NCBI GenBank assembly: GCA_964387845.1
Contig: CAYLXA010000001.1
Location: 345,038-409,037 of the forward strand
Direction: 5' to 3'
Length of the DNA stretch: 64,000 bases
DNA from: an uncultured bacterium
GTDB lineage: Bacteria > Omnitrophota > Omnitrophia > Omnitrophales > Abzuiibacteriaceae
Under the pieces are notes generated by a model. That model saw only the letters and a list, made by a program, of their open reading frames with translations, had not been told where the DNA came from and did no database searches. This document shows, one piece after another, positions 1 through 64,000 of this stretch. A program made the translations under genes and the position numbers. The stretch's first letter is position 1. The number at the start of each line of letters is the position of its first letter.

Positions 1-120
1 GTAGGCCAGACAGGTCATCGTTACCGCGTATAACAGCCCCTGAACTTTGGCCAAATCAAGGAATTGAGATATGCCCATCCCTAATACAAGTAATAGGCTG
101 AAAATAAAAACTTTCTTCAT
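1..120 (-). CDS. partial secreted hypothetical protein (N-terminus only; gene runs off the left edge)
   Basis: Minus-strand ATG at 118-120 reads MKKVFIFSLLLVLGMGISQF..., a typical signal peptide. The frame is open to the window edge. Too short for the ORF track. Weak RBS. Confidence 0.3.
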   Translation of the reverse strand, partial: MKKVFIFSLLLVLGMGISQFLDLAKVQGLLYAVTMTCLAY

Positions 121-216
121 TGTTACCCTGTCATGATTTTTAGATTACCACGGCACAAGCCGCACAATTTATCAAATGCGCGGCGCGTCGTTACTAAAGC
201 AAGCTTCTCAAAAAAT

Positions 217-1890
217 CTACGAACGAACTTTATGATAGCGGCTTCTTAATAGCAAGAGAAAAGCAACATCTGCCGCTACCACGGCGGAAACATACCCCAC
301 ACCACCGCCGCCAAAACCATAACTATGAAGCCCGGCCGCTAAGACAAAATTCACGCCGTACCAGGCCATGATCACCGTCAAAAAGCAGACCGCGCACCAA
401 AACGCGGTCGCGAATGAATCCAGCCAGCCGGCAGTTCGCCCATGCATAACCGCCAAATACGCAAGTAACGCAATCAAAGCCCAGGTTTCCTTCGGATCCC
501 AGCCCCAAAACCGGCCCCATGAATAATTCGCCCAAACGCCGCCCAGGATTGTTCCGGCAGCGAGCAAAATAAGCCCAATTTGAAGCGAACGATAAAGAAA
601 AGTAATAAGCTCATCTAACGTTTTATTATTTTTTTTCTTAAAAGCATAGTGAAACACAACCACATGCGCGACACCCCAATTGAGCAAAAACGCACCATAG
701 CCGAGCGTAATCGTCAGCACATGAACTGTGAGCCAAAAATTGCTGCGCAAAACGGGAACCAAAGGCGAAATCGACTGGTCCAAAACCGCCGGTAAATTTT
801 CGCTGATCAAGAGCGCCAGAATGGATACGGACGCTGCGATCATCGGAATCAAATAGGACCTGTAAAAAGCAAAAAGAATGAGCGAGAAAAGCACAACACT
901 CCACGACACCCAAATGACTGACTCATACATGTTCGTCACGGGCGGACGCCCGGCGATTAAACAACGCAGCACAAAACCCAACGTATGAACCGCAAAAGCC
1001 GCGGTAAAAAATGAGAAAGCGATTTTATTGGCGCGTTTTTTATTTCTCAGTGTCAGCCAGATCAGAAGGCTGCCTAAATAAATTGCCCATGCCGTATGAA
1101 ACGGGCGAAATTTGAGATAGAAAAGCTCGTAATGAATCAACGTCCGGTCGATGATGATGTCGCGCGATTCCAGTAATTTTGTAAGCGCATTGGCGAAAAA
1201 TGAAGCAGATACGCCGGCCATTTCGATTTTTTCATCCCGCAAGCGGCCGAGGAGAAATGAAAGTGAGTTACTCGCTTCCTTCACATTCGCCGCGGGATAC
1301 ATGGTTTCCAAAATGGAAATACCGTGATCGCTCGCAAGCCCCTCAAGCGGAACCCACCCCGCCTGTGGATCATCGGGATGCGGAATAAAGCCCGGCATTT
1401 CTCCGCGCCCGATAGCCTGAAACAGACGCGCTCTGCTTCCGAGTTCAATCATTGCCTTTTCGTATTCGTTTAGTTTTTCTTTTCTGTCCTGCTTAGCCCT
1501 TACTTCACCTGTTCTTGCCGTAAAATTCAAATCGGCGAGAACAAGAGAAGGTGCGATTCTATTGTTTTCCAGATCCGCGGAGAAATCCTTTCGTAACTCG
1601 GGATTTGAAACAGGTAAAATAGCCTTCGCGCTCCAAATATCGGGGGCCGCAATCCATCGCCACACCAGTTCGGTTGGCTCCATTTTTTGAAAATGTGTTT
1701 TGCCGGTCATATAGAGGACGATTTCTTTCGCGAAACTCTCAAACGGCTTGACGCGGCCGCCCTGCTGAACCGGAATTCCACCCAAAACTTCGTGCGCATT
1801 ACCTTCGGATTGATTGGCAAAGGATTGGGGCGAGAAAAACATCGCCAAGAGAATGACTAAAGAAAGACTGACAATAAATTTACAATACAC
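217..1890 (-). CDS. ccsA: cytochrome c-type biogenesis protein CcsA/ResC (System II)
   Basis: Tryptophan-rich WWD motif WGWDPKETWALIALLAYLAVMHGR plus a polytopic C-terminal half. Signal-like KFIVSLSLVILLAMFFSPQSFA lies just after a GTG preceded by GGAAAGG. The ORF-track N-terminus (to 2001) is translation of an intergenic palindromic repeat, so I place the start near 1890. Confidence 0.8.
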   Translation of the reverse strand: MYCKFIVSLSLVILLAMFFSPQSFANQSEGNAHEVLGGIPVQQGGRVKPFESFAKEIVLYMTGKTHFQKMEPTELVWRWIAAPDIWSAKAILPVSNPELRKDFSADLENNRIAPSLVLADLNFTARTGEVRAKQDRKEKLNEYEKAMIELGSRARLFQAIGRGEMPGFIPHPDDPQAGWVPLEGLASDHGISILETMYPAANVKEASNSLSFLLGRLRDEKIEMAGVSASFFANALTKLLESRDIIIDRTLIHYELFYLKFRPFHTAWAIYLGSLLIWLTLRNKKRANKIAFSFFTAAFAVHTLGFVLRCLIAGRPPVTNMYESVIWVSWSVVLFSLILFAFYRSYLIPMIAASVSILALLISENLPAVLDQSISPLVPVLRSNFWLTVHVLTITLGYGAFLLNWGVAHVVVFHYAFKKKNNKTLDELITFLYRSLQIGLILLAAGTILGGVWANYSWGRFWGWDPKETWALIALLAYLAVMHGRTAGWLDSFATAFWCAVCFLTVIMAWYGVNFVLAAGLHSYGFGGGGVGYVSAVVAADVAFLLLLRSRYHKVRS

Positions 1891-1980
1891 CCCCTCACCC
1901 TTTCCCTCTCCCTGAGGGAGAGGGGAATTGTTTAACTCACTCCCTCTCCCGCTTGCGGGAGAGGGCTGGGGTGAGGGTTG
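1886..1980. repeat. compound palindromic repeat (ccctctccc...gggagaggg units inside an outer ccctcaccc/gggtgaggg stem)
   Basis: Two perfect inner palindromes, ccctctccctgagggagaggg and ccctctcccgcttgcgggagaggg, are enclosed by an outer inverted repeat. A related copy sits at 25715-25775. Confidence 0.7.
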
Positions 1981-2000
1981 ATTATTTAGAAATTGTCTCA

Positions 2001-3761
2001 TTAGATTTTCCTCATTTTGGGGTCACTGGTCTTAAGCGTCGAATATTGTTTTAAATAGAATAACAAAATAATTCCGACTATCATCACAATCGAACCCGCA
2101 TATTTAACCGGGATACCGGGGTCGCGCGCAACTGTAAAGACGGAAATATCCGGCTCGCCGGGCGTCACTTGATACGCAGATTGATACACTTTGAAACTAC
2201 GATGAACGAGCGGTTCATTCATCTGAATCAATTGATCGCGGCTGATTCCCTTCGCTACGTCTTTCAAAGTGACCTGGCTTTTGAAACTGGCGGGCCGGTT
2301 GGTGCCGGGATCCGTATCCATTAAAAAATCATTCAATTGAATCGTGAAGCCCAGCGGTTGCGTCTCAAGCCCATAAACAAAGTGCCAATCATGGCCGCCT
2401 AACTGAGTCCGTTCAACCTGGCCCTGCCGAAGCCATAAATTTTGAGATTCATTTCCGTCCGATAGTTCGATTTGAATGACGCGAGTTGCGCCTGTGCGCT
2501 CTGAAGCGAGAGGAATCGGAGAAAATGAACGTTCTACTTCGGCATGATGATAAAAAGCATCAACACTGAATTTAAAATCCATCCATCCGGTTTCAATTTG
2601 TTTGCCGATTTCGACAATGCCGTCCGTAAGCAAATCGCCCTTTTTAACTTGATAGCGCGGTAAACCGTCCGGATTATAAATGAACCGAAGTTCGTTCTTT
2701 GAAGCCGCTTGATCCGCTTGGCCGGCCATTTTCATCGCAATCCGCATTCCGGAAGCGCTTGGCGCCATGCCATGCACAGTCGGAAAATCGGGAAAATTCG
2801 CGAAAATGGTATGCTGTTCGTTCAATCCATCGCCTTCCAAGATCAATTCCACCGCGGGGTTCCGCCACTCCTTGGAACGGTCAATCAATTTGTTTTGATC
2901 TACAATCGCATCACGCAAAATACGGTTGAGCTTAGCGCGGATTTTAGTGCCTTGAAGCGTAAATGATTTTGGTTTGTCGGATTCCTTGATCGGAACCTGA
3001 ATGATTTTACCCGATTTGAGCATAAATTCTAAATGCGCAAATTCATCTCCCGATTTTTTCTTCGGTTTCTCGATGTCAATCGGTTGGCGCGCAAAATGAA
3101 TGACGGCGGCACCCATGGCTAGCTGATTTTTTTCGGGATTATCCAAGAAAAGCCAATCGTTGGTTTGCGCCATCGATCCGGATAGTGAAAATTGAATGGC
3201 GGGAGACCCTTTGGCGGATTCTTTGACAGATTCTCCCAAAACCGCTTTCGGGAAATCCTGCAAAACATGGATCTGAACGGAGCTTTTCGGCTTCAATTCC
3301 AATTTCCGGCGCCCGGACCACGGAAACACGCTTGGTTTATAATGCATGACAAAATGTTCTTTCAAATCGGGAGAGAAAATTTCAAGTATCGGATTCGCCA
3401 AAGTCATACGGCTTTCGGAATCGCCTTCCTGAATCGACACCTGCCCTTCAATCCCGAAACGCTGCGTGATCAAAGAACCAATGAGAATCAAGATGATTCC
3501 GAGATGGGTCAAAAGAAAACCGATGTGCTGCTTGCGCCACGGCCAACGGCTGATTGCGGATGCGGCTAAATTAATCGCCAGTAAAACCAAAACAATCGAA
3601 AACCAAGGAGTATAATAAATCAAGCGCTGGGCGGCTTCCGCACCGTGATACGACTCGATGAAGGTGCCGGCAGCCACAATAATCGCGACAGTTACAATAA
3701 GCAGAACCGCGCACCAAAGCGAAGCAAAAAATTTGAATAGGTCGGACAATAGATGATTCAT
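2001..3761 (-). CDS. ccsB: cytochrome c biogenesis protein ResB/CcsB (Ccs1, System II)
   Basis: N-terminal transmembrane helices (LWCAVLLIVTVAIIVAAG..., WFSIVLVLLAINLAASAISRWPW), a large periplasmic domain and a C-terminal transmembrane segment. It sits immediately upstream of ccsA, the classic resB-resC arrangement. Confidence 0.8.
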   Translation of the reverse strand: MNHLLSDLFKFFASLWCAVLLIVTVAIIVAAGTFIESYHGAEAAQRLIYYTPWFSIVLVLLAINLAASAISRWPWRKQHIGFLLTHLGIILILIGSLITQRFGIEGQVSIQEGDSESRMTLANPILEIFSPDLKEHFVMHYKPSVFPWSGRRKLELKPKSSVQIHVLQDFPKAVLGESVKESAKGSPAIQFSLSGSMAQTNDWLFLDNPEKNQLAMGAAVIHFARQPIDIEKPKKKSGDEFAHLEFMLKSGKIIQVPIKESDKPKSFTLQGTKIRAKLNRILRDAIVDQNKLIDRSKEWRNPAVELILEGDGLNEQHTIFANFPDFPTVHGMAPSASGMRIAMKMAGQADQAASKNELRFIYNPDGLPRYQVKKGDLLTDGIVEIGKQIETGWMDFKFSVDAFYHHAEVERSFSPIPLASERTGATRVIQIELSDGNESQNLWLRQGQVERTQLGGHDWHFVYGLETQPLGFTIQLNDFLMDTDPGTNRPASFKSQVTLKDVAKGISRDQLIQMNEPLVHRSFKVYQSAYQVTPGEPDISVFTVARDPGIPVKYAGSIVMIVGIILLFYLKQYSTLKTSDPKMRKI

Positions 3762-3861
3762 AACAGTTTAAGATAAGGGGTAATTATACATGATTGGCAT
3801 AGCACACGTCATTAGAAACCGAAATTAGTTTAAGCGGGAATTAATTAGACTGATTGAAGAA

Positions 3862-5949
3862 TCAGCCCCAAGCCAAGCTGATTTCGCAGGAAATTAAATG
3901 CGCAATGTAATCGCCAAATTCGGCGTTGGAATTGGCAAGATAGTAATAAAGTCCGTATTTTGGCTCAACAGTTACTTTTTCATTCACATTCCATTTCAAG
4001 CCCGCTTCCAAATCCAGTTTCCGATAATCAGATCCGATCGGCAAGCCTCTGGCAGTAAAATCATTAAAATTATCAGCACGGGCATATTGCACCGATTGAA
4101 TAAACGAAACATTTTCTTTCGGCATGTAGCTCGTACTCAATGTCCACGTATCCACATTCGCGTTAAAACCCGGCAGGTTACCGCTTAATGCGCCGGCGGC
4201 CGGAGTATTGGTGTTTGACATAAGCTTTGAATAGGAGCCCAGAATCATTACATTTTCAACGGGTTGCGATGTAAAATCAAAAATAAAATTATTTGAGGTT
4301 GTTTCCGTATCAACGCCTGCTAAATTTTCAATGTTCGTCCTGTAATTTGTATCGCGCCCGATAAACCGAAAAGACGGCTGAAGATATTTGGTTAATGTCA
4401 ATGCCAACCTCATCATGAATTCATTAATATAGGTGTGCTGGCTGTCAAAAAATGCAGATTTTGAAACTCCTGATGAAACAGTTTCGTAAATATCATCGTA
4501 ATCCGTCATTTTAAGAGTCCTTCGAAAATGCGAAGTAATCCGCACAAATGAAAACGGCGCTGCGTGCCCGCCTAAAGTCATCACGCCACGCTGGATGTTT
4601 GTAATCGTTTCGCGAATAAAAACTTCACTTGCACTCGCCCCCGACTGTCCGCCAACGCTATCCCGATTTTCAGACATCGGTAACCGGTCTTGTTCTAATT
4701 CCAATTCTGTATAAATAGCCGTCCGCGGAATCGCCGTAAATCTGGCCGTAATCCCTTGTCCCCACCTGAAACCGCTCATACGCGTATCGCTGACGTCAAA
4801 TCGGTTAATGCGATTATCGGGCGGATCTGTGGTCTCAACGTTATAAGTAGACTCTCCGCGGCGATTTAAAAATTCTGACTTAACCTTTGCGCCGATATTG
4901 AACCATTTTGTGACCAGGGCCATCATATTAGCAACCCAGGTGTTGGAATGAAAATGGTTGGTTGCGATATTGCCAAAACGGTTTTCAGCATTTGCAAATG
5001 AACGCGGATTACCATTTTCGTCAAACTCTCGGATATCTTCCCATTCTTTGTTATGGATTTGTGCATATCGATACCCAGCCGAAGTGTACACTTTGTCCTT
5101 TAAAAACCACTTCGCGATTCCAAATATTGAGCTGAAAGTGTGTGCTTCCGGCTTTTGCTGCTGCTTTCTAATTAATTTATTACCAGCCGTAGCATCAGAG
5201 TCAGCGCCAAAATATTTCTCGACGCGTGTGTTATCGGATTTCACAATTTCAAATTTTTGCTCGCTTTTAAGTTCATAACCTTTAACGGTATGGTCGACTT
5301 TCAAGCCAAACGTATCCGCCACTTCGCTCACATCCTGATAGGAAGGCGCTATTTTCCGCGTCACACCGCTCTGAACCACGTCTCCCCATGTTAATCTGGA
5401 TTTTGCACCATTTTTAAATTCGCGCTCATACCCAATCATTACTTTTGGAAAATCCGGTATATCCAGCTCCGCTTCAACGCCGAAATGGCCGATGTCCAGT
5501 TCTAAATCTTTAACCGCGTCGCCAACCCGGAGTGTGTAGTCGCCCCGCGTTAGATTAAACGGATGATAAACACCGCCCGTCCGGTCATAATATTTCCGGA
5601 ACTCTTGGTAATCAAATTTGATTTGTCCCACTTCTTTTTTCTTGATGATGACAACGCCTTCGTAATCATTGTCCGCGGGGATTGCCTTGCCTTCCATTTT
5701 TACCGTAATATCATTCGGAAGCCTGTAAAAAGAATAAAATTCCTCAACGCCTGCGGCGTAATTGTTGCTCTTCCAATGATGCGCTCTGAATTTATCGGCT
5801 TCCCCGTCCACAAAAATATAACGGACCGGAAGAGGTGTGATATCAAGATGATTTTCTGAATTATTTTCCGAAGCTGCGTATAGAGATTGAGTGACGGCCA
5901 AAGAGACATACGCTAAAACGAATATTAACTTCCAATATGAGCGTCTCAT
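3862..5949 (-). CDS. secreted putative outer-membrane beta-barrel (porin-like) protein
   Basis: Start refined to MRRSYWKLIFVLAYVSLAVTQSLYA (signal peptide) with RBS AGGAGG just upstream. About 696 aa. G/Y/N/T-rich with alternating hydrophobic pattern and no transmembrane helices. Co-operonic with multiheme cytochromes. Confidence 0.45.
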   Translation of the reverse strand: MRRSYWKLIFVLAYVSLAVTQSLYAASENNSENHLDITPLPVRYIFVDGEADKFRAHHWKSNNYAAGVEEFYSFYRLPNDITVKMEGKAIPADNDYEGVVIIKKKEVGQIKFDYQEFRKYYDRTGGVYHPFNLTRGDYTLRVGDAVKDLELDIGHFGVEAELDIPDFPKVMIGYEREFKNGAKSRLTWGDVVQSGVTRKIAPSYQDVSEVADTFGLKVDHTVKGYELKSEQKFEIVKSDNTRVEKYFGADSDATAGNKLIRKQQQKPEAHTFSSIFGIAKWFLKDKVYTSAGYRYAQIHNKEWEDIREFDENGNPRSFANAENRFGNIATNHFHSNTWVANMMALVTKWFNIGAKVKSEFLNRRGESTYNVETTDPPDNRINRFDVSDTRMSGFRWGQGITARFTAIPRTAIYTELELEQDRLPMSENRDSVGGQSGASASEVFIRETITNIQRGVMTLGGHAAPFSFVRITSHFRRTLKMTDYDDIYETVSSGVSKSAFFDSQHTYINEFMMRLALTLTKYLQPSFRFIGRDTNYRTNIENLAGVDTETTSNNFIFDFTSQPVENVMILGSYSKLMSNTNTPAAGALSGNLPGFNANVDTWTLSTSYMPKENVSFIQSVQYARADNFNDFTARGLPIGSDYRKLDLEAGLKWNVNEKVTVEPKYGLYYYLANSNAEFGDYIAHLISCEISLAWG

Positions 5950-5959
5950 GACGGCCTCC

Positions 5960-6742
5960 TTAATATCGAAGATGATCGTCAAAATTGGAACCATGAACCG
6001 CCGTGTGGCACTTCGCGCTGAAGCAAGTGCCTTGCGCAAGGCGCGTAGCATGATTAGAACTTCCGATGAACGGAAAATTATCTTGTGTATGACAACGTAA
6101 ACATAAATTACTGTCGCGGGCAATCAGCATTTTGTCAGTAATCGAGCCATGAACTTGATGACATGTCGTGCAGCCTTCGCGCAGCGCTTCATGCTCCCAC
6201 ACAAACGGGCCGCGTTGTTCTTTATGACATTTAAAGCATGCTTCGTTGACATCTTCCATGGTTGTGGATGACCATGGCCTGACTTCCGGTCCGTGCGGAC
6301 TATGGCAGTCCGAACAACTCATCTTTCCTTCGAGCACGGGATGGTGGTGCGGAAGATTAAATTCTACTTTTTTATCGGTATGACACGCAAAACAGACGGA
6401 CGGATCTTTTCTGGGATTAATGATTTTCTTATCTTGGCTGGATTCTTTTAACTTATCATCCATATCGACATGTAGACTTCCGGGGCCATGACAAAGCTCG
6501 CAGCCTTGTACCGCCATATCTTTTCCGGGAATGCTGATACGGGAATGGGTCGAAAGTTCAAACTCTTTGACTTCTTTTTCATGGCAAGCGGCGCAAGTAT
6601 CCATACCGACATACTCCGCGCCTTCTATGTTATGAACTTCGAGAACTTTTTGGAGGGCTTCTTCGTCGTATTTGCAAGAAGTGACACTGAGAACGAGGGA
6701 TAATACCGCAAAACTAACAAAAATGCTGGCTTTTTGATTCAT
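5960..6742 (-). CDS. multiheme c-type cytochrome lipoprotein (7 CXXCH + 1 CX4CH)
   Basis: Lipobox LSVTSC. Heme motifs CAACH, CELCH, CFACH, CSDCH, CFKCH, CTTCH, CLRCH and the atypical CFSAKCH. 260 aa. Confidence 0.85.
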   Translation of the reverse strand: MNQKASIFVSFAVLSLVLSVTSCKYDEEALQKVLEVHNIEGAEYVGMDTCAACHEKEVKEFELSTHSRISIPGKDMAVQGCELCHGPGSLHVDMDDKLKESSQDKKIINPRKDPSVCFACHTDKKVEFNLPHHHPVLEGKMSCSDCHSPHGPEVRPWSSTTMEDVNEACFKCHKEQRGPFVWEHEALREGCTTCHQVHGSITDKMLIARDSNLCLRCHTQDNFPFIGSSNHATRLAQGTCFSAKCHTAVHGSNFDDHLRY

Positions 6743-6875
6743 GCTAGCGGTTTATGATTTGTGTTTGCGTACGAATTATATTGTTTTATTAAGAAATGAC
6801 AATCGCTTTTATGGCAGTGAAATTATCGACATTTCCTGAAAAACTTTATGTGACATCTGTCACTTAAATTGACGT

Positions 6876-8366
6876 TTATGCAGGGCCGCCGGTATGGCAA
6901 TCCATGCACGATATTTCTTTCCATGATTCTTGATCGCCGTCGGGATGCTTAAATTCCAGCCCATCTACCGAACTTTCCATAGCGCCAAATGGACCTTGAG
7001 CAATAATCCCGTGGCAAATTTTGCAATCATTTGAAATGATTTTACCCTGCGGGCTTTCATGCTTGCCGTCATGGCAACGGAAACAACCTGGCGCCATCAT
7101 GTGCCCGATATTGTCCGGATACGCTTTCCAAGACACATTCATACCCGGGAAAAAGTTGGATTGATAAATTTCAACAATGGCTTGAATAGAACGGTCTAAC
7201 TTGTTTTTCTGATTCTGGAAAACTTCCGGATAATTATCCTCGTAAAATTTTTCCAACCGCGACCGAATCTGAGCAGCCGCATCATCATGAGACTCGTATT
7301 TGCCGACCAAAACCTTGACGGCTTCGCGTTTCATATAAGGGAGCTCGGCGGCAATATCGCCTTTTCCCATTGCTTTATTGACAGACCTGGAAGGCGCTTC
7401 ATATTGATGGCTGGGCCGATTGTGGCAATCGATGCAGTCCATTTTTCGGATTTCGCCTTGCGGCGGTTTGCTAGCAGAAAATTTTGACTCACTGTCTACA
7501 AAATATTCTTCGCGGCCATCCTCATAAACCACTTTGACCCATGGAATTATTTGACGTTTTTCGTCAGTTGAAACATAGTAAACTTTGTTCGCAGGGTTCA
7601 CATGCCAATGGCTTCCATGCGCCTTTTCCCCGCCGCCCACATACATCAGCATGCGGGTGTTCCAAAGTGTGTTACTTTCGTCTGACATGAAATATTGATG
7701 ATCCTTCTCAATGGCTCCAAAAAACTTCTCGGGCCAATGACAATGTTCGCATGTTTCTTGAGCGGGCCGTAAATTCTTGACCGGCGCCGGAATGGGTTTG
7801 GAATATTTCTTGAAAATAGATGAATAAATTTGATGGGCGCCGTTAATTTTAGACTTCAAATAATAATCAGGCCCTGGGCCGACATGGCATTCAACGCAGG
7901 AAACGCGGGCATGCGGCGATTTGTGATACGCGGTAAATTCCGGATGCATGACTTGATGGCAGGTTTTTCCGCAAAATGTCACGGATTCCGAAAATTGATA
8001 AGCCTTGTAAGTTCCAAACATAGAAAAAATCAAGAAAACCGTGAAAAACCCAATGCCGATTAACGCCCAGCGTTGATGGGCCGGATTATTAAAATCAATC
8101 TGCGGAAACTTGCGGACATAACCTCTTTTCCGGCGCGCCGAACGTTCCCGCCAAGCGCCAAAAAAAATTAAAAAAAGAGTGAGTATAAGGAAGGCCGGAA
8201 GCCCGACATAAGTGATGGATTGCGTGTAGGGATTAATTTCTTTTGAAAGGAATTCGAGGACAATTAAAACTAAGATAGCAGAGAAAATGACAATGGAAAG
8301 AATTGCGCCGATAATGCTGAGCCAATTTTGAAAAAGGCTTTTGTTTGAATTTGGCAATTCAGACAT
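6876..8366 (-). CDS. membrane-anchored multiheme c-type cytochrome (3 N-terminal transmembrane helices; 6 CXXCH + 1 CX3CH), ImcH-like architecture
   Basis: Three hydrophobic helices in the first ~120 aa. Then CGKTCH (CX3CH), CVECH, CEHCH, CIDCH, CFRCH, CKICH, CMDCH. 3 TM plus ~7 hemes matches my memory of inner-membrane quinol-oxidising cytochromes such as Geobacter ImcH. Confidence 0.75.
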   Translation of the reverse strand: MSELPNSNKSLFQNWLSIIGAILSIVIFSAILVLIVLEFLSKEINPYTQSITYVGLPAFLILTLFLIFFGAWRERSARRKRGYVRKFPQIDFNNPAHQRWALIGIGFFTVFLIFSMFGTYKAYQFSESVTFCGKTCHQVMHPEFTAYHKSPHARVSCVECHVGPGPDYYLKSKINGAHQIYSSIFKKYSKPIPAPVKNLRPAQETCEHCHWPEKFFGAIEKDHQYFMSDESNTLWNTRMLMYVGGGEKAHGSHWHVNPANKVYYVSTDEKRQIIPWVKVVYEDGREEYFVDSESKFSASKPPQGEIRKMDCIDCHNRPSHQYEAPSRSVNKAMGKGDIAAELPYMKREAVKVLVGKYESHDDAAAQIRSRLEKFYEDNYPEVFQNQKNKLDRSIQAIVEIYQSNFFPGMNVSWKAYPDNIGHMMAPGCFRCHDGKHESPQGKIISNDCKICHGIIAQGPFGAMESSVDGLEFKHPDGDQESWKEISCMDCHTGGPA

Positions 8367-8403
8367 TTTTTACTTTTTTCCCGTATCGATACAGTGCCGA
8401 CTG

Positions 8404-8967
8404 TTACGATTTCGGTTTTGGATGTGCAATCTTTGCTTGGCGCTCTTTGTAATCAAACGGCTTGTAGGTCGGGCTTTCCTGATTATGGCACTTCACGCAC
8501 GTACTTTCATCCGGTAACAACAAACCATTTTCAATCGATGCCTGGCGGTCTTCCATAACACTTTTCTTCATATAATCCTTACCGGGCCCGTGACAGCTTT
8601 CGCAGGAAACACCTTCCTCTACCGGAATCGCATCAGAAACTTTTGTTTCGCCAAACCAATAAGCCGTTGAGTGGCATTTTAAACACTTGCCGCTGGTTTG
8701 AGGATCGCTAATACCTAATTTGGCAGCCGCTTCTTTCGCGGCGGGTGTGCCGAGTGTTTCAAATGCTTTAGCATGCATGGATTCCTGCCAAATCCGGAAT
8801 TGCTCACCTTCTTCCGGTTTTTTGTGGCACAGGGAACATTTTTTGGCTCCGATAAATTCATGTGCAGGCGCTGCTGCAAAAACAGGTTGATGGCTGAGAA
8901 AAAATACGGAAATAACAGCTAGGAAATATTTGAGAAAAATACCGGAATGAAACGAGTGCTTTGACAT
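8404..8967 (-). CDS. tetraheme c-type cytochrome (secreted)
   Basis: Start refined to MSKHSFHSGIFLKYFLAVISVFFLSHQPVFAAAPA (signal peptide), with AGGAG 11 nt upstream. Motifs CSLCH, CLKCH, CESCH, CVKCH. Confidence 0.8.
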   Translation of the reverse strand: MSKHSFHSGIFLKYFLAVISVFFLSHQPVFAAAPAHEFIGAKKCSLCHKKPEEGEQFRIWQESMHAKAFETLGTPAAKEAAAKLGISDPQTSGKCLKCHSTAYWFGETKVSDAIPVEEGVSCESCHGPGKDYMKKSVMEDRQASIENGLLLPDESTCVKCHNQESPTYKPFDYKERQAKIAHPKPKS

Positions 8968-9294
8968 ATTTTGGTGGCTCCTGTTTAGCTTCCTACTTTG
9001 CACTCTTATATACGAAATGCCCGCTCGTGCATGTGACATTCATCACTGCCCCAGCGTAACTTTAAAACAAAAATCACACTCTAATTAGAACGCTGGGACT
9101 GGACTCATTTCCTCTAGACTCACGCTTTTCTCAATGAAAATGAGTCCTGCACGAATTTTATCAATAAATGAAGATAGAAAGCAATTGCCAATAATTCTCA
9201 CAAATTATCGTAATTTGCCGTCAATTTATGAAGAAAATAATTGACCCATATCAGCGAAGTGCTAGAGTAAACAAAAAGTTGAGGAGGTGCTCAC

Positions 9295-9621
9295 ATGCAA
9301 AGCGTGTTACTATTAATTGCTCTCGGTTTTGGCTTTAAAATATTCGCGGAAGCCAGTGAAAAGCAGAAAAAACCCATTAAACAGCTCGGCCGGTTGGTCG
9401 GTATTATCATCATGATTGTCAGCCTTTGCGGCGTTTTGTGCAGCATTTTCGCCTGCATGAAAGGCAGCCCCTGTGGTCCGGCGACGGCCGGCTATTGCCC
9501 TACTCATGGATCCGAAAAAGGAATGATGGGTTTCGGCCATTACGGGATGAAAAAGGATAAGGCGATGTGCCCCTTGTTTGGTTCAGCCGATAAGAATGCT
9601 GTTTCCGACGAGGCAAAATAA
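9295..9621 (+). CDS. small Cys-rich membrane protein, hypothetical (possible metal-binding)
   Basis: Strong RBS GAGGAGG 7 nt before ATG. One transmembrane helix followed by a Cys/His/Met-rich tail (CGVLC...CMKGSPCGP...GYCPTHG...MMGFGHYGM...MCPLFG). Confidence 0.5.
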   Translation: MQSVLLLIALGFGFKIFAEASEKQKKPIKQLGRLVGIIIMIVSLCGVLCSIFACMKGSPCGPATAGYCPTHGSEKGMMGFGHYGMKKDKAMCPLFGSADKNAVSDEAK

Positions 9622-9756
9622 CCCCTTATTTGCACTCATAACCTGGCTCAATACTGTTTATTCATTTATGTTGACATCTGCAAATGAATCAGTAGTATAT
9701 GAGCCAAGTTAGTTAATTGAACGAAGCTCTAAGGCCGGATAAAGTAATGTTTTAGC

Positions 9757-9797
9757 CCGCAAGCGCAATTAATGGCTCTGCGGGTTTTTTTTTCGCC
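9757..9797 (+). terminator. candidate intrinsic terminator after the small Cys-rich gene
   Basis: cccgcaagcgcaattaatggctctgcggg followed by a run of 9 T. The stem is short (6 bp) and the loop long. Confidence 0.35.
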
Positions 9798-9882
9798 AAA
9801 AATCGTGGCGAATCCGCCATGCAGTTTGGCGGAATTTTTGAAAGCCCCTGCTTCTTATCGAAATTGAAAGGAAAAAAAGAAA

Positions 9883-10089
9883 ATGGCACAAGGTACAGTC
9901 AAGTGGTTCAATAACGAAAAAGGTTATGGATTTATTGCTCCTTCATCTGGCGGAAAAGATGTGTTTGTTCATCATACCGCAATTCAAGGCGATGGTTACA
10001 AGACTTTGAATGAAGGCGAGCAAGTAAACTTTGAAGTCGTTAGCGGACCCAAAGGCGACCAAGCGTCTAACGTTGTCAGACAGCGTTAA
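9883..10089 (+). CDS. cold-shock protein (CspA family)
   Basis: [20 protein letters not shown]...VFVHHTAIQ...GDQASNV, a canonical cold-shock domain with RNP1/RNP2 motifs. Confidence 0.95.
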
Positions 10090-10111
10090 TTCGTCGTCAC
10101 AATCTAGTAAC

Positions 10112-10152
10112 ATAAAACCCCGTTCTCTTAATTGAGGACGGGGTTTTATTTT
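10112..10152. terminator. bidirectional Rho-independent terminator between the csp gene and the convergent Memo-AMMECR1 gene
   Basis: aaaaccccgttctcttaattgaggacggggttttatttttc. About a 10-bp GC-rich stem with T-tract on the + strand and A-tract on the other side. Confidence 0.7.
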
Positions 10153-11693
10153 TCTTCAAACGAAAAAACTGTAAAGGCAGAGAGCTTAACGGAAGGGCTT
10201 TTCCAGGTATCGGCCGGCAACCCCGCTTTTTCGGAACAAAGCAGGTTCATAAATTCTTCTTTATTTCCGTTCACATGTTCCCACACCTGCGGTAAAAAAA
10301 GACCTTTATTTCCATCTTTCTCGACAATCACGCCGCTTTGATTTGGAATGATGTCTTCGTGGCTCTTGATTTCTCGGATCGGCGAAAGTACGGAAATTTC
10401 GAACTTCACTTTCGAAAGCTCGCTCAAAGAAAGCTTCGCAAACCGGGGGTCCTGCGTTGCGGCAGCAATCGCGTAATCACGGACAGCTTGCAAAAGCGGT
10501 TTATCGGCATCCACGGTTCCGATGCAGCCGCGGAGTTCCCCGTTTTCCATCAATGTCACAAACACGGCGGACGGGACGGCAAGTTCGCCTTTTAAGGTTT
10601 TTGCGTCGATTTTTGTTTTCTCGCCGGATTTTAAATATTGCTCAACCGCCGAACGTGCTTCGGCTAAAAGTTTCTTTTGGCTCTCCGGAGAAACCGCAAA
10701 TGCTTCCTCCGTTTTCAAACTGTGAAACGTTTGCGGCGAATCTTTTGTAAACATAACAGCGCCATATCCGACTGTTTTGAGCGGCGTTCCGTATGGGCTG
10801 TCGGCGGAAGTGGCGTGATTCAAAACCGTTCCGCGCTTTGCGCCTAACTTGCGTGCCGCAGCCATCACAGCAATCGTGGCGCCTTCGCCGCACAGTGTGA
10901 CGTGAAGCTCCGGAATTTTCTTCGCCAAAATTTCTTCCGTTTTCTGCAAAAGCGCCTGCGCGTTCATGTCTTCGATGGTTTTTAGGATCAAAAGATCGGA
11001 TTCATTGGCGTTTTTTGCGTGCGGATAATGCGCCATGTCGGTCGAGCCGATTAAAATCGTACGGATGCCTTCCGATTCATTTTCTTTGATAACATCAGCA
11101 ATCACTTCTCCGATCCGTTCGGCCGTCGCCAAATCCGGATTGCCCATCACGATCGGGACAATTTTGAAATTTTGAAGGGTTTGCTGCAGAAACGGGATTT
11201 GTGTTTCGAGTGAATGTTCACCGCCATGCGCTTCCGGGTTGGCCTCCAAATCTTTTGAGCAGCTCAGAAGCTTCTGTGCCGTTTTTTCATCGACCGGAAC
11301 ATCGCCAAGCGGGCTTCTGAACGCGCCCTTCGGATACACCGCGCCGCCTTCAAGCGGATAAGAATGCGCAAGCCCGAGCAAAATAACGGTATCAATTTTT
11401 CGGCCTTCGATTTGTTTATACACATGCGCCGCAACGGGGCCGGAAAACACGAAACCGGCATGCGGTGCGAGAAACGCGACAGATTTACCTTGCGTGTCAA
11501 CTTTTCGGGCAGCATCCAGAAGAACCTTGATCATTCTCTGAAGCTCTTCCGGCTCAGCGGGATAAAACTGATCGGCAACGGCGGGTTCTCGGATCATGTT
11601 GGCATTTTCCATGGCGTAAGCACTCGGGGAAATAAAACTCAAACAAACTGCTAAAATAAAAAAGCAAACACTTTCATTTCGAAAGTGCTTCAT
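10146..11693 (-). CDS. fused Memo1-like (N-terminal) / AMMECR1 (C-terminal) protein with N-terminal signal-like segment
   Basis: N-terminal half: ADQFYPAEPEELQ...FLAPHAGFVFSGPVAAHVY (MEMO1 family). C-terminal half: LAVPSAVFVTLMENGELRGCIGT...QDPRF (AMMECR1). Likely start MKHFRNESVCFFILAVCLSFISPSAYA; the longer ORF-track start overlaps the upstream gene. Confidence 0.8.
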   Translation of the reverse strand: MKHFRNESVCFFILAVCLSFISPSAYAMENANMIREPAVADQFYPAEPEELQRMIKVLLDAARKVDTQGKSVAFLAPHAGFVFSGPVAAHVYKQIEGRKIDTVILLGLAHSYPLEGGAVYPKGAFRSPLGDVPVDEKTAQKLLSCSKDLEANPEAHGGEHSLETQIPFLQQTLQNFKIVPIVMGNPDLATAERIGEVIADVIKENESEGIRTILIGSTDMAHYPHAKNANESDLLILKTIEDMNAQALLQKTEEILAKKIPELHVTLCGEGATIAVMAAARKLGAKRGTVLNHATSADSPYGTPLKTVGYGAVMFTKDSPQTFHSLKTEEAFAVSPESQKKLLAEARSAVEQYLKSGEKTKIDAKTLKGELAVPSAVFVTLMENGELRGCIGTVDADKPLLQAVRDYAIAAATQDPRFAKLSLSELSKVKFEISVLSPIREIKSHEDIIPNQSGVIVEKDGNKGLFLPQVWEHVNGNKEEFMNLLCSEKAGLPADTWKSPSVKLSAFTVFSFEEK

Positions 11694-12222
11694 TCTTCTT
11701 ATCAGACGCTTTGCCCGGCTCTTCCGATTGCATCCAATGCTTAATCGTATCCGGCATCGGCGGCGATTCCTGCCAACTGCCGAGAAGCGCCAGGACTTGA
11801 GGTGTCGGCACATTCCCTTTCGGGCTTCTGAAAAGGCCCTTTACATACCCAACGGCCATGCATTTTCCGTCGTGAATGAATGACTGCTTGATGAAAATCC
11901 ATTTGTGGTCCCAGCAGATTACGCGGCTCACAAGCTGATAGCGCTGAAATAATTTTAAGGAACGCTTGTAACGAACGTTGACGGATGCCACAAGCGGCGC
12001 CAGATGATTTTTCCGGCAGATTTCGCCGAAACCCATGCGAAGAATAATATCGTAACGGCCCAAATCCATCACCGTCAAATAGCGGCCGTTGTTCATGTGG
12101 AAATAAATATCGAGATCGTTTGGGAAAACCCAAAGCGTTAAAACAGACGGATCGGATACTTTGAGAGGCTTTCTGAAAAATGAGGCGATTTTAACAAGCA
12201 GAATCCGGAAGAGTAGATTCAT
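11674..12222 (-). CDS. hotdog-fold acyl-CoA thioesterase-like protein
   Basis: 182 aa, with VFPNDLDIYFHMNNGRYLTVMDLGR...ASVNVRYKRSL, pattern-matching the 4HBT/thioesterase superfamily. Moderate only. Confidence 0.5.
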   Translation of the reverse strand: MNLLFRILLVKIASFFRKPLKVSDPSVLTLWVFPNDLDIYFHMNNGRYLTVMDLGRYDIILRMGFGEICRKNHLAPLVASVNVRYKRSLKLFQRYQLVSRVICWDHKWIFIKQSFIHDGKCMAVGYVKGLFRSPKGNVPTPQVLALLGSWQESPPMPDTIKHWMQSEEPGKASDKKNEALSK

Positions 12223-12232
12223 TGCACGGGCA

Positions 12233-14494
12233 TTACTTCCCCTTCATTAAATTCAGCGCGCTGCCGGCCTTAAACCAGGCGACCTGCTCCTGTGTAAAAG
12301 AATGCACGAGCGGCGCGTTTTCGGTTTCGCCGTTTGCGTGCATAATCACAAGCTCCAGCAAACTTTTGGGCGCCAAAATATCAACGCCTTCGATGCTGAT
12401 GCGGTCATCCGCTTTGATTTTGTCATAATCAGACGGGTTTTTGAACTTAAGCGGCAGGAGGCCCTGCTTTTTTAAATTCGTTTCATGAATCCGCGCAAAA
12501 CTTTTTGCAATCACGGCTGCGCAGCCCAAATACCGCGGGCTCATCGCGGCATGTTCGCGGCTTGAGCCTTCACCATAATTTTCATCGCCGACCACAACCC
12601 AACGGAGGTTATTCTTTTTATAATCGCGCGCCACTTCCGCCGGTGTCATTTTAGTACCCTTTTGAAGCTGATTCAGGGCTGTGCCTTGCGCACCGGAAAA
12701 ATCATTGTTGGCTCCGAGAAACATGTTGTCTGAAATTTTATCCAGATGGCCTCGATATTTGAGCCATGGCCCGGCTGGCGAAATATGGTCCGTCGTACAT
12801 TTCCCCTTCGCTTTGAGCAGCACCGGAAGATTTTCGAAATCGCTTTCCTTCCAGGGCTTAAACGGCTCCAATTTCTGGAGGCGCTCGCTTTGCGCATCGA
12901 TTGAAACTTGCACAAAAATTCTCTCTTTTTCGGAGAGCGGCGCCAGAAATCCCGCTTCGCCTGCGGCAAATCCGCTGGAAGGAAGTTCCGGTGCTTCGGG
13001 CGGCGTCAAAAGTATTTCCTTTCCGCCGGTTTTGATTTTGTCTTTAAGCGGATTGAAATCGAGGCGGCCTGCCAGTGCATAGGCCGTCACGATTTCGGGC
13101 GAGGCGATAAAAGCCAGAGTTTCGGGATTACTATCGTTTCTCGCAGGAAAATTACGGTTAAAGGATGTAATGATCGAATTTTTCTCGCCTTTTTTGATAT
13201 CGTCACGTTTCCACTGGCCAATGCAGGGGCCGCAGGCATTTGCAAGAACCGTTCCGCCGATTTCTTCTAAGGCCTGAAGCTGGCCGTCTCGCTTAATGGT
13301 GTTTTGAATTTGGTCGGATCCCGGCGTGATTAAAAAGTAGCACTGGGCTTTAATGCCGGCTTCACGGGCCTGTTCGGCCACCTGCGCAGCGCGGCCGATA
13401 TCTTCATAAGAAGAATTGGTACAACTGCCGATGAGCGCAGCTTTGATCATCGCCGGATAACCTTTTTCTTTCACGTCCTTCGCCATCTCGGAAACCGGGC
13501 GTGCCAAATCCGGCGTATGTGGGCCCACAACATGCGGCTCTAGCGCGGACAAATCAATTTCAATCACTTCGTCATAATAAAGTTCCGGGTTTTTATCGAT
13601 TTCAGGATCTGCAGTCAGAAATTTTTTGTGCTGCTCGGCGATATCCGCAATTTCTTTGCGTTTTGTGCTGCGCAAATAAGTTACCATTCGCGAATCAAAC
13701 GGAAAAACAGAAGTCGTTGCGCCCAGCTCTGCGCCCATATTGGCGATTGTGCCTTTTCCGGTACAGCTGATAGACTGCGCGCCGGATCCAAAGTATTCGA
13801 CGATCTTATCCGTTCCGCCTTTCGTTGTTAAAATCCCACAAAGTTTCAAAATCACGTCCTTGGCAGAAGCCCAGCCGTTCAATTTTCCCTTTAAATGAAC
13901 GCCTATCAACTTCGGGCATTTGACTTCCCAGCTGAGGCCCGACATCACATCGGCTGCATCCGCGCCGCCGACACCGATCGCCAGCATGCCAAGGCCGCCT
14001 GCATTCGGCGTGTGGGAATCCGTCCCGATCATCAACCCGCCGGGAAACGCATAGTTTTCGAGCACAACTTGATGAATAATCCCCGCGCCGGGTTTCCAAA
14101 ATCCGATCCCGTAACGCTGCGCTGCGGTTTTCAGGAATTCGTAGACTTCCTTATTGGTTTGGACTGCATTGAGCGTGTCTTCTGCGGCACCGATCCGGGC
14201 TTGGATCAAATGATCACAATGAATGGTTGTAGGAACCGCGACGGAATTGCGCTGAGCCAGCATGAATTGCAGGATTGCCATTTGCGCTGTCGCATCCTGC
14301 ATTGCCACGCGGTCCGGCCTGAGTGAAAGATAGCTTTCGCCGCGCACGAAATCCTGGGATTTGAGATCTGTCACGTGCGTTGCCAGGATTTTTTCGGTAA
14401 GCGTGAGCGGCCGGGCTAATTTTTTTCTGAGAAAATCAACTTTACCTTCGGCAGTTGCCAAAAGGCTCTTAATCATAAAAAGCGCATCGCTCAT
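12233..14494 (-). CDS. acnA: aconitate hydratase (aconitase A)
   Basis: 753 aa. Fe-S ligand region IGSCTNSSYEDI, ANACGPCIGQW, SFNRNFPARNDSNPET and the swivel domain. Full-length aconitase-family match. Confidence 0.95.
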   Translation of the reverse strand: MSDALFMIKSLLATAEGKVDFLRKKLARPLTLTEKILATHVTDLKSQDFVRGESYLSLRPDRVAMQDATAQMAILQFMLAQRNSVAVPTTIHCDHLIQARIGAAEDTLNAVQTNKEVYEFLKTAAQRYGIGFWKPGAGIIHQVVLENYAFPGGLMIGTDSHTPNAGGLGMLAIGVGGADAADVMSGLSWEVKCPKLIGVHLKGKLNGWASAKDVILKLCGILTTKGGTDKIVEYFGSGAQSISCTGKGTIANMGAELGATTSVFPFDSRMVTYLRSTKRKEIADIAEQHKKFLTADPEIDKNPELYYDEVIEIDLSALEPHVVGPHTPDLARPVSEMAKDVKEKGYPAMIKAALIGSCTNSSYEDIGRAAQVAEQAREAGIKAQCYFLITPGSDQIQNTIKRDGQLQALEEIGGTVLANACGPCIGQWKRDDIKKGEKNSIITSFNRNFPARNDSNPETLAFIASPEIVTAYALAGRLDFNPLKDKIKTGGKEILLTPPEAPELPSSGFAAGEAGFLAPLSEKERIFVQVSIDAQSERLQKLEPFKPWKESDFENLPVLLKAKGKCTTDHISPAGPWLKYRGHLDKISDNMFLGANNDFSGAQGTALNQLQKGTKMTPAEVARDYKKNNLRWVVVGDENYGEGSSREHAAMSPRYLGCAAVIAKSFARIHETNLKKQGLLPLKFKNPSDYDKIKADDRISIEGVDILAPKSLLELVIMHANGETENAPLVHSFTQEQVAWFKAGSALNLMKGK

Positions 14495-14512
14495 AAATGG
14501 TCCTTTAGAAAT

Positions 14513-14548
14513 AGAAAACCGCAGAGAGGAATATCTCTGCGGTTTCTA
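14513..14548 (-). terminator. Rho-independent terminator for gene 14567..14914
   Basis: Perfect 11-12 bp stem aaaccgcagaga/tctctgcggttt. On the minus strand it is followed by a U-rich tract (uuuucuauuucu). Confidence 0.6.
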
Positions 14549-14566
14549 TTTTACAACAAAATCTGC

Positions 14567-14914
14567 TTATTTACAGCAGTCTAATACGATGCCGCCTTCC
14601 GGAAGCGGAATATCGACTGTTGTCAGCGGGAAAGTCACCAAATGAAGTGCGCCGCCAACCGTGTCTGCGATACCGTTCCAAAGCCCGCGTCCAACCCCTT
14701 CAATGAAGTTGCCGCCGCTTTTTGCAGCTTCGTAGGGCTCGGTGAAGATTTCGCTCCATCCAAGCACCACATTGGATAACCCATAAGTGAACTTATGGAA
14801 CGCTTTCTTGCCGTATGAAGAATCGGCTTTGTTCCATGCGCTCATATCAGCAGCAAATGCTGATGAGCTTAGGATTAATAAGCAAAGAACAAAAACTGCT
14901 ATTTTTTTCATCAT
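14567..14914 (-). CDS. small secreted protein resembling the exosortase-system-associated TIGR04073 family
   Basis: Start refined to MMKKIAVFVLCLLILSSSAFA with RBS AAGGAGGAAG. Motifs YGLSNVVLGWSEIFTEP and GVGRGLWNGIADTVGGALHLVTFP resemble the G-x-x-N...GW-x-EI-P / R-G-x-x-x-G...TFP pattern recalled for that family. Confidence 0.5.
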   Translation of the reverse strand: MMKKIAVFVLCLLILSSSAFAADMSAWNKADSSYGKKAFHKFTYGLSNVVLGWSEIFTEPYEAAKSGGNFIEGVGRGLWNGIADTVGGALHLVTFPLTTVDIPLPEGGIVLDCCK

Positions 14915-14993
14915 GTTAACTTCCTCCTTGTGGTGGGGTTGCCACCAATTTTGTGTCTTTATATATCGGAAGGGGGTCAAACGAACTCAAGCA

Positions 14994-15215
14994 CTAAAAA
15001 CTGAGGGCAAGTTTCTTAAAGAATTCAATACCTGCAGGATAGACGTAAAGTATTATAATAAAACAAGTTGGGATTAATATAAGCCAATTGATTAGGAGGC
15101 GGGTTTGAGGATTTTTGACCCGGATAGGCAAAATAGTGGATAAGGTAAGAGCCAGAGCAGCGATCAGAGCCAAAACCCACGGATTAGATAAAATTTCATT
15201 CATTTGACACCTCAA
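14994..15215 (-). CDS. small hypothetical membrane protein
   Basis: 73-aa ORF with two hydrophobic helices. It overlaps the dinB stop by ~20 nt. No homology recognised. Confidence 0.25.
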   Translation of the reverse strand: MRCQMNEILSNPWVLALIAALALTLSTILPIRVKNPQTRLLINWLILIPTCFIIILYVYPAGIEFFKKLALSF

Positions 15216-16299
15216 AAAGTTCGGCCTGAACCGCCTCAGCCGGCATCTCCCCCAATTCCCGAAGCCCGCTTAAACCCAACCCCAACAGTCTAACCGGTTT
15301 TTTGCCTGCCAGGGTCTTTTTTTGAAGAAGTTCGGCCGCTATTTGATAAATCTCGCGCCAGTTTTTGGGCTCATGCTGAAGGGTAAACGACCTGGTAATC
15401 AGCTCAAAATCATGATATTTCACCTTCAAAACCACCGTCCGGCCCATCCTGCCCTCTTGTTTGAGCTCGCTGAAAATATATTCCGCGTATTCTTCAAGCT
15501 TTGAACGAAGCGGCGCAAGTGCGGTGATATTTTTCTCGAACGTCTCTTCCGTGCTGAATTGCTTTGATTCCGTATAAGGCTCGACTTCCCGCTCATCGAT
15601 TCCCTGCGCCGTTTGATAAAGCCAGCGGCCGGTTTTCCCGAATTTATTGATTAAGAACGAGATATCGGCACCGGCAAGCTCTCCGCAGGTTTTGATTCCC
15701 AGGCCCAAAAGCCGTGCTTCTGTTTTGGGGCCAACACCCGGAATCTTTCGGACCGGTAAATCTTCAAGAAAGCTCGTAATCTGATCGGGCCGAATCACAG
15801 TCAGTCCGTCCGGTTTTTTAAAATCAGAGGCGACTTTCGCCAAAAATAAATTAGGCGCTACACCGGCAGACGCTGTCAGCTTGGTTACGGCAAAAATATT
15901 CTGCTTGATTAGTGACGCGATCACTTTCGGATCCTGGATATTTAATTTATGCTTCGTAACATCCAAATACGCTTCGTCAAGAGACATGGCTTCCATGAGA
16001 TCAGTGTGCTGATGCAGAATTGACATGACTTGATCGGATGCTTTCCGATATTTTTCGAAATGAGGCCTGACAAATATCGCTTGCGGGCAAAGCCGGCGCG
16101 CTTGAGCTGCCGGCATCGCGGAGTGAATCCCGAATTTGCGCGCTTCATAAGAAGCCGTACTGACCACGCCGCGGCCGAAAGGATCGCCGCCCACCACAAC
16201 CGGTTTTCCGCGTAATTTTGGATTATCGCGTTGCTCGACAGACGCGAAAAACGCGTCCATATCAATGTGAATAATTTTTCTAGGCCAGATGGTCTTCAA
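15196..16299 (-). CDS. dinB: DNA polymerase IV (Y-family translesion polymerase)
   Basis: IIHIDMDAFFASVEQRDNP...PVVVGG...SYEARKFGI...SLDEAYLDVT; conserved through the thumb and little-finger domains. Confidence 0.95.
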   Translation of the reverse strand: MKTIWPRKIIHIDMDAFFASVEQRDNPKLRGKPVVVGGDPFGRGVVSTASYEARKFGIHSAMPAAQARRLCPQAIFVRPHFEKYRKASDQVMSILHQHTDLMEAMSLDEAYLDVTKHKLNIQDPKVIASLIKQNIFAVTKLTASAGVAPNLFLAKVASDFKKPDGLTVIRPDQITSFLEDLPVRKIPGVGPKTEARLLGLGIKTCGELAGADISFLINKFGKTGRWLYQTAQGIDEREVEPYTESKQFSTEETFEKNITALAPLRSKLEEYAEYIFSELKQEGRMGRTVVLKVKYHDFELITRSFTLQHEPKNWREIYQIAAELLQKKTLAGKKPVRLLGLGLSGLRELGEMPAEAVQAELFEVSNE

Positions 16300-16315
16300 A
16301 GGAAGGTAATGCTAA

Positions 16316-16516
16316 TTAATCGTTTCTTAATTCGCCGCTTGCTACTTTTTGATTATGACGGTCAACCGCTTCATTGTAACCGTCAACCGACTGTTTGGCT
16401 TGATTGGCAATTTCGGGATGGTCTTCAAGATACTTTTCGGAAGCTTTCGCTATCCAAACAACCAAAATAATGACAATTAAAATCGAGATACCGACGCATA
16501 TCCAAAATTGTTTCAT
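16316..16516 (-). CDS. small single-pass membrane protein, hypothetical
   Basis: 66 aa. Transmembrane segment ICVGISILIVIILVVWIA followed by a charged tail. RBS GGAGAG 6 nt upstream. Confidence 0.4.
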   Translation of the reverse strand: MKQFWICVGISILIVIILVVWIAKASEKYLEDHPEIANQAKQSVDGYNEAVDRHNQKVASGELRND

Positions 16517-16589
16517 AACGATCTCTCCGAAAGTAAAAGAATAATAGCATACTCATGGTTTTCCTGCAAAATCTAAGTTATAATTCGCC

Positions 16590-17597
16590 ATGCTTGTTCT
16601 AAAAACTCTTAAGCTAGACTCTCCCGCGATCCAATCTCCCATGGCGGGCTGCACAGACCTTGCGTTTCGCCTGATCGGACGCCAGCATGGGATGGAGCTT
16701 GCCTTCTGTGAAATGCTTTCATCGGAAGCGCTGATCCGAGACACCAAAGAGACTTACGAATTAATGAAGCGCCTGCCGGAAGATAAGCCGCTCGGAGCGC
16801 AGATCGTAGGTGATAAACCGGCCTCGATGGCAGAGGCGGCGGCAAAACTCGAATCACTCGGGTTTGACATCATCGACATGAACCTCGGCTGCCCCGTTCC
16901 CAAAATCACATCCAAAGGCGGCGGCTCGGCGCTTCTCGTTAAGCCGGACCTTGCGAAAAAAATTTTTGATGCTGTCGTGAGAGCCGTTAAAAATGTACCG
17001 GTCAGTGTCAAAGTCAGAGCTGGATATGAAGACGCCTCCGGAAAAGAAGCTGTCCTGATTGCCAAACTCGCGGAAGATGCCGGAATTTCGGCGGTAAGCG
17101 TTCATGGCCGCACGCGCGCACAGCGTTACGTCGGCCCTGCAGACTGGAGCACGATCACCAAAGTCAAGGAAGCCGTGAAAATCCCCGTGATCGGAAACGG
17201 TGATATATTTTCGTGGCACAATGCGGTCAAAATGAGGCAAGAAACAAACTGCGACGCCGTCATGGTCAGCCGCGGCGGGCTTGGAAATCCCTGGATTTAC
17301 AAACAAATCAAAGCGGCATTGTCGGGCGAGCCGGTCCCGAATGACCCGACCTTCGAAGAATTAAAAGAAACGCTCCTCAAACATATGGAGCTTGAAGTGG
17401 AGCACTACGGAGAACATTTCGGGCTTCTGCAAATGCGCAAAGTCGCGTGCTGGTTTTTCGATGAAATGCACGGGGTGTCGGAATTCCGGAAGCAGATTAA
17501 TGTGTGTTCTGATTTGAATTTGATGCGGGAATTAATCGCAAAATTCGATCCACGAATTTCCGCACATGCCGCTCAACCCAGGTCAGCTCTTCATTAA
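16590..17597 (+). CDS. tRNA-dihydrouridine synthase (DusB-like)
   Basis: SPMAGCTDLAFR, DIIDMNLGCPVPKITSKGGGSALL, VSVKVRAG, AVSVHGRTRAQRY and GNGDI are all Dus TIM-barrel motifs. Confidence 0.9.
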   Translation: MLVLKTLKLDSPAIQSPMAGCTDLAFRLIGRQHGMELAFCEMLSSEALIRDTKETYELMKRLPEDKPLGAQIVGDKPASMAEAAAKLESLGFDIIDMNLGCPVPKITSKGGGSALLVKPDLAKKIFDAVVRAVKNVPVSVKVRAGYEDASGKEAVLIAKLAEDAGISAVSVHGRTRAQRYVGPADWSTITKVKEAVKIPVIGNGDIFSWHNAVKMRQETNCDAVMVSRGGLGNPWIYKQIKAALSGEPVPNDPTFEELKETLLKHMELEVEHYGEHFGLLQMRKVACWFFDEMHGVSEFRKQINVCSDLNLMRELIAKFDPRISAHAAQPRSALH

Positions 17598-18810
17598 TCG
17601 ATAAATAAGGCAAAATCAGAAGAATCGAAAGCGAAAACAGCGCTGAAATCAAAATCAGCGGTTTCAGTCCGATGATAGTAAACAGAAACCCGCCCAAAAC
17701 GTCGGAACCCATCAAACCTAAGTTTAGAAATGACGACAAAAACGCAAACACCGTTCCGCCGGCGTATAAGGGTGATACTTTTGCGGCCAAATTGAGAACT
17801 GCCAAGTACATAACCGCCTGAATTGCCGCAAGTAAAAATGTAGAAATAATGGTAATCTGCCGGGCAGCGCTCGGATTGCCGACGACAAACGGCGTGAAAT
17901 AAATATAATAAAATAAAGTCACCGCAACGCCGAGAAAAATCGCAAGTACCAGCAGTTTCCGAATGGGATATTCGGAAAATTTCCGGCCGAAAATAATAGC
18001 ACCGATCAGGCTTGAAAAACCTGCCACCGCCTGAACCAGCCCCAAAAATTCGCCGTCGAATTTCAAAACATCCACTGAATAATAAAAGAAAGGTGACCCG
18101 AATGACGGTGAAAAGTTCCACAAAAAGAAAAAGGCCGCCAGCAGCCACAAATCTCTTTTCCGGAAAAGTTCTTTCAGGTGTGAATAATCCATTTTCTCAA
18201 GCCGGTCTGCTTTTTCTTCTTTGATTAAGAAAAAGGCCAGGACTGCGGTGATCAGCGGAAAAATGGCGGTGATTTGAAAGATCGATTGATATGAAATGGT
18301 ACCGCGCCGGGCTTGCTCCGAAATATAGCCGCCGAAAAGTGCGGTGAAAATGATTGCCGTGTAAACCGCCGACCACTGGATAGATTGAAACTTCCCCGTC
18401 AAATTAAACGGCTTGCCGCTTTCTACCATCAATCCGTCCGTCACGACATCCTGAAATGCGTAAGCCATGTACGAAAACGTGATGAAAGCCAATAAAATCA
18501 GCGCGCTGTATTGTTTGAGGGAAGCGAGAAAAATCCAAATGCAGCAAGCGACCAAAGAGGCTGCAATCAAGTAAGACTTCCGGCGGTAGCCGAAAATCGG
18601 ATACGAATCCGAAAAATAGCCCCAAAGCGGTTTGATCACCCAAGCCAGGACGATGACAGCTTGAAAATACGACATGCCGGCCGGCGTAATATTCAGGACC
18701 TCTTTTAATAAAAATTTAATGGCTAAATTCGGGAGCGCCGCCAATCCGTTCGTTGAAAAAAAGTAGACGGCGGAAAAGAGAATGCAAAACTTCAGGTAGG
18801 TTTTCTTATC
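17497..18810 (-). CDS. MFS-type transporter, folate-biopterin transporter (BT1) family-like
   Basis: Start refined to MDKKTYLKF. 12 predicted transmembrane segments. GYFSDSYPIFGYRRK loop motif typical of BT1/MFS. The 3' end overlaps the convergent dus gene by ~100 nt. Confidence 0.65.
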   Translation of the reverse strand, partial: DKKTYLKFCILFSAVYFFSTNGLAALPNLAIKFLLKEVLNITPAGMSYFQAVIVLAWVIKPLWGYFSDSYPIFGYRRKSYLIAASLVACCIWIFLASLKQYSALILLAFITFSYMAYAFQDVVTDGLMVESGKPFNLTGKFQSIQWSAVYTAIIFTALFGGYISEQARRGTISYQSIFQITAIFPLITAVLAFFLIKEEKADRLEKMDYSHLKELFRKRDLWLLAAFFFLWNFSPSFGSPFFYYSVDVLKFDGEFLGLVQAVAGFSSLIGAIIFGRKFSEYPIRKLLVLAIFLGVAVTLFYYIYFTPFVVGNPSAARQITIISTFLLAAIQAVMYLAVLNLAAKVSPLYAGGTVFAFLSSFLNLGLMGSDVLGGFLFTIIGLKPLILISALFSLSILLILPYLSINEELTWVERHVRKFVDRILRLIPASNSNQNTH

Positions 18811-18817
18811 CATCAAT

Positions 18818-20989
18818 CTAGCGGCGGGCGCCCTCAAGTGCCCGCACTGCGGGAAGGTACATTTTTTCGATGTATTCGATCAGCATCCGCTCCATCGAAA
18901 AATCCTGCATCATCGTCTTCATAGAATCTTTCATCATCTTGACCCAGCCGGGCGAATAAGAAAGCTTCTTCGGCCGTTCAAAGTAAAGCGGCAGGACCGT
19001 ATTCTCAAGCAACTGGAACAGTTCTTTGCGATCCTTCTCGCCGCTTGCTTCATCGCCTGAGCCGAAAATCCAGCCGTTTTCACCATGCCGGACCCCTTCG
19101 GCAACCCAGCCGTCCGAAATTGAAATATTCAGAATTCCATTGGCGCCTGCTTTCATACCGCTTGTGCCGCTGGCTTCCAACGGGCGAATCGGGTTGTTGA
19201 GCCAAACATCAACACCTGATACCAGCCGCCTGGCAAGTGCAATATCATAACCCTCCACAAACATAATTTGAGCCTTAAACTTGCGCTGCTGAGCCCGCTT
19301 CCGAAGACGGCTTGATATTTCATAGATATGCTTGATCTGATCGCGGCCTTGATAATTGTTGGGGTGCGGTTTCCCGGCAAAAATAATATGCACCGGCTGT
19401 CCATATTTTTTGTATGCGTTTTCCAAAAATGAAAAAAGGCGTTCTTCATCGTCGAGAAAAAATGTGATGCGTTTATACCCCGCGAAGCGGCGCGCAAAAC
19501 CGATCACAAATGCATTTGGATCAAGAAGCGCATGAATTACGTCCGCGACTTCCTCGGGACTTTTGTTGGCACGCAGCAAATGATAGGCTAGTCTTTCGCG
19601 AAGCTCCACGATCATGCGCTCTTTCCGGTATAAATGGACTTTCCACAACACTTCATCGTCGATGGAATTGATTTTTGCCGGCCCGCCTGCCTTATCGACA
19701 ATTCCTTGAATCTCGGGAGATGTCCAATATGGAATATGAACGCCGTTTGTGATCGAATCAATCGGCGGCGTAAAAGATTTTCCGTCTTGATTGCCCCAGG
19801 CGTAATGCCACATCTTTCGGCATACCTCTCCGTGCAGCTTGCTGACACCATTTCTAAAAACACCGGAAAATAAAAGAGATAGTTTGGTCATGTCGAATTC
19901 GTCTTTTTCGTTCCGCGCACAATTAAAAATAACTTCCTGTTCATCGGGTGATAAAAATTTAGCCAAGTAAGGCCCAAGCTGGCGGCGGACGAGCGCTTCA
20001 TTGAAACGTTCATTACCTTCCGGAACCGGCGTATGGGTTGTGAAACCGATGATTTTTGCGGCGCGCTCGCGCGCTTCTTGAAATGGCAAATGATCGTTTG
20101 CCATGATCTGCCGGATTACTTCGAAAGCGGCAAACGCAACGTGGCCTTCGTTTAAATGATAAACCGCAGGCTGATATCCGGCTGCTTCGAGTGCCCGGAC
20201 ACCGCCGATCCCGAGCACGAGCTCCTGCTCAATGCGGCGTTTGCGCTCATCATCGTATTGCTTTTCAGATGCATAAAGGCGCCTCGATAAATGCCTGTCG
20301 TGAACCGGATTTTGGCTGACGTTTGTATCGAGCAGCAAAAGCTCGACGCGGCCGACGCGCACTTTCCACACTTTGGCGTAAACAATCCGGTCATCGACTG
20401 TGATATCGATAAGCAAATCCTCTGTCGTGCCTTTTCGTTTAACTGCTTCAAGCGGCAAATATTCCCTCACGTGTGCACGCGGCGGAACAATGGAATCATA
20501 AGCCACCTGCATTTCGCCTTCATCCGTCACCTTTTGCTCGTAATATCCCTGAAGATAAAAAAGCCCGACAGCAACGAGCTTAATGCCCAAGTCACTTGCG
20601 CCGCGGACATGGTCACCCGAAAGGATTCCGAGGCCGCCGGAATAAATTTTGAGCGTATCAAAACCGTACTCCATTGAAAAATAGGCCACGGTTTTATCTT
20701 TTAATTCGGGATAACGTTCGGAAACAATTGTTTTGGATGGATTGATATATTTTTGATACTCGTCTTTGACTTTCTCGAAAGTTCTTTGGTAGGACTTGTC
20801 GATCACAAGTTCGGCAAAACGTTTTTCATAATGAATCGGATTTTCGGCGCGAAGTGCTAAAAAACGGTAGGGATTTTTATTGGCAAGCGACCAAATGTGC
20901 GGGCTGAAGCCGTGGAAAAGCTGTTTGGCGTCCGGACTCCACTCATTCCAAAGATTAGAAGCAATTTCTTTTAGAAAGCGGTCCATCAA
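18818..20989 (-). CDS. glgP: alpha-glucan (glycogen/maltodextrin) phosphorylase, GT35
   Basis: 723 aa. GFTTHTPVPEGNERF, NGVSKLHGEV, ...GTSGMKAGANG (PLP lysine region); full-length match to the alpha-glucan phosphorylase family. Confidence 0.9.
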   Translation of the reverse strand: MMDRFLKEIASNLWNEWSPDAKQLFHGFSPHIWSLANKNPYRFLALRAENPIHYEKRFAELVIDKSYQRTFEKVKDEYQKYINPSKTIVSERYPELKDKTVAYFSMEYGFDTLKIYSGGLGILSGDHVRGASDLGIKLVAVGLFYLQGYYEQKVTDEGEMQVAYDSIVPPRAHVREYLPLEAVKRKGTTEDLLIDITVDDRIVYAKVWKVRVGRVELLLLDTNVSQNPVHDRHLSRRLYASEKQYDDERKRRIEQELVLGIGGVRALEAAGYQPAVYHLNEGHVAFAAFEVIRQIMANDHLPFQEARERAAKIIGFTTHTPVPEGNERFNEALVRRQLGPYLAKFLSPDEQEVIFNCARNEKDEFDMTKLSLLFSGVFRNGVSKLHGEVCRKMWHYAWGNQDGKSFTPPIDSITNGVHIPYWTSPEIQGIVDKAGGPAKINSIDDEVLWKVHLYRKERMIVELRERLAYHLLRANKSPEEVADVIHALLDPNAFVIGFARRFAGYKRITFFLDDEERLFSFLENAYKKYGQPVHIIFAGKPHPNNYQGRDQIKHIYEISSRLRKRAQQRKFKAQIMFVEGYDIALARRLVSGVDVWLNNPIRPLEASGTSGMKAGANGILNISISDGWVAEGVRHGENGWIFGSGDEASGEKDRKELFQLLENTVLPLYFERPKKLSYSPGWVKMMKDSMKTMMQDFSMERMLIEYIEKMYLPAVRALEGARR

Positions 20990-21010
20990 AACTCGAAGGT
21001 TAGAATGAAA

Positions 21011-22108
21011 TCAGATTCTGACTTTTGTTTGAATCTTTTCGATAATGGCCTGCGCCATTTCTTTGGTGCCGACTGCCGTCGGGTCATCACGATTTTGTTT
21101 CAAATCATAGGTAACGCTCTTTCCTTCACGAATGACAGCTGCTACCGCATTTTCAAGTTTTTTTGCGGCTTCTTCTTCACCGAGATGCTGCAGCATCAAA
21201 ACGCCTGACAGAATAACAGCGGTTGGGTTTACTTTGTTCAAGCCCGCATATTTCGGCGCAGAACCATGCGTCGCTTCAAAAATCGCCGCGCCGCCGATTC
21301 CAATGTTAGCGCCCGGCGCAATCCCGAGCCCGCCGATAAGCCCCGCGCAAACGTCCGAAATAATATCACCATAGAGATTCGGGAGCACGATTACATCATA
21401 CAGCTCGGGTTTTTGAACGAGCTGCATGCACATATTGTCCACAATCCGGTCTTCAAATTCGATATTGGGATATTTTTTTGCCACTTCGCGCGAAACTTCA
21501 AGCCACAAACCGTCCGAATACTTCATGATGTTAGCTTTATGGACAGACGTCACTTTTTTGCGCTTATACTTCACGGCATAATCAAAAGCAAATTTGACGA
21601 TACGCTCCGTTCCGGAAACAGAGATGGGCTTAATGCTCACGCCTGAATCCGGGCGAATCGGCTGCTTGGAAAGAGACGAGCAAAGATCGAGAACCTGCTT
21701 TGCTTCCGGCGTTCCCTTCTGGAACTCGATGCCGGCGTATAAATCTTCAGTATTTTCACGGACAATTACCAAATCGATGTTTTTATATTTGGAACGGACG
21801 CCTTCATAAGATTTACAGGGACGAAGGCAAGCAAACAGGTCAAACTTTTTGCGGAGTGCTACATTGACGGAACGAAAACCTTTTCCGACCGGGGTTGTAA
21901 TGGGCGCTTTGATGGCAACTTTGTTCTTTTCGATGGATTTGAGAAGTTCATCGGGAAGCGGCGTTCCCACCTTCTCCATAATATCGACGCCGGCTTCTTG
22001 GATATCCCAATTGATTTTGACGCCCGTCGCATCAATGCAGCGCTTAGCAGCTTCGGCAAGCTCAGGGCCCGTTCCATCACCGCGGATGAGTGTAATATCG
22101 TAAGCCAT
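21011..22108 (-). CDS. icd: isocitrate dehydrogenase (isocitrate/isopropylmalate dehydrogenase family)
   Basis: Start refined to [67 protein letters not shown]. Assigned icd rather than leuB from the acnA/aceBA context. Confidence 0.85.
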
Positions 22109-22199
22109 TTTTAATTTCCCTTCTCTTGCATGAATTGCTATGATGAGCGCTTCGGAAAGTGAAATCGTAACAAATCTATGCGGGTATTTCAACAGATTA

Positions 22200-22345
22200 T
22201 CCGCCTACGCAGAAAATACTTTTGTCAGCCTGCGTAGGACGGATCCTACGAAGCTCCGCTGCTATAGACGGAGCGTAGTAGGATTACCATTGCTTCGGCG
22301 GATTCCGCCGACAAGTAAGGTATCACGGGCCTTAAGCCCGCGAGG
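22200..22345 (+). promoter_or_regulatory. highly structured leader with several hairpins sharing CCTACG arms, upstream of the IMPase gene
   Basis: Hairpins cctacgcag(N17)ctgcgtagg (22204-22238); cctacgaagctccg/cggagcgtagtagg (22245-22282, 12 of 14 pairs); cggcggattccgccg (22296-22310); cgggccttaagcccg (22327-22341). These sit in the divergent icd/IMPase intergenic region. Confidence 0.3.
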
Positions 22346-22351
22346 CTTCAT

Positions 22352-23167
22352 ATGAATAAAATAAAGACGACGTTAGAAAAAGCATTGCTCGCAGGCGGCG
22401 TTTTGGTTGAGAAAGCTTTTTATCAGCCAAAGAAAATCGAGTACAAAAGCCGCGCGAATTTAGTCACCGAAACGGATAAAGCAGCCGAACGAAAAATTTT
22501 GGACGTGATTTTGAATATATTTCCAAATCATACGATCCTCGCCGAAGAAACCGAGAGTAGAAATCCGAAGTTTACATCGAATACTTTTATCAATCCGAAT
22601 CCAAAATCCGCAAAATGGATCATTGATCCGATTGACGGAACGACCAACTTTGCGCACGGTCTTGCCCTGGTTAGTGTCAGTATTGGTTTTGAAGAAAACG
22701 GCGTTTTAAAATTAGGCGGCGTTTGGAATCCAATTTTGAAAGAAATGTTCTTCGCCGAAAAAGGAAAAGGCGCTTACTTAAATGGTAAACGGATCAGCGT
22801 ATCAAAAACGCCCAAATTAGAATCGTCGCTGCTCGTCACCGGTTTTCCGTACGACAAATCCCGCTATACGCACAACACAATCATGAATGTGATGAAAGAA
22901 TTTTTACTAGCATCGCACGGCATCCGCCGGCTCGGCTCAGCCGCAATTGACCTATGTTATGTTGCCTGCGGGCGCTTCGACGGTTATTGGGAATCCAAGC
23001 TTCAGCCCTGGGATCAGGCGGCAGGTGCATTAATCGCAGAAGAAGCCGGGGCGAAACTTTCTAACTTTAAAGGAAAGCGTTACAGCATTTACGAGCAAGA
23101 AACGCTCGCGACAAACGGCAAAATTCATTCGGAGATGTTGAAGGTATTGAAGAAGTTGTGGAAATAA
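22352..23167 (+). CDS. inositol monophosphatase family protein (SuhB-like)
   Basis: ILAEETE, WIIDPIDGTTNFAHGL, LVTGFPYDK and WDQAAGALIAEEAGA are IMPase signature motifs. Confidence 0.9.
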   Translation: MNKIKTTLEKALLAGGVLVEKAFYQPKKIEYKSRANLVTETDKAAERKILDVILNIFPNHTILAEETESRNPKFTSNTFINPNPKSAKWIIDPIDGTTNFAHGLALVSVSIGFEENGVLKLGGVWNPILKEMFFAEKGKGAYLNGKRISVSKTPKLESSLLVTGFPYDKSRYTHNTIMNVMKEFLLASHGIRRLGSAAIDLCYVACGRFDGYWESKLQPWDQAAGALIAEEAGAKLSNFKGKRYSIYEQETLATNGKIHSEMLKVLKKLWK

Positions 23168-23168
23168 C

Positions 23169-23253
23169 TTAGTGCTAAGGGGTAAGTGATAAGTGGTAAG
23201 TAGAAAAACGATTTTACTTATCGCTTAGCACTTACCACTTATCACTCGTTAGT
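23169..23253. repeat. hairpin repeat family 1 (GTGATAAGTGGTAAGT arms), copy 1
   Basis: agtgctaaggggtaagtgataagtggtaagt...acttatcgcttagcacttaccacttatcactcg forms a long imperfect inverted repeat between convergent genes. Related copies at 30852-30925 and 35006-35082. Confidence 0.75.
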
Positions 23254-23257
23254 CGAA

Positions 23258-23923
23258 TTAAACGTTCGCTGCTAAATCAGACCACGGATATTCGCCGGTC
23301 CAATGATAACCGGGATTATCCACGTGATTTGGTACCAAGCATCCGTAGATGTTGCCCAAACCATACACCATGCGGCTCCACCAGAACCACACGCCTTTTC
23401 CGATACCTTTGACCACATTGCCTTCTTTGCTTCCCTTGACAATCTGGCCCGGAACTTCCACGATGCCCGTAAGGCCGTTGGCGAAACCATGTATCAATTT
23501 TCTGCCGTAAGGCTTCACGCCTTCTTTTAGATTCGGCTTGAAAATACTGTACGCGGTTCCCCATTCCCACGAACGTTCGGCGTCAAACGGAATACCAACG
23601 CCCTGGTTGGATGCGGGGCTGGCAGCCCAGAATCCAAATAGCTCGGTGAATCCTGAAACTTCGCGGCCGGCAAAATGGCCAAAACCTTTGAAAAATCCAA
23701 GAATAGTGCCGACTGCTTTTGAAGCTGGTTTATTCTTGATCACACTCAAGCCTGTGTCATATCCTTTGTAAATCTGCACCGGTACTTCAACAATACCTGT
23801 GACGATATCAATGACACCGCGGACAGCTCGCTGACCCATTCCTTCGACAATTGGGCCTGCGCTAGCAATTCCGCACGGCAATACTAGTGAAAGTGCAAAA
23901 ACAAGCGCAATAACTCTACGCAT
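23258..23923 (-). CDS. secreted protein with two tandem TIGR04073-like modules
   Basis: Signal peptide MRRVIALVFALSLVLPCGIASAG. Repeated RAVRGVIDIVTGIVEVPVQI / HGFANGLTGIVEVPGQI and GTILGFFKGFGHFAGREVSGFTELF / GIGKGVWFWWSRMVYGLGNIY motifs. Paralogous to 14567..14914. Confidence 0.5.
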   Translation of the reverse strand: MRRVIALVFALSLVLPCGIASAGPIVEGMGQRAVRGVIDIVTGIVEVPVQIYKGYDTGLSVIKNKPASKAVGTILGFFKGFGHFAGREVSGFTELFGFWAASPASNQGVGIPFDAERSWEWGTAYSIFKPNLKEGVKPYGRKLIHGFANGLTGIVEVPGQIVKGSKEGNVVKGIGKGVWFWWSRMVYGLGNIYGCLVPNHVDNPGYHWTGEYPWSDLAANV

Positions 23924-24112
23924 GTTTCCTCCTCTTGGTTGGTTAATGAGTTAAATATAATCAGACCGTTTAATATTTTAAGATAAAGCCGGCCTACCTT
24001 AAATGACGGCTTTACGGCGCAAAACTTGAAAGAAAGGATTTTATGCTTTGATGACAACACTTAATTCTTTACTTAATAAAAAGGCGGATTTTATCGTTAT
24101 AGTAAGCTGACT

Positions 24113-25714
24113 ATGACATCTCTAAATAACCTAAAATCAGACGGAATCGAAATTAAAGGCGCTCTTACGCCTGCCTTCTCCGAAATCCTAACGCCTGAAG
24201 CCGTCAAATTTGTTGCGAGCCTTGAAAAAAAATTTGGGGCCCGTCGGCTTGAATTATTAGAAAAGCGCAAGGTCAGGCAAGCAGAAATCAACGCCGGCAA
24301 AATGCCGGACTTTCTAAGCGAAACCAAATCCGTCCGCGACAGCGACTGGAAAGTTGCACCGATCCCGAAAGACCTCCTCGAACGCAAAGTCGAAATCACA
24401 GGGCCCGTGGAACGCAAAATGATGATTAATGCGCTTAATTCCGGCGCCAATGTGTTCATGGCCGATTTCGAAGATTCCAACTCACCGACTTGGCAGAACA
24501 ACATCGAGGGGCATATAAATTTGCGCGACGCCGTCAATCGTACGATATCATTCAAAAACCCTGACGGAAAAGAATACCAACTGAACGATAAAATCGCGAC
24601 TTTGCTGGTTCGGCCGCGCGGCTGGCATTTAAACGAGAAACACATGACTGTGAGCGGCAAAGAAATCTCCGCTTCCTTGTTTGATTTTGGGTTTTTCTTT
24701 TTCCATAACGCGAAAACTTTGATCCAAAAAGGAACAGGCCCCTATTTTTATTTACCCAAAATGGAAAGCCACTTGGAAGCGCGTTTGTGGAATGATGTGT
24801 TTAATTTCGCACAGGATGAAATCAAAATCCCGCGCAGCTCAATTCGCGCGACGGTTTTGATTGAAACCATCTTAGCTTCGTTCGAAATGGATGAAATTTT
24901 GTACGAACTGAAAGATCACTCCGCAGGCCTCAATTGCGGACGCTGGGATTATATTTTCAGCTTCATCAAGAAATTCCGAGAGAAACCGGATTTCCTGCTT
25001 CCCGACCGTGCGCAAGTGACAATGGATAAGGCTTTCCTGAAGGCCTATGTCGAACTTTTGATCAAAACATGCCACCGCCGCGGCATTCACGCGATGGGCG
25101 GCATGGCGGCACAGATTCCTATTAAATCTGACCCCATTGCCAATGAAGCGGCGCTCGAAAAGGTCCGTCAGGACAAGCTTCGCGAAGTAAAAGCTGGCCA
25201 CGACGGCACTTGGGTTGCGCATCCGGGACTTATTCCGATCGCCATGGATGCCTTCAATCAAAATATGAAAGGTGCTAATCAATTAAATGTCGCACGTTCC
25301 GAAGTTCAAATTACGGCAAAAGATTTGCTCACCGTTCCAAAAGGCGATATCACCGAAGCCGGCCTCCGCAAAAATGTGAATGTCGGAATTCTCTACATCG
25401 AATCGTGGCTGCGCGGCTTGGGATGTGTACCACTTTATTACTTGATGGAAGACGCTGCAACTGCGGAAATCTCGCGCACGCAAGTGTGGCAATGGATCCG
25501 GCATCACGCGAAAATGACAAACGGTGTTCAAGTGACAGCTGAGTTGGTACAGAAAATCGTGAAGGAAGAACTTGCCGATATGGAAAAATCGGTTGGTGTT
25601 GAGAAATTTAAATCCGGAAAATTTAAACTTGCTTCAGAAATTTTCTACGAAATGAGTACTCGAAAAGAATGTCCTGACTTTTTAACGATCGAAGCTTATA
25701 AACATTTAGATTAA
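24113..25714 (+). CDS. aceB: malate synthase A
   Basis: The N-terminus and GPVERKMMINALNSGANVFMADFEDSNSPTW region are collinear with E. coli AceB; 533 aa. Confidence 0.95.
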   Translation: MTSLNNLKSDGIEIKGALTPAFSEILTPEAVKFVASLEKKFGARRLELLEKRKVRQAEINAGKMPDFLSETKSVRDSDWKVAPIPKDLLERKVEITGPVERKMMINALNSGANVFMADFEDSNSPTWQNNIEGHINLRDAVNRTISFKNPDGKEYQLNDKIATLLVRPRGWHLNEKHMTVSGKEISASLFDFGFFFFHNAKTLIQKGTGPYFYLPKMESHLEARLWNDVFNFAQDEIKIPRSSIRATVLIETILASFEMDEILYELKDHSAGLNCGRWDYIFSFIKKFREKPDFLLPDRAQVTMDKAFLKAYVELLIKTCHRRGIHAMGGMAAQIPIKSDPIANEAALEKVRQDKLREVKAGHDGTWVAHPGLIPIAMDAFNQNMKGANQLNVARSEVQITAKDLLTVPKGDITEAGLRKNVNVGILYIESWLRGLGCVPLYYLMEDAATAEISRTQVWQWIRHHAKMTNGVQVTAELVQKIVKEELADMEKSVGVEKFKSGKFKLASEIFYEMSTRKECPDFLTIEAYKHLD

Positions 25715-25775
25715 CTTCCCTCACCCCTCCCTCTCCCTCAGGGAGAGGGATAAAGGGAGAGGGGAATTAAGGGAG
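25715..25775. repeat. ccctctccc/gggagaggg palindromic repeat, copy 2 (aceB-aceA intergenic)
   Basis: ccctcacccctccctctccctcagggagagggataaagggagaggggaatt shares the perfect ccctctccctcagggagaggg palindrome and gggagaggggaatt with the copy at 1886-1980. Confidence 0.7.
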
Positions 25776-25780
25776 ACGCC

Positions 25781-27088
25781 ATGCAAAATATACCGCACAT
25801 AATGGAAAAAGATAAATTCATTCAATGGCTCCATGCCGAATGGAAGAACGAGTCCCGCTGGAAAGGCATTGTCAGACCTTACAGCGCTGAAGACGTTTGG
25901 AAATTAAAAGGGAGTGTTTACCGGATTCATTCACTCGCGAAGGCAGGCGCCAAACGGCTTTGGTCGCTTTTCAGCGAAGAAAAATATGTGAACACGCTGA
26001 GCGCCATCACCGGCAACCAGGCCATTCAGCAAGTGAAGGCCGGCCTCAAGGCGATTTACGTCAGCGGATGGCAAGTCGCGGCAGACGGCAATAATTCCCT
26101 GCGCATGTACCCCGATCAAAGCCTTTATCCTTCGGACAGCGTTCCTTATTTATTAAAACGCATCAACCATTCATTGATACGAGCTGACCAAATCCACCAC
26201 TTAAAGGGCGACAATTCTATTTATTGGATGGCGCCTCTTGTGGCCGATGCCGAAGCCGGATTCGGCGGTCCCTTAAATGCCTTTGAAGTGATGAAGATGA
26301 TGATTGAAGAAGGCGCTGCGGGCGTTCACTTTGAAGATCAGCTTGCGTCCGTTAAGAAGTGCGGCCATTTGGGCGGAAAAGTGCTGGTGCCGACGCGTGA
26401 ATTTATTACCAAATTGATTGCCGCCCGGCTCGCAGCAGATACTTCCGGTGTCGCCACGATTTTAGTCGCAAGGACCGACGCACACAGCGCTTCCCTTTTG
26501 ACGAGCGACATTGATCCTAACGACACACCCTTCATCGATAAAAAGAAGGAGCGCACGCATGAAGGCTTTTATCATGTGAAAGCCGGGCTTGAACAAGCCA
26601 TCGCGCGCGCGCTGGCCTATGCGCCTTATGCAGATTTGCTGTGGTTTGAAACTTCAACACCGGATTTAAAAGAGGCGAAGGAATTTGCGGAAGCGATTCA
26701 TAAAAAATTCCCTGGAAAATATTTGGCTTACAACTGTTCGCCCTCATTTAATTGGCGCGCCAAACTCGATGAAAAAACAATCGCCAAATTCCAGAGCGCA
26801 CTCGGCGATATGGGTTACAAATTCCAGTTTGTAACTCTGTCAGCATTCCACGCGCTCAACTACAGCATGTTCAGCCTCGCAAAAGGCTATAAAGAATCGG
26901 GGATGGCGGCTTATTCGAAATTGCAAGAAGCGGAATTCGATGCGGAAAAACTGGGCTACGAAGCTATCAAGCACCAAGAATTTGTGGGAACAGGCTATTT
27001 TGACGCAGTTACTGATGTTGCTTCACAAGGCACCGGCTCGACGCAAGCGATGAAAGGCTCCACCGAAGCCGAGCAGTTTCATAAGTAG
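25781..27088 (+). CDS. aceA: isocitrate lyase
   Basis: ICL signature [14 protein letters not shown]. 435 aa, directly downstream of aceB. Confidence 0.95.
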
Positions 27089-27092
27089 AGCG

Positions 27093-28597
27093 CTACTTCC
27101 TCAAAAACTCACACAACAGACGCACGCCGTAGCCGGTGGCGCCGCGGAAGTTGTAAGGACGCGCGGAATCAACCCATGCGGTTCCCGCGATATCGAGATG
27201 CGCCCATGATTTACAATCCACAAATGCTTCGAGGAATTTCGCGGCTGTGATGGTTCCGCCGTAGCCGGAGCCGGCATTTAGAATGTCTGAATGGTGTCCC
27301 TTGATAATGTCGAAATACTCTTCCCACATCGGAAGCTGCCACAAGCGCTCGCCGACCGACTCGCCTGTTTTAATGAGCTGATCAATCAACTTTTGATCAT
27401 TGCCCATCACGCCGGCACATTTGTCGGCAAGCGCCACAACGCAGGCGCCCGTCAAGGTCGCAAGGTCAATCATGGCTTTCGGTTTGTAATTTTCGCAGGC
27501 GTAAATCAATGCATCCGCCAGAATCAAACGGCCTTCAGCGTCGGTGTTGATGATTTCAACCGATTTTCCGTTGTTGTAAGTGATGATATCGCCCGGACGC
27601 GACGCGGTTCCGCTCGGCATATTTTCAACCAAGGGCGTGATGCCGACTACATGCACATGCGGCTTCAATTTGGCAAGCGCAAGCATGGTTCCCGCAACAG
27701 TTGCAGCACCCGACATATCGTATTTCATTTTTTCCATGTCTTTCGACGGCTTAATTGAAATGCCGCCCGAATCAAAACACACGCCTTTGCCGACTAAGCA
27801 AACAGTTCCTTTATTTTTATAGGATGCACCGTATTCGATAATCATAAATCGAGGCGCCTCTGAGGAACCTTGGCAAACCGCGATCACACCGGCCATTTTG
27901 CGGCGCTTGATTTCGGCCTCTTCCATCACTTTAACTTTAAGTCCTGCTTTTCGCGCAGCCTCACTGGCCTTGGCGGCAAATGCTTTTGGCGAGATCACAT
28001 TCGCGGGTTCGTTAATCAAATTACGCGTAAAATTGACGGATTCGGCAATCACCTGCGCACGCTTCAAACCTTCTTCAACAGTTTTCGCGCTTTTCTTTTG
28101 TTCATAAATGATTGTGACTTCTTCAACGGAAAGCTTGGGATCGTCTTTCTTCTTCTGCAGATATTTATCAAACTTATAATCGGCGAGTAAAAATGTCTCC
28201 GGAATTAATTCGGAAACTTGGTTAAGGCTCAATTTTCCGGAAACAAACTGATCAGCAATAATCACAACCGATTTTGCCTTTTGGCTTTTTGCTAAACCCA
28301 ACAAACTACCGATCGCGCGGCGCAATGTTTCAATTTTAAGCGACTCTTTCTTCCCTAACCCGACAAACAAAACGTCGCTCGCGGCTTTGTAGGCATTAGT
28401 TCCGTAGGAAGGCAAGGTTTCGCAGCATTTACCCTCAAAACGCTTCTTCTGGATCGCGCGGCTCAGCGCTTCATAAGCTACCGGGTCAATGTCTTTTAAA
28501 GATTTAGGGGGTTGTTTGGCGCCTTCAAAAAGGGCTACGATTAATAGATCGGAGGGTTTTCTTTTGTCGGTTAAATGGCTGGCTGCGATTTTCATGA
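27093..28597 (-). CDS. pepA: leucyl aminopeptidase (M17)
   Basis: NTDAEGRLILADAL signature. Start refined to MKIAASHL, with AGGAGAAAGG RBS. Confidence 0.9.
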
Positions 28598-28655
28598 CGT
28601 TCCTTTCTCCTAAAACAAGATGAAATAATAGGTAAAATAACGACTGCGCATTATA

Positions 28656-28745
28656 CAAGCTACAGGCCACAAGCTACAAGCTTAAAAGCCTGAAGCTTGC
28701 AGCCTGTGGCTTGAGACTTGAGGCTTGAAGCCTGCAGCCTGAAGC
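28656..28745. repeat. long imperfect hairpin built from AAGCTT/AAGCCT-like hexamer units
   Basis: caagctacaggccacaagctacaagctt | aagcttgcagcctgtggcttgagacttgaggcttgaagcctgcagcctgaagc; the left arm is close to the reverse complement of the right arm. Confidence 0.6.
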
Positions 28746-28750
28746 AATGC

Positions 28751-28779
28751 TTGCACTTAAAGAGGCTTTCACGTATAAT
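28751..28779 (+). promoter_or_regulatory. sigma70-type promoter for rpmB
   Basis: TTGCAC (28751-28756), exact 17-nt spacer, perfect TATAAT (28774-28779), about 34 nt upstream of the rpmB ATG. Confidence 0.6.
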
Positions 28780-28812
28780 GCACGCTCTTTGACGAAAGGA
28801 ATAGGATTTATC

Positions 28813-29070
28813 ATGCAAAAGTGCGCAGTTTGTGAAAAAGGCCCCATCAGCGGCAACTCCATTGCCCGCCGTGGTATGGCCAAGAAAAAAGGCGGGGTCG
28901 GTAAGAAAATTACAGGGATTAAACGCCGCCGGTTTTTACCGAATCTTCAGCGTGTTAAGGCCATTATTGGCAACGGGACAGTTCGCCGAATTTGGGTTTG
29001 TTCGGCTTGCCTTCAGGCCGGAAGAGTTAAAAAAGCGGTTTCCCGGAAATCACTCCAAACCGTAGCTTAA
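28813..29070 (+). CDS. rpmB: 50S ribosomal protein L28
   Basis: MQKCAVCEKGPISGNSIARRG...RRFLPNLQRVK...RIWVCSACL is the L28 pattern. Start set at MQKC, not the upstream in-frame ATG. Confidence 0.8.
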   Translation: MQKCAVCEKGPISGNSIARRGMAKKKGGVGKKITGIKRRRFLPNLQRVKAIIGNGTVRRIWVCSACLQAGRVKKAVSRKSLQTVA

Positions 29071-29172
29071 ATTCAAATCTCAAATTTCAAAATTCAAAAT
29101 AATTCAAATTACTAAATTCCAAATTGAAACATTTGAATTTAGAATTTGTTTTGATATTTGAAATTTGAATTT
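29071..29172. repeat. hairpin repeat family 2 (CAAATT/TCAAAT units), copy 1
   Basis: attcaaatctcaaatttcaaaattcaaaat...attttgatatttgaaatttgaatttaaaattg. Its first 22 nt are identical to the copy at 46306. Confidence 0.75.
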
Positions 29173-30844
29173 AAAATTGTCTCAAATCTTTCACTTCCAG
29201 AACGACTGACTCGATTCCATCCCATTCTTTTAATTTCGGGGAATATACAATTTCATAAGCCCCGCTCTCAGGGATCTGCTTAGGTTGAGGGTCTTTCTGT
29301 GTCCAATTGGCTTCAAACGTCGCACCATCAGCGCTCACCCACCAACGCAACGTTTGCGGGCTTGCCTGCGTAATTTTGGTTTTGGTCTGAACATTCCGAG
29401 TTAAAAATGACGGCCGCGGATTTCCGGCGCCGAAAGGCTCAAATAATTCGATTTCGCGCAAAACCGTCGGCGTTAAATCCGAAAATAAAATTTCGAGATC
29501 ATACCGAATTGATTTAGTGAAAATCACCGGCGGAATTTGCGCTGCATACTCATTGATCTTTTGCCTGAAATTCCGCAACTCACCCTCTAATATCGAAAAA
29601 CCGGCTGCCAGCTCATGGCCTCCGAACTCTTCCACGTGATCTTTGCTGAACTCAAGCGCTTCGAATAAATGAAATCCGCGCACGGAGCGGCCCGATGCCT
29701 TCCCTTTTCCATTTTCAAGCGCGATCACCAGGCTCGGGCGGTTGAAACGTTCGACCAAACGCTGCGCCACAATTCCAATCACGCCCTGATGCCAGCCTTC
29801 GGACCAAATGACAATGACTTTATCGCGGTTAAAATTAATTTCCTTCTCAACTTTTGCTATCGCCTGCCTTAAAACTTCGCGTTCTTCCTGCTGGCGTGCT
29901 TTATTTTCAGTATCCAATAATTTTGCAAGCTCATCGGCTCTTTGTTCGTCCTGAGAAATCAAAAGCTCGAGCGCTTTATCGCCCGAACTCATGCGCCCGC
30001 TGGCATTAATTCTGGGCCCAAGCATAAATCCGAGATGCGCGGAATTGATCTTGCGGGATTTGATCTTTGCCACATTGCAAAGCTTTGATAATCCGACAGA
30101 ATTTCTTTTGGATATCAATTCCATGCCGAATTTAACGATCAAACGGTTTTCATCCACAAGCGGCGCCACATCGCAAATCGATGAAAGCGCGGCCAAATCC
30201 AGAAGCGAAAGCGCAAAGCGGCCCACAAGCGCCTGCGACAATTTAAACGCAAGCCCCGCTGCGGAAAGCTCCTTAAATGGATACTGGCAGCCTTCCTGAA
30301 GTGGATTAATGATTGCGAAAGCTTCGGGCAAATTCCCGCCGTGAATCTGGTGGTGATCAATCACAATCGAATCGATGCCGGCGTTTTTTGCGGTTTTGAC
30401 TTCGTCAATCGCGGTGATGCCGCAATCTACCGTGATGATGAGCTTGGTGCCGTTTTGTGTCGCGGCTTGAACAGCATCTTCGCTGACCCCGTAGCCGTCT
30501 TTCTTGCGGTGCGGAATGAACGTATAAAATTTAGCACCGAGCTTCTTCAGGGTCAGCGCCATAATCGCAGCGCCCGTCACGCCGTCTACGTCATAATCGC
30601 CGTGAACCATGATGAGCTCTTTGCGCTCGGCAGCCTGCAGAATGCGTTTCGAAGCTTCTTTAACACCCTTCATTAAAAAAGGGTCATAAAATTGATCGAG
30701 TGCGGGAAATAAAAATTTGGAGGAGGCGGCTTCCGTATGAATCGATCGGAGCGCGAGTAATTTCGTAACAAGCGGTGAATACGACAGGGTTTCGGACGGT
30801 AAAGCAGAGCCGGAAACTTCTTTTTGCTGCCAAATGGTATGCAT
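29171..30844 (-). CDS. recJ: single-stranded-DNA-specific exonuclease RecJ
   Basis: DHH motifs (HGDYDVDGVTG, DHHQ) and the DHHA1 C-terminal domain; 557 aa. Confidence 0.9.
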   Translation of the reverse strand: MHTIWQQKEVSGSALPSETLSYSPLVTKLLALRSIHTEAASSKFLFPALDQFYDPFLMKGVKEASKRILQAAERKELIMVHGDYDVDGVTGAAIMALTLKKLGAKFYTFIPHRKKDGYGVSEDAVQAATQNGTKLIITVDCGITAIDEVKTAKNAGIDSIVIDHHQIHGGNLPEAFAIINPLQEGCQYPFKELSAAGLAFKLSQALVGRFALSLLDLAALSSICDVAPLVDENRLIVKFGMELISKRNSVGLSKLCNVAKIKSRKINSAHLGFMLGPRINASGRMSSGDKALELLISQDEQRADELAKLLDTENKARQQEEREVLRQAIAKVEKEINFNRDKVIVIWSEGWHQGVIGIVAQRLVERFNRPSLVIALENGKGKASGRSVRGFHLFEALEFSKDHVEEFGGHELAAGFSILEGELRNFRQKINEYAAQIPPVIFTKSIRYDLEILFSDLTPTVLREIELFEPFGAGNPRPSFLTRNVQTKTKITQASPQTLRWWVSADGATFEANWTQKDPQPKQIPESGAYEIVYSPKLKEWDGIESVVLEVKDLRQF

Positions 30845-30851
30845 TTTTTCA

Positions 30852-30925
30852 GCGCTAAGTGATAAGTGGTAAGTGTTAAGTAAATCGAATGACTTAACAC
30901 TTATGACTTACCACTTATCACTAAC
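30852..30925. repeat. hairpin repeat family 1, copy 2
   Basis: gcgctaagtgataagtggtaagtgttaagt...acttaacacttatgacttaccacttatcact. It shares the cattttttcag prefix with copy 3. Confidence 0.75.
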
Positions 30926-33191
30926 TTTTAGAGGATGAATCCACCACGAGCGGCCCGGCAACAAACACGGTCGAGTAAACACCGATTGCAAAACCGACTA
31001 ATAAAATAAACGAAAAATCATTCAGCGCGGGCCCGCCGAACAAGAAAATAGAGCTCACGACCAATAAAGTCGTCACGGTTGTGAGCAAACTTCGCGCAAA
31101 CGTTTGATTGATGCTGAGATTAAACACTTCGGCAATCGACAGTTTGCGCATCGATTTTAAATTTTCGCGCGCACGGTCATAAATAACGATCGTATCATTG
31201 ACCGAAAAACCGATGATGGTCAAAATCGCGGCGATCGTCTGCAGAGAAATTTCGCGGCCGCTCAACAAATAAATTCCGAGTGCAATTGTGGCGTCGTGAA
31301 AAACCATTAAAGTCGCGAAAATACCGAACCTAAAATTAAACCGGTACCAAATATAAACCAGAATCAAAAGCAGTGAAAGCGCGATGGCTTTGACGCCTTT
31401 TGTAAACAATTCCTTGCCGGCTGCAGGTCCCAAAACGTCAGACCTTCTGACCTCAAAATTTCCGGCACCGACCGATTGAGTCAGGGCATCAAAAATCGGT
31501 TTTGAATCTTCGTTTTTAGACCGAATGATGATCATATTGTCCGCAGGATCGCCGTAACGCTGAAGCTGGGCCGTCGTGACGCCTGATTGCTCAAGTGCGC
31601 TGCGGATTTTTGAAAGATCAGGAGCCGAATTCAACTTAATTTCCTGTAAAGATCCGCCCGTAAAATCAATGCCCAGGTTCTGCTCTTCGCGAGTAATAAT
31701 CACAAACAAGCTGACACCGATTAAAACCGCAGATAAAATGTAGCCGATGAACCGTTTTCCGATCCAATCAAAAGTCGGCTGCTTAATAAGCTCTATCATA
31801 TGAAGATTGAGATTGCTTTTGCCGCGCGTTAAAACGTCAAAAATGACGCGCGTCAAAAAGAGCGCCGTAAAAAGACTCGCCACAAGGCCGAGTATGAGCG
31901 TCACCGAGAAACCCCGGATTGGGCCCGAGCCGAACCATAAAAGAATCGCGGCAGCCAAAATTGTGGTCGCGTTGGAATCAAAAATTGCGGAAAACGCTTT
32001 GTGATAGCCCGCGGAAATCACGGAACGAACGGCTTTTCCGAGCTTCATTTCTTCGCGCATGCGTTCATTGATGAGCACATTCGCGTCGACAGCCATGCCG
32101 ATCGTTAAAATGATACCGGCAATACCTGGCAGCGTGAGCGACACATTGAACGCCGCAAGCAGCCCGATCAAAATAAATAAATTGGTCAGCACTGCGAAAC
32201 TGGCGATAAAACCGGAGACGCGGTAATAAATGAGCATAAATAAAATGACGAGAATTGCACCGCCGATCGATGCTTTAATGCCTTTTTCAATTGAATCTCG
32301 GCCGAGCGTGGGGCCGATTGTGCGCTGTTCAATCACCTTCACCGGAGCAGGCAAGGCGCCGGCCCTGAGAACCAGCGCAAGGTCGCTGGCCTGAGCGTTG
32401 GTGAAATTGCCGGAAATCTGGCCTTTACCGCCCGGAATCCGGTCGCGGATAACAGGCGCCGAGCGTACTTTACCGTCCAAAACAATCGCAAGCCGGCGGC
32501 CGATATTGCGGAATGTAACATCATCAAAAATTTTAGCACCTTCCCCGTCGAGCTGAAACTCCACGACCGGCTGGCCGTATTGATCAAAACCGACGGACGC
32601 GCTTTCCAAATGTTCGCCGGTCAAAACCGGTGCTTCTTCCAATAGAACCGATTCACTCGGACGCTGGTCTTCTTCCAGCTCCGCCAACTCGTAACCTGAA
32701 GGCATTGCAGCAGGAATTGATTCGGCGACTTTTTCAACTTCGGCTTTTGCGGAATCGGCAGGATTTTCTTGAGGTTTCTCATCCGCTTTTTCGGGATTTG
32801 CAGCCGCAATGGCTTGCCTTAAGAGTGCATCATCATCGCTGACAAGTTTGAATTCCAAATGCGCCGTTTGCGAAACAATGTCGCGTGCACGCAATTCATC
32901 GGTAAGGCCAGGCAGCTGGACCACAATTTCTTCGCGGCCCTGCCTCGTGATACTGGGTTCGCGGACGCCGAATTGATCAACGCGGTTCCGGATAATTTCA
33001 ACGGCACGGTCAATGGCGCCTTCGTGCTGTTTTTCCGGCAGCTTCTCCGTATCAACGCGCAGTAATAAGTGGATACCGCCTTTTAAATCAAGGCCGAGAT
33101 GGATTTTTTCTTGAGGTGGGTAAGCTGCCCACAAACATCCGCCGATCACGGCGAGTATCAGAATGACTTTCCATTTAAAATTTTTATCCAT
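30921..33191 (-). CDS. secDF: protein translocase subunit SecDF (fused)
   Basis: SecD N-terminal TM plus a large periplasmic domain, then the SecF module from FDWIGKRFIGYILSAVLIG; 756 aa. Confidence 0.9.
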   Translation of the reverse strand: MDKNFKWKVILILAVIGGCLWAAYPPQEKIHLGLDLKGGIHLLLRVDTEKLPEKQHEGAIDRAVEIIRNRVDQFGVREPSITRQGREEIVVQLPGLTDELRARDIVSQTAHLEFKLVSDDDALLRQAIAAANPEKADEKPQENPADSAKAEVEKVAESIPAAMPSGYELAELEEDQRPSESVLLEEAPVLTGEHLESASVGFDQYGQPVVEFQLDGEGAKIFDDVTFRNIGRRLAIVLDGKVRSAPVIRDRIPGGKGQISGNFTNAQASDLALVLRAGALPAPVKVIEQRTIGPTLGRDSIEKGIKASIGGAILVILFMLIYYRVSGFIASFAVLTNLFILIGLLAAFNVSLTLPGIAGIILTIGMAVDANVLINERMREEMKLGKAVRSVISAGYHKAFSAIFDSNATTILAAAILLWFGSGPIRGFSVTLILGLVASLFTALFLTRVIFDVLTRGKSNLNLHMIELIKQPTFDWIGKRFIGYILSAVLIGVSLFVIITREEQNLGIDFTGGSLQEIKLNSAPDLSKIRSALEQSGVTTAQLQRYGDPADNMIIIRSKNEDSKPIFDALTQSVGAGNFEVRRSDVLGPAAGKELFTKGVKAIALSLLLILVYIWYRFNFRFGIFATLMVFHDATIALGIYLLSGREISLQTIAAILTIIGFSVNDTIVIYDRARENLKSMRKLSIAEVFNLSINQTFARSLLTTVTTLLVVSSIFLFGGPALNDFSFILLVGFAIGVYSTVFVAGPLVVDSSSKS

Positions 33192-33194
33192 GAT

Positions 33195-33467
33195 TTACTT
33201 CCTCATATCGCTGACATGGGTGCGCAAAATTTCAAGCTTTGATTCACCTTCTCCGACTTTTATGACAACATAGTCATCTTGAAGCGTATGGATAGTTCCG
33301 ATGATACCGCCGGCCGTGACGACTTTGTCGCCCTTTTTCAGGCCCTTGATCATGTTCTGGTGCTCTTTTTGCTTCTTTTGCTGCGGGCGTATTAATAGGA
33401 AGTAAAAAATAACAAAAATAAAAATCATCGGCGCGAAGGCCATGATCGGATTTGCCTGCTGCTCCAT
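33195..33467 (-). CDS. yajC: preprotein translocase subunit YajC
   Basis: FIFVIFYFLLIRPQQKKQKEHQNMIKGLKKGDKVVTAGGIIGTI is a canonical YajC sequence. Confidence 0.9.
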   Translation of the reverse strand: MEQQANPIMAFAPMIFIFVIFYFLLIRPQQKKQKEHQNMIKGLKKGDKVVTAGGIIGTIHTLQDDYVVIKVGEGESKLEILRTHVSDMRK

Positions 33468-33479
33468 TTTAAAGTCCTT

Positions 33480-34999
<1,520 letters not shown>

Positions 35000-35005
35000 T
35001 TTTTC

Positions 35006-35082
35006 AGTTGTAAGTCGTAAGTGGCAAGTGTTAAGTTGATTGATTAACTTAGCACTTACAACTTACCACTTATCACTCGTTA
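35006..35082. repeat. hairpin repeat family 1, copy 3
   Basis: agttgtaagtcgtaagtggcaagtgttaagt...cttagcacttacaacttaccacttatcactcgttaatc. The right arm is near-identical to copy 1. Confidence 0.75.
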
Positions 35083-35083
35083 A

Positions 35084-36154
35084 TCAAATAATCAGCATCG
35101 CATCGCCATAGGAATAAAACCGGTAACGATTTTGAATGGCTGTTTGATACGCCTGTTTTAAATTTTCAACACCGCAAAATGCCGACACGAGCATGAGCAG
35201 CGTTGTCTTCGGTAAATGAAAGTTTGTGATCATCGCATCCACGATTTTAAATTCATACGGCGGATAAATAAACAAGTTTGTATCGCCCCGCTTTGGCTCC
35301 ACTTCGCACGGAATTGAATTTTTGGCGGCCGATTCGAGCGTCCGGACAACCGTTGTACCGCAGGCAATGACACGCCGGCCGGCAGTTTTGGCGAAATTAA
35401 TGAGCTCCGCGGTTTCATCCGGAATTTCAAAATATTCCGAATGCATTTGATGCTGCTCGATTTGGTCGTGAGCAACCGGCTGAAATGTTCCGTAGCCGAC
35501 ATGCAGTGTCACATAAGCAATTTGAATTCCTTTCGCTTCGATTTTTTTCAAAAGCGCTTCATCAAAATGAAGGCCGGCTGTCGGGCTTGCAACCGCACCC
35601 GGCTTACGCGCAAAAACCGTTTGATAAAGATCGCGGTCAATTTCGGAATCGGGCCTATCGATATAAGGCGGCAGCGGCACGCAGCCGATTTTATCGAGCT
35701 TTGTCTTTAAATCTCCTGTACCCTGAAATTCGAGATGGCGAATTCCGGTTGTGCCGTCAGCCGAATCTAAGACTTTTGCTTTTAGTTCAATTCCATCTGC
35801 AGAAAAATTCAAAACATGAGTTTCTTTCACGCGGCCCGAAGGTTTGAGCAGCGCTTCCCATCGATTGTTGCCTTGGTCTTTCAGCAAAAGCACTTCGACC
35901 GATCCGCCGGATTCTTTTTTGGCAAAAAGCCGTGCCGGCAGAACTTTGGTGTCGTTTAGAATCAAAAGATCGCCAGGAATCAAATAATCGAGAAGATTTG
36001 AAAAATGGCGATGCTCGATTTTGCCGCCTTCGCGGCCCAAAACCAAAAGCCGGGCTGCGGAACGTTCCGGATTGGCTTCTTGCGCAATCAACTCCTGCGG
36101 TAAAGCGTAATCGAAATCGCTTAATTTCAGCGGATAGCGTTTAGCGGATAGCAT
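35084..36154 (-). CDS. queA: S-adenosylmethionine:tRNA ribosyltransferase-isomerase
   Basis: VASPTAGLHF, LPPYI and QueA-length collinearity. Classic queA-tgt-yajC-secDF operon order. Confidence 0.95.
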   Translation of the reverse strand: MLSAKRYPLKLSDFDYALPQELIAQEANPERSAARLLVLGREGGKIEHRHFSNLLDYLIPGDLLILNDTKVLPARLFAKKESGGSVEVLLLKDQGNNRWEALLKPSGRVKETHVLNFSADGIELKAKVLDSADGTTGIRHLEFQGTGDLKTKLDKIGCVPLPPYIDRPDSEIDRDLYQTVFARKPGAVASPTAGLHFDEALLKKIEAKGIQIAYVTLHVGYGTFQPVAHDQIEQHQMHSEYFEIPDETAELINFAKTAGRRVIACGTTVVRTLESAAKNSIPCEVEPKRGDTNLFIYPPYEFKIVDAMITNFHLPKTTLLMLVSAFCGVENLKQAYQTAIQNRYRFYSYGDAMLII

Positions 36155-36314
36155 ATAGGAAAGAAAGGTGTTTCATAAATAAAACATTTTTTGGTCGATT
36201 TTTTTGATTTTTTTCTATACGCTGTACGCTATCCGCTACTCATAACGCGCCCGCCCCACAGGGGCTGGCGCTTAACTTTGATAAATAACCGTCTTGAAAT
36301 CCTAGAGTAGTTAA

Positions 36315-36388
<74 letters not shown>

Positions 36389-36544
36389 TAGCTACATTAT
36401 ATTGCTATTTGATTATTAATAAAAGCTATGCGCCAGTCCTGACTACATCAGAAAAGATTTTCAAAGTCAGGGCGGGCGACAACTTACATGGCACTTGCAC
36501 CGATGCGCAAGTGCCTGTAGTGCGAGGGTCAATGATACCCTCGC

Positions 36545-37798
36545 CTACAGGTCTAACAACTCAGACAACTTATCAATTCCCTTCTCAGCCATCGAGACAA
36601 GGCCTTCCGATTTATACATTTTCTTATAAGAACTGCCGGGATAATAAAATTCGGTGATTTCTTTGTAGGTTTTGCCGAAATCCGACATGTTTTTGGCCCC
36701 CCACTGGCAAAACCCGACACCGTGCCCCCATCCGAAACCTTCGATACGAATCTCGCCGCCTTGAAGCGACAGCTTGGCTTTTGTGCTGCGAATCACTTCC
36801 GGCCCGACGAACACACGAAAATCATTCGCCATTAACTTCAAAACGCCTTTTTCATGGTCAATCACGGCAAATTTGGCGCGCCCGGAGTCATCATAATCTC
36901 TAAATTCGATATTCGAAATCGGGCTCATGGTGTAACCGCGCGCCGCAATCTTGGATTCGATTTCCTTTAATGAAACTGAATTTTGCCAATGATAATGCTT
37001 GGTTCCGACACAATAAGGGCACGGCGTTCCTTCAAGCACTTGATTACGTTCAATCCGCCACACATTTTCCGCGCGCGTTGTGTGTCCGCCGCAGCAAGAA
37101 TGAAAAAAAGCCGGGAATATGTTTCCCTTAAAAGTGAGCACTTCCCCGCGCGTCGCATCCACCGCCATACTTGTGTTTACTTTTTCCGTGCTTTTTCCTT
37201 TATAAACCTGGCTCATGACATCCGACTCCAAAAAATAAAGATCTTTTTGTTTATCAAGCGACCGGAAAAGCGCGTAGGTCCTTGAAATAACGGCATGCGC
37301 TTTCAAAACTTCCTGTGACCACTCAGGATTCGCTTCCCAGGGCAAAACGCCCTTGATGTAATTTTCGATATCAATTTCATTGATAACCATTAGTTTTCCG
37401 CTTTGATCCCGCACGATGTGCAAATGGTCGCGGTATTCGCGGTTTTTATTGATTTTGAAATAGCCATGATCGGTGGAGATGCGGATATGCGATCCGGCGT
37501 AAAACCTGGAACCGACTTCAATGCCGCCTGCAGCTGGTTTCACCAAAACATCGGGCATCGAGTTGCCGCGCCCAATCATTAAAAAAGACGGCATTTTGGA
37601 AATTGTGTACGGAAAAGGCGTCGACAAGCTGAAACTATTTTGATCGCGCAAAATCGCGACTTTGACATAAAAAGGCTCCGGAATTGTTACGGGAAACAGG
37701 ATAGAGGAACGCAAAAGCGGGGTTTCCTGCGGAATCGTAGCGCCAAACTGTAAAACAATTAAGAAAACGGCCAGAGCTCCCTTTGCCAGTTTTTTCAT
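36545..37798 (-). CDS. SpoIID/LytB-domain protein (amidase enhancer-like)
   Basis: Signal peptide, then HAVISRTYALF...QVYKG...AVDATRGEVLTFKGNIFPAFFHSCCGGHT, characteristic of the SpoIID/LytB domain. Confidence 0.75.
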   Translation of the reverse strand: MKKLAKGALAVFLIVLQFGATIPQETPLLRSSILFPVTIPEPFYVKVAILRDQNSFSLSTPFPYTISKMPSFLMIGRGNSMPDVLVKPAAGGIEVGSRFYAGSHIRISTDHGYFKINKNREYRDHLHIVRDQSGKLMVINEIDIENYIKGVLPWEANPEWSQEVLKAHAVISRTYALFRSLDKQKDLYFLESDVMSQVYKGKSTEKVNTSMAVDATRGEVLTFKGNIFPAFFHSCCGGHTTRAENVWRIERNQVLEGTPCPYCVGTKHYHWQNSVSLKEIESKIAARGYTMSPISNIEFRDYDDSGRAKFAVIDHEKGVLKLMANDFRVFVGPEVIRSTKAKLSLQGGEIRIEGFGWGHGVGFCQWGAKNMSDFGKTYKEITEFYYPGSSYKKMYKSEGLVSMAEKGIDKLSELLDL

Positions 37799-37845
37799 AC
37801 TGACAACTTATCCGCTAAAAAGATAAATTTCAAGGCAAAAGATGT

Positions 37846-38400
37846 TTAAACTTTGGCTATGAGGACAGCGTGATGATTTTCGAGGACGTCTTTCGTTTCT
37901 TGAAGGCCAAGCTGGTGGATGGGGTAAGAACAAAGCCCGATGCACGGAAATTGATGAATGATAGACTGGCCCTTTCGTTCATATTCGCGGAGCTCGGGCC
38001 ATAAATGCGGCTTGAAACCGCTGCCGTCCCCTGCGGCTCGGACAATTTTAAATCCTTTTTGAAGCGCTTCGGCAACTTTCTTTTGATACTTTTCCAAAAC
38101 TAAATCACCATCAAAGGTTTCGCCGTCGCCATACCAGGCAATGTGGGGCACAATTTCGAAACCGCCTGCGAGTGAATGTTCATGAAAATTCCGGAGCTGG
38201 CCTGAAATAATTTCGCGCGCATGCTTGACTGTCATGTAATCGGGAACAACCCAAAAGCAAAAATTTCCCTTATCGATGCCGGCCTGCCAATACGGCAGCA
38301 ATACTTTGATAAGGTCTTCTTGGGTTTTGTAAAATTGGTAGAAATGTTTGCCAGGCGCTACATCATGCAGCAAATCAAAGTCGTCAGTGAACGGGACCAT
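37846..38400 (-). CDS. hypothetical cytoplasmic protein
   Basis: 184-aa ORF with no signal peptide. Faint resemblance to MEDS-type sensory domains (HFYQFY...GNFCFWVV), but not assertable. Confidence 0.45.
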   Translation of the reverse strand: MVPFTDDFDLLHDVAPGKHFYQFYKTQEDLIKVLLPYWQAGIDKGNFCFWVVPDYMTVKHAREIISGQLRNFHEHSLAGGFEIVPHIAWYGDGETFDGDLVLEKYQKKVAEALQKGFKIVRAAGDGSGFKPHLWPELREYERKGQSIIHQFPCIGLCSYPIHQLGLQETKDVLENHHAVLIAKV

Positions 38401-38552
38401 TTTATTTTGGCGGTTGAGAGTTTTTATCTATATTTAAATAGTAGCACTCCTAGCATCAAATACTAGGACGCGCAATAAATTATCGTAAGTTATTTATTTA
38501 CAATAGCTTACGCATACTTAAAGAACCACCACAGATACAATACAAAAACAAA

Positions 38553-38590
38553 ATGCCCGAGCTTATGAGATATAAACTCGGGCATTTGTC
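38553..38590 (-). terminator. Rho-independent terminator for the peptidoglycan-binding lipoprotein gene
   Basis: atgcccgag(N)ctcgggcat 9-bp stem. On the minus strand it is followed by uuuuguuuuugu. Confidence 0.6.
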
Positions 38591-38614
38591 AAAGACTGGC
38601 GTAGAGTTCGAAGC

Positions 38615-39070
38615 TTACTTAATCACTGATGAGCCGCTGGGAAGATAAGCCTTCAACTTATCCCAGGTTTTCTTGCCGACAACACCATCCGCATGGAGTC
38701 CGTTGTCCTGCTGAAAGCGGCGGACAGCTTCGCGGCTTGTAGAACCGATTTCACCGTCAATCGCCCCGTCATAATAACCGGCCGCTTTTAAAGCTTGCTG
38801 AATGTCGGCTGCCGGAAGTTCAAATCCGGAAGGTGTCCGGTACATAATCGATCCGCCGCGAGAAGCAGAAACAGGCTTTGAACCAAAAAAGGACGGCCGC
38901 TGCTGATTTTGAGCGTCCAACCGTGCGACTTCACCGGACAAAGTCGTCACTTGAGCTTGTAAAGCGTTGACATCCCGATTGTATTTTTTCTTGGAAACGC
39001 AGCCGGTCGTGGCAATCATGGCAACAAAGCCGACAACGAGGACGATTCGAGCGGAACGATCGAACTTCAT
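38615..39070 (-). CDS. lipoprotein with C-terminal peptidoglycan-binding (PG_binding_1-like) domain
   Basis: Lipobox MIATTGC. Coiled-coil segment, then LKAAGYYDGAIDGEIGSTSREAVRRFQQDNGLHADGVVGKKTW. Confidence 0.7.
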   Translation of the reverse strand: MKFDRSARIVLVVGFVAMIATTGCVSKKKYNRDVNALQAQVTTLSGEVARLDAQNQQRPSFFGSKPVSASRGGSIMYRTPSGFELPAADIQQALKAAGYYDGAIDGEIGSTSREAVRRFQQDNGLHADGVVGKKTWDKLKAYLPSGSSVIK

Positions 39071-39174
39071 GATGAATTCTCCTTGCAGAAAGTTGAGGGT
39101 TGAGTTTTAAAAAATTTAAGAATAATGAAACCAAACGTATGATACATCAGCACTTATCAAAGTCAACGACAATC

Positions 39175-39978
39175 TCACTCAGGCCGTATGGCAAACAGCA
39201 TGAATTCCGTGTGCGATACCATGCGTTGCTCCGGCCTCGTCTTCCCCGGCCGTGCCAAAATTCCGCGCACCAAAACTTCCTGCGCTTCGATCATGATAAA
39301 GCCCGCGCGCTCCAAAGCACCGGCCATCGTTTCGATCTGATTGTAAGTGGGATTGAGACTCGCAAGCCGTCCGCCCGGACGAAGTGCTTGCTTCGCATTC
39401 TCTGCTTCATGCCACGGCTCCGGAACATCCAAAACGATTGCATCCACGCCTTCATCTTCGAAAGGTTCGTGCCCGGTGCGCGTTTTGAAAGTTACGTAAT
39501 CCGCAAGTTTTGCTTTTTTCAAATTAGCACCTGCCAATTTCATAAAATCTTCACGTACATCATAACTATAAATATGTCCGTTCGGCGCCACTTGTGATGA
39601 GAGTGCGAGCGTCAGCGCGCCGGAGCCGACGCCGACTTCGATCACTCGGCTTCCGGTTCGGATTCCGCAATGCATCATCAGCACCGCGGCGTCTTTCGGA
39701 TAAATAATTCCGCTTTCGCGCCGTGCTTTCATGATAAAATCCTCGATCGTCGGATCGAGCAGCAAAGCTTTAACGTTGGACGGTTCAAATTCGATCCAGC
39801 TACCGTAGGATTTTCCGATCAAATCCTTCAGCTTGATCGGACGGCCGCAGTGAATGCTATGGGTTTTTTCGGGATCAACCGTCACATAGTAAGTTTTATC
39901 ATCATCGAACCAAATGAGGAGCGGGTCGCCGGCTTCGATTAATCTTTTAGGAGATATGGCAGTTTCCTGAGTTGTCAT
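39175..39978 (-). CDS. tRNA (adenine-N1)-methyltransferase TrmI/Gcd14-like
   Basis: IYPKDAAVLMMHCGI...VIEVGVGSGALTLAL...LDVPEPW; SAM-methyltransferase fold with TrmI-like N-terminal beta domain. Confidence 0.8.
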   Translation of the reverse strand: MTTQETAISPKRLIEAGDPLLIWFDDDKTYYVTVDPEKTHSIHCGRPIKLKDLIGKSYGSWIEFEPSNVKALLLDPTIEDFIMKARRESGIIYPKDAAVLMMHCGIRTGSRVIEVGVGSGALTLALSSQVAPNGHIYSYDVREDFMKLAGANLKKAKLADYVTFKTRTGHEPFEDEGVDAIVLDVPEPWHEAENAKQALRPGGRLASLNPTYNQIETMAGALERAGFIMIEAQEVLVRGILARPGKTRPEQRMVSHTEFMLFAIRPE

Positions 39979-40020
39979 AGGGCACCTATCTTACTCAGGA
40001 AACCGATTGAATCAACCAGA

Positions 40021-42039
40021 ATGATCTACGACGATTTTCAGAAAAAAGCGATTGAAACGATTGATCAAAGACGCTCTTTGATCGTTTCCGCACCCACCGG
40101 CGCCGGCAAAACCGTGATAGCCGAATACGCGATCGAACAAGCGCTCGCTCATAATGAAGGCGCCATCTACACAGCACCGATTAAGGCCCTCAGCAATCAA
40201 AAATACCGCGACTTCAAAGCCAAATATGGTGACAAAATCGGCATTTTAACGGGCGACGTGTCGATCAATCCCGACGCGCCGATCTTGATCATGACCACTG
40301 AGATTTACCGCAACACTTTATTTGAAACTTCACTTTCACCGACTTCAGATCGCGCGCACGGAATAGGCGAAGGCAAGGTGAAGCCCGACCGGCTTCAAAA
40401 TACGAAATGGGTGATTTTTGATGAGGTTCATTATTTAGATGACTGGGAGCGCGGAACGGTTTGGGAAGAAGCCATCATGTTCTCGCCGCCGCATTTGGAG
40501 CTTTTGTGTTTGAGCGCCACCGTTCCCAATATTGATGAAATCACGAGTTGGATCAAAACGGTTTTAAACCGCCCGATTGAAATCATTATCGAAACTCACC
40601 GCCCCGTTCCCTTGATTCATTTGTTCCAATGCCAGGGACAAATTTTAAACAGCCAGAAGAAATTACGCGAGCAAGGCTACATGAACCGCGACGATTGGTC
40701 GCAATTCGGCGGGCGTCACGCATTCAGGCGGCGCCAGCGCGGCCACCACAACCGCAATTTCAATCACCTTCGCGCAATGCCCAACCGGATTGATAAATTG
40801 ATCGCGCATTTGAAATCAGAAAACCGGCTTCCCTGCATTTTCTTCGCGTTTGGCCGAAGGCGCACTGAAGAACTGGCGCACGAAGTGCATGTGGATTTTC
40901 TAAATGAAGAAGAACGCGGAAGAGCAGCAAAACTTTACGACGATCTCTGCATCAAATTTGGAATCGGCGATGAACAATCCGCGATGGACATGCGCGGCCT
41001 CATTGAACGCGGTATCGGATTTCACCACGCCGGCATGCTGCCCACATTAAAGGAAGTGATCGAGCAGCTTTTTACGAGCAAGCTCCTTAAAATGATTTTC
41101 ACAACCGAGACTTTCGCGCTCGGTATCAACATGCCCGCCCGCGCGGTGGTGTTTGATGAGCTCCGCAAATTCTACGGCACACATTTCGCCAATTTACGTA
41201 CGCGCGACTTCTATCAAATGGCGGGCCGCGCAGGCCGTCGAGGCATGGACAAGGAAGGTTTTGTTTATTCACGCGTCAACCCGCATCAAGTCCAGTTTCA
41301 GGAAATCGTCCGGATCATCAACGGAAAACCGGAACCCATCAACAGCCAATTCAACGCCACTTACGCGACGGTTCTCAATTTATACGCCGAACACGGCCGC
41401 GCGCTTCTTGAAATTTATCCGCGAACACTCCATCACTACCAGGCGTCCAAGAAAGGCCGCCAAAAAGCGGCGGAACTTTTGGAGCGGAAAATATTATTGC
41501 TCGGCGAAATGGATTATTTAAATGAAAAGGGATTGACCTTGAAAGGCGACTTCGCCTCCTGCCTTTACGGTTACGAACTTTTGCTCTCTGAAATGCACGA
41601 TCAAGGTTTGTTGGACGCGCAGGACCCGGCAGGGCTCGCAATTGTGCTTTCAGCGCTCGTATTTGAGCCTCGGAAAAATATTCAGCTCGATGATATGCCC
41701 AAAAAATACCGGAATTTAAATCACCATGTTGAAAGTTTCTTGCGCCGAATTCACCGGATTGAAATGAAACACCGTGTCATGCCTCTCACGAAGCAGCCTT
41801 ACTTTCATTTCGCACCGATTGTGGAAAAATGGATCCAGAAGGAAAGTTTTGACGACATTATGCGCGCAAGTCCATTGGATGAAGGTGAAGTGATTCGCTA
41901 CTTCCGGATGGTGATTCAGCTTTTGCGTGAAGTCTGGAACGCGCCGCACGCCTCAGACCGGCTCATCGCCACCGCCAAATCCGCCTTTAATCTCATCAAC
42001 CGCGACATTGTAGACGCTGAGCGGCAGTTAAGGTTATAA
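40021..42039 (+). CDS. Ski2-type DEAD/DEAH-box helicase (HelY-like)
   Basis: Walker A SAPTGAGKT, DEVH box (FDEVHYL), SAT motif, and helicase C motifs FHHAGM, QMAGRAGRRG. Confidence 0.8.
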   Translation: MIYDDFQKKAIETIDQRRSLIVSAPTGAGKTVIAEYAIEQALAHNEGAIYTAPIKALSNQKYRDFKAKYGDKIGILTGDVSINPDAPILIMTTEIYRNTLFETSLSPTSDRAHGIGEGKVKPDRLQNTKWVIFDEVHYLDDWERGTVWEEAIMFSPPHLELLCLSATVPNIDEITSWIKTVLNRPIEIIIETHRPVPLIHLFQCQGQILNSQKKLREQGYMNRDDWSQFGGRHAFRRRQRGHHNRNFNHLRAMPNRIDKLIAHLKSENRLPCIFFAFGRRRTEELAHEVHVDFLNEEERGRAAKLYDDLCIKFGIGDEQSAMDMRGLIERGIGFHHAGMLPTLKEVIEQLFTSKLLKMIFTTETFALGINMPARAVVFDELRKFYGTHFANLRTRDFYQMAGRAGRRGMDKEGFVYSRVNPHQVQFQEIVRIINGKPEPINSQFNATYATVLNLYAEHGRALLEIYPRTLHHYQASKKGRQKAAELLERKILLLGEMDYLNEKGLTLKGDFASCLYGYELLLSEMHDQGLLDAQDPAGLAIVLSALVFEPRKNIQLDDMPKKYRNLNHHVESFLRRIHRIEMKHRVMPLTKQPYFHFAPIVEKWIQKESFDDIMRASPLDEGEVIRYFRMVIQLLREVWNAPHASDRLIATAKSAFNLINRDIVDAERQLRL

Positions 42040-42041
42040 TC

Positions 42042-42078
42042 TTGAAGTCACAAACTGTGACCTCAAGATTATAAATTC
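42042..42078 (+). terminator. near-perfect hairpin immediately after the helicase stop
   Basis: tcttgaagtcacaaactgtgacctcaagatt, a 12-bp stem with one mismatch; weak T-tract. A second palindrome cggttaacacagttaaccg lies at 42097-42117. Confidence 0.45.
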
Positions 42079-42154
42079 TTAGCCCCTCCACGTACTGGAT
42101 ATTGTCCGGTTAACACAGTTAACCGAATGACCTGCTATCTAGTTTATAAATGTA

Positions 42155-43690
42155 TTAGCGACGTCCTTTATTTCGATTTCTTTTTTTGTCTTTCGTAACT
42201 TTTTCGGGTTTTGAGAGCAATTCAAAATATGGCGAAACAAAAAATAACAAAAAACTTGCAATAATTGTAAATATAAGCTCAGAAAATTTGTCCTTCAGAA
42301 GTCTTCCAAATTCATCAAATGTGAACCATCCCAAATGATTGAGTATCATAAAAATTGTAACCGTAGACAATGCACATCTTAAAAGAAAAGTGAGATATGT
42401 ATTTATAGATCTAAGACTTATTAAAGAAATCGTGAATATGCAAAATCCAATTGTAAGGAACAATATGATTAGGCTCTTTTCTGGAGTGCTTCCCCAGGCA
42501 GTGAGGCAAAACGCTATCATCACGATAGATAAAATAAGAGATTGAAGGCCAATTTCAAAATCAAAATAATATTTTTTAGCTAAAAAATAAATGCAATAAA
42601 TAAAAGAAATGGTTGATAAGATTAAGAAATATAAATTATTTGCATCGAGAATGCTAATATGCGGCTGAGCTGACCAAATTTTCAAAGAAAATTTAATAGT
42701 TAACAATAATGATAAGCTAAAAATTGAGCCAAGAAATGCATAATAGTGCAACTGCTCTAATTTTCTACTTTTGGTTCGTAAAAAGAAATTTTTATACCCC
42801 GTTAAATTACCCCATAAACATGCCAAAAGAAACGGAAGAAAAAAATCGGAATAGAATTTCTTTGATGGAACCAAGAAATCTTTGAATATTGGAATTGAAT
42901 AAACATGAATAAGCAAGAGTGTTAAAAGTGGAAAATTGCTCAACTCATAAATTTTATTTTTCAACTCTGTGTCTTTCACCAAAATATAGAGAATTCCTAA
43001 AATAAACCAATTGATGGTTAATATGCTTGAAAGCATTAGTATAATCATGTCTCCGTACAGTCCAAATCCTCCACAAGCAGAAAAAGCATAAAGAATGGGT
43101 AACAAATAATTGAATATCTTTGTTCCGCTTTCATAGATACTTAATGTGGTTATTTTAAGTCTGATCGTTTTACCTGCATAAAAATTGTCAATCAATTGAT
43201 AAAATCTGCGGAGCAAATATGACGGCAGAAGTAATGGCAATATATAGATAATGCCTTTCACAAATTCCTTATAAATATGCGTTGCAGGCATTTTATCGAT
43301 TTCGGGAAAGTATATTTCATTTGTTAAAACTGTCCAAATCAGAATCCCTACATATACAAACATTTGCGCGAAAGTTTCTATGGATTCGTAGAAATTATTT
43401 CGAAGAAACTGTTCTGAAACCAATTTATATTTTTTTAAGAACACATTCAGTAAACTGCCAACGAGAAAACACAAAGATCGATCAAGAGGAGGGATTACAA
43501 AAAGGAAAACAAAAGAAAGTGTTGCCCACCATTTAATATCTAAACCTATAAAATATACATCTCTAAAGTTATATCTAAAAAAGATAAAAATCTTATTGAA
43601 ATCCAGATATTTTGACGCAAATACATAAAAAACTATAATGGTCAGAACTATTAAATATTTTCTAATCTTGAAGATAACGTTTAGTATCAT
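42155..43690 (-). CDS. large polytopic membrane protein in a low-GC islet (Wzy/O-antigen-polymerase-like topology)
   Basis: 511 aa with at least 12 hydrophobic helices and essentially no soluble domain. Gene GC roughly 28% versus ~50% for the window. Confidence 0.55.
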   Translation of the reverse strand: MILNVIFKIRKYLIVLTIIVFYVFASKYLDFNKIFIFFRYNFRDVYFIGLDIKWWATLSFVFLFVIPPLDRSLCFLVGSLLNVFLKKYKLVSEQFLRNNFYESIETFAQMFVYVGILIWTVLTNEIYFPEIDKMPATHIYKEFVKGIIYILPLLLPSYLLRRFYQLIDNFYAGKTIRLKITTLSIYESGTKIFNYLLPILYAFSACGGFGLYGDMIILMLSSILTINWFILGILYILVKDTELKNKIYELSNFPLLTLLLIHVYSIPIFKDFLVPSKKFYSDFFLPFLLACLWGNLTGYKNFFLRTKSRKLEQLHYYAFLGSIFSLSLLLTIKFSLKIWSAQPHISILDANNLYFLILSTISFIYCIYFLAKKYYFDFEIGLQSLILSIVMIAFCLTAWGSTPEKSLIILFLTIGFCIFTISLISLRSINTYLTFLLRCALSTVTIFMILNHLGWFTFDEFGRLLKDKFSELIFTIIASFLLFFVSPYFELLSKPEKVTKDKKRNRNKGRR

Positions 43691-43706
43691 AAAAGTTTAT
43701 AATCAT

Positions 43707-44750
43707 CTAGCTCTTGTCAGTTTCATTAGATTTAGCGCGCGCGATCATTCGCTTGACCTCGGAATTCTGGTTAATTGACATTAATTTTATATCCGGATGA
43801 TCTTGAGCGAATACTCTGAAAATTTCATCCGCAAAAGCTTGGCCGATGGTTGGGACATCGGCAAAATCAAAAATCACGGTCTGAAATAACTCTACCCGCG
43901 CAAGCACTCTTTTGGCCTGAGACCTTGAAATCAGTTTGTCATTCCCATATTGAGCAAGTCTTACAGGAACCACTGTCTTCGTAAAACCATAGTCATCTCC
44001 GGAAGAAAATTTATCGAATACTTTTTTGAGAGTCCGCGAACTATGATTGCTTATTTTCATCCACACAGATGTTCCGCTTCTAAATTCTTTCTCCAAAATC
44101 CAATCTTCGGGACTGCCGAATGTGTGATTAAAATAAACTCCGCCGGATAGAATATCGAAAGAATCAAACATCCTGGATGTAAAGAAAATCCCTTCTCCCG
44201 TATGCCGTTTCGGATCTGTGGTCAGTTTGCCTTTGGAAAGTTCAAGAATTGCATGCCGTTCATCCAGCAATCCTAATTCTGTTTGGATTTTCTTAAAAAT
44301 TCCGATTCCATTATCCAACAAAGCCATTTCTGTAAATGAAGCTGTCTTTTTAATATGAGCAATGACTTCCGAGCCGCCGGAATGGTCAATCACGTTGTTG
44401 AACATTTCGGTAAACCCGTAATGCCAAATATCACGTATATTTTCCGGAATTTCGCTGAATACAGTCGAAAAATCCTTTGTCCATACAATGTCTTCCGTCA
44501 ATTCTTTTGAGACCAAATATTTTTTACGCCATTCCACAATGGGAGCCAATTTGTAAGAACTGTTCCTGGTCTGCCCAATCTGTATCAAGACATGCTCTTG
44601 TAGAAGTTTGTGGAAATGCTTATGAACCGCCTGACGCGTAATCTTAAAATGCTCTGCTGTTCGTTTGGCTATGTCAGACGGATATTTCTCAACGTTTTCT
44701 AGAATAAACCGCCTAACATCTTCTCCTCGAGCCCGAATTCTCATTTGCAA
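43707..44750 (-). CDS. HTH + GHKL-ATPase (anti-sigma/serine-kinase-like) + STAS-like (DUF4325-type) regulatory protein
   Basis: N-terminal winged-HTH-like region (ITRQAVHKHFHKLL). HATPase_c N-box EMFNNVIDHS, G1 box LDNGIGI, G2 box GEGIF. C-terminal VIFDFADVPTIGQAFADEIFRVF resembles the STAS-like DUF4325 domain. Confidence 0.65.
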   Translation of the reverse strand: MQMRIRARGEDVRRFILENVEKYPSDIAKRTAEHFKITRQAVHKHFHKLLQEHVLIQIGQTRNSSYKLAPIVEWRKKYLVSKELTEDIVWTKDFSTVFSEIPENIRDIWHYGFTEMFNNVIDHSGGSEVIAHIKKTASFTEMALLDNGIGIFKKIQTELGLLDERHAILELSKGKLTTDPKRHTGEGIFFTSRMFDSFDILSGGVYFNHTFGSPEDWILEKEFRSGTSVWMKISNHSSRTLKKVFDKFSSGDDYGFTKTVVPVRLAQYGNDKLISRSQAKRVLARVELFQTVIFDFADVPTIGQAFADEIFRVFAQDHPDIKLMSINQNSEVKRMIARAKSNETDKS

Positions 44751-44765
44751 CCTTTCCTATAATCT

Positions 44766-44817
44766 TTGTCAACCTTTGGCAGTCATATTGTCAACCATAA
44801 TACATAGATTGTCAACC
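44766..44817 (-). promoter_or_regulatory. three direct repeats of GGTTGACAA (minus-strand reading) at 21-22 bp spacing upstream of the HTH-GHKL-STAS gene
   Basis: ttgtcaacc at 44766-44774, 44788-44796, 44809-44817. Helical-turn phasing. Each contains a TTGACA -35 hexamer on the gene's strand. Confidence 0.45.
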
Positions 44818-44853
44818 AGGTATTAAAATTATATGGTAAAAATAGATAAGATT

Positions 44854-45498
44854 TTAGGCTATTAAAGAAGCGAGGAGACTGATTTTATCTATCAGAAAAT
44901 CAGGTTTTGAGGATCTAATTTCTTCTAATTTTCCGAAGCCGTAGGTGACGGCGCAAATCGGGATTTTGGCGTTTCGGGCGGTTTCGATGTCGATAGAGCT
45001 GTCGCCGATCAAGACCGCACGCTCGGCCGGAATTTTTAAATCAGCCAGAACTTTAAAGACGCCTTCCGGAGAAGGTTTTTTGGTCCGGACCGTATCGCCG
45101 CCGATTAAGATTGAGAAATATTTCTCAATACCCAAGCCTTTTAAGATCGTCCGCGAAAATCCTTCGGGCTTGTTCGTAATCACGGCCTGTTTTTTATTTT
45201 TGAAATGTTCGAGTGTATCCAAAATGCCCGGATAAAGCTTGGTGTGATCGAGCAGGTGTTCTGAGTAACGTTTCTTGAGGATTTTGAGCGCTTGATCGAA
45301 CTTATCTTCGTGTTCCTTCCCCAACAAGCCCAGTACCAAATTCTGGACGCCCTTGCCCACGCATTCGGCAATTTCAGCGCGCGATTTTTCCTTCAGGCCG
45401 AGCGTCTTGAGCATGAAGTTGCCGCCATTCGCGATGTCTTCTGAAGAATCGATGAGCGTTCCGTCCAAATCCCAAATAATTAAATCAACGGATTTCAT
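44854..45498 (-). CDS. HAD-superfamily phosphatase (phosphoglycolate phosphatase-like)
   Basis: Motif I DLDGTL, GKGV, and a KPSPEG...GDSxID motif III/IV arrangement. Confidence 0.8.
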   Translation of the reverse strand: MKSVDLIIWDLDGTLIDSSEDIANGGNFMLKTLGLKEKSRAEIAECVGKGVQNLVLGLLGKEHEDKFDQALKILKKRYSEHLLDHTKLYPGILDTLEHFKNKKQAVITNKPEGFSRTILKGLGIEKYFSILIGGDTVRTKKPSPEGVFKVLADLKIPAERAVLIGDSSIDIETARNAKIPICAVTYGFGKLEEIRSSKPDFLIDKISLLASLIA

Positions 45499-45758
45499 TT
45501 GCCGGGCTTCACGCGGTAATAAAAAACGAGGAATGTATTCACGGAGAAAAAAAGAATGTTGGAAATTCCAAACAGTTTGAACCCAAAATCAGGTGATGTG
45601 AGTGCTTTGGGCGTCATCAAAACGGTACAGAGCCATACGCCGCCGATCCAAATGAGATTCACATCATCGGAACGTTTGCGCTGGATTAAATGCCAAATCA
45701 TCGGAATATTGAAAAACGGCATTAAAAACGCCGCCCACGTGCCGATTGTGTCAAACAT
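45495..45758 (-). CDS. small 3-TM membrane protein, hypothetical
   Basis: 87 aa, three hydrophobic segments. Translationally coupled to the HAD gene (4-nt overlap). Confidence 0.4.
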   Translation of the reverse strand: MFDTIGTWAAFLMPFFNIPMIWHLIQRKRSDDVNLIWIGGVWLCTVLMTPKALTSPDFGFKLFGISNILFFSVNTFLVFYYRVKPGK

Positions 45759-46305
45759 GCTTGAGTAACTCCTTTAATTTTTCCATCGGAAGCCCGACGA
45801 CATTGGTGTAAGAACCTTTGATGTCCTTGATTAATTTGTCACCGTGCTCCTGAATTGCGTAAGCGCCGGCTTTATCCAACGGATTTACTTTCGATAAATA
45901 GTGTTTTACTGCATCATCCGGAATCTTTTTCATAACAACCGTGCTTTTGACGCACGCTTTTTTCCATTTCCGGGTCTTCAAATTAAAAAGTGCCAGTCCC
46001 GTATACACAAAATGGCGCGTACCGACGAGACTTCTGAGCATCCTGAATGCCGCTTCCTTATTTTTCGGCTTTCCGAGCAATTTTCCTTTGTGATAAACCA
46101 GCGTGTCTGCACCCAAAACAATGCCTGATTTTGAATGAATTTTCGCATGCCTTGCCTTTCCAATCGCGTTCATCACAACTGTTTTCCGCACGCCGCCCGG
46201 AAAAGTCCGTTCTTTGAATTTTGAGGGAACGATTTTGAAAGGAATTTTTGCCTGTTTTAACAATTCCCGGCGTCGTTCGGATTTGGATGCGAGATGTATT
46301 TTCAT
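45751..46305 (-). CDS. maf: Maf-like nucleoside triphosphate pyrophosphatase
   Basis: Start refined to MKIHLASKSERRRELL. VLGADTLV...GKP, FVYTGLALF and DKAGAYAIQE are Maf family motifs. Confidence 0.85.
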   Translation of the reverse strand: MKIHLASKSERRRELLKQAKIPFKIVPSKFKERTFPGGVRKTVVMNAIGKARHAKIHSKSGIVLGADTLVYHKGKLLGKPKNKEAAFRMLRSLVGTRHFVYTGLALFNLKTRKWKKACVKSTVVMKKIPDDAVKHYLSKVNPLDKAGAYAIQEHGDKLIKDIKGSYTNVVGLPMEKLKELLKHV

Positions 46306-46435
46306 AAATTCAAATCTCAAATTTCAAATATCAAAACAAATTCCAAGTTCAAATGTTCAAATTAAACCGTTTGGGATTTAGAATTTTAATATTCGAATTT
46401 GTTTTGAATTTTGATATTTGAATTTTGAATTTTAG
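46306..46435. repeat. hairpin repeat family 2, copy 2
   Basis: aaattcaaatctcaaatttcaaatatcaaaac...gaatttgttttgaattttgatatttgaattttgaattttagg. Its first 22 nt are identical to 29072-29093. Confidence 0.75.
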
Positions 46436-47148
46436 GTTGTTAATTTTCTTAACCGGTTTTCCATTTTCCGGAGCGGAATGATGTCGCCTTTTTTATCCGC
46501 CACCGGAACACCGGCTTTGTAGATTTGAATCGCTTCTTGGGTTTTCCCCAGCGCCTCGAGCGCTTCGCCGTATCCGGAGTAAGACGGCGAATGTTCGGGG
46601 CCGACCTCCACCGCTTTTTTAAATGTATCAGCCGCTTCTTGGTAGCGTTTGGCCTGCATGAAAGCTGTCCCAAGCGTGAAATAACCCAAGACGTCTTTCG
46701 GATCAAACTCGATGACTTTTTTATATTGTTCGATTTTTCTCAAAATGGCTTCAGCTTGCGTCTTTTCATCCTCAAGACTGAGCTTTTGGATATCCGAATC
46801 CGACATTTTCTTGGCCTTGAGCTCGGCTTTCCACGATAAGCGGCGGGCTTCGGCTTGCTCGACTTCCGCTTCCTGAATCATTTTTTTGAGCATGTAAAAC
46901 ATGGAAAGATTCGAATGTGCCATGATGTGATCGGGATTGATTTTCACGAGGCGCTTCATGAGGCCGATGGCATCATCCAGCCGGTCTAACTTTCCGTAAA
47001 TCACGCCCAACGCTTCTAAAGCGTCTTGATCGTTTGGATTTTTGGCAAGAACTTCTTCGAGGACTTTTGCGGATTCATCGAACTTATTTTCTTTAAATAA
47101 GTGAAGGGCTTTGTGAAATTTAGAAAGCCCTTCAGGCAGATCGGTCAT
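46432..47148 (-). CDS. TPR-repeat protein
   Basis: Several 34-aa TPR-like units (ALEALGVIYGKLDRLDDAIGLMKRLVKINPDH, YFTLGTAFMQAKRYQEAADTFKKAVEVGPEH...). Confidence 0.7.
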   Translation of the reverse strand: MTDLPEGLSKFHKALHLFKENKFDESAKVLEEVLAKNPNDQDALEALGVIYGKLDRLDDAIGLMKRLVKINPDHIMAHSNLSMFYMLKKMIQEAEVEQAEARRLSWKAELKAKKMSDSDIQKLSLEDEKTQAEAILRKIEQYKKVIEFDPKDVLGYFTLGTAFMQAKRYQEAADTFKKAVEVGPEHSPSYSGYGEALEALGKTQEAIQIYKAGVPVADKKGDIIPLRKMENRLRKLTT

Positions 47149-47241
47149 GGCTTACCTTGAACGTTCCATGTGTTTATTCATGAGAGACATGACCGCCCTG
47201 ATTTTCATCACAGACATACAAAAATCAGGGCTACATAAACC

Positions 47242-47553
47242 TTACATCGATTCTTCGTCTAAATGAAGAATCTTTTTGCCTTCGGCGCTGATCATGGACG
47301 GGTTCCACTGCGGTTCCCAAACCACATCAACCATCACATCCGTCACGCCCTGGATCGTCATCAAGCGGCCCTTGATCATGGCCGGAATTTGCTGGGCGGA
47401 AGGACATCCTTGCGTGGTCAGCGTCATTTTCACTTTGATCACAGTGTCTTGAATATCAATGTTGTAAATCAGGCCCAGGTCATAAACGTTTACGGGAATT
47501 TCCGGATCGTAAACTTGCTGAATGGCGTTTACAACGGTATCGCGTTCAATCAT
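47242..47553 (-). CDS. DUF59 / SufT-like Fe-S cluster assembly protein
   Basis: VYDPEIPVNVYDLGLIY...TLTTQGCP, the MIP18/DUF59 pattern. Confidence 0.75.
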   Translation of the reverse strand: MIERDTVVNAIQQVYDPEIPVNVYDLGLIYNIDIQDTVIKVKMTLTTQGCPSAQQIPAMIKGRLMTIQGVTDVMVDVVWEPQWNPSMISAEGKKILHLDEESM

Positions 47554-47555
47554 AT

Positions 47556-48194
47556 TTACTCCTCCGCCACCGTCACTTTGGTCATGGCAATTTTGGTGAG
47601 CGGCTTATCCTGCGCGTCGCGTTTGGCGTTCACAATCTGATTCACAACGTCCATGCCGTTCGTCACCTGCCCAAAAACCGAATGATGATCATCGAGCCAC
47701 GGTGTCGGCACCACCGTGATGAAAAACTGGCTGCCGTTGGTGTCGGGGCCGGAATTCGCCATCGACAAAACGCCCGGCTTGTCGTGGCGGAGCTTCTTTG
47801 AGAATTCATCTTCAAATTGATAACCCGGCCCGCCGCGCCCTGTGCCGGTGGGATCGCCTGTCTGAACCATGAAATTGGGAATCACGCGATGAAAAATAAT
47901 GCCGTCATAAAATCCTTTTTTGGTAAGTTCCACAAAATTATCGACTGTGGTGGGCACTTCTTTGTGAAAAAGATCCGCTTCAATAACACCCAGGGTAGTT
48001 TCGATTTTAACTTTCACAACATCTCCTTTTTGTTCTTTCGCCGCTTCTTCAGCAGCCTGTTTTTGTAATTGGCTTACTTCGTTTAATTTGATAATGGTGT
48101 CCGCAAGCGATGTCTGCGGCGGTTCGGATTGCGGAGCTGTGTGCGTACACCCGGCAATTAAAACGCTCAATAGTAAGAGGGTCAACTGTTTCAT
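47556..48194 (-). CDS. cyclophilin-type peptidyl-prolyl cis-trans isomerase, lipoprotein
   Basis: Lipobox [20 protein letters not shown]...[11 protein letters not shown]...[17 protein letters not shown]. Confidence 0.9.
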
Positions 48195-48275
48195 AGTCCG
48201 GCTATTATATAGAAATGCCGGTTGAAAATCAAAACCAGCTTTGTATAATACGGACTTTACAAATTAAGGAGATTT

Positions 48276-48884
48276 ATGGCAACCCTCGTATTGGTTAGGC
48301 ACGGCGAAAGCCAATGGAACTTGGAAAACAAATTTACCGGCTGGGTCGATGTGGAACTCACCGACAAAGGCCGCGAAGAAGCAAAGAAAGCCGGCGAAAA
48401 ACTAAAAGGTTTCAAATTTGATAAGGCTTACACATCAACTTTGAAACGCGCGCAAAATACACTTGCCGCAATTTTAAAAGTCACAGGCCAGGAAAATATT
48501 CCCATCGAAAAAGACAAAGCGCTTAACGAAAGAATGTACGGCGATTTGCAGGGTTTGAACAAAGCCGAAACCGCAAAGAAATACGGCGACGAGCAAGTTC
48601 ATATTTGGCGCCGAAGTTACGACATCGCGCCGCCAAACGGCGAAAGCTTGAAAGATACGGCTGCGCGCACGCTTCCTTATTTTCAGCAAAAAATCATGGC
48701 TGATGTGAAAGCCGGCAAAAACATCATCGTCGCCGCGCACGGCAACAGTTTGCGCTCAATCGTCATGGATTTGGACAAACTCACGAAGGAACAGGTTCTG
48801 GAACTTAATCTCGGAACCGGCATTCCGATCGTTTATGAGTTTGACAAAAGTTTGAAAATTCTCTCCAAAAAAGAACTTTCTTAA
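48276..48884 (+). CDS. gpmA: 2,3-bisphosphoglycerate-dependent phosphoglycerate mutase (short form)
   Basis: LVRHGESQWNLENKFTGW, a histidine phosphatase core with RHG and a catalytic His later. Confidence 0.9.
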   Translation: MATLVLVRHGESQWNLENKFTGWVDVELTDKGREEAKKAGEKLKGFKFDKAYTSTLKRAQNTLAAILKVTGQENIPIEKDKALNERMYGDLQGLNKAETAKKYGDEQVHIWRRSYDIAPPNGESLKDTAARTLPYFQQKIMADVKAGKNIIVAAHGNSLRSIVMDLDKLTKEQVLELNLGTGIPIVYEFDKSLKILSKKELS

Positions 48885-50986
48885 TTTTTCAACGACGGTA
48901 GTTCGAGCCTTAAAACCGGCCTTAACGTGAATGCTCTGTGGTTTCCCGGTTTAATTTCGGCCACATTTGCTTTCAGCGGCAAAATGGTTTCCGATTTTCC
49001 CTTTTTCCGGAAATAATAACCAAGCCTTCCTCTGATCGGCCCGATTTCTCTCAGGACCATTAAAATATTTTGATCAAGCATAACCATAATTGCATTTTGA
49101 TCGATTTGGTTCACTGTCAGAGAGTACGAATCCTGAGAATGATCAAAGTAGCTCAAAACCGATTTTTTACTGATGTCTCCGTTTTCAATGATGTAAACAT
49201 AAAACCTGTTTTCGTTTATTCCCGTTAGGATGAAATTACCGGAATCTTGGTAAGCCAAAACAAGCCCCGCAGCCTCTGTATTTTCAAATTTGACCGTAAA
49301 ACCGACAGGCTCATAAGATTTTTTCCCTAAAAAAATCGGAATTTCAACGGGAGGCGCAGTTTTATCGTTAAAATCATTAAAAATTTCAGAAAATTCCTCG
49401 AAAATCATATTGTCACCCATTGAAAATTCATCCGGGGAAAGATGTAAGTCATTGATAGTATTAAAATTAGAATTCCATTCAGCCAACCACGGTTTCTCAT
49501 CCTGTGCAATGAAAACATAAAGCGCTTTTTTTTCTTCCCCGACGCACACATGACGCTGCAAAAGATAGTTCGGGATTAAATCAGAAAAGGAACGTTCGAA
49601 CGAACCGGCATAGCAGTATTGCGGGTTTTGTTTCATAAAATCCGCGATTTGAAAAGTCAGAGTCGAAACAATGTTGTTATAATTTTTTCGAGGCTCTAAT
49701 GTGCGCTGAAGATTTGAATAATTAAAAGGAACAGGCCATAAAATGACAAATGCAAACGCCGCCATGGGCAGAAATTGAGGAAAATATTTCCCGGCACTCA
49801 TACGATTCTGAAGCCAGCGGATCGACAAAGCGGAAAGAATTAATAAAAAATAACTGGAAAGATAGAAATAATAAGTCGCTGACTTCACATAATCGGTTCC
49901 GCGAAGCGACATGCGCCCCGCCGCAATTCCGAAAAGCATGAAGCCCAGATAAACAATTGAAATGATGCTTACAAAATGGCCGGCGGATTCTTTTTTATCT
50001 CGATAGCACAAAAACAAATAGAAAAATGAACCTAAAAGGAAAAAAAGAAAAATAAATCCGAATGTGGCGATTAACTCATTCGGTAACGCGGTAAAATCCC
50101 AAACCGCCTTTTTGAAATTATTAATGAACCGAATATCAAAGAAAACCGGAATTAAAAATGCAGCTGCCGTCAGGCCGCTGAAAGTAATGATGTTTGAAAA
50201 AACAGACCGCAAACTCAAAAAATCCGGATTGTCGACAGGGCCTAGCAACGACGGCGGCATCGCAATAACAAACTCGGCGAGACCGAGAATAAAATATAAC
50301 GCTGCCGGAAAAATAAAAATTAGCCGTTTTTCTTTTTGGCTTAAAAATTCCGCATGCGATTTCGGGAAAATAATCATTAGAAAAATTCCGCAAATGGCCC
50401 ATGCATAGAAAAATGACTCGTGAAACAAATTCGCCAAAGAAAAAAACAAAACAGCCCGTAACAGGCGGGATTTCCGGTGCACTGCTTCGCTCATCCGGAT
50501 CATCCAATAAAGCCCTAAAACAAAAAAAATCAGGCCCAGAAGATACGGGTTGATGTGACGCCAATAAACCATTTCGAAACCCGGATACTGAAATAAAAAT
50601 GCCAGAGCACATAAACCGCCGATGAGTGCACCGCACAAGTGCGCGGTCAAAAGATACAATACGAACACGCTCGCTGCATGCAGCAGGACACTCAAAATTC
50701 CCGCAACCAGCATGCTGTGCCCATAGAAAATATCTAAAACCGCATGATATAAATAAAAACCCGGACGAAAAAGAAAATAATCGCCCGGGCGGTTAAAACT
50801 GGAGTGTGTGTAAGTCAGCGTATGCCAGAAAAAATCCCAATCGGATTTAACAAGCGCGCGTTCCGCAATCAAGTTGATATGGTCGTCGCGGGGAATATCG
50901 ATAAGGCCGTTCCGGTAAATCAAAAACGAGCAGGTGGTAATGAAAATAAAAATCAGGATGTTCTTGGCAAGCAGCCGGGTCATCAT
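48881..50986 (-). CDS. large polytopic membrane protein with C-terminal soluble domain (GT-C/ArnT-like fold?), hypothetical
   Basis: 701 aa. About 12 transmembrane helices in the first ~430 aa, then a beta-rich ~270-aa domain. 4-nt overlap with the addA stop. Confidence 0.5.
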   Translation of the reverse strand: MMTRLLAKNILIFIFITTCSFLIYRNGLIDIPRDDHINLIAERALVKSDWDFFWHTLTYTHSSFNRPGDYFLFRPGFYLYHAVLDIFYGHSMLVAGILSVLLHAASVFVLYLLTAHLCGALIGGLCALAFLFQYPGFEMVYWRHINPYLLGLIFFVLGLYWMIRMSEAVHRKSRLLRAVLFFSLANLFHESFFYAWAICGIFLMIIFPKSHAEFLSQKEKRLIFIFPAALYFILGLAEFVIAMPPSLLGPVDNPDFLSLRSVFSNIITFSGLTAAAFLIPVFFDIRFINNFKKAVWDFTALPNELIATFGFIFLFFLLGSFFYLFLCYRDKKESAGHFVSIISIVYLGFMLFGIAAGRMSLRGTDYVKSATYYFYLSSYFLLILSALSIRWLQNRMSAGKYFPQFLPMAAFAFVILWPVPFNYSNLQRTLEPRKNYNNIVSTLTFQIADFMKQNPQYCYAGSFERSFSDLIPNYLLQRHVCVGEEKKALYVFIAQDEKPWLAEWNSNFNTINDLHLSPDEFSMGDNMIFEEFSEIFNDFNDKTAPPVEIPIFLGKKSYEPVGFTVKFENTEAAGLVLAYQDSGNFILTGINENRFYVYIIENGDISKKSVLSYFDHSQDSYSLTVNQIDQNAIMVMLDQNILMVLREIGPIRGRLGYYFRKKGKSETILPLKANVAEIKPGNHRAFTLRPVLRLELPSLKN

Positions 50987-53900
50987 GAAGCCCGAATCAA
51001 TTTCCTGAATTCAATGATTTGCTTTTGCAAGGTTTCGAATTTGTTTTGCAGTGTTTCGTAATCGGAATCGGTAGCCACGATATCATAAGTTTCGTCCATT
51101 TTGACAAAATATAAAACAGCTTTGGATGGCATGACGCCCAAAATTTCGCGGCATGCGAGCATGTAAAGCTCCATTTGATCCCGGTAACTTTCTCCCTTTT
51201 CTTGAAGGTTCGCTTCATTAATTTCGGATGTTTTGTAATCCACAATAACGTATTCCCCATTCGCCGTTTCATAGATCAAATCCAGCGTTCCCTGGACAAT
51301 CCCGTGGCGAAGCCGGAGAACAAACGGAAGCTCTGCAAACGTGCGTTTGGCTTTTTGAATATCGGAAAACAATTTCGACTTGAGAAATATCTGAACCAGT
51401 TTTCGAGCATCATTTTTGACGGAATCGTCAAAGTCGGCGCCGTAAAATGCCAGCCATTCATCCAGCGGAACCGCGGTTTCGGATTTCCAATTGATTAAAT
51501 GCTCAAAAATTTGGTGAACCAGCGTTCCAAAATCAGCCGCAGAGATTGTTTCTCCGGCTTCATCTAACAATTCTTCCTCCGATTTTAATTCCGCCGGCAC
51601 AGATTTAGCGCCCAACTCATATACATCCCGGAATTCGCTATGCTCTGCATCCCGGCCGAAAGTAACGTAAGCCGATACCGGCAAGTCAATGCGTTCAAAA
51701 AATTCTGCCGGATAAGCTTTCAGCTGATTTAAGATTAAGCCGGCTTCCGGCGGCACTTTTCTCATAGGAACCGGTTCTGAATTTTTGACATTGCTGCGTA
51801 TTTTTTCGGAATGAATCAGCGAAGATCTCCGGCGCTGATATTTTGAAGAGCGGACTTCGGAACTGATCATTCGGATATTTAACTTTTGATTATGAATAAT
51901 CACGCGAAGCCAATCAAACCAATTAATAGAATCGGGCTTGATAGCATTCGATAATTTTGCGGTTCCGGCAAAAATCAGGCGTTCTTTTGCACGCGTCATC
52001 GCCACATAAAGAAGCCGTTTGGATTCGCGGGCTTGGCGCTCCGCAACCTTGTCTTCGATTTCAAGATAGGTTCTTGAATCTTCAAAATCACCCGAGAACG
52101 GATTGAGGGCGCGCAAACCCAAACCAAGCTCCGGATCATACAAAAACTGGCTTTCGCCGTGGCTTTGCTTTCGCGCAAGATCCGGCACAATGACACAGCG
52201 GAATTCAAGCCCTTTTGCTTTGTGAACGGTCATCAGCCGGACCACGTTTCCTTCTTCGGCCTCAACTTGCGCTTCCGACTCGCGGACTTCATGACGCACA
52301 AGGCCTTTGACATACCGAATGAAATCACCGAGATGAACGGTTTCCCGTTCCTCGAGTTCGCGCGCAAGATCAACCAGTTTCCTCAAATTTGCGAAGTGCC
52401 GCTTCCCTTGCGGAAGGCCGAGTGCGTAAAGATCGTAACGGGTCTGGTTAAAAATCATTTCCAGAAGTTCCGAAATCCGGAGCTTACCTTTCAAAACCGA
52501 AAGCTCGCCGAAAACAGATTCAAACCGTTCAAGCTTGGCGCGCTCATCGACTGGGATTTTCTGAATTTCTTTCCATGTTTTAAATCCTTCAAAAAGCGGC
52601 GTGTGCTTATCCGGGGTTTTGGCTTTCTGCGACAGCCGGAAAAGCATATCGTCCGAAACGCGAAACATGGGCGAGCGCAAAACCGCAGCAAATTCGATTT
52701 CGCGCAGCGGGTTTTCTAAAATGGTTAAAAAATTCATCGTATCGCGTACTTCGGCTTGATGATAAAATCCGCGCCCTCCGATGATGTAATGCGGAATGCC
52801 GAAGCGAAGCAGCTCCTGCTCATAAAGCCGCATGCTTTCGCCGGCCCGGAATAAAACCGCAAAATCGCCGTACCGATAACCTTCTTGGTCAACCAATTCC
52901 CGGATTCGATGGGCAATAGCACGCGCCTCCTCAGAACGCGTCTCCGAGACGGTTTCATTGTCTTCTTTATCAATCGCAATCAAATCGACTGCGGATTCAA
53001 GCGCGCTTTCAAAATTCCGGCCGGCAGCAAGCGGTTCATAAGGCAATTCACTTTGTCTCCACAACTCCTCGAAAAACGGATTGATAAACTGTAAAAGCTC
53101 CGGCCGCGAACGGAAATTATCCAGGAGAGTAATCGAAATTCCGGTTTTTTCGGCTTCGAATTCTTTTTGCTTCTTGCGGAAAAGATCCGGAAGCGCACCG
53201 CGGAATCCGTAAATAGATTGTTTGATATCACCGACCAAGAATAAATTTTTCGGATTTTTCAGGAGTTCGATAATTTGAACTTGGACGGAGTTGGTATCCT
53301 GAAATTCATCGACCATGATAAATTTAAATTGTTTTTGATACCGTTTCCGGACCGCTGCGGAGGACTCAGAGCCGCTTGTGAGCAGCCGCAAAACATAGGT
53401 TTCAAGGTCTGAAAAATCAAACAAAGCGCGCTCGTGCTTTGCTGCAGCATAACGCCGGCTGAAATCAAGCAAGAGCGACTCGAATGTTTGCCGGTCAGGA
53501 ATAACGAGCTCCTCGATCCGGCTTGCAACGAGCCGCGCAATTGCTTCTTTCACTGCTTTAGTCTCGTCCTTGCCTTCGCGGGCCCTCAAATCAAACCAAC
53601 CGTCAATTCCCTGCAACAAATCAATTTGTTCCCAACCAGATACGGCCGAAGACTTGAGGCATGCCAGCGCTTTTTCCGCATTTTCTTTTTTCTTTTCAAA
53701 ACCGAGCAAGGACGATAGTTTGTCGATAAGATCCTGCTCAAGCATTTTTGAATCATCCGGCTGCGCAGATTTGAAGGCATTTTCACAAAAAATACCGAAA
53801 GTTCGGATTTCGTCATAAACATCTTTGATTCGTTTTCCGATCATCTCTTCGCCGTAGACGGACAAAAGAGAAAACACGCTGCTGTCGCGGAAACGTTCTT

Positions 53901-54306
53901 CGATCAATTGTTCGAAGACCTCTTCTTTCAGAAGATCGGCCTCCTCCTCTTCGCAAACCCGGAAATCAGGATCAATACCGGCTTCCATCGGATGCTCTTT
54001 CAGAAGACGCGAGCAGAAAGCATGAATCGTTCCGATATAGGCATTTTCGATTTCATGGCGGGCTTCGTGCAGACCGCGCGACCTTAATTCATCCACAATT
54101 CGTCTTTTCATTTCGTTGGCGGCTTTTTCGGTAAACGTGATGGCCAAAATTTCGGAAGGGGCTGCCAATTTTCTCTCAATGATCGATAAAAACCGCTCAA
54201 CCAAAACTCTGGTTTTGCCCGTTCCGGCGCCGGCCAGGACAGCTACATTTTGATCAAGGTTTGAAATCGCGTCGATTTGGTTTTTGGTTAGCTTTTCTGC
54301 ACTCAT
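50983..54306 (-). CDS. addA: ATP-dependent helicase/nuclease subunit A (AddA; UvrD-like helicase + PD-(D/E)xK nuclease)
   Basis: Walker A AGAGTGKT, UvrD motifs, and a C-terminal nuclease motif VIVDYKT; 1107 aa. Confidence 0.85.
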   Translation of the reverse strand: MSAEKLTKNQIDAISNLDQNVAVLAGAGTGKTRVLVERFLSIIERKLAAPSEILAITFTEKAANEMKRRIVDELRSRGLHEARHEIENAYIGTIHAFCSRLLKEHPMEAGIDPDFRVCEEEEADLLKEEVFEQLIEERFRDSSVFSLLSVYGEEMIGKRIKDVYDEIRTFGIFCENAFKSAQPDDSKMLEQDLIDKLSSLLGFEKKKENAEKALACLKSSAVSGWEQIDLLQGIDGWFDLRAREGKDETKAVKEAIARLVASRIEELVIPDRQTFESLLLDFSRRYAAAKHERALFDFSDLETYVLRLLTSGSESSAAVRKRYQKQFKFIMVDEFQDTNSVQVQIIELLKNPKNLFLVGDIKQSIYGFRGALPDLFRKKQKEFEAEKTGISITLLDNFRSRPELLQFINPFFEELWRQSELPYEPLAAGRNFESALESAVDLIAIDKEDNETVSETRSEEARAIAHRIRELVDQEGYRYGDFAVLFRAGESMRLYEQELLRFGIPHYIIGGRGFYHQAEVRDTMNFLTILENPLREIEFAAVLRSPMFRVSDDMLFRLSQKAKTPDKHTPLFEGFKTWKEIQKIPVDERAKLERFESVFGELSVLKGKLRISELLEMIFNQTRYDLYALGLPQGKRHFANLRKLVDLARELEERETVHLGDFIRYVKGLVRHEVRESEAQVEAEEGNVVRLMTVHKAKGLEFRCVIVPDLARKQSHGESQFLYDPELGLGLRALNPFSGDFEDSRTYLEIEDKVAERQARESKRLLYVAMTRAKERLIFAGTAKLSNAIKPDSINWFDWLRVIIHNQKLNIRMISSEVRSSKYQRRRSSLIHSEKIRSNVKNSEPVPMRKVPPEAGLILNQLKAYPAEFFERIDLPVSAYVTFGRDAEHSEFRDVYELGAKSVPAELKSEEELLDEAGETISAADFGTLVHQIFEHLINWKSETAVPLDEWLAFYGADFDDSVKNDARKLVQIFLKSKLFSDIQKAKRTFAELPFVLRLRHGIVQGTLDLIYETANGEYVIVDYKTSEINEANLQEKGESYRDQMELYMLACREILGVMPSKAVLYFVKMDETYDIVATDSDYETLQNKFETLQKQIIEFRKLIRAS

Positions 54307-57300
54307 GCCGTCACTTGTTCTTTGGAAAGCTTCCTATCTTCTTCTTTGATTTCACGGTAAATGTAATCGAGCCGCCATTTTTCGATCCGGCAAAGGCTGG
54401 AATAAGCACAAAAATGAACACAGTCGCGCGGTTTTACGGGAATTTCGGCCTGCTGAATTCCTTTTACATAACGTGCGATAAAACGCGATAATTCTTCAAA
54501 AAGCGCGTTCCAATCTTTCGTGTTCAATTTATTTTTCTTGCCGGTTTCGATGCCCGCTTTCTCAAGGTTATCTTTATGATGAAAGCCGGTTGATTTTCCC
54601 GTGTTGAGCGTATAGAGATGAGCGCCGAGCGGCTCCAGTTTCAGGTTCTGCTCCATCGCCAGAAGATAAAGCACAAGCTGCAGCTGTGTTTTTTGGTCGA
54701 GGCTTTTCTTGCTGAAAGGCTTTCCGGTCTTGTAATCAATTACGAGGCCGAATTTTCCGGATTGGTCGGCATCAATCCGGTCAATTTTGCCTCGGAATTT
54801 AATTTCACCGTCCTCGGTCTTCAGAGAAAGTGCGGGTTCTTTTTCATCTTTGCCGAATTCATACTCAAAATATTGAGGAACCAGGCCCGGAAGCGGCGTG
54901 ATTTTTTCAACGAGCTCTTGTTCTAAAATTCTCGACAAAGTCTGCCGAAGCTCGAGTTTCTTTAACTCAATCCGGTACCAGCGGTCACCCAGCAGCGGAT
55001 TTTTTTGGCAAATGTCATTAAATACTTTCTCGCAAAAGGATTTCGCCCGGCCGATCTCGATATTTTGAATTCCTTGCTCTTTCGCCCAAATGTGAAATTG
55101 CTCCAGCGTTTCGTGCAATATCGTTCCGACAACCCGGGGATCGATTTTTTCATCGATACTTTCGAGACGGAGTATTTGGTCGGCAAAAAAACGGTAGGCG
55201 CATTCGGCGTAAATTTCAAGCCGGCTCGGCGTGTAGAGCCCGTTTGCGGGTTGAAAAGCTTCTTTGATTTTGGAATCATGAATTTTGCCTTCGATTGGAG
55301 TTGAGAGATTTTGCATTAGAAACCGAAACCAATCGAATTCGAGGAAAGTGTTGTAAAGAGCACTGACGACTCTTGCGCTTTTCCGGCCGTGCGGCTGCCA
55401 GAATTGATCCACTATTTGCGCGGCCGCTTCTTCCGTGCGCATAGATCCGTCAAGTGAAACTAAAACATCCCTTGCCGCTTGCTTTTGGCTCGGAATTTCA
55501 TCTTCGAAAAGCAATTTGATCTCATCCACATAAAATGACGGCAAAGCTTCTTTCCCCTCCAAATTAAACCGCGGATAACTCAAGATAAGGCGCTCGCTTG
55601 CCCGCGTCACTGCCAAATAAAAAAAGAGCCGTTCAACAGATTGGCGCGGCAGGCGTTCCTGGAGAGTTTCTTTATCCCGATTGGCAGCACGGCGCTCGGC
55701 ATCCGAGAGAATCGGATCTTCTTTAACCTGAAGCGGAAATTGTTTTTCCAAAAGGCCCGGCACGAAAACGACTTTGTATTCTTTTTGCCTGGCAAGCGAA
55801 ACGTTATAAACCTGAACTTTGTTTTTGTCCCGGTGGTGAAATGAAAATAAATCGACTTCAATCAGGTAAATTAGGATTTGTGCAAAATCCTGAAAACCAA
55901 ATTCGGCATCCCGATATTTCCGCCGCATTTCGGCGAGCAAAAGCCCGACCCGCTTGAACGCTGCATGATCGCGCTGATTTTGCTCGCTCAAATCAAACGG
56001 CAAATGATCCATGCCGAAGCGATGCATCGCATTTCGAACCGCCTGCGCAAATTGACCGGCTGTTTTGACCGTTGAAAGCGAATCATGAATTTGAGATAGC
56101 GCTTTTAACTCTTCTGATGGAAATTTCTCAAGCCATTTCTCTCTTCCTTGGACCCAGCCTTCGCGGAGCGATTCGATTTCCATTTTATAAACCAAATCAC
56201 GGTTTGCGCGCACATAGGCAGACTTCAGGAAATTAAGAAGGTCTTCGCGTTTCCAGTCATCCATGATTAAACGAAGCAGGCTCACAAGCGTTCCGGCAAG
56301 CAAATGATGCTTCAGCTTCTCGCGCTCATGAATTTCAACCGGTATTTCATATTTTGAAAAGACGCTCCGGATAGCGCTCAAATACGGCCCGACTTGCCTG
56401 AAAATAAGCGCGATGTCGCTGTAATTCATGCCGGTTTCAAAAACAATCCGCTTGATTTCCCGCGCAATCATTTCCAGTTCACCCATGAGGCCGGTCGCTT
56501 CCAAAATTTGGATTCTCCGGCCCGGCTTTATTTTTTTGATAGCGGAGCCGGAAAAAAGATTCCGTTCAAGATGAGATAATATTGGATTGCTTGCACGATG
56601 ATTATTCGGCCCGGCTGAAACCGTTTCAAAACCTATCTGGGAAAGCGAGGCTTTTGTTTTCAGCACCGTATCAAAAAGAATGCTCCGCGGGCTCGATTCA
56701 TCCAGCGTTAAAGTGACCGTCACCCGCTCTGCATGCGACGCGAGAAACCGGATGAAAGCCAGCTGAAGATTCGAGAAATCAAAGAATCCGTCAATCCAGA
56801 CATGGCGGAGGCGCGGCATTCTCCACCGTCCGTGCCTGAGGCCTTCCTCCAAAAGAAAAAGCGCATCGTGCCGGTCCTTCAGGTTTTCTGCCGCAAGGCG
56901 GGATTCGTAAGCCTGATAAAGTTTTGCAAGCTCTTCATATTTTGATTCTGCGTAGCCAAATTCGCGGGCCAGCAATACAGCCAATTCGTCGAAGCGCTTG
57001 GTGCCGATCAATGATTCTTTGAGTTCCGCGAAAAACTTCGAGACCAAATCAACGAAACCATTCGTATGGGCCGCTTCTTTGAAATATTGAAATTGAGTAT
57101 TTTTGATTAAATCCTTTAAAATCATCCGGCGCGTAACATCGGAAGCGAAATTAATTCCGCCCAGCTTGAGATACCGGTTTAGAATTTCATCAAACGTTGT
57201 GACATGCTTTCCGAAAAAGCCCTTCACTTCACCGCGAAAAAGCAGGTCAATTGTTCGCGCGCGGTGTTCAACGGTCGGAAGAATCAAGACAAGATCTTCG

Positions 57301-57404
57301 CTGAAAGCATCCTTAGAATGTTGTATGGCTTGGCTTAATTCGGATAGGCAGCGGTATGTTTTTCCCGCTCCGGCTGGCCCGGTCAAAAGAGTAAGAGATT
57401 TCAT
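54303..57404 (-). CDS. addB: ATP-dependent helicase/deoxyribonuclease subunit B (AddB)
   Basis: Walker A LTGPAGAGKT and a C-terminal RecB-type nuclease with Fe-S cysteines CVHFCAYSSLC. 1033 aa, overlapping addA by 4 nt. Confidence 0.85.
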   Translation of the reverse strand: MKSLTLLTGPAGAGKTYRCLSELSQAIQHSKDAFSEDLVLILPTVEHRARTIDLLFRGEVKGFFGKHVTTFDEILNRYLKLGGINFASDVTRRMILKDLIKNTQFQYFKEAAHTNGFVDLVSKFFAELKESLIGTKRFDELAVLLAREFGYAESKYEELAKLYQAYESRLAAENLKDRHDALFLLEEGLRHGRWRMPRLRHVWIDGFFDFSNLQLAFIRFLASHAERVTVTLTLDESSPRSILFDTVLKTKASLSQIGFETVSAGPNNHRASNPILSHLERNLFSGSAIKKIKPGRRIQILEATGLMGELEMIAREIKRIVFETGMNYSDIALIFRQVGPYLSAIRSVFSKYEIPVEIHEREKLKHHLLAGTLVSLLRLIMDDWKREDLLNFLKSAYVRANRDLVYKMEIESLREGWVQGREKWLEKFPSEELKALSQIHDSLSTVKTAGQFAQAVRNAMHRFGMDHLPFDLSEQNQRDHAAFKRVGLLLAEMRRKYRDAEFGFQDFAQILIYLIEVDLFSFHHRDKNKVQVYNVSLARQKEYKVVFVPGLLEKQFPLQVKEDPILSDAERRAANRDKETLQERLPRQSVERLFFYLAVTRASERLILSYPRFNLEGKEALPSFYVDEIKLLFEDEIPSQKQAARDVLVSLDGSMRTEEAAAQIVDQFWQPHGRKSARVVSALYNTFLEFDWFRFLMQNLSTPIEGKIHDSKIKEAFQPANGLYTPSRLEIYAECAYRFFADQILRLESIDEKIDPRVVGTILHETLEQFHIWAKEQGIQNIEIGRAKSFCEKVFNDICQKNPLLGDRWYRIELKKLELRQTLSRILEQELVEKITPLPGLVPQYFEYEFGKDEKEPALSLKTEDGEIKFRGKIDRIDADQSGKFGLVIDYKTGKPFSKKSLDQKTQLQLVLYLLAMEQNLKLEPLGAHLYTLNTGKSTGFHHKDNLEKAGIETGKKNKLNTKDWNALFEELSRFIARYVKGIQQAEIPVKPRDCVHFCAYSSLCRIEKWRLDYIYREIKEEDRKLSKEQVTA

Positions 57405-57440
57405 TCAACACCTGGATAGAAACAGGATAAAACTCCGTTC

Positions 57441-57947
57441 CTACTTTTTATACGTTGCAAACGAACTTTCAGTTTCCCAGACCGTCACGGAATGAACCGG
57501 AAATTTCTGGGACACTGCATAATCATAAATCAATTTGGCGAGGGCTTCGGCGGTCGGATTGATCGGCATTGTGTAAAAAACTTCCTTTTTTGCCTTTAAA
57601 TCGGGAATGATGGGGTCATCTTGATGTAAAAGCAGTTTATGATCTAAAACATCATTGATCCACGCTTTCATGACCCGGCCGATATCATGAAAGTCATAAA
57701 CCATGCCGCGCTTATCCAATGATTCGGAATGAAGCTCCACTTGAGCACGCGCGTTGTGACCATGCAGATTCCGGCATTTACCTTCGTAGTGAATTAGCCG
57801 GTGGCCGTAGCAGAAGTGAATTTCTTTTGTGACTGTGTACATAAGACAATAGGTTAAATAAGCGCCTTTGCCGTATTTTACCTTAAATCCATCTGAGTGG
57901 AATAGATGAGTTTTAAGTGTTGAATAGAACCGCATATTTTTTATCAT
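57441..57947 (-). CDS. queD: 6-carboxy-5,6,7,8-tetrahydropterin synthase (QueD/PTPS family)
   Basis: TKEIHFCYGHRL and CRNLHGHNA match the CxxxHGH zinc-site pattern. The true start may be the internal MYTV (57842); the N-terminal extension is unusual. Confidence 0.75.
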   Translation of the reverse strand: MIKNMRFYSTLKTHLFHSDGFKVKYGKGAYLTYCLMYTVTKEIHFCYGHRLIHYEGKCRNLHGHNARAQVELHSESLDKRGMVYDFHDIGRVMKAWINDVLDHKLLLHQDDPIIPDLKAKKEVFYTMPINPTAEALAKLIYDYAVSQKFPVHSVTVWETESSFATYKK

Positions 57948-58001
57948 AAGTCATTTATTTATAATGGGTTATGAATATTTTAACTAAAATTATGTCAAAA
58001 T

Positions 58002-58030
58002 TTGACAAACCCCATTCACCCAGCTAAACT
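58002..58030 (+). promoter_or_regulatory. sigma70-like promoter for the riboswitch leader
   Basis: TTGACA (58002-58007), 17-nt spacer, TAAACT (58025-58030). Confidence 0.45.
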
Positions 58031-58057
58031 TTTGTTGTAATTCAAAACAGTTCTTTT

Positions 58058-58145
58058 TAGGAAACGATAAAGGTAAACCAATCGAAAGATTGGGGCGCAA
58101 AGCATGAGGTCCTTAATGGATGGCTCGGCTACCGAAATTCTGAAA
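58058..58145 (+). promoter_or_regulatory. c-di-GMP-I (GEMM) riboswitch aptamer
   Basis: AGGTAAACCAATCGAAAGATTGGGGCGCAAAGC closely matches the conserved P1 core of the Vibrio Vc2 aptamer as I recall it (GGCAAACCAUUCGAAAGAGUGGGACGCAAAGC), including a GNRA loop. The 3' closing GGCTACCGAAAT matches GGUUACCGAUGG. Confidence 0.75.
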
Positions 58146-58174
58146 GTGCAACTGAAAAAATCAAGTTGTGTTTT

Positions 58175-58206
58175 CGCGACCCAATTTTTTGGGTCGTTTT
58201 TTTTTG
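58175..58206 (+). terminator. intrinsic terminator (riboswitch expression platform), ending 8 nt before the pilX-like ATG
   Basis: cgcgacccaattttttgggtcg stem-loop followed by TTTTTTTTT. Confidence 0.75.
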
Positions 58207-58213
58207 AGCAAAA

Positions 58214-59506
58214 ATGGTGAGACAAATGAAGAAAAAAATCATGAGGAAGAAGGCAAGGTTAAACCAGAAAGGCGTAGCGCTGATCTGGGTTTATCTGCTT
58301 TCTGCCTTTTTAACCACCATGATTTATAGTTTTTATAGTTTGAATATTTGGCAAACCAGAACCGATGTGGTGGACTCATCGGCTGAAATTCAAGCCTTTT
58401 ACTTGGCGGAAGCAGCGGTCGATGACATGTACAAATATATTAATGATCAAACAGAGGACGGCGCCGCAATTAGCACCACGATAAATCGCGGGCCTTATAA
58501 CCTGGGAACTAGCGGAACCTATTCGTCAACTTATGATCCAACGAACAGCATTGTTAATGCAATCGGAACTGTTTCTATCGGAAGCGGGACAATTACCAAG
58601 AAACTCTTCACAAAAATTGTTATCGGTACCCCTTATGATATTCCACCGGGAGTTCAAGCCGGCATTACTGCAGGTTCTGCAGTAGAGTTGGCCGGACTCT
58701 TGGTGGTTGACGGTCGCAATCACGATGCTGCCGGTGAAGCCATTGAAGACGGAATCCCGGGCGTTGTTTATTATGAAAATTCGGATGGCCTTACTTACGA
58801 TGATTATGTCGGCGTCGGCGGGCCCTCCACGTTGCCCAACGAACCCGGTAACCCTATTGATCCGACATCAATATCGCCAACGCCCTCGAATGCAAATTTG
58901 ACATCGCCGGAAGCCGTCTTCGGACTTTCAAACGGTGATTTGGATGCTTATAAACATTCCACCGCACCCACTTCGCCGGTGGACGGAGTTTTTTATTATG
59001 AAGCACCGCTCGGGAGTGGCGGAACCATCGATATTGACTTGGGCAGTTCGGAAACTCCGGGTTCAGGCGTACTTGTTCTTGACAACCTTCAAAACCCAAC
59101 TGCAACCGTTAATTTGACAGGTACTTTTAATGGATTGGTTATTGTTCGGGACGGCAATTACAATCTGGCTGCTGACACTTTGGTGGCTGGTGCGCTCGTG
59201 AATGTTTCAGCAAGCGCTTCCACAGTTGTTTTGTCCGGCCCTGCTTACGATCCGGATGGGAAAAATGGTGTAGCACGAATTTTGTACTGTGTCCAATGCA
59301 TCGAAGCAACAGAATTGCCCGAAGGGCTTAATAATTCTACCGTTGCGGGGATTGGTTCTTGGGTTAATTTCAGAAATGCAACAACATCCAATCCTCTTGT
59401 TTACATACCAGCATCAACACCAGGCGGAACCACCGGAACCGTCGCTGGTGGCGGCACTCTCGGAGGCGGCGGAGCCATGGGTGCATCCGGGCTTAGCGGA
59501 AAATAA
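58214..59506 (+). CDS. PilX-N-domain protein (type IV pilus minor pilin / tip-associated, adhesin-like)
   Basis: N-terminus QKGVALIWVYLLSAFLTTMIYSF resembles the PilX_N pattern (RG-x-ALI-hydrophobic). The rest is G/T/S/N/P-rich with no transmembrane helices; 430 aa. Confidence 0.55.
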   Translation: MVRQMKKKIMRKKARLNQKGVALIWVYLLSAFLTTMIYSFYSLNIWQTRTDVVDSSAEIQAFYLAEAAVDDMYKYINDQTEDGAAISTTINRGPYNLGTSGTYSSTYDPTNSIVNAIGTVSIGSGTITKKLFTKIVIGTPYDIPPGVQAGITAGSAVELAGLLVVDGRNHDAAGEAIEDGIPGVVYYENSDGLTYDDYVGVGGPSTLPNEPGNPIDPTSISPTPSNANLTSPEAVFGLSNGDLDAYKHSTAPTSPVDGVFYYEAPLGSGGTIDIDLGSSETPGSGVLVLDNLQNPTATVNLTGTFNGLVIVRDGNYNLAADTLVAGALVNVSASASTVVLSGPAYDPDGKNGVARILYCVQCIEATELPEGLNNSTVAGIGSWVNFRNATTSNPLVYIPASTPGGTTGTVAGGGTLGGGGAMGASGLSGK

Positions 59507-59784
59507 TTATCTTAACCGTCACAACCTAAATTTCCTTCTAAGAGCATGATCGTTCTGCCTGTTCTATTGTCAGCGATTTATTTCGATACCATCAATCATA
59601 TCTAACGGCTTTCTTGCCAAAATTAGACCTCGCTATTTCTTAATCTACGCAATTCTAATAATCATAACATTGCTTTAATAAAGGACTTACATTGGCTTCA
59701 CAATTTGCAAAGCGTAAAGCACGTAGTTACACTTTATATATAAGATAAAAAGCCGTATTTTAAGAACAGGTCGTTGGCGAGGAT

Positions 59785-60255
59785 TTGGCAGTGAAACAGC
59801 AAGGTTACCGAATCATGAAAAACTTGAAGAACGGCGAAAGCGGAACAACATTGATGGAAGTCCTTTTTGCACTTTCGATATTCTCTATTATCCTGATCGC
59901 GGTTGCCAGTGCATTCAATTTCGGTGCAGCCATGAACGCATCTGCCAAAAACAAAATTCTGGTTGCCACCGACGCCAAAAAAATCATGGAGCAAGTCCGC
60001 ATGGTTGCTGATTCTGTTAGTTTGGACGCAGTAACCGACGCAGACTATTGGAAAAATGTCAGCCAAACCGGCTGGCTCCAAACCGAAGTTTTTTCTTCAT
60101 CATCGCTGCCGTCCATTAATATGAATGTCACATTTCCGGAAGGAACTTCAGGTGATCCTTTATATGTTCTCGTAACGATTACTTGGGCGGAGAAAAACGG
60201 GACCAAAACCTATACGCTCCACAATAAAATCACCAAAAGGGTTCTTTTGTCATGA
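59785..60255 (+). CDS. type IV pilin-like / pseudopilin (prepilin N-terminal methylation motif)
   Basis: G-TTLMEVLFALSIFSIILIAV: Glu at +5 and a hydrophobic helix, the class III signal peptide. The start is likely the internal ATG at 59815 or the GTG at 59791. Confidence 0.7.
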   Translation: MAVKQQGYRIMKNLKNGESGTTLMEVLFALSIFSIILIAVASAFNFGAAMNASAKNKILVATDAKKIMEQVRMVADSVSLDAVTDADYWKNVSQTGWLQTEVFSSSSLPSINMNVTFPEGTSGDPLYVLVTITWAEKNGTKTYTLHNKITKRVLLS

Positions 60256-60821
60256 CAACGATACGCCGCTCTTTGATGCTCAATGAGCGTGGCTTTACAA
60301 TTTTCGAAACCTTCACCAGCATTGCTTTATTGATGTTTTTGACTGTTGTCATTTTTGGCGCTATCAAGTTATCAAGGCTCATTTTTGATCAGAGCCTCAT
60401 CAATGTTGATGTGCACGGAAATTTAAAAAGAACCGTCGCCGTTATGACACGCGACTTAGAAGAGGCTAAGCAAGGAATCCCCGGCAGCATGGGATCCTGC
60501 AACATAGATAACCCTTCCAATGTGTGCGTGCAATCAGCTGCTCTGTCTTTTAAAGTCCCAGAGTCAACCGATGTAGGTGGCACCACTTATTACAAAACAA
60601 TTAAGTATACATTCAGTTCCGTTAATAAAACAATCTCCCGCCAAGAAATCAATTATTCCGGAACGGCAGGAACAACGATTGTCATAGGCCGAAATATTAC
60701 CGGCGCAACTTTTTATGCTGAGTCTCTTCTCAATATGATTAAAATTAGCTTGGTCGGCTCAAAAAATAGCTCAACACCAACGACTGTCACAACCCAAGTT
60801 TTCCTTAGAAATAAATCGTAA
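60252..60821 (+). CDS. type IV pilin-like / pseudopilin
   Basis: ERG-FTIFETFTSIALLMFLTVVIF is the classic GFTxxE prepilin motif. 4-nt overlap with the upstream pilin gene. Confidence 0.7.
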   Translation: MTTIRRSLMLNERGFTIFETFTSIALLMFLTVVIFGAIKLSRLIFDQSLINVDVHGNLKRTVAVMTRDLEEAKQGIPGSMGSCNIDNPSNVCVQSAALSFKVPESTDVGGTTYYKTIKYTFSSVNKTISRQEINYSGTAGTTIVIGRNITGATFYAESLLNMIKISLVGSKNSSTPTTVTTQVFLRNKS

Positions 60822-60826
60822 AGCCC

Positions 60827-61789
60827 ATGAGTTCTTACCGATGGATAGTTCTTTTAGCTCTCGTGGCAACCCTTTGCCTTGAACTGCCCATCTCGGCTGA
60901 AATCAGCGATACAAAACAAGGAAAATTGATTTACACCCTGAAAAACCAGGAAGCCCCGCTTGCGGAACGTAAAACAGCTGTTCAAGAATTAGCAGCCAAT
61001 CCAACCGATGAAAGCCGGCTTATTTTTATTGAAATTCTGGAAGACCAAAATCAATCCCGAATTATTCACCAGCATATCGCTTCGGCGATCATTGCTCAAA
61101 ACGACGCCGATTTCTTTAACATACTCAAGAAAAAGCTGGTCGAAAAGAAAACGGGTTCTTATTTGCGTGAGGTCAGCCTTTCCATTCTCTGGCGCCACAA
61201 TTCAGAATCGATTTTACCGATGATTCTCGCCTTGGTGCAGGATCCATTCGAAACTTTATCTTTCCGCTCAATCGTCATCCGCTATCTAATACCCGTTGCC
61301 GGAAAACCGGAAGTTAAGGAAGTTTTGTCTAATATGATTAAAGACTCAAATGAATTACTCGCAATTAAAAAATTGGCCTCCAATGTTTTAGCCAAGAGCG
61401 GTGACCGAAATGCTTTTTTGAATATTTATCAAGATATCGCGTTTGACCGTACGCGCACCGTCAAAGAAAGAGAGGAAGCTTTGAGGAAATTCGAAGCGGA
61501 GGGGCCGGCTATTTTGGAAGAACGTTTATTCAAAATTCTTGACGATAAAAATGAAACAACCGAAATGAAAAGAATCGCATTTGAAAAGCTTTCTACCGAT
61601 CAGAACCGGGCGCGGACTATTCTGCCTCAATTAAAACGGCTGGAAAGAATGGGCCCGCTCGTAGGTATTGATGACGCGCTTCGTGAAGATCTGCGCCGTT
61701 GGATAGAAAAAACAGAAGAAGAAATCAGGGTAAGTTCCGGCCAAGAAGGCCAAGAACCTCCGGATCCGATGACAGGCCAGCCGCTATAG
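60827..61789 (+). CDS. secreted HEAT/PBS-lyase-like repeat protein
   Basis: Signal peptide MSSYRWIVLLALVATLCLELPISA. Repeated ~30-aa alpha-helical units (ERKTAVQELAANP..., IASAIIAQND..., KKLASNVLAKSGD...). Confidence 0.5.
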   Translation: MSSYRWIVLLALVATLCLELPISAEISDTKQGKLIYTLKNQEAPLAERKTAVQELAANPTDESRLIFIEILEDQNQSRIIHQHIASAIIAQNDADFFNILKKKLVEKKTGSYLREVSLSILWRHNSESILPMILALVQDPFETLSFRSIVIRYLIPVAGKPEVKEVLSNMIKDSNELLAIKKLASNVLAKSGDRNAFLNIYQDIAFDRTRTVKEREEALRKFEAEGPAILEERLFKILDDKNETTEMKRIAFEKLSTDQNRARTILPQLKRLERMGPLVGIDDALREDLRRWIEKTEEEIRVSSGQEGQEPPDPMTGQPL

Positions 61790-61790
61790 A

Positions 61791-63476
61791 TTAAAGATAA
61801 ATTGACTCGCTGGCTTCCTGCCACCAGGTTTTCGGCTCAATCTCAACGCCAATCGGCCCATAAGGAGGCGGATTGGTCTTCAAAGACACATCGTAAGCCC
61901 AATTGCGGGCCGGGGCCGTATAATTGTTTCCGCCGTATGACCATTGCCCGGTTGCGACTTGGCTGTCCCACAAATTAATGAATGCGCCGCTGATATTGGC
62001 ATTGCGGCCGCTCCAATTCTCGAGAAATCTGGGATAATTCTCAAGCCCTCCGCTATACACTGAACCGCTCGTTTGGACAATGCCGCTGATAAACCCCGCA
62101 TTTACCGTCGTGTCGGTCGCATTGCGGTTGCTGAAGCTGGTATTGGCATCACTCCAATTATTGGATAAAATATTCATAGCATCGGAAATTAACCCAACCG
62201 ATTTTTTATTGACCGTATTAAAATCACCCTGTACATACAACGGATTGTTGGTCACAACCGCCAAACCTCCGGCATATCCAGAAGGGCCGATTTCGGAACC
62301 ATTGACGAGCCGAATCCCGTGAGAGGAAGCGGTGCTTTGCCCGGTTGCCGGAACGGCATCTGTCCTGGTTGCGTAAATCAATCCGTTAGACGGGAAATAG
62401 CCGGAAGCATTTAACTTTTGAATGTCAATCTGTGTGACAATCACATTATGCGAAGCATTTTCTCGGTAATTGCGAAACTGCATCTGCGACACAGTTCCTG
62501 CCGGAAGCGAGCCCGTAATGTTTGTACCGCTTGAATTGTAAACCTGGCCGTCGATCACCCGCAAGCCGGCATGCGTATCATAAAACCCGCCGGGCTGGAT
62601 TGACGGAATTGTAACAGGCTGCACATATTGAACGCCGTGCGGTGCGCTCTGCACCGTTCCGCTCCAAGTGGAGGTTGCCAGATTGGCCCAGTTGGCGTTT
62701 GTGCTATCGAGTCTGGGACTTGTGGTCATCACCGGAAAATTGGTGGTACTTCCCTGTTTAATTCTTACGGTTCCGGCAGGCATGACACTGGGATCATCCT
62801 TACGCGCACGCGAAAAATCATGGGTAGCATGGATAGAATTAACATCCAGCGTTAACGTCCTCCCAGATTCGGCGCCGAGATGGATGTTGCCGTTGGCGTG
62901 CATATCTCCGGTCATCGTCATATTGGCGCCAGGCTGGACTTCTAAATCCGAATTGTAAAAAACGGAATACGAAAAAATACTCGTTTGTTTGAGTGAAGCA
63001 ATTTGATGCACGGTTGAGCTTGCCTGAATCGGGAAAAGCGACGCCAGAGCACTATTGTCCGGATGGCTGGATCTGACAATTACCTCAAAATCCTGGACAA
63101 CCTTTTGAAAGCCGCTTTCTGAAAGCAAATAGGTCGGGCATTGGCTTAAAGTAGTTGAAGGATTTGTCGGCGGTGCACAAACTACCCGGTAAAACCCGGA
63201 CGTAACGCCGTCAGCGTAAGTAAATTGATACTCCTGGTTGGGCGCAATGCTGTTTAAATCAAAATTGGCAATCCGGTCCGCCAAATGAAAAAGCGCACGC
63301 TCCATCACGCCCTGGCTGGTGTGATAAGAAGCGACTTTCATTTGATTATAACGCTGCATCCGGACTTCCTGAATCTGCTGAATGAGGGAAACCGCGGCAA
63401 AACTTTCCAGAACGGCCCCCAACAAAACGACTGATATTAATACGAACCCGCCCTTTTCATTTTGGACCTGTCTCAT
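61791..63476 (-). CDS. large PilX-N-like N-terminus, S/T/N/G-rich putative pilus-associated adhesin
   Basis: Start refined to MRQVQNEKGGFVLISVVLLGAVL. About 560 aa, low-complexity extracellular-type composition. Confidence 0.45.
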   Translation of the reverse strand: MRQVQNEKGGFVLISVVLLGAVLESFAAVSLIQQIQEVRMQRYNQMKVASYHTSQGVMERALFHLADRIANFDLNSIAPNQEYQFTYADGVTSGFYRVVCAPPTNPSTTLSQCPTYLLSESGFQKVVQDFEVIVRSSHPDNSALASLFPIQASSTVHQIASLKQTSIFSYSVFYNSDLEVQPGANMTMTGDMHANGNIHLGAESGRTLTLDVNSIHATHDFSRARKDDPSVMPAGTVRIKQGSTTNFPVMTTSPRLDSTNANWANLATSTWSGTVQSAPHGVQYVQPVTIPSIQPGGFYDTHAGLRVIDGQVYNSSGTNITGSLPAGTVSQMQFRNYRENASHNVIVTQIDIQKLNASGYFPSNGLIYATRTDAVPATGQSTASSHGIRLVNGSEIGPSGYAGGLAVVTNNPLYVQGDFNTVNKKSVGLISDAMNILSNNWSDANTSFSNRNATDTTVNAGFISGIVQTSGSVYSGGLENYPRFLENWSGRNANISGAFINLWDSQVATGQWSYGGNNYTAPARNWAYDVSLKTNPPPYGPIGVEIEPKTWWQEASESIYL

Positions 63477-63495
63477 GACGAAGCCCTCCTTTTGG

Positions 63496-64000
63496 TCAAT
63501 TCCTGACCTGCACAATATTCGATAATGTCAAAGAATGAGTCCTGTTTTCAGTAGTCGTCGTTTTTTGTGCGGTTAAGCCAATCTCAATTTCATCTGCATT
63601 CAAATTAACATTCATCGTGTTGTCCCGAAATAAAACGGTTTGAATATGATTCCCCACAATCCGGCCCGCTTCGCTTGGTGTCGAGACAATCAGTTGAGAA
63701 ATTCCATTCGCCGTAGAAACTGAATACGTATAAGTACGGCGGCAGATGTTATTAACGCACAAATTGGTTCCGGGGGTACTATTGCATTGATTGTCGCAAT
63801 CAATACTGTTTGAGCATGTCTGCGGCGCGGTTCCGCTTGTCACATCGGCAAATGCCGAGCAAGCTGCACCCGATAAAAAGAGCGGTAAATCCAGCGTGAT
63901 TTGATTATTGTTTGGCGATGCCGGGATGGTGATGGTTGACCGGCGTGCTTTTCTGAGCGCAACCGTCACAGACTGGAGCGCGCGCCTTGCATTTCTTTGA
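63496..64000 (-). CDS. partial secreted Cys-rich protein (N-terminus beyond window edge), part of the pilin-like cluster
   Basis: The ORF-track M at 63969 is a GTG, and the frame stays open to position 64000. Cys-rich segment CSNSIDCDNQCNSTPGTNLCVNNIC. Confidence 0.35.
   Translation of the reverse strand, partial: QRNARRALQSVTVALRKARRSTITIPASPNNNQITLDLPLFLSGAACSAFADVTSGTAPQTCSNSIDCDNQCNSTPGTNLCVNNICRRTYTYSVSTANGISQLIVSTPSEAGRIVGNHIQTVLFRDNTMNVNLNADEIEIGLTAQKTTTTENRTHSLTLSNIVQVRN

Follow-up and report, generated by a model that had tools for sequence, protein, structure and literature searches.

A gene cluster of an uncultured Omnitrophota bacterium looks like a complete haem wire running from the inner membrane to the cell surface. 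With a probability of roughly 0.7, we read the locus as a compact Mtr-type trans-envelope electron-transfer chain that would pass electrons outwards to extracellular acceptors in soluble or chelated form. ImcH, MtrA and an MtrB-like barrel are known parts; what public annotation fails to recognise is the way in which they are combined and shortened here. The window, i.e. the whole 64 kb stretch of DNA analysed here, has in its list of open reading frames (ORFs) six genes, all on the minus strand, which encode a tetrahaem, a heptahaem and an octahaem cytochrome, a secreted barrel protein, ResB and CcsA. This order, and the positions that the initial annotation had given for the six-gene array, were borne out in every detail by the ORFs, haem motifs and Pfam matches. 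The genes, together with two weak promoter-like sites, are as follows:

8404..9039, minus strand: secreted tetrahaem cytochrome with a c554-type domain (four CXXCH motifs and a signal peptide, from inspection of the sequence)
6876..8366, minus strand: ImcH-type inner-membrane heptahaem cytochrome, putative quinol dehydrogenase (three transmembrane segments, seven haem motifs)
6775..6802, minus strand: weak promoter-like site in the 133-nt gap 5' of the MtrA-like gene (TTGTCA-16-TATAAT, 11/12)
5960..6742, minus strand: MtrA-like octahaem cytochrome with a lipobox (match to PDB 6r2q_A)
3862..5949, minus strand: MtrB-like outer-membrane beta-barrel of ~26 strands (predicted fold; family outside Pfam and NCBIfam)
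3783..3812, minus strand: weak promoter-like site in the 100-nt gap 5' of resB (ATGACG-18-TATAAT, 10/12)
2001..3761, minus strand: ResB/CcsB, System II cytochrome c maturation (PF05140 and terminal transmembrane segments)
217..2001, minus strand: CcsA/ResC, System II haem lyase subunit with a long N-terminal extension (PF01578)

The total count of promoter-like sites in the region was not above the shuffled expectation.

The octahaem cytochrome has seven CXXCH motifs and one CX4CH motif (CFSAKCH), and its signal peptide terminates in a lipobox-like L-S-V-T-S-C23. Judged by its sequence, it is a clear homologue of MtrA/DmsE: a phmmer search against PDB matched it to MtrA (6r2q_A) with an E-value of 2.9e-41, in two overlapping alignments over query residues 23-254. 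Query motifs 3 and 4 are shared by both alignments, which means that the protein lacks one two-haem unit of MtrA. It scored 175.7 bits against the NCBIfam DmsE family (TIGR03508, cut-off 192.2) and 184.4 bits against the GSU2203 family (NF041028, cut-off 325), i.e. under the cut-off in both cases, and public annotation offers for it only 'hypothetical' or 'cytochrome c3 family'. The CX4CH motif was kept in all but one of 33 full-length homologues, a 34th homologue ending before the motif. Modelled on its own with AF2 (42-sequence alignment, no haems), the protein gave an unusable structure (pLDDT 46.5, pTM 0.30), as is to be expected when a haem-scaffolded protein is modelled without its haems. 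It is presumed to be the haem wire inside the barrel.

The barrel protein has a signal peptide and is 695 aa long if the ATG at 5949 is taken as its start; beginning at the TTG at 6123, as the mechanical ORF does, would make it overlap the cytochrome gene. Between the cytochrome stop and the barrel start lies a gap of 10 nt, GGAGGCCGTC, containing GGAGG, in agreement with the earlier description of a secreted protein of ~700 aa starting 10 nt after the cytochrome stop and preceded by a ribosome-binding site. The initial annotation had considered whether this product might turn out soluble or alpha-helical, and had expected ~20-22 strands, as in Pcc porins, if it were a barrel. The structure model is a confidently predicted beta-barrel, with ~26 strands rather than 20-22, and by two methods its best structural match is MtrB, of which 554 of 649 residues were covered. 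TM-scores were 0.66-0.71 against MtrB and ~0.4 against TonB-dependent receptors; with no plug or TonB-receptor Pfam match either, the receptor reading was rejected. Ordinary porins, too, fitted the model much worse than MtrB. The profile of the barrel family had no meaningful match among PDB sequences, so that only structure connects the barrel with MtrB. In keeping with this, the barrel of the window did not match Pfam MtrB_PioB (PF11854) even at E <= 1, and a scan of 43 family members at the same threshold gave a single MtrB_PioB match (2.2e-7) and six to the generic OMP_b-brl. The two genes keep together: of the 30 related loci with enough upstream DNA, almost all from Omnitrophota, 29 have an MtrA-like gene directly 5' of the barrel gene, an arrangement far above chance.

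The heptahaem cytochrome has six CXXCH motifs and one CX3CH motif (CGKTCH), three hydrophobic segments (at about residues 10-45, 49-74 and 99-120) and a match to the NapC/NirT N-terminal region (PF03264, E = 6.7e-12). The definition of ImcH by Levar 2014 consists of three transmembrane helices, a NapC/NirT-like region and seven haem motifs, the first of them CX3CH (PMC4251993), and every one of these was found here. The motifs stand at residues 132 (CX3CH), 157, 206, 311, 428, 448 and 487, while those of GSU3259, the ImcH of Geobacter sulfurreducens, stand at 132, 156, 205, 311, 428, 448 and 486, with transmembrane segments at 13-35, 45-67 and 100-122 (PMC6295460 Table S3). With motif positions at most 1 residue apart in proteins of 496 and 507 aa, and transmembrane positions nearly coinciding, the protein has the architecture of ImcH, and the comparison that the initial annotation had proposed for its membrane cytochrome was the right one. 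The CX3CH at the first motif was kept in all 14 ImcH-like ORFs of related loci, and Omnitrophica proteins sharing the motif pattern appear as ImcH homologues in PMC6295460 Table S3. The 7954 database matches are unnamed or labelled 'NapC/NirT family cytochrome c'. In Geobacter, ImcH is needed to reduce high-potential extracellular acceptors, and imcH is monocistronic there (PMC4251993), unlike here, where the gene stands between the c554-like gene and the mtrAB-like pair. A 2018 survey found mtrAB or mtoAB adjoining imcH in none of its cases (PMC6295460), and the present locus would, if the Mtr-type reading is right, be a counter-example to that claim. Among relatives, ImcH-like genes lie at most 10 kb away in 8 of the 11 that are fully flanked. 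In four loci the ImcH-like gene adjoins that of an 11-haem protein of 620-740 aa, which in one of the related loci (L003) has a Ni_hydr_CYTB domain and is CbcL-like.

For the tetrahaem cytochrome, the gene start is most likely M25 (8967), which gives a product of 187 aa, homologues being 179-186 aa long. It scored 65.1 bits against Pfam Cytochrome_C554 (cut-off 20.8) and matched cytochrome c554 in PDB (1bvb) with an E-value of 4.2e-12, and it reached 57.6 bits against the NCBIfam CycA equivalog NF043010 (cut-off 400). Since the Pfam domain cut-off is passed and that of the equivalog is missed, we take it to have a c554-type fold without being an orthologue. Wherever related loci have a tetrahaem homologue (five of five), it lies directly 5' of the ImcH-like gene, so that the two are always paired, and the ImcH-like protein probably has the tetrahaem cytochrome as its partner in the periplasm. 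The arrangement resembles the cytochrome c554/cM552 pair of Nitrosomonas, in which a c554-type tetrahaem gene adjoins the gene of a NapC/NirT-type membrane cytochrome, but hydroxylamine oxidoreductase is absent nearby here and the score is far under the CycA equivalog cut-off.

As to the type of system, the initial annotation had described a Pcc-type outer-membrane conduit, with OmaB/OmbB/OmcB and ExtABCD as analogues. A conduit is indeed supported, and it resembles Geobacter Pcc in that a periplasmic octahaem cytochrome and an outer-membrane barrel would act together as the trans-membrane electron conductor. The type, however, seems to be that of MtrAB/MtoAB (Shewanella/Sideroxydans) rather than that of Geobacter, and the analogy to the Geobacter complexes was not sustained, given the ~26-strand MtrB-like barrel, the MtrA/DmsE homologue and the lack of an OmcB-like surface lipoprotein cytochrome. 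The Pcc complex includes a 12-haem outer-membrane cytochrome (PMC4245776), whereas here the barrel gene is followed by no third cytochrome and there are no OrfR/OrfS regulators. In its number of haems the octahaem protein agrees with OmaB/OmaC, but the homology demonstrated for it is that to MtrA. As in the MtrAB of Shewanella MtrCAB (PDB 6R2Q), the gene of the MtrA homologue lies directly 5' of that of a ~26-strand MtrB-like barrel, and as in MtoAB of Sideroxydans and PioAB of Rhodopseudomonas, the extracellular MtrC is absent. MtrB itself has 26 strands, the 80 A chain of MtrA crosses a membrane of ~40 A, and MtrAB alone is able to reduce soluble Fe(III) chelates (PMC7198977). Unlike MtrA, the cytochrome has eight haems instead of ten, CX4CH instead of CXXCH as its last motif and, in the present lineage, a lipobox; unlike MtrB and PioB, the barrel is without recognisable sequence similarity to them; and unlike in Mtr systems, the inner-membrane partner is of the ImcH type and not CymA or CbcL/MtoC. 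The missing MtrB sequence similarity and the eight haems in place of ten, along with the scores under the NCBIfam cut-offs, were counted against the Mtr-type reading.

In the chain that we infer, the ImcH-like heptahaem cytochrome would exchange electrons with the quinone pool in the inner membrane by quinol oxidation, the secreted c554-like tetrahaem cytochrome would ferry them over the periplasm, and the octahaem cytochrome, threaded in the 26-strand barrel as its complex partner, would carry them over the outer membrane, with ResB/CcsA attaching the haems. The last (CX4CH) haem of the octahaem protein may be exposed at the cell surface. Since an MtrC/OmcA-like surface cytochrome is absent from the locus, and there are only three multihaem ORFs in the 64 kb, this terminal haem would most likely reduce Fe(III) chelates, humics/quinones or other shuttles rather than bulk minerals. 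MtrAB-only systems without MtrC, such as MtoAB and PioAB, are typical of Fe(II) oxidisers, which makes the outward direction of the present conduit less certain. The same parts could thus be used inwards, taking up electrons in the manner of MtoAB/PioAB by oxidising Fe(II), humics in reduced form or a partner that acts like a cathode. The c554-like cytochrome would then hand them on to the ImcH-like protein, serving as quinone reductase, or to an oxidase with its gene elsewhere. The lack of an MtrC-like surface cytochrome fits this direction, as does a barrel family in which no CXXC motif was found. So does the pairing of a c554-type domain with a NapC/NirT-like protein, for in Nitrosomonas a quinone reductase of the NapC/NirT type receives its electrons from cytochrome c554. 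The relatives, too, are largely from groundwater MAGs, and one relative has Cu-oxidase and NnrS genes adjoining the pair. We nevertheless consider inward use rather unlikely. ImcH homologues were previously known from Fe(III) reducers alone, and quinol oxidation is the one role in which ImcH has been implicated (PMC6295460). The window has no genes for a cupredoxin, a cbb3/aa3 oxidase or carbon fixation, and the TCA and glyoxylate-cycle genes that are present in it suggest a respiratory heterotroph, i.e. organotrophy.

The earlier statement that the window carries no terminal reductase or oxidase gene holds by a CXXCH search and by Pfam scans of ~40 further ORFs, the 64 kb being a small part of the genome. 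Apart from the three cytochromes, the only ORF in the window with CXXCH is one of 71 aa with a single motif. In Shewanella, the MtrAB paralogues DmsEF serve extracellular reductases, and the present conduit might likewise feed a surface enzyme encoded elsewhere, or a host or partner cell, instead of an abiotic acceptor. Omnitrophota are reported to be mostly ultra-small and to have host-dependent traits (PMC10066038), the window has pseudopilin-like genes, and several relatives have additional 9-haem cytochromes 3' of the barrel gene, all of which would suit such an arrangement. It seems improbable, however, as the window has neither an enzyme of this kind nor an extra cytochrome, and respiration in the Omnitrophota, as described by class, is not tied specifically to host dependence (PMC10066038). 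It could also be argued that the cytochromes form a periplasmic NrfH/c554-type module for an N- or S-oxide reductase encoded elsewhere, and that the barrel is a porin or transporter that has nothing to do with them. The tetrahaem protein does resemble the c554 of nitrifiers, and the N-terminal region of the heptahaem protein resembles NrfH (TIGR03153, 51.4 bits; PDB 2j7a_C, E = 5e-4), but that score is far under the cut-off of 134 bits and the region is the NapC/NirT part known in ImcH (PMC4251993). Grouping with NrfH/NrfA or hydroxylamine-oxidoreductase (HAO) modules, which the initial annotation had held up against its own proposal, did not emerge: neither NrfA nor an HAO-type catalytic cytochrome nor CXXCK was found in the window, and these readings are largely refuted. 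Together with the translational coupling of the barrel gene to that of an MtrA homologue, their pairing in nearly all related loci and a barrel model that MtrB fits far better than TonB-dependent receptors or ordinary porins do, this makes a purely periplasmic module highly improbable.

Among ORFs of the window without a Pfam match, NCBIfam and PADLOC searches returned only pseudopilin-like, HpsA-like and exosortase-associated proteins and no defence systems; the pseudopilin-like genes are at 59785-63515.

Omnitrophota are uncultured and mostly ultra-small, and their energy metabolism is known from genome surveys alone. The main survey of the phylum reports only 'metal-reducing cytochromes', called by FeGenie in 10 of 23 Omnitrophia species, and leaves Mtr, ImcH and a porin unmentioned (PMC10066038). 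If the Mtr-type reading is true, the chain of ImcH, c554, MtrA and barrel would be a concrete, testable route of extracellular respiration for the phylum, and with eight haems and no MtrC it would be a natural minimal conduit for probing the shortest haem wire across the outer membrane. Standard annotation overlooks the outer-membrane component entirely and names the cytochrome vaguely, so that, on this reading, surveys of extracellular electron transfer would under-count such systems. A wider reading, to which we give little credence as a whole, is that the octahaem cytochrome with its CX4CH motif and the sequence-orphan barrel represent a distinct, unannotated Mtr-like clade that serves as the main respiratory outlet of some Omnitrophota. 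At the inner membrane it would be connected to ImcH (in relatives also to CbcL-like proteins), a Geobacter-style toolkit, possibly for electron exchange with partner cells or dissolved groundwater shuttles; and the barrel family, which also occurs fused to monohaem PSCyt1 domains, would form a link between fused cytochrome-porins of the Cyc2 type and Mtr-type conduits of two components.

The two remaining genes of the array are predicted, as adjacent ResB and CcsA, to provide System II cytochrome c maturation. ResB scored 91.6 bits against PF05140, over the cut-off, and has transmembrane segments at both protein ends; CcsA scored 112.6 bits against PF01578, again over the cut-off, and 161.5 bits against the ccsB family TIGR03144, slightly under the cut-off of 187.6. 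The stop of ResB and the start of CcsA overlap by 1 nt, and the overlap is identical in a related locus (L005). The initial annotation had called these maturation genes dedicated to the cytochromes; resB-ccsA is present, but 'dedicated' was an overstatement, as ResB/CcsA genes are near the MtrA-like/barrel pair in only 5 of the 11 fully flanked relatives. As an idea only, the adjacent ResB/CcsA may be put forward as a candidate for a specialised haem lyase acting on CX3CH and CX4CH motifs.

The best-supported reading of the six-gene cluster is a three-step haem relay, in which an inner-membrane quinol dehydrogenase of ImcH type would come first, a soluble periplasmic tetrahaem resembling c554 second, and third an MtrA-like octahaem wire spanning the outer membrane inside an MtrB-like sheath. 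An ORF check put all six genes of the initial annotation on the minus strand, at the coordinates stated there:

8404-9039, minus strand: tetrahaem cytochrome ORF, four CXXCH
6876-8366, minus strand: ImcH-like protein, 496 aa, six CXXCH and one CX3CH (CGKTCH, first motif)
5960-6742, minus strand: MtrA-like protein, 260 aa, seven CXXCH and one CX4CH (CFSAKCH, last motif)
3862-5949, minus strand: MtrB-like barrel protein, 695 aa, with a signal peptide that looks cleavable
2001-3761 and 217-2001, minus strand: ResB (PF05140) and CcsA (PF01578), 3' of the barrel gene, stop and start overlapping by 1 nt

The barrel ATG, at 5949, does lie 10 nt past the cytochrome stop, the spacer being GGAGGCCGTC. 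For the tetrahaem ORF, M25 (8967) is the probable start, since its homologues are 179-186 aa long. The larger intergenic gaps are 133 nt, 5' of the MtrA-like gene, and 100 nt, 5' of resB; as each holds one good sigma-70-like match, the cluster may form three units, cyt4-imcH, mtrA-barrel and resB-ccsA; the evidence for this is weak, the promoter scan as a whole being not above chance.

The 695-aa protein had no match in Pfam or NCBIfam, and its 69 close homologues are either without a name or assigned to Candidatus Omnitrophica/Omnitrophota. The beta-barrel proposed earlier for this protein was recovered in a confident AlphaFold2 model (43-sequence alignment; mean pLDDT 89.6, pTM 0.80), which is all beta past the signal peptide. 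DSSP gave 28 strand elements, of which the short ones at 189-193 and 196-201 are read as the tip of a single long hairpin, so that the barrel would have ~26 strands; MtrB has 26 (PMC7198977). Foldseek against the PDB returned MtrB (6r2q_B, the MtrCAB crystal structure) as the best match, with TM 0.66/0.71, and every lower-ranked match was a 22-strand TonB-dependent receptor at TM ~0.4. A profile of the family found nothing among PDB sequences, and just one of its 43 members touched Pfam MtrB_PioB. The modelled fold thus points to an MtrB-like barrel without detectable sequence relationship to MtrB, in a family that is unannotated. The CXXC motif, which marks MtrB proteins of metal-reducing Gammaproteobacteria, is absent from the family. 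At E <= 1e-3 the whole family comprises 913 representative clusters. Some distant members outside the window (~790-915 aa; P0277, P0283, P0286, P0300, P0310, P0320, P0327, P0333 and P0336) carry at the N-terminus a PSCyt1 monohaem domain (PF07635, Planctomycete cytochrome c), or two of them, joined to the MtrB-like barrel, a fused cytochrome-porin on a large barrel that recalls Cyc2 in its logic.

Among PDB sequences, the 8-haem protein matched 6R2Q chain A of the Shewanella baltica Mtr complex (E 2.9e-41); this chain is MtrA, the molecule name in the deposit being wrong. It fell slightly below the cut-off of the NCBIfam DmsE family (175.7 against 192.2 bits) and below that of the GSU2203 decahaem family (184.4 against 325). 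It is thus an MtrA homologue, and one that lacks a two-haem unit of the internally duplicated MtrA, because the two alignment stretches (query 23-151 with MtrA 39-168, and query 107-254 with MtrA 173-325) share query motifs 3 and 4. Modelled singly and without haems, the cytochrome gave a poor structure prediction. The last motif (residues 240-246) corresponds to that of haem A10 of MtrA, which the crystal structure shows exposed at the cell surface (PMC7198977). It is conserved: among 34 homologues from the related loci L001-L040, C-[FWYS]-[ST]-x-x-C-H was found in 32 of the 33 full-length sequences, the exception having CXXCH, and the 34th (L011) ends before the motif in unresolved sequence. 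One could speculate that the neighbouring ResB/CcsA handles the atypical CX4CH and CX3CH motifs. The signal peptide ends L-S-V-T-S-C23, resembling a lipobox, which among the homologues from related loci is limited to the close lineage of the window (the window, L005, L031 and L040); most of the others have ordinary signal peptides. The family is large (2,796 matches) and well conserved; the matches listed are 59-92% identical and go by no other names than 'hypothetical protein', 'cytochrome c3 family protein' or 'predicted CXXCH cytochrome'.

Levar et al. described ImcH (GSU3259 of Geobacter sulfurreducens) as having three putative TM helices, a NapC/NirT-like region and seven haem motifs, the first CXXXCH (PMC4251993); it has 507 aa, with motifs at 132, 156, 205, 311, 428, 448 and 486 and TMs at 13-35, 45-67 and 100-122 (PMC6295460 Table S3). 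The 496-aa protein of the window, already annotated as a 3-TM cytochrome of about seven haems, has motifs at 132, 157, 206, 311, 428, 448 and 487, TM-like segments at ~10-45, 49-74 and 99-120, all ahead of the first haem motif, and a PF03264 match spanning residues 102-189. It thus has the ImcH architecture, membership in this very large family (>7,900 matches, many phyla) being set by architecture and by the published table, which names three Omnitrophica proteins of the same pattern as ImcH homologues (PMC6295460). The tetrahaem has a cytochrome c554-type domain (Pfam 65.1 bits; PDB 1bvb, E 4.2e-12) but is far off the nitrifier c554 equivalog of NCBIfam.

A scan with one genome per species gave 36 loci, nearly all from Omnitrophota MAGs, many of them from groundwater, and one from Syntrophales; the ORFs of these loci were searched with the six window proteins. 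In 29 of the 30 loci with enough upstream DNA, the MtrA-like gene immediately precedes the barrel gene. Where at least 8 kb was available on both sides (n=11), 8 loci had an ImcH-like gene, 5 had ResB/CcsA and 3 had the tetrahaem; wherever the tetrahaem gene occurs (5/5 loci), it is immediately 5' of the ImcH-like gene. The MtrA-like/barrel pair is the core unit, cyt4-ImcH a second module, and ResB/CcsA a common but non-obligatory neighbour. The relatives often have further cytochromes: 9-haem proteins (420-650 aa) occur 3' of the barrel gene or 5' of the ImcH-like gene, and in four Omnitrophota loci an 11-haem protein (620-740 aa) adjoins the latter:

L003, 14079-16091: 11-haem protein
L012, 16359-18224: 11-haem protein
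L018, 16499-18715: 11-haem protein
L031, 3805-5694: 11-haem protein

The L003 copy is CbcL/MtoC-like, because it has a Ni_hydr_CYTB domain on record, and the relatives with an 11-haem protein therefore combine an Mtr-type conduit with both of the Geobacter-type inner-membrane quinol oxidases. The cluster in the window is the most compact version among its relatives. There are hints that the MtrA-like/barrel pair has been joined to different partners in different genomes. In one relative (L001/L002, 4372-8668), multicopper-oxidase-like, cation-efflux and NnrS genes precede the pair, replacing ImcH.

In MtrA the 10-haem chain measures 80 A, against an outer membrane ~40 A thick (PMC7198977), so even with two haems fewer the chain should be long enough to span it. 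No MtrC-like protein is encoded in the window, which favours soluble or chelated compounds, or shuttles, as acceptors. As to direction, inward electron flow through the same components is a serious rival, given that the MtrC-less layout is that of MtoAB/PioAB in Fe(II) oxidisers and that in nitrifiers c554 passes electrons to a NapC/NirT-type quinone reductase. Outward flow is nevertheless favoured, since the window's metabolism is heterotrophic and the only role so far linked to ImcH is quinol oxidation in Fe(III) reducers (PMC6295460). Four genes recognised by Pfam lie within 20 kb of the cytochrome cluster:

12233-14494: aconitase
21011-22192: isocitrate dehydrogenase
24113-25714: malate synthase
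25781-27088: isocitrate lyase

This TCA/glyoxylate-shunt set suggests organotrophic respiration, with growth on acetate or fatty acids. Pfam scans of ~40 further window ORFs gave no terminal oxidase or reductase, in agreement with the initial annotation, and none of the other window ORFs had more than one CXXCH.

The system is not new in kind, since each of its components falls within a known family or looks like one. What is new is the sequence-orphan barrel family, recognisable as MtrB-like by fold alone, the shortened octahaem MtrA with its conserved CX4CH terminal haem, the imcH-type gene adjoining an mtrAB-type pair, a 2018 survey being explicitly without any such case (PMC6295460), and the host phylum, Omnitrophota. 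The main Omnitrophota genome survey goes no further than FeGenie matches to 'metal-reducing cytochromes' of the Desulfovibrio ferrophilus type, which 10 of 23 Omnitrophia species had, and nowhere mentions Mtr, ImcH or extracellular electron transfer (PMC10066038); a subsurface study counts Omnitrophica among taxa with iron-cycling genes (PMC8478452). Full-text literature searches found no paper describing this cluster.

Several other features of the window were seen. Inside the 5' end of ccsA (1898-1965), two perfect GC-rich palindromes of REP-like look, CCCTCTCCC...GGGAGAGGG, encode PSPASGRGS...SPLPQGEGKGEGV in the N-terminal region of CcsA; the pattern occurs once in the window and scans as a plus-strand terminator-like hairpin. 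Divergent to the cytochrome cluster is a 108-aa Cys-rich membrane protein without family match (9295-9621, plus strand), followed by a cold-shock protein gene (9883-10089). One 555-aa ORF (10146-11813), with an N-terminal signal-like hydrophobic segment, joins a Memo-like domain to an AMMECR1 domain, both of them components of the AmmeMemoRadiSam system. A low-GC island (42001-44750; GC 0.32 against ~0.46 elsewhere), possibly acquired DNA, holds a 511-aa ORF without Pfam, NCBIfam or PADLOC match and a 347-aa ORF that ends in a DUF4325 (STAS-like) domain. An apparent operon at 48881-57404 comprises the genes of an AddA/AddB-type helicase-nuclease pair (1107 and 1033 aa) and, after them, a 701-aa ORF that had no match in any family library. 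The series of ORFs without Pfam matches at 58214-63969 probably codes for a pilus or pseudopilus: 59785-60255 is similar to minor pseudopilins (GspI/PilV), though with a score below cut-off, and 61791-63515 is similar to part of HpsA.

Follow-up and report, generated by a model that had tools for sequence, protein, structure and literature searches.

BoxC/TMECO-type repeats at ccsA and aceB-aceA of an uncultured Omnitrophota bacterium

A short palindromic repeat of E. coli is known as BoxC, PIT, TMECO or HPG1/HPG2. To our knowledge its function and its way of spreading have been unexplained since the 1990s, and we know of neither a trans-acting factor for BoxC nor an IS element cognate to a BoxC-type repeat. 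REP/BIME/REPIN elements are mobilised by RAYT transposases, and the REP sequence in malE-malF provides a precedent for a hairpin that protects from 3'-exonucleases or sets a cistron ratio. Rickettsia palindromic elements (RPE) insert in frame in protein-coding genes and are translated as an extra peptide; as far as we know, they are 100-150 bp long and restricted to Rickettsia.

The literature on BoxC/PIT/TMECO/HPG comprises Holder et al. 2015 (PMC4666352), Kaplan et al. 2016 (PMC5100583) and the Enterobacter sp. 638 genome (PMC2869309). The published TMECO pattern of E. coli is CCCTCNCCC N3-6 GGGNGAGGG N3 GGGNGAGGG. CD and NMR data indicate that oligonucleotides of the G-rich E. coli strand form a triplex and a G4/hairpin in vitro (PMC4666352; PMC5100583); duplex DNA did not show the triplex, and it was not found in vivo either (PMC4666352). 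PMC4666352 also states, citing follow-up work from Maher's group, that the E. coli elements tested were devoid of promoter and terminator activity.

Two loci with BoxC/TMECO-type repeats

The window, i.e. the whole 64-kb stretch of DNA that was analyzed, contains G/C-rich palindromes at two loci. The motif CCCTCTCCC-N2-12-GGGAGAGGG (loops N3-6) matched three times in the window and not once in 100 dinucleotide shuffles. A relaxed search tolerating 2 mismatches gave no further copies in the window, and 22 kb from a close relative contained none. The + strand of copy 1 (1892-1977) reads CCCTCACCC TTT CCCTCTCCC TGA GGGAGAGGG GAATTGTTTAACTCACT in its left half and continues after GAATTGTTTAACTCACT with CCCTCTCCC GCTTGC GGGAGAGGG CTG GGGTGAGGG in its right half. 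Its two perfect palindromes, 1904-1924 (21 nt) and 1942-1965 (24 nt), are enclosed by an outer 9-bp inverted repeat (1892-1900/1969-1977). Copy 2 (25718-25764) reads CCCTCACCC CT CCCTCTCCC TCA GGGAGAGGG ATAAA GGGAGAGGGG and is followed by AATT. The 21-nt palindrome is common to both copies, with the loop reverse-complemented in copy 2, and so is GGGAGAGGGGAATT (1916-1929 and 25755-25768). RNA folding predicts a hairpin of -62.5 kcal/mol in copy 1 (z = -6.6) and one of -37.4 kcal/mol in copy 2 (z = -3.5). The sequence description of the palindromes in the earlier note and its assignment of the two loci to one repeat family were both borne out. The family is far larger than was assumed there; the element is not unique to these two sites and occurs at no fewer than 120 listed loci, as well as in E. 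coli and on plasmids. Within the 64 kb, three or four units make up the two loci:

1942..1977, + strand: TMECO-type unit B of copy 1, CCCTCTCCC GCTTGC GGGAGAGGG CTG GGGTGAGGG, exact TMECO pattern
1892..1924, - strand: TMECO-type unit A of copy 1, CCCTCTCCC TCA GGGAGAGGG AAA GGGTGAGGG
25718..25764, + strand: copy 2, compact four-arm hairpin form, a TMECO-like unit readable on either strand

Units A and B face each other in inverted, head-to-head orientation, 17 nt apart (1925-1941), and both 1942-1977 (+) and 1924-1892 (-) fit the TMECO pattern exactly. The second loop of copy 2 has 2 nt on the - strand or 5 nt on the + strand, versus 3 in the TMECO pattern. Unit orientation relative to transcription is opposite at the two copies. 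All units have a three-arm C-G-G layout, with a (G3N3)x4 quadruplex motif on every G-rich side.

A blastn search with copy 1 found matches in 1356 of 5426 E. coli genomes, all of them chromosomal. The 87-nt doublet aligned to an E. coli copy with 78.7% identity, and copy 17 of MG1655 differs from unit A essentially in the loops alone. E. coli 14EC033, where the doublet lies between wzc and wcaA, and Caldithrix share the doublet layout of copy 1; a 39-nt stretch of unit B is identical in a Burkholderiaceae genome (L070). The compact form of copy 2 recurs in Omnitrophica L028 and at three further loci (L023, L062 and L106). By their sequence, both palindromes are copies of the BoxC/TMECO-type repeat and not a new family.

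Other identities were also considered. An intrinsic (Rho-independent) terminator was rejected; the mRNA strand has no terminator-like site at either copy, and the terminator-like matches at copy 1 are weak and antisense only. Rfam returned no family at the gathering threshold; in E-value mode it gave generic miRNA-precursor hairpin matches far below that threshold.

Position of the copies relative to the neighboring genes

The resB and ccsA genes at copy 1 lie on the minus strand, which corrects the earlier note. The relevant features are:

1999..2013, - strand: ccsA translation start, with SD GAGGA at 2013-2009, resB stop TAA at 2003-2001 and ATG at 2001-1999
1882..1995, - strand: 114-nt segment without counterpart in the close relative L121 (alignment with L121 and L122), encoding QFLNNQPSPQPSPASGRGSELNNSPLPQGEGKGEGVYC
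1888..1890, - strand: alternative in-frame GTG directly 3' of the element; a start here would yield MYCKFIVSL...SFA, a signal peptide of 25 residues

The ccsA ATG overlaps the resB stop codon, and both SD and ATG are kept in L121 and L122. Copy 1 is positioned downstream of the resB stop as well as of this conserved ATG and therefore lies within the ccsA reading frame and not in an intercistronic spacer. The intercistronic location proposed for both copies consequently stands for copy 2, between aceB and aceA, and fails for copy 1. On either side of the 114-nt insert lies the direct repeat AATTT (at 1994-1990 and at 1880-1876), a boundary judged by eye. Its length is a multiple of 3, and the only stop-free frame of the three is the one used.

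The element is absent from the resB/ccsA junctions of L121 and of five more relatives (L332-L336), and in 6/6 of them the resB stop overlaps or abuts the ccsA start. In L122 this position in ccsA is occupied by a palindromic repeat of another kind. This survey covered six individual relatives; a metagenome scan with the CcsA alignment gave mostly relatives with 30-40% identity. In-frame, repeat-derived N-terminal extensions were found in 18 of 106 CcsA homologues, while none of the six normal-length homologues sampled has an out-of-frame insert, resB and ccsA being coupled in all six. If insertion were blind to frame, no less than about 41% of the genes of normal length should contain an insert, which gives P ~0.04 for six junctions that were not chosen at random.

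The earlier note regarded the N-terminal extension of CcsA as a mistranslation by the ORF track. Our data point the other way: because the insert is in frame and stop-free, and because of the 18/106 in-frame extensions and the lack of out-of-frame inserts in the six homologues, read-through is the likelier state, and the extension of ccsA from copy 1 is probably real and translated. Translation from the resB-coupled start would most likely run through copy 1, because the copy sits in the sole stop-free frame. The signal peptide or anchor of CcsA would thereby gain about 38 residues in its cytoplasmic n-region. The GTG at 1888-1890 may serve as a second ccsA initiation site. Simple trimming of the 594-residue CcsA call is not advisable, as the conserved start codon is located upstream of the repeat. 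Against read-through, the in-frame state of copy 1 could be due to chance (about 1 in 9), with initiation then at GTG 1890. It can also be seen that copy 1 splits a formerly overlapping stop/start pair instead of creating coupling.

At copy 2 the relevant features are:

25715..25765, + strand: 51-nt segment that follows the aceB stop and precedes the native-like aceA SD
25769..25783, + strand: aceA start, with SD-like AAGGGAG at 25769-75 and ATG at 25781

The 51-nt segment is flanked by the direct repeat ATTAA (25710-14 and 25766-70). The N-terminus of aceA, MQNIPH, is kept in close homologues. The aceB-aceA spacers of three relatives (L125, L126 and L127) measure 11, 37 and 18 nt, respectively, and the element is absent from all three. 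The SD-like AAGGGAG lies 3' of the repeat core, in the same stop-then-SD layout as in relatives without the element; in L125 this layout is TAA-AGGGGG-ccttc-ATG. The suggestion that the copies supply the Shine-Dalgarno sequence is not supported at either site: GAGGA of ccsA lies upstream of copy 1, and AAGGGAG of aceA is outside the repeat core.

Distribution and filled/empty alleles

A search with one genome per species and 25 specified bases gave at least 120 loci among the matches listed, with hosts from about 20 phyla as counted from the record titles of these loci. The host range extends accordingly from the reported 262 proteobacterial genomes to about 20 phyla. Across the listed loci the core is kept, the loops are variable and the flanks are not conserved. 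Contamination or mis-binning as the source of the cross-phylum signal was rejected, because isolates and complete chromosomes are among the matches (Leptolyngbya PCC 6406, Geomonas propionica and closed Dehalococcoidia genomes) and because the genes on both sides of the window copies match other Omnitrophota contigs with 80-89% identity. The element is also present in 337 plasmid records, 77 of which are conjugative, and in at least 120 IMG/VR contigs; among curated phage genomes only 2 contain it. Given this plasmid carriage, the statement made for E. coli, that BoxC is not associated with plasmids or phages, does not apply to the wider family.

Clustering of the ORFs around the 120 listed loci revealed no recurrent neighbor gene and, in particular, no recurrent transposase-like gene; the clusters consist only of housekeeping genes (ABC transporter ATPases, short-chain dehydrogenases, enoyl-CoA hydratases). 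The GTAG-type REP motif is absent next to any unit.

Comparison of filled and empty alleles in E. coli gave different pictures at different sites. In the pst operon (pstA-pstB) the alleles differ by a clean 92-bp segment with an 8-bp direct repeat; the yjdP-phnP site shows a series of nested deletion alleles, and at ilvC-ppiC a segment is replaced, without direct repeats or clean insertion. The wzc-wcaA doublet is unusable as a filled/empty pair, its flanks being unlike those of most E. coli. The direct repeats at the three filled/empty boundaries of ccsA, aceB-aceA and pst are 5, 5 and 8 bp long, respectively. A classical target-site duplication is not established by these variable lengths and by a site, ilvC-ppiC, that has no repeat.

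Interpretation and relation to known repeats

We consider it quite probable that the two copies are non-autonomous repeats of the BoxC/TMECO type, which were recently gained, are tolerated at both sites and have at most side effects on expression. The element would be a G/C-rich unit of about 33 nt with one C-rich and two G-rich arms, occurring as a single unit, as a four-arm hairpin or as an inverted doublet. As non-autonomous DNA it would have been gained in this lineage at ccsA and aceB-aceA, and it would stay where the harm is small. Copy 1 would then be a 114-nt insertion right after the third codon of ccsA, and copy 2 would follow the aceB stop codon, ahead of the native aceA SD. Both transcripts are predicted to carry a very stable hairpin. 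An incidental effect of this hairpin on mRNA decay or ribosome passage may occur, which we would regard as a by-product and not as conserved regulation. The direct repeats at the boundaries, together with the plasmid carriage, hint at insertion and excision by microhomology combined with horizontal transfer.

The earlier note favored a dedicated RNA-stability or translational-coupling element. In its general form this explanation assumes a cis-acting intercistronic RNA, in which the hairpins protect the upstream cistron or set the cistron ratio and the G-rich arms give ribosome-binding sequence. It is consistent with the location of both copies inside operons, with the stability of the predicted hairpins, with G-rich arms that lie less than 20 nt from the aceA ATG and abut the in-frame GTG of ccsA, and with E. 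coli copies that are also found within operons (pstA-pstB, wzc-wcaA). However, the element is missing at the same junctions in six and three relatives, respectively, in which the coupling or the short spacer is kept. The native SD sequences are separate from the repeat core, the orientation of the units relative to transcription differs between the copies, and copy 1 breaks an overlapping stop/start pair and creates no coupling. The E. coli elements, according to PMC4666352, also showed no promoter or terminator activity. Together these results make it unlikely that the copies act as such an RNA. A slightly lower probability is assigned to a role at the DNA level, in which replication or repair would stall at a non-B structure, either an intrastrand purine-motif triplex or a G-quadruplex/hairpin switch, and the element would be retained for the local variation that it produces. 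The C-G-G arm layout with its (G3N3)x4 motif in every unit, the published formation of triplex and G4/hairpin in vitro (PMC4666352; PMC5100583) and the nested deletions and replaced flanks at E. coli loci agree with this explanation. The negative results for the triplex with duplex DNA and in vivo (PMC4666352) speak against it; any hairpin or direct-repeat element is equally expected to be unstable, and an argument from selection for variability is weak and of second order.

The core might also be the recognition site of a widespread trans-acting factor, such as a REP-type transposase, a nucleoid protein or a nuclease, that mobilises or uses the element. A core that is kept across about 20 phyla with variable loops and flanks, inverted doublets that look like REPINs, and the boundary repeats and 337 plasmids mentioned above could be explained in this way. 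Yet no gene recurs beside the element in the 120 listed loci, the REP GTAG-type motif is missing, and the direct repeats vary in length, unlike a typical transposase footprint; we therefore judge this explanation very improbable. A 33-nt core that is so alike across phyla nevertheless sits badly with the neutrality assumed in the preferred reading and suggests a constraint by structure or by a binding partner. It is conceivable, albeit with a low probability that we place level with that of the cis-acting RNA, that the motif of about 33 nt is kept by a universal partner or by structure-driven self-copying, that in Omnitrophota genes can also take up the element in frame and have it translated, and that it would then belong to several palindrome families by which the N-terminus of CcsA is remodelled time and again.

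Under the preferred reading of a tolerated, non-autonomous repeat, both sites should be annotated as BoxC/TMECO-type repeats and not as regulatory RNA. The clean filled/empty alleles, i.e. the two window sites versus their relatives and pstA-pstB of E. coli, provide material for studying the mechanism of insertion and excision.

The window copies resemble several classes of known repeats. With REP/BIME/REPIN elements they share the form of a short extragenic palindrome of high G/C content, the frequent arrangement as an inverted doublet, the location in operons and a potential to stabilise the mRNA upstream; they differ in having an unrelated sequence, no GTAG-type 5' motif and no RAYT gene nearby, and the third G-rich arm of the TMECO-type unit has no counterpart in REP. 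The palindromic repeat in frame within a gene, as copy 1 in ccsA, is shared with RPE, whereas sequence and host are unrelated. MITEs (Correia, ERIC/IRU, RUP) are likewise non-autonomous, hairpin-forming, co-transcribed with their neighbors and strain-variable; however, their terminal inverted repeats match an IS transposase and their target duplications are all of one length, compared with direct repeats of 5/5/8 bp here. The closest match is BoxC/TMECO itself, with which the window copies share the arms CCCTCTCCC, GGGAGAGGG and GGGTGAGGG, the loop lengths, the single and inverted-doublet forms, sites between genes of an operon, a presence that varies among relatives and the lack of a linked transposase. 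They differ in their host, Omnitrophota versus the 262 proteobacterial genomes of the literature, and in the absence of the 5' flank CTCGGTCGGYC of E. coli and Pseudomonas copies. Every BoxC copy of MG1655 was reported as intergenic, whereas here only copy 2 is intergenic and copy 1 lies inside a reading frame; the all-intergenic location is a description of MG1655 and no structural requirement of the BoxC family.

Sequence and gene context of the two copies

The earlier note had described two G/C-rich palindromes, one near the resB/ccsA junction (copy 1) and one between aceB and aceA (copy 2). Their sequences were confirmed by re-reading both copies and by counting the pattern against shuffled sequence.

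1892-1977, plus strand: copy 1, CCCTCACCC TTT CCCTCTCCC TGA GGGAGAGGG GAATTGTTTAACTCACT CCCTCTCCC GCTTGC GGGAGAGGG CTG GGGTGAGGG
25718-25764, plus strand: copy 2, CCCTCACCC CT CCCTCTCCC TCA GGGAGAGGG ATAAA GGGAGAGGGG

Three matches to the pattern CCCTCTCCC-N-GGGAGAGGG lie in the window, against none in 100 dinucleotide shuffles; a search of the 64 kb with two mismatches allowed found no further copies. Folding of the transcribed strands predicts hairpins of very high stability at both sites: copy 1 reaches -62.5 kcal/mol (z = -6.6) and copy 2 reaches -37.4 kcal/mol (z = -3.5). The gene assignments also hold. Copy 2 is flanked by malate synthase A and isocitrate lyase (NCBIfam). Copy 1 sits among minus-strand genes; the one containing it has a partial CcsB match under the family cut-off (NCBIfam), and in relatives the genes for ResB (PF05140) and for cytochrome c assembly (PF01578) come in the same order. 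The annotation of the named CcsA and AceA homologues is mostly Candidatus Omnitrophota, the most likely phylum of the source organism.

Other repeats and RNAs in the window are the following.

23171-23246, 30851-30922, 35006-35063: second intergenic palindromic repeat family, hairpins of heptad-like (TAAGTGN)n paired with its complement
46306-46432, 29083-29171: long A/T-rich imperfect palindromes, AATTCAAATTTCAAA..., 57-nt arms, 77% complementary
58063-58137, plus strand: c-di-GMP-I-GGC riboswitch aptamer (Rfam, 62.9 bits; gathering threshold 59)
36315-36388, plus strand: tRNA gene (Rfam)

The genes on either side of the (TAAGTGN)n hairpins are either in tandem on the minus strand or convergent. 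The A/T-rich palindromes may be a third repeat family.

Family identity and alleles

The element is a known kind of repeat. Searching the literature with the arm sequences found Holder et al. 2015 (PMC4666352), where the TMECO triplex motif of E. coli is given as CCCTCNCCC N3-6 GGGNGAGGG N3 GGGNGAGGG and the element is equated with the earlier names BoxC and PIT. It is called HPG1/HPG2 in Kaplan et al. 2016 (PMC5100583), and the Enterobacter sp. 638 genome paper (PMC2869309) reports 100 copies of CCCTCTCCCXX(X)GGGAGAGGG. An Rfam search returned no family for it. In each unit a single C-rich arm comes first and two G-rich arms follow; both units of copy 1 (1942-1977, plus strand; 1924-1892, minus strand) fit the TMECO pattern exactly, and copy 2 fits except that its second loop is 2 or 5 nt long. 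In blastn, copy 1 matched 1356 of 5426 complete E. coli genomes. Its top match, an 87-nt inverted doublet in the wzc-wcaA interval, lines up arm by arm both with copy 1 and with a doublet from a Caldithrix genome. The pattern fit and these doublet alignments make membership of both copies in the BoxC/PIT/TMECO family well supported.

Short direct repeats of varying length bound the element in three filled/empty comparisons. Those in the window, read by eye from alignments with relatives, are AATTT (copy 1) and ATTAA (copy 2). In the E. coli pstA-pstB spacer, a clean 92-bp segment has the 8-bp direct repeat AACCGTGT at its boundaries; it carries TMECO copy 19, inside the pstSCAB operon (K-12 locus L337 against L340), and about half of the E. 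coli genomes that were ranked lack it. A third copy of AACCGTGT stands just after the core of copy 19. Unlike these sites, the ilvC-ppiC alleles of E. coli have the segment replaced; in one genome, IS1 is inserted in the TMECO-bearing spacer. At yjdP-phnP (L339, L341-L343), nested deletion alleles of -70, -104 and -119 nt have their junctions within repeated C-rich or G-rich arms, a pattern that slippage between the arms of adjacent units could produce. Taken together, the alleles are a better fit to insertion and excision by microhomology or slippage than to the action of a classical transposase, though not decisively so.

Insertion sites and function

The ccsA start was compared with that of the close relative L121, whose CcsA is 89% identical and begins MRKVIAITTLFISALTVFSPQSFA, and where the resB stop overlaps the ccsA ATG (cTGATG).

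2013-2009, minus strand: ccsA Shine-Dalgarno GAGGA, same in L121
2001-1999, minus strand: ccsA ATG overlapping the resB stop, kept as in L121
1995-1882, minus strand: insert of 114 nt, absent from L121

The window sequence resumes after the insert with KFIVSLSLVILLAMFFSPQSFA, and removing the insert in silico together with one AATTT leaves a 24-residue signal peptide, the length found in L121. By this comparison copy 1 is inside ccsA. The insert length is divisible by three, and in each orientation a single frame is stop-free out of the three; ccsA reads in that frame. Long N-terminal extensions occur in 18 of the 106 CcsA homologues with a recognisable IPVQ motif, and most look like translated repeats; many are of the HCEE...LRSLAMT type. 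In the relative L122 (10010-10110), and in L123 and L124, a different compound palindrome (TGTCATTCCCG...CGGGGATGACA; in full outline TGTCATTCCCGTGAATGCGGGAATC...ATCCCCGC...GCGGGGATGACA, translated IPVNAGIYNPDPRSKYAGMT) occupies exactly the same ccsA position in frame. In this clade, palindromic repeats appear to favour the ccsA start as a hot spot. In all six normal-length ccsA genes sampled at the DNA level, the resB stop overlaps or abuts the ccsA start, and none has an out-of-frame insert there. Frame-blind insertion would place an out-of-frame insert in at least about 41% of normal-length genes, against which 0 of 6 has a P of about 0.04; the frame bias is suggestive rather than conclusive. 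The earlier note took the reading frame through copy 1 for a mistranslation; the open frame and the lack of out-of-frame inserts in these six make it likelier that the repeat is translated, as copy 1 probably is. The GTG at 1890, in frame and right behind the G-rich arm, is a possible second start.

The aceB-aceA spacers of three relatives (L125, L126 and L127; AceA about 80% identical) measure 11, 37 and 18 nt, and none contains the element. In L125 a Shine-Dalgarno sequence directly follows the aceB stop. The window junction reads gATTAA[51 nt of element]ATTAAGGGAGacgccATG, so removing the 51 nt and one ATTAA would leave an L125-like junction. Judged by these spacers, copy 2 is a gain between the aceB stop codon and the aceA Shine-Dalgarno; the conserved N-terminus MQNIPH confirms where aceA starts.

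The earlier note was right that a family exists, but its reading of the copies as intercistronic regulatory elements fits poorly, because the element is missing from the resB/ccsA and aceB-aceA junctions of relatives, the unit lies in opposite directions relative to transcription in the two copies, and the native ribosome-binding sequences, which the copies were thought to supply, are separate from the repeat core. Neither copy has a hairpin followed by a T-run on the mRNA strand, which tells against an intrinsic terminator. For the E. coli element, published work found neither promoter nor terminator activity, and the triplex was undetected in vivo (PMC4666352). The evidence best supports a non-autonomous repeat that this lineage gained and that survives where tolerated. 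The hairpin may still hold up ribosomes near the beginning of ccsA or shield the 3' end of aceB, but only as a side effect.

Distribution across hosts

One genome per species was scanned with CTCACCC N2-3 CCCTCTCCC N3-6 GGGAGAGGG; chance matches are negligible since 25 bases are specified. At least 120 loci matched. By record title, the hosts among the matches listed are Alpha-, Beta- and Gammaproteobacteria, Planctomycetota, Verrucomicrobiota, Chloroflexota (with closed Dehalococcoidia chromosomes), Cyanobacteria (Leptolyngbya PCC 6406, Nostocaceae), Vampirovibrionales, Acidobacteriota, Myxococcota, Desulfobacterota (Geomonas), Nitrospirota, Elusimicrobiota, Omnitrophota, Calditrichota, Bacteroidota and others. 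Conservation across genomes is confined to the arms, with variable loops and unrelated flanks; the plus-strand unit of copy 1 shares an identical 39-nt stretch with a Burkholderiaceae copy. The ORFs of the listed loci include no recurrent neighbour gene family adjoining the element.

In an Omnitrophica genome (RIFCSPLOWO2_01_FULL_45_10b, L028 1138-1181), the upstream ORF (1141..2082, minus strand) shares its final codons with a compact four-arm copy. This copy lies 15 nt ahead of the next gene's start and may be another case of a repeat contributing coding sequence. An extra 5' flank, CTCGGTCGGYC, stands directly before the C-rich arm in Pseudomonas (L003, L019, L057, L097) and E. coli (L337, L339). 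Neither the window copies nor those of most other phyla have it, so the gammaproteobacterial lineage may have a longer mobile unit.

At least 120 IMG/VR contigs carry the element, as do only two curated phage genomes. Among plasmids, 337 records carry it and 77 of these are conjugative, with hosts including Klebsiella, Aeromonas, Sinorhizobium, Enterobacter and Azospirillum; for the E. coli element, plasmid association was reported absent (Holder et al., PMC4666352). What raises interest is the unexpectedly wide host range, the plasmid carriage and the in-frame coding insertion. TMECO was previously counted at 3610 copies in 262 proteobacterial genomes (Holder et al., PMC4666352), and because only proteobacterial genomes were reported there, the present host range is much wider.

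Follow-up and report, generated by a model that had tools for sequence, protein, structure and literature searches.

A gene for an ImcH-type heptaheme cytochrome beside a putative octaheme-barrel conduit in an uncultured bacterium

Which protein is encoded at positions 6876..8366 (minus strand) of a 64,000-nucleotide stretch of DNA from an uncultured bacterium (the whole stretch is hereafter called the window), and where would its electrons go? The original prediction read the gene as an ImcH-like inner-membrane cytochrome and as the inner-membrane partner of a conduit encoded close by. In Geobacter sulfurreducens, ImcH is needed for the use of high-potential extracellular acceptors and oxidizes menaquinol (PMC4251993; 10.1101/2023.05.03.539133). 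Levar et al. (2014) described it as a protein with three putative transmembrane helices, seven heme motifs of which the first is CXXXCH, and a NapC/NirT-like region (PMC4251993, Fig. 1 legend). Zhong and Shi (2018) extended this description to the Geobacter group, whose ImcH proteins have 495-519 residues, three transmembrane helices, and a membrane-adjacent CX3CH motif followed by six CX2CH motifs, while homologs of other bacteria carry 5-9 CX2CH motifs; homologs were found in 12 phyla, and three of them came from Candidatus Omnitrophica (PMC6295460). Pimenta et al. (2023) measured about 6.6 Fe per protein and observed partial reduction of ImcH by menadiol (10.1101/2023.05.03.539133).

The open reading frame starts with ATG and encodes 496 amino acids. 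A single sense codon separates the upstream in-frame stop from this ATG (497 codons from stop to stop), and the alignment consensus places the starts of homologs at the same position. Hydropathy reveals three hydrophobic segments (approximately residues 10-45, 49-74, and 99-120), all of which precede the first heme motif. An AlphaFold2 model based on a 79-sequence alignment (mean pLDDT 79.6, pTM 0.73) shows the heme domain preceded by long helices at residues 15-41, 46-81, and 95-126, which form the predicted N-terminal membrane domain (7989..8324, minus strand). Eight Lys/Arg residues fall in the loop that joins helices 2 and 3 (residues 73-98), compared with one each in the N-terminus, the first loop, and the segment after helix 3. 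This charge distribution indicates that the N-terminus lies inside (N-in topology) and that the heme domain is on the periplasmic side, where covalent heme attachment requires it to be. The three N-terminal helices of the original prediction are therefore borne out by hydropathy, the modeled helices, and the positive-inside charges, and the protein is predicted to be anchored in the inner membrane by these helices, with a periplasmic heptaheme domain.

Seven heme-binding sites were located on the minus strand by motif scanning, and they were confirmed by alignments. The first, CGKTCH (CX3CH; residues 132-137, 7956..7973), is followed by CVECH (157-161, 7884..7898), CEHCH (206-210, 7737..7751), CIDCH (311-315, 7422..7436), CFRCH (428-432, 7071..7085), CKICH (448-452, 7011..7025), and CMDCH (487-491, 6894..6908), the last six being supported by a 128-sequence alignment. 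All 14 Cys residues of the protein lie within these motifs (14/14, far above chance), leaving no spare Cys, so that the expected count of seven sites beginning with CGKTCH holds. Covalent binding of seven hemes and an inner-membrane location are accordingly predicted. The original prediction had singled out the CX3CH site as a departure from the usual CXXCH; the motif is indeed present, but it is no deviation within this family, since it is a published hallmark of ImcH (PMC4251993, PMC6295460).

For a direct comparison with ImcH, a 507-residue protein (P0277; record "MULTISPECIES ... [Geobacter]") was taken as the G. sulfurreducens sequence. Its retrieval was indirect. The first 275 residues of ImcH were rebuilt from a machine-read supplementary alignment in which letters had been dropped, and this partial sequence retrieved orthologs at seven Geobacteraceae loci (L001-L007) and not G. 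sulfurreducens itself; a protein search seeded with one of these orthologs (L001) then recovered P0277. A degenerate DNA pattern combining MTLRKT with the ligand positions found no G. sulfurreducens imcH among the genome contigs searched, for which a non-ATG start or the absence of that genome may account. The assignment of P0277 is supported by its N-terminus, MTLRKTAGYLWNP (starting MTLRKT), which agrees with the N-terminal sequencing reported in bioRxiv (10.1101/2023.05.03.539133), and by the correct residue at all published positions: E127, H137, H152, H161, K173, Q179, Y188, H210, H256, and H258, as well as H316, H321, H423, H433, H453, H474, and H491.

The pairwise alignment with P0277 bears out the ImcH-like reading. 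In BLASTP, 486 residues could be aligned, of which 40% are identical and 62% score as positives (E 7e-145), and the alignment runs end to end (residues 14-494) with 8 gapped positions. The value falls inside the 31.5-49% identity published for Geobacter-group ImcH versus other bacteria (PMC6295460). Six Geobacteraceae orthologs drawn from the L001-L007 loci gave 37-40% identity (E from about 1e-131 to 1e-138). The motif starts are nearly superimposable, at residues 132/157/206/311/428/448/487 in the query and 132/157/206/312/429/449/487 in P0277.

Conservation extends to the axial ligands and to the residues of the quinol site. With the axial-ligand list taken from the supplement of 10.1101/2023.05.03.539133, counterparts of ImcH His137, 152, 161, 210, 256, 258, 316, 321, 423, 433, 453, 474, and 491 were found for all 13 positions in the query, where they are numbered 137, 152, 161, 210, 253, 255, 315, 320, 422, 432, 452, 474, and 491. 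Across the 128-sequence alignment, which includes the six Geobacteraceae proteins, the seven motifs and these 13 His residues are kept at 99-100%. The distal ligands of ImcH (six His and Gln179) and the pocket residues Glu127, Lys173, and Tyr188 are likewise present in the query and conserved at 85-100% in the same alignment: K173 is invariant (128/128), Q179 occurs in 126/128 sequences, E127 in 117/128 with Asp in the other 11, and Y188 in 109/128 with Phe in a further 16. Judged by everything that sequence can test for this family, the query is an ImcH ortholog.

The curated profiles, taken by themselves, would point elsewhere, as their matches are limited to the NapC/NirT/NrfH-like region of the protein. 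Pfam PF03264 (Cytochrom_NNT) matches residues 102-189 (E 6.7e-12, 45.9 bits against a cutoff of 24.1); this region, homologous also to NrfH (2j7a), covers helix 3 and hemes 1-2 with the predicted quinol site (7800..8063, minus strand). Among the NCBIfam models, NrfH reached 51.4 bits against a cutoff of 134.2 and TorC 15.3 against 455. NrfH (2J7A) is also the only meaningful relative in the PDB, both by sequence and by Foldseek (E 0.011, probability 1.0, 112 columns), and the PDB copy searched contained no structure of the ImcH family. Such matches could be read as the signature of an ordinary quinol dehydrogenase of the NapC/NirT/NrfH type that serves a periplasmic reductase for nitrate, nitrite, TMAO, or DMSO, the additional CXXCH motifs being fortuitous. 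This explanation is extremely improbable. Proteins of that type have approximately 150-200 residues (about 150-390 for canonical NapC/NirT/NrfH/CymA dehydrogenases as a whole), one helix, 4-5 hemes, and a CXXCH motif at heme 1, against 496 residues, three helices, and seven hemes here, and the NrfH score stays far below its cutoff. Moreover, helices 1-2 and hemes 4-7 are shared with ImcH in a full-length match, and they are accordingly not unrelated extensions of a NapC-like core; and no gene for a periplasmic reductase of the NrfA, NapA, TorA, or DorA type occurs in the 64-kb window. Assignment to NrfH/NapC, to CymA, or to CbcL was rejected on architecture and profile scores. In the case of CbcL, Pfam found no cytochrome b domain (PF01292 or Ni_hydr_CYTB) in the query, which is therefore not CbcL-like.

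The relationship to NrfH is informative about heme 1. The single residue that converts CXXCH into CX3CH is inserted within the heme 1 motif. C132, G133, C136, H137, and M140 occur without exception in the 79-sequence alignment; in the 128-sequence set, C132, C136, H137, and M140 remain invariant (128/128) and G133 is found in 127/128. In the HMMER alignment with NrfH, Met140, Lys173, and Gln179 of the query stand opposite Met49, Lys82, and Asp89 of the quinol/heme 1 pocket, and Met49 is the ligand of heme 1 in NrfH (2J7A). Because Met140 is invariant in the family and aligned with this ligand, heme 1 may be ligated by Met instead of by His/Gln as modeled.

The ImcH-type family is large and widespread. 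A search of 5.8 billion proteins with the query returned at least 7,954 matches, and the best 120 of these are nearly all full length (about 500 residues) with 45-70% identity; an exhaustive HMMER scan over 1.84 billion cluster representatives yielded 735 ImcH-type 50% clusters at E <= 1e-30. The named organisms among the best 120 matches are mostly Candidatus Omnitrophica/Omnitrophota metagenome-assembled genomes (MAGs), followed by Elusimicrobiota, KSB1, Deferribacteres, and others, and the host of the present gene is probably a member of Omnitrophota. The family, its CX3CH hallmark, and its occurrence in Omnitrophica have all been published, and the gene will not surprise a specialist: with the hallmark published and Omnitrophica homologs reported in 2018, it adds a member to a known family.

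The surroundings of the gene bear on the second part of the question. Only three multiheme open reading frames exist in the window, and they form one minus-strand string. Upstream of imcH lies a gene for a c554-like tetraheme cytochrome (8404..8967, start possibly 9039, minus strand; PF13435, E 1.2e-17) with a signal peptide and four CXXCH motifs, a candidate periplasmic acceptor. Downstream, a 260-residue octaheme cytochrome (5960..6742, minus strand), recognized by its motifs and homologs, carries seven CXXCH motifs, a terminal CFSAKCH (CX4CH), and a lipobox-like VTSC, and is a candidate periplasmic or in-barrel component. Next to it, a 695-residue protein (3862..5949, minus strand) has no match in Pfam. 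Its AlphaFold2 model (mean pLDDT 89.5) is an all-beta outer-membrane barrel of about 28 strands without a plug domain, and among PDB structures the model most resembles MtrB of the Mtr complex (6r2q_B, E 2.6e-10), with the 22-strand TonB-dependent receptors ranking behind it. The barrel is too divergent from MtrB to be detected by sequence similarity; its family comprises 69 detectable homologs, and all of those with a named organism belong to Omnitrophota. Genes for the System II cytochrome c heme-attachment proteins ResB (2001-3761, minus strand; PF05140) and CcsA (217-2001, minus strand; PF01578) close the string, in which all genes from the c554-like cytochrome to ResB/CcsA share one strand with short gaps between them. 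A palindromic sequence examined as a possible operator, GTGACANNTGTCAC, occurs in one exact copy; four sites were found at <=2 mismatches compared with 1.0 expected, and 2 of 100 shuffles equaled this count, a signal too weak for any conclusion.

Taken together, these features make it probable, at a high level of confidence, that the ImcH ortholog passes quinol electrons through the c554-like cytochrome and then through the octaheme/barrel conduit across the outer membrane. By homology, menaquinol would bind at the periplasmic face beside heme 1, at the end of helix 3, in a pocket around the CX3CH heme formed by Glu127, Met140, Lys173, Gln179, and Tyr188. Protons would be released into the periplasm, as in ImcH, where they are released to the P side in an electroneutral reaction (10.1101/2023.05.03.539133). 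Electrons would then travel through the successive hemes, leave from heme 7, and be taken up by a soluble cytochrome of the periplasm, for which the c554-like tetraheme protein encoded upstream is the likeliest candidate. This protein would deliver them to the octaheme cytochrome and the MtrB-like barrel encoded directly downstream of imcH, and hence across the outer membrane. From homology and gene context we infer that quinol is oxidized, that electrons run outward, and which proteins act as partners. Two observations count against this reading: G. sulfurreducens ImcH passes electrons directly to periplasmic PpcA (10.1101/2023.05.03.539133), and no homolog of this triheme type was found here; in addition, the window has no gene for an outer-surface cytochrome beside the conduit, which weighs against the outward direction.

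Comparison of imcH loci across genomes provides a further line of evidence. Homologs of the octaheme cytochrome (42-48% identity) and of the barrel (21-30%, E 1e-12 to 1e-23) are encoded immediately upstream of imcH in six Opitutaceae/Verrucomicrobiota and in one Kapaibacterium, and ccsA/resB adjoins in three of these seven loci. Within Omnitrophota, the octaheme and barrel genes are kept as a pair; for example, their products are 76% and 52% identical to those encoded at 14653-15438 and 15447-17501 of one locus (L020). The nearest arrangement is found in a locus with about 80% DNA identity (L027, P0121), where the order of the window is preserved, with a 651-residue cbcL-like gene added between imcH and the octaheme gene. 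This gene is missing from the window, where about 200 nt occupy its position, although it is the next gene after imcH in the Omnitrophota loci L020-L024 and L027, and its product there contains the cytochrome b domain PF01292. Linkage to ResB/CcsA recurs in L027, L012, L013, L015, and L023, and in loci of Omnitrophota, KSB1, and Deferribacteres a c554-like homolog is an adjacent or close neighbor of imcH. The 2018 survey reported no mtrAB or mtoAB beside imcH, while some cymA genes were found to adjoin mtrAB/mtoAB (PMC6295460). The recurrence of the octaheme-barrel-imcH neighborhood thus gives comparative support to the originally predicted role as inner-membrane partner of a conduit: the neighborhood stands as an observation, and the partnership is suggested by it. 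The linkage of these genes (with ResB/CcsA) across three phyla, including a previously unclassified MtrB-like barrel family, is a modest addition to the published picture.

The same comparison also contains loci in which the association is looser. In L020-L022 the order is multiheme cytochrome, Rieske protein, cytochrome b, c554-like, imcH, cbcL-like, histidine kinase, sigma-54 regulator, octaheme, and barrel, so that the cbcL-like gene and a two-component system separate imcH from the octaheme/barrel pair. In L023 and L024, a cytochrome/FeS/NrfD module precedes imcH, ResB/CcsA genes lie behind the cbcL-like gene, and the 8-kb flanks examined contain no octaheme/barrel pair. The imcH genes of KSB1 and Deferribacteres lie among other cytochrome genes and are not accompanied by a barrel. 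Within the window, the top sigma-70-like site of the first 10 kb (TTGTCA-16-TATAAT, 6802..6775) falls in the spacer between imcH and the octaheme gene, and because of its position the two genes may be transcribed separately, with the proviso that the totals of the promoter and terminator scans were not above shuffled expectation. The promoter-like site, the genes that intervene in L020-L022, and the loci with no octaheme/barrel pair or barrel close to imcH would suit a less dedicated protein, a CymA-like hub that oxidizes quinol for many periplasmic cytochromes or reductases, the adjacency to the conduit reflecting mere co-localization of cytochrome genes; the Geobacter protein does interact with several Ppc cytochromes (10.1101/2023.05.03.539133). 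We nevertheless regard such a role as unlikely, since octaheme-barrel-imcH adjacency recurs in three phyla and genes for other reductases were not found nearby in the window.

Sequence does not reveal which way the electrons flow, and the module might in principle work inward, with Fe(II), a mineral, or a partner cell as the electron source of the octaheme/barrel pair and the ImcH-family protein reducing quinone. A two-component conduit with no gene for a surface cytochrome has the layout of MtoAB/PioAB of Fe(II) oxidizers, which likewise lacks an outer-surface cytochrome. In addition, the related Omnitrophota clusters contain Rieske and cytochrome b genes, and in L021 and L022 genes for COX3, SCO1, and heme O synthase are located nearby. 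An inward role would also parallel the proposal for CymA and for CbcL/MtoC homologs, which adjoin mtoAB in Fe(II) oxidizers (PMC6295460). Several observations nevertheless make this direction rather unlikely: ImcH homologs have been reported solely from Fe(III) reducers (PMC6295460), the heme potentials of ImcH (-358 to -150 mV) suit quinol oxidation (10.1101/2023.05.03.539133), and the window contains no Cyc2 or oxidase gene. Its remaining genes are of the housekeeping type, together with aconitase, isocitrate dehydrogenase, isocitrate lyase, and malate synthase of the TCA cycle and glyoxylate shunt, which weakly suggest an organotroph in need of an electron sink. A bolder version holds that imcH, the octaheme gene, and the MtrB-like barrel gene (with ResB/CcsA) form a self-contained cassette of Omnitrophota, Verrucomicrobiota, and Kapaibacteria that may serve electron uptake with ImcH-type quinone reduction, an idea prompted by the same MtoAB/PioAB-like absence of a surface cytochrome. 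It is a rather improbable scenario, but if true, it would overturn the view of ImcH homologs as quinol oxidases only.

The practical value of these results lies first in a secure annotation for a gene that would otherwise be called "NapC/NirT family cytochrome c" or remain nameless in databases. They also mark an uncultured host as a candidate for extracellular electron transfer. One gene string would supply an inner-membrane quinol oxidase, a periplasmic cytochrome, a cytochrome/barrel pair across the outer membrane, and the proteins for heme attachment; the resulting route is compact and lends itself to heterologous expression. Finding octaheme-barrel-imcH in three phyla takes the 2018 survey (PMC6295460) a modest step further, and this recurrence would help to predict from genomes which uncultured lineages respire metals or humics. 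A second small new point is that Met140, which stands where NrfH has its heme 1 ligand, is invariant throughout the family. Knowledge of how ImcH works is unchanged by the present gene.

Several known systems resemble parts of this arrangement. The octaheme cytochrome and the large plug-less barrel recall the periplasmic cytochrome and porin of MtrAB/MtoAB/PioAB and of Geobacter Pcc, the differences being that the cytochrome has eight hemes instead of the ten of MtrAB-type conduits and that a surface cytochrome gene is absent here. CbcL, MtoC, and MtrH are alternative quinol oxidases of extracellular electron transfer, the role predicted for the query; in them a multiheme c domain is fused to a diheme cytochrome b (HydC/FdnI-type, PF01292), which the query lacks. 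CymA of Shewanella belongs to the same NapC/NirT superfamily and shares the proposed function of a quinol-oxidizing entry point to a porin-cytochrome route, but it is a tetraheme protein with one helix, compared with seven hemes and three helices. In NrfH of Desulfovibrio vulgaris (PDB 2J7A), the top Foldseek match, the equivalents of helix 3 and hemes 1-3 align with residues 93-213 of the query; NrfH has one helix, four hemes, a CXXCH motif at heme 1, and a fixed complex with NrfA, and relative to it the query has one additional residue in the heme 1 motif, two additional helices, and three additional hemes. Geobacter ImcH differs in phylum, the best matches of the query being Omnitrophota MAGs, and in gene context. 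The G. sulfurreducens gene is monocistronic (PMC4251993) and imcH stands alone in all seven Geobacteraceae loci, whereas the present gene shares its string with those for the c554-like cytochrome, the octaheme cytochrome, the barrel, and ResB/CcsA, a difference that counts against the main reading. As a protein, however, ImcH (GSU3259) matches the query throughout, with 507 versus 496 residues, three helices, one CX3CH and six CXXCH motifs at corresponding positions, and all axial His residues, Gln179, Glu127, Lys173, and Tyr188 in common at 40% identity over the full length.

The cytochrome gene string of the window differs from those of the related Omnitrophota loci examined in lacking a cbcL-like gene next to imcH. 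In the syntenic relative L027, which shares approximately 80% DNA identity with the window from aconitase to CcsA, a 651-aa cbcL-like gene (multiheme plus Ni_hydr_CYTB; L027 11484-13619) is flanked by imcH and the octaheme cytochrome gene, whereas the same position in the window (6681-6883) comprises just about 200 nt, and comparison with the L027 gene detected no remnant of it there. Since the remaining Omnitrophota loci examined also carry a cbcL-like gene directly after imcH, loss in the lineage of the window is the simpler reading of its absence.

The spacer that separates imcH from the octaheme cytochrome gene contains a perfect palindrome, GTGACATCTGTCAC (6850-6863, minus strand), followed by a sigma-70-like site, TTGTCA-16-TATAAT (6775-6802, minus strand), which is the best match of its kind within the first 10 kb of the window. 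Elsewhere, near-matches to this palindrome hardly exceed the number expected by chance. Together, the two elements could constitute an internal promoter with an operator.

Downstream, the octaheme cytochrome gene (5960-6742) encodes an eighth heme motif of the CX4CH type, CFSAKCH (6005-6025, minus strand), which is conserved as CFSARCH in the Omnitrophota locus L020. Because its N-terminus carries a lipobox-like VTSC, the octaheme cytochrome may be a lipoprotein. It is followed by a 695-aa barrel protein (3862-5949, minus strand) that has no Pfam family and only 69 homologues in a search of 5.8 billion proteins, with all organism-named ones belonging to Omnitrophota. Its AlphaFold2 model (pLDDT 89.5) comprises approximately 28 strands arranged in a plug-less barrel, for which MtrB is the best PDB match. 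Distant homologues of the barrel (21-30% identity) adjoin imcH in Verrucomicrobiota and Kapaibacterium.

The string ends with genes for a System II pair (217-3761, minus strand), ResB of 586 aa and CcsA, which at 594 aa is unusually long. This pair may be the only one of its kind in the cell or may instead be dedicated to the CX3CH/CX4CH sites, and ccsA/resB also adjoin imcH clusters in five other loci (L012, L013, L015, L023 and L027). Conservation with L027 does not extend to roughly the first 45 codons of this ccsA ORF (about 1844-1993), a segment that also contains a strong GC-rich inverted repeat (hairpin, 1898-1927). At the opposite end, a c554-like tetraheme gene of approximately 184 aa accompanies imcH in all non-Geobacter loci examined by gene table, namely L020-L024 (Omnitrophota), L025 (KSB1) and L026 (Deferribacteres). 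In the Omnitrophota loci, this gene is positioned between a multiheme/Rieske/cytochrome b set and the imcH and cbcL-like genes, which are followed by a histidine kinase and then a sigma-54 response regulator. Upstream of the cytochrome string in the window, a divergent 108-aa ORF (9295-9621, plus strand) encodes a cysteine-rich small membrane protein with no Pfam match, and L027 has a 112-aa gene at the matching relative position.

Beyond the cytochrome genes, the window encodes aconitase, isocitrate dehydrogenase, malate synthase and isocitrate lyase (12233-14494, 21011-22192 and 24113-27088). These glyoxylate shunt and TCA enzymes suggest that the organism oxidises acetate or organic acids, a metabolism that would require a respiratory electron sink. 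Further along, GC content falls to 0.32 (versus about 0.46 elsewhere) over 42001-44750, a stretch that encodes a DUF4325 (STAS-like) protein as well as a 511-aa ORF without a Pfam match and may be an island gained by horizontal transfer.

Within the ImcH family, two kinds of enlarged proteins were found. ImcH-like proteins of about 691 aa from an NC10 MAG (L014) and an unclassified bacterial MAG (L011) carry 16 heme motifs in total, including nine extra CXXCH at the C-terminal end, and five proteins of about 655 aa (P0298, P0305, P0308, P0309 and P0311) have the ImcH core fused to Cache sensor domains (PF08269/PF17200), the one named member, P0298, being from Desulfuromonadaceae. Met140 of the window protein (7947-7949), which follows heme site 1 in a CX3CH-x-x-M arrangement, does not vary among 128 sequences of the family, G. 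sulfurreducens ImcH being one of them. The 2023 ImcH preprint (bioRxiv 10.1101/2023.05.03.539133) models heme 1 as His137/Gln179, and the text consulted makes no mention of this Met. By alignment, Met140 is the counterpart of Met49 of the quinol dehydrogenase NrfH, where this residue takes the place of His as a ligand of heme 1.

Follow-up and report, generated by a model that had tools for sequence, protein, structure and literature searches.

Our analysis of a 64,000-nucleotide stretch of DNA (hereafter the window) identified a gene on its minus strand, at 10146..11693, that couples a Memo domain to an AMMECR1 domain. Its product is probably a two-domain enzyme that the Sec pathway exports to the periplasm of an Omnitrophota-like diderm (a probability of roughly 0.7). 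After removal of the leader, the mature protein would have a mass of about 54 kDa, with an N-terminal Memo domain featuring a complete MEMO1-type His/His/Asp/His/Cys metal site, and a C-terminal AMMECR1 domain that carries the conserved cysteine of an LRGCIG motif; a floppy linker, about 18 residues long, connects the two. The host was assigned as Omnitrophota-like, and is taken to be diderm because a sister contig carries a gene for a lipid A acyltransferase. Conservation of both Memo and AMMECR1 extends from bacteria to humans, and each has a link to human disease: MEMO1 through its ties to cancer cell migration and metal homeostasis, AMMECR1 through the AMME contiguous-gene syndrome. To our knowledge, neither has an established biochemical function, and we know of no bacterial member with a known biochemical activity.

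The first 27 residues of the predicted product (MKHFRNESVCFFILAVCLSFISPSAYA; 11613..11693, minus strand) display the anatomy of a Sec-type signal peptide: a positively charged n-region (MKHFRNES), an h-region of 13 residues (VCFFILAVCLSFI; 7-15 being the expected range), and a c-region (SPSAYA) whose −3 and −1 residues are small, placing the predicted signal peptidase I (SPase I) cut at AYA↓ME. In the AlphaFold model of the fusion, this segment forms a helix over residues 3-19, followed by a low-confidence or disordered stretch at 24-30. Together with equivalent leaders in the relatives L081, L083, L084, L085 and L086, these features strongly support the view that residues 1-27 are shaped like a cleavable signal peptide.

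Comparison with the relatives showed how persistently such a leader is retained. In L081, a sister contig with a 74% identical protein, an in-frame MKHFSQNALSEKICFLLLAVCFTVFCCHKIVFA lies ahead of the called start, and differs from the leader in the window by a 6-codon (18-nt) indel that preserves the frame. Among the four further relatives with leaders, two carry them on unrecognized GTG/TTG starts. Across every close relative, the upstream in-frame segment is open, hydrophobic and AxA-terminated despite low sequence identity. Further, a hydrophobic leader precedes the conserved R-x-P-x-V-A-G-x-F-Y-P start of the domain in 54 of 71 distant genome loci (76%), against 34% of 463 control ORFs with any such hydrophobic segment in their first 60 aa. 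The leaders were found even in relatives where the gene callers had chosen an internal Met.

As the in-frame leaders are conserved in relatives, the predicted translation start at the ATG at 11693-11691 (MKHF) is strongly supported, and the first-pass annotation, which had favored this start and its signal peptide as the best-supported reading, stands on this point. The purine-rich stretch upstream of this ATG can be set beside the C-rich sequence before the internal ATG for Met28 (11610..11612, minus strand), where nothing resembling a ribosome-binding site was found; Shine-Dalgarno sites are lacking in the window before both Met28 and Met33, a comparison of candidate starts that is uninformative because the host genome uses such sites rarely or weakly. 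The first ATG of the longest ORF, at 11813, was rejected as a start: it lies 120 nt inside the neighboring thioesterase gene and would add an Arg-rich peptide that is not conserved.

It is unlikely that SPase I leaves the leader uncleaved, such that it acts as a lipoprotein signal or signal anchor and tethers the enzyme facing the periplasm. Such tethering would fit the LAVC (Cys17) conserved between the window and L081, the canonical lipoboxes in many homologue leaders (e.g., FPAGC, ISVGC and LSLAC), and the conserved single transmembrane anchor of the partner radical SAM enzymes of Omnitrophota, which would suit a membrane-associated substrate. However, the sole lipobox candidate in the window's protein, L-A-V-C17, has a Val at −1, which breaks the [LVI][ASTVI][GAS]C rule, and 13 residues make a short h-region for a transmembrane helix; a Pro/Ser-containing c-region ending in A-Y-A follows it.

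We consider it quite unlikely that both starts are used, with the long form being exported and a short form from Met28 or Met33 being retained in the cytoplasm, free to encounter a radical SAM partner there. A cytoplasmic isoform is conceivable because the first residue after the predicted cut is a Met in the five closest relatives (AYA↓ME, VFA↓MK, TFA↓MK, SYS↓MN and ADA↓MR) and because L086 has a strong AAGGAGG 5 nt upstream of its internal ATG; in addition, M-[VTI]-R-x-P persists at the ancestral start of many distant homologues that bear leaders. Yet the retained Met may be a relic of leader gain by upstream extension, and the window offers no Shine-Dalgarno site at either internal Met. Moreover, the radical SAM partner in the relatives has an export leader of its own, so the system can be explained without a cytoplasmic pool.

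An entirely cytoplasmic protein, starting at Met28 (ATG 11612) with the upstream hydrophobic stretch left untranslated, is very unlikely. This is the NCBI call: the public entry P0001, 100% identical to the product of the window's gene, has 488 aa and begins at Met28, directly after the predicted cleavage site. The calls for P0003 and P0008 likewise begin at an internal Met, and these choices for the window's gene and two relatives count against the export view. A start at Met28 would also remove the overlap with the thioesterase gene, and leaderless homologues starting MVREPAVAGQFYP do exist. Against this stand the open, hydrophobic, AxA-terminated upstream segments of all close relatives with their frame-preserving indel, the leaders in 76% of the distant homologues, many with clear lipoboxes, and the presence of a purine-rich stretch before the MKHF ATG and not before Met28. 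If the protein is exported as we propose, public annotations start this gene and several of its relatives at least 27 codons late, hiding a secretion signal, and a corrected start would assign the protein to another compartment. The export signal that the public call overlooks suggests a system working outside the cytoplasm.

Both domains are readily recognized in a single ORF. The Memo domain, a member of the LigB/PCAD superfamily, spans residues 36-312 (10758..11588, minus strand; Pfam PF01875, E 3.4e-60), and the NCBIfam model TIGR04336 (Memo-like protein B) matches residues 35-315 with 250.3 bits (cut-off 26). Its metal-site residues H78, H110, D219, H222 and C268 are invariant in an alignment of 27 sequences (A1) and align with H49, H81, D189, H192 and C244 of human MEMO1 (7KQ8), to which the domain is also structurally similar (Foldseek TM 0.82, probability 1.00). 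The AMMECR1 domain spans residues 345-510 (10164..10661, minus strand; Pfam PF01871, E 9.9e-48) and scores 173.6 bits (cut-off 99) with TIGR04335 (AMMECR1-like protein A; residues 341-511). The LRGCIG motif (L387-G392, with Cys390) is invariant or nearly so in A1 and aligns with that of the archaeal PH0010 (1VAJ), again with a Foldseek TM of 0.82. The HMM check put forward in the first-pass annotation, with TIGR04335 and TIGR04336, thus places both models above cut-off on one 515-aa ORF. Between the domains lies a flexible linker, residues 318-335 (DSPQTFHSLKTEEAFAVS; 10689..10742, minus strand): pLDDT falls below 50 at residues 321-330, and the whole model has a pTM of just 0.60 against a mean pLDDT of 91, with both domains above 90.

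MEMO1 is a cytosolic, stand-alone protein of eukaryotic signaling and metal homeostasis, with neither a signal peptide nor a fused AMMECR1 domain. The human protein (PDB 3BCZ; 7KQ8, iron-bound; 7L5C, copper-bound) shares its fold and five metal-site positions with the window's protein at only about 21% identity. The archaeal AMMECR1 homologues PH0010, MM0484 (1ZQ7) and ST0229 (1WSC) share the fold (TM 0.6-0.82) and the LRGCIG cysteine motif and, unlike the fusion, are cytoplasmic single-domain proteins. The class III LigB-type extradiol dioxygenases (LigAB, 1BOU; aminophenol dioxygenase, 3VSG; DesB, 3WR8) have the superfamily fold (Foldseek E 1e-7 to 1e-10) at 11-16% identity, whereas the Memo-type ligand set includes a cysteine; nothing in this comparison pointed to ring-cleavage activity in the window's protein.

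The fusion itself proved to be widespread. The Memo-AMMECR1 architecture is present in 120 of the 120 best database matches and, in a profile scan, in about 78 of the 80 genome loci, which are spread over more than 15 phyla; hence, the rarity implied by the first-pass annotation was not borne out, while its description of the two domains as a single polypeptide holds. Such proteins, which IMG names 'AmmeMemoRadiSam system protein B/protein A', occur in Omnitrophota, Elusimicrobiota, Bacteroidota, Acidobacteriota and others, with examples including P0008 (GCA_040757695.1), L002 (Omnitrophota RA.bin19) and L038 (Acidobacteriaceae). They share the Memo-linker-AMMECR1 layout and the invariant residues with the window's protein at 37-48% full-length identity, and usually have an N-terminal Sec or lipoprotein leader, as predicted for the window. 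A scan of genome contigs with the single fusion protein returned no close relative, and the nearest species representative in the profile scan is only 43% identical. On its predicted export and its architecture, the window's fusion is an ordinary member of a widespread, uncharacterized clade. An apparent triple fusion in L061 (an 856-aa ORF) was rejected because the fusion gene of that locus starts with a separate leader in a different frame; in this high-GC genome, the long ORF is an extension through an overlapping frame. That the fusion is an artefact of two genes joined by frameshift or misassembly has next to no probability: we found nothing in its favor, the minus-strand ORF is continuous over 10146..11813 (515 aa plus stop when read from 11693) with no internal stop or frame change within the fusion, both domains are confidently modeled, and contiguous fusion ORFs recur on independent contigs of four other metagenomes and in hundreds of genomes (sources JGI, ENA, Logan and NCBI).

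The canonical AmmeMemoRadiSam system comprises three genes (TIGR04335, TIGR04336 and TIGR04337), of which the window has the A and B components, in contrast to the canonical arrangement, as one polypeptide with a predicted signal peptide and with no TIGR04337 gene in its 64 kb. The absence of an adjacent radical SAM partner, already remarked upon in the first-pass annotation, extends to the whole window: the CX3CX2C motif is absent from all of its ORFs of at least 100 aa, and six-frame tblastn with 44 partner TIGR04337 proteins yielded nothing real below E 0.03. Nor was a radical SAM gene found within 10 kb of the fusion in L081-L087. Among 31 relatives with full flanks, a TIGR04337 gene lies within 8-10 kb of the fusion in 20, mostly immediately upstream, and is absent in 11, among them the closed Zixibacteria chromosome CP070766, so being unlinked does not set this locus apart; lack of a linked partner is a common minority state. 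By the same measure, about two thirds of the fused proteins have a TIGR04337 gene within 10 kb, whereas the window and its four closest relatives do not. In the window's lineage, the radical SAM gene may lie elsewhere in the genome or may have been dispensed with, as in eukaryotes.

Where radical SAM ORFs adjoin the fusion, all 43 of 43 match TIGR04337. These pyruvate formate-lyase-activase-like enzymes, neighbors of the fusion in about two thirds of relatives, have either a twin-arginine (Tat) leader or an N-terminal membrane anchor; a CxxCH haem motif is present in five of them. The Tat assignment rests on the motif and a hydrophobic stretch because, among the radical SAM leaders tested individually, a single one scored above the cut-off of the Tat model TIGR01409, and the model was not among the top families in a batch scan. 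A homologue search with the L002 enzyme as query returned, among the best 120 matches, solely other Omnitrophota at 61% identity or more, none of them on the 409,037-bp source contig. Leaders on the fusion and on the radical SAM enzyme co-vary (both, 30; fusion only, 7; radical SAM only, 0; neither, 5; Fisher p = 9e-4, uncorrected for phylogeny), and therefore the whole system appears extracytoplasmic in many phyla.

Upstream of the fusion gene lies a gene for a hotdog thioesterase (Pfam 4HBT_2; 11674..12222, minus strand), the neighbor named in the first-pass annotation; the last 20 nt at its 3' end overlap the start of the fusion gene. The thioesterase gene is preceded by an aconitase gene (12233..14494, minus strand; an ORF named from the Pfam matches of syntenic loci), the first gene of an apparent aconitase-thioesterase-fusion operon. 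A terminator-like hairpin upstream of the aconitase (14515..14546) marks the upstream boundary, and a hairpin with a 16-bp stem and T-runs (10112..10149), between a convergent csp gene and the fusion gene, is probably a bidirectional terminator closing the operon. That the fusion is the last gene of this terminator-bounded operon is strongly supported. An 11-bp hairpin immediately after the fusion ATG spans the thioesterase stop codon (11666..11690, minus strand) and could, speculatively, be a translational-coupling element. The aconitase is 90-91% identical in the sister contigs, and a thioesterase homologue adjoins the fusion only in L081, L082 and L084 (tblastn). We considered the thioesterase as a substitute partner and rejected it, as only the closest relatives have it next to the fusion; there is strong support for reading both neighbors as lineage synteny only and not as partners. 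L085 has an unrelated 4HBT gene beside its fusion, and L086 and L087 also have an aconitase near theirs, of a different type (34-36% identity) and in convergent orientation.

We tentatively extend the argument beyond the window, at somewhat less than even odds: in most bacteria with the fused form, the whole AmmeMemoRadiSam system may act outside the cytoplasm, with the fusion exported by Sec, often as a lipoprotein, and the radical SAM partner exported folded by Tat or held in the membrane via an N-terminal helix, in some lineages bearing a c-type haem motif through which electrons might enter. A point against export is that we know of no obvious source of SAM or low-potential electrons for radical SAM chemistry outside the cytoplasm. 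In the full texts that we searched, neither exported Memo/AMMECR1 proteins nor radical SAM enzymes with Tat leaders are described, though Burroughs et al. 2019 (J Biol Chem) may mention them. Archaeal AMMECR1 has been linked to NFACT and PIN-domain genes, with a predicted role in RNA modification (PMC4075521, PMC6393860); the published prediction of RNA-base modification (PMC4075521) does not fit a periplasmic location and so counts against export. Under the exported arrangement that we favor, the system would target a cell-envelope or periplasmic substrate rather than RNA, with the Memo domain possibly performing metal-dependent redox chemistry and the AMMECR1 cysteine possibly binding or transferring a substrate or intermediate.

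If true, this would imply a periplasmic radical SAM enzyme and would weigh against the idea that this branch of the AMMECR1 family modifies RNA, in favor of an envelope, lipid or quinone-type substrate, with the window's lineage showing that an exported Memo-AMMECR1 pair can persist with the radical SAM gene unlinked or lost. A large bacterial clade with predicted export signals on both domains, and usually on the partner too, would narrow the range of possible substrates, and offers tractable bacterial systems for tests of function, such as the Bacteroidota or Acidobacteriota loci with Tat-leader partners.

The minus strand of the window carries a single ORF without interruption from 11813 to 10146 which, when begun at the ATG at 11693 (gene 10146–11693), codes for a protein of 515 aa. 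Pfam places a Memo domain at residues 36–312 (E 3.4e-60) and an AMMECR1 domain at 345–510 (E 9.9e-48), and both NCBIfam models of the AmmeMemoRadiSam system score above their cut-offs: TIGR04336 (Memo-like, protein B) with 250 bits against 26, and TIGR04335 (AMMECR1-like, protein A) with 174 against 99. Thus, the single-polypeptide fusion proposed in the first-pass annotation is upheld. An AlphaFold2 model from a 27-sequence alignment has a mean pLDDT of 91.3 but a pTM of 0.60, indicating two well-folded domains with an undefined mutual orientation; these are joined by a low-confidence linker (residues 318–335), and the N-terminus is modeled as a helix (3–19) followed by disorder (24–30). Foldseek matched the N-domain to MEMO1 (TM 0.82) and, more remotely, to LigB-type extradiol dioxygenases, and the C-domain to PH0010, an AMMECR1 homologue from archaea (TM 0.82), with no solved chain spanning both. 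H78, H110, D219, H222 and C268 are invariant across the 27 aligned homologues and correspond by alignment to H49, H81, D189, H192 and C244 of human MEMO1, the metal-site residues in the iron-bound (7KQ8) and copper-bound (7L5C) structures. The LRGCIG motif of AMMECR1 (Cys390) is likewise invariant, and both domains look catalytically intact.

The fusion architecture is itself not unusual, and its rarity had been overrated at first pass. All of the best 120 matches among 5.8 billion proteins possess both Pfam domains and measure 456–631 aa, with IMG naming some of them 'AmmeMemoRadiSam system protein B/AmmeMemoRadiSam system protein A'. A profile scan of species-representative genomes recovered at least 598 confirmed relatives, and about 78 of the best 80 of these loci cover both domains; they come from Omnitrophota, Elusimicrobiota, Bacteroidota, Acidobacteriota, Desulfobacterota, Zixibacteria, Latescibacterota, WOR-3, KSB1, Chloroflexota and other phyla. 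Four other metagenomes contain the same continuous ORF on independent contigs, which rules out an assembly artefact as its origin. One related locus even codes for two tandem fusions (L026:2611–4317 and L026:4119–5837), each with a separate hydrophobic leader.

Residues 1–27 (MKHFRNESVCFFILAVCLSFISPSAYA) display the classic n/h/c layout of a signal peptide, with A-Y-A at positions −3 to −1; a lipobox was rejected, as the context of the sole cysteine (LAVC) violates the lipobox rule. The public call for exactly this gene (P0001) is 488 aa long and starts at Met28. Such late starts at an internal Met were assigned by the NCBI, JGI and ENA callers, with loss of the signal peptide in the fusion and several orthologues; the segments concerned are 11610–11693 in the window, 9902–10000 in L081, about 1030–1092 in L085 and 9929–10000 in L086. 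In L081, a sister contig with a 74% identical fusion protein and synteny over more than 20 kb, the called start is an internal Met, and the open frame upstream reads MKHFSQNALSEKICFLLLAVCFTVFCCHKIVFA followed by MKNNLIREP. This leader shares the MKHF start, the hydrophobic core and an AxA-like end, and a 6-codon indel between the two keeps the frame. Among the other close relatives, the gene calls of L083 and L084 include the leader, while L085 (MARKIKVVLLCLFLLGLADA) and L086 (MKRIYLCFLLAVFISVGC) have perfect leaders on unrecognized TTG/GTG starts. Of 71 classifiable distant loci, 54 (76%) have an upstream start and a hydrophobic leader that precedes the conserved R-x-P-x-V-A-G-x-F-Y-P start of the domain, nine of these 54 having lipobox-like sites; as a control, any such segment occurs in the first 60 residues of only 34% of 463 other long ORFs from the same loci. 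Shine–Dalgarno sites do not discriminate between the starts since they are rarely used in the source genome. The comparison with the leaders of relatives favors the longer form over the P0001 start, in line with the signal-peptide-like N-terminus remarked on at first pass, and we conclude that MKHF is the correct start of a predicted exported protein. A lipid A acyltransferase gene on the sister contig points to a diderm host, in which exported would mean periplasmic.

A Met stands straight after the predicted signal-peptidase site in the five closest relatives (region 11597–11612 in the window, with equivalents in L081, L083, L084 and L085). It may be the relic of an ancestral start, the leader having been gained by upstream extension, as leaderless homologues start with MVREP. 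In a rival reading, translation may also begin here and yield a cytoplasmic isoform besides the exported form; in L086, AAGGAGG lies 5 nt ahead of the internal ATG.

As first reported, no radical SAM gene adjoins the fusion: in the 64-kb window no ORF of at least 100 aa has a CX3CX2C motif, and neither a gene nor a remnant was found when 44 bona fide radical SAM partners were searched against all six frames by tblastn. Of the 80 related loci, 44 have a radical SAM ORF within 10 kb that bears the motif AFSIATAGCNLxCxFCQNWxIS; the fusion position was also mapped in 42 of these, and in 25 of the 42 the ORF is directly upstream on the same strand. All 43 such ORFs scanned matched TIGR04337. Where at least 8 kb was available on both sides (n = 31), 20 loci have the ORF and 11 do not; the fusion in the window has flanks of 10 kb and 52 kb. 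None of its closest relatives (L081–L087, 44–74% identity) has one within 10 kb. By these counts, the fused clade normally constitutes a two-gene system (radical SAM plus B/A), and the window lineage is within a sizeable minority with the partner unlinked or absent.

The TIGR04337 partners in the related loci L002–L079 (among them L013:14789–15919, L038:8716–9966, L053:8758–9891 and L076:8878–9978) have 45–87 additional N-terminal residues beyond the family model. In 22–23 loci, spread over eight or more phyla, these form twin-arginine (Tat) leaders (e.g., SRRDFLK, TRREFIKK, DRRSFLQ), with KR variants such as NKREFLK in Bacteroidota, and in nine loci, mostly of Omnitrophota, they form a hydrophobic leader. 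In Omnitrophota the extension is one conserved transmembrane helix, which recurs in over 100 proteins called independently (P0121–P0240); it spans about 20 residues with KK and RRE flanks, and the positive-inside rule leaves its orientation ambiguous. Leaders occur on both fusion and radical SAM enzyme in 30 loci, on the fusion only in seven (two of them misclassified leaders), on the radical SAM enzyme only in none and on neither in five (Fisher p = 9e-4, kinship ignored). The partner leaders and this covariation imply a radical SAM enzyme that would be exported or membrane-held in these relatives. Tat is the expected export route for a pre-folded Fe-S protein, which makes this picture coherent. 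In five loci (L018:4657–5901, L020:8615–9892, L021:8506–9744, L074:8709–9989 and L078:8721–9965), a CxxCH haem-c motif separates the Tat leader from the radical SAM core and may give the enzyme an in-built site of electron entry in the periplasm. It is tempting to speculate that such an exported enzyme uses SAM as a regenerated cofactor and receives electrons via haem.

In the window, terminator-like hairpins (14515–14546 and 10112–10149) flank an aconitase (12233–14494, same strand), a 4HBT_2 hotdog thioesterase (11674–12222) directly upstream of the fusion, and the fusion itself; with intergenic distances of 10 nt and −20 nt, the three form one operon. Homologues of the thioesterase and aconitase adjoin the fusion in its nearest relatives only; the relevance initially given to the thioesterase was thus overrated, and both genes are treated here as synteny rather than partners. 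An aconitase of another type (34–36% identity) adjoins the fusion convergently in two Elusimicrobiota loci (L086:11661–13562 and L087:11620–13536); this too is probably synteny, though the recurrence is odd. An 11-bp hairpin (11666–11690, minus strand), which begins one base past the start codon of the fusion and takes in the stop codon of the thioesterase gene, might couple the translation of the two genes. Between the window and L081 and L084, divergence is faster for the fusion protein (71–74% identity) than for its neighbors (aconitase 90–91%, thioesterase 81–89%, Tgt 86–87%). The best named matches of Tgt are from Candidatus Omnitrophota (67–68% identity). The remaining neighborhood comprises housekeeping genes and a cytochrome c cluster (217–9039, minus strand) shared by L081 and L082, with CcsA-like and ResB biogenesis genes, a 7–8-haem lipoprotein, a NapC/NirT-type 6–7-haem protein and a 4-haem c554-like protein. 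Its 753-aa ORF (3862–6123), beta-rich and with a signal peptide but no Pfam match or haem motif, looks like an outer-membrane barrel, and the cluster resembles a porin–cytochrome electron conduit in an Omnitrophota-like genome.

By sequence, the fusion qualifies as both protein A and protein B of AmmeMemoRadiSam, but it departs from the description of the system as 'three separate proteins' and from its adjacency criterion. Burroughs et al. in 2019 reportedly connected the contexts in which Memo occurs with modification of nucleotide bases and isoprenoids. A full-text literature search, with that work outside its scope, turned up neither exported Memo/AMMECR1 proteins nor radical SAM enzymes with Tat leaders. 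A role in RNA base modification, exerted through the conserved cysteine, has been predicted for AMMECR1 (PMC4075521), which also ranks among the top-priority uncharacterized archaeal proteins (PMC6393860). The gene is a genuine and intact Memo–AMMECR1 fusion with a predicted exported product, an ordinary member of a widespread, functionally uncharacterized clade. The locus itself is of modest interest; the most interesting result lies outside the window, in the leaders of the partner enzymes, and the apparent export signals on all components, clade-wide, merit follow-up.
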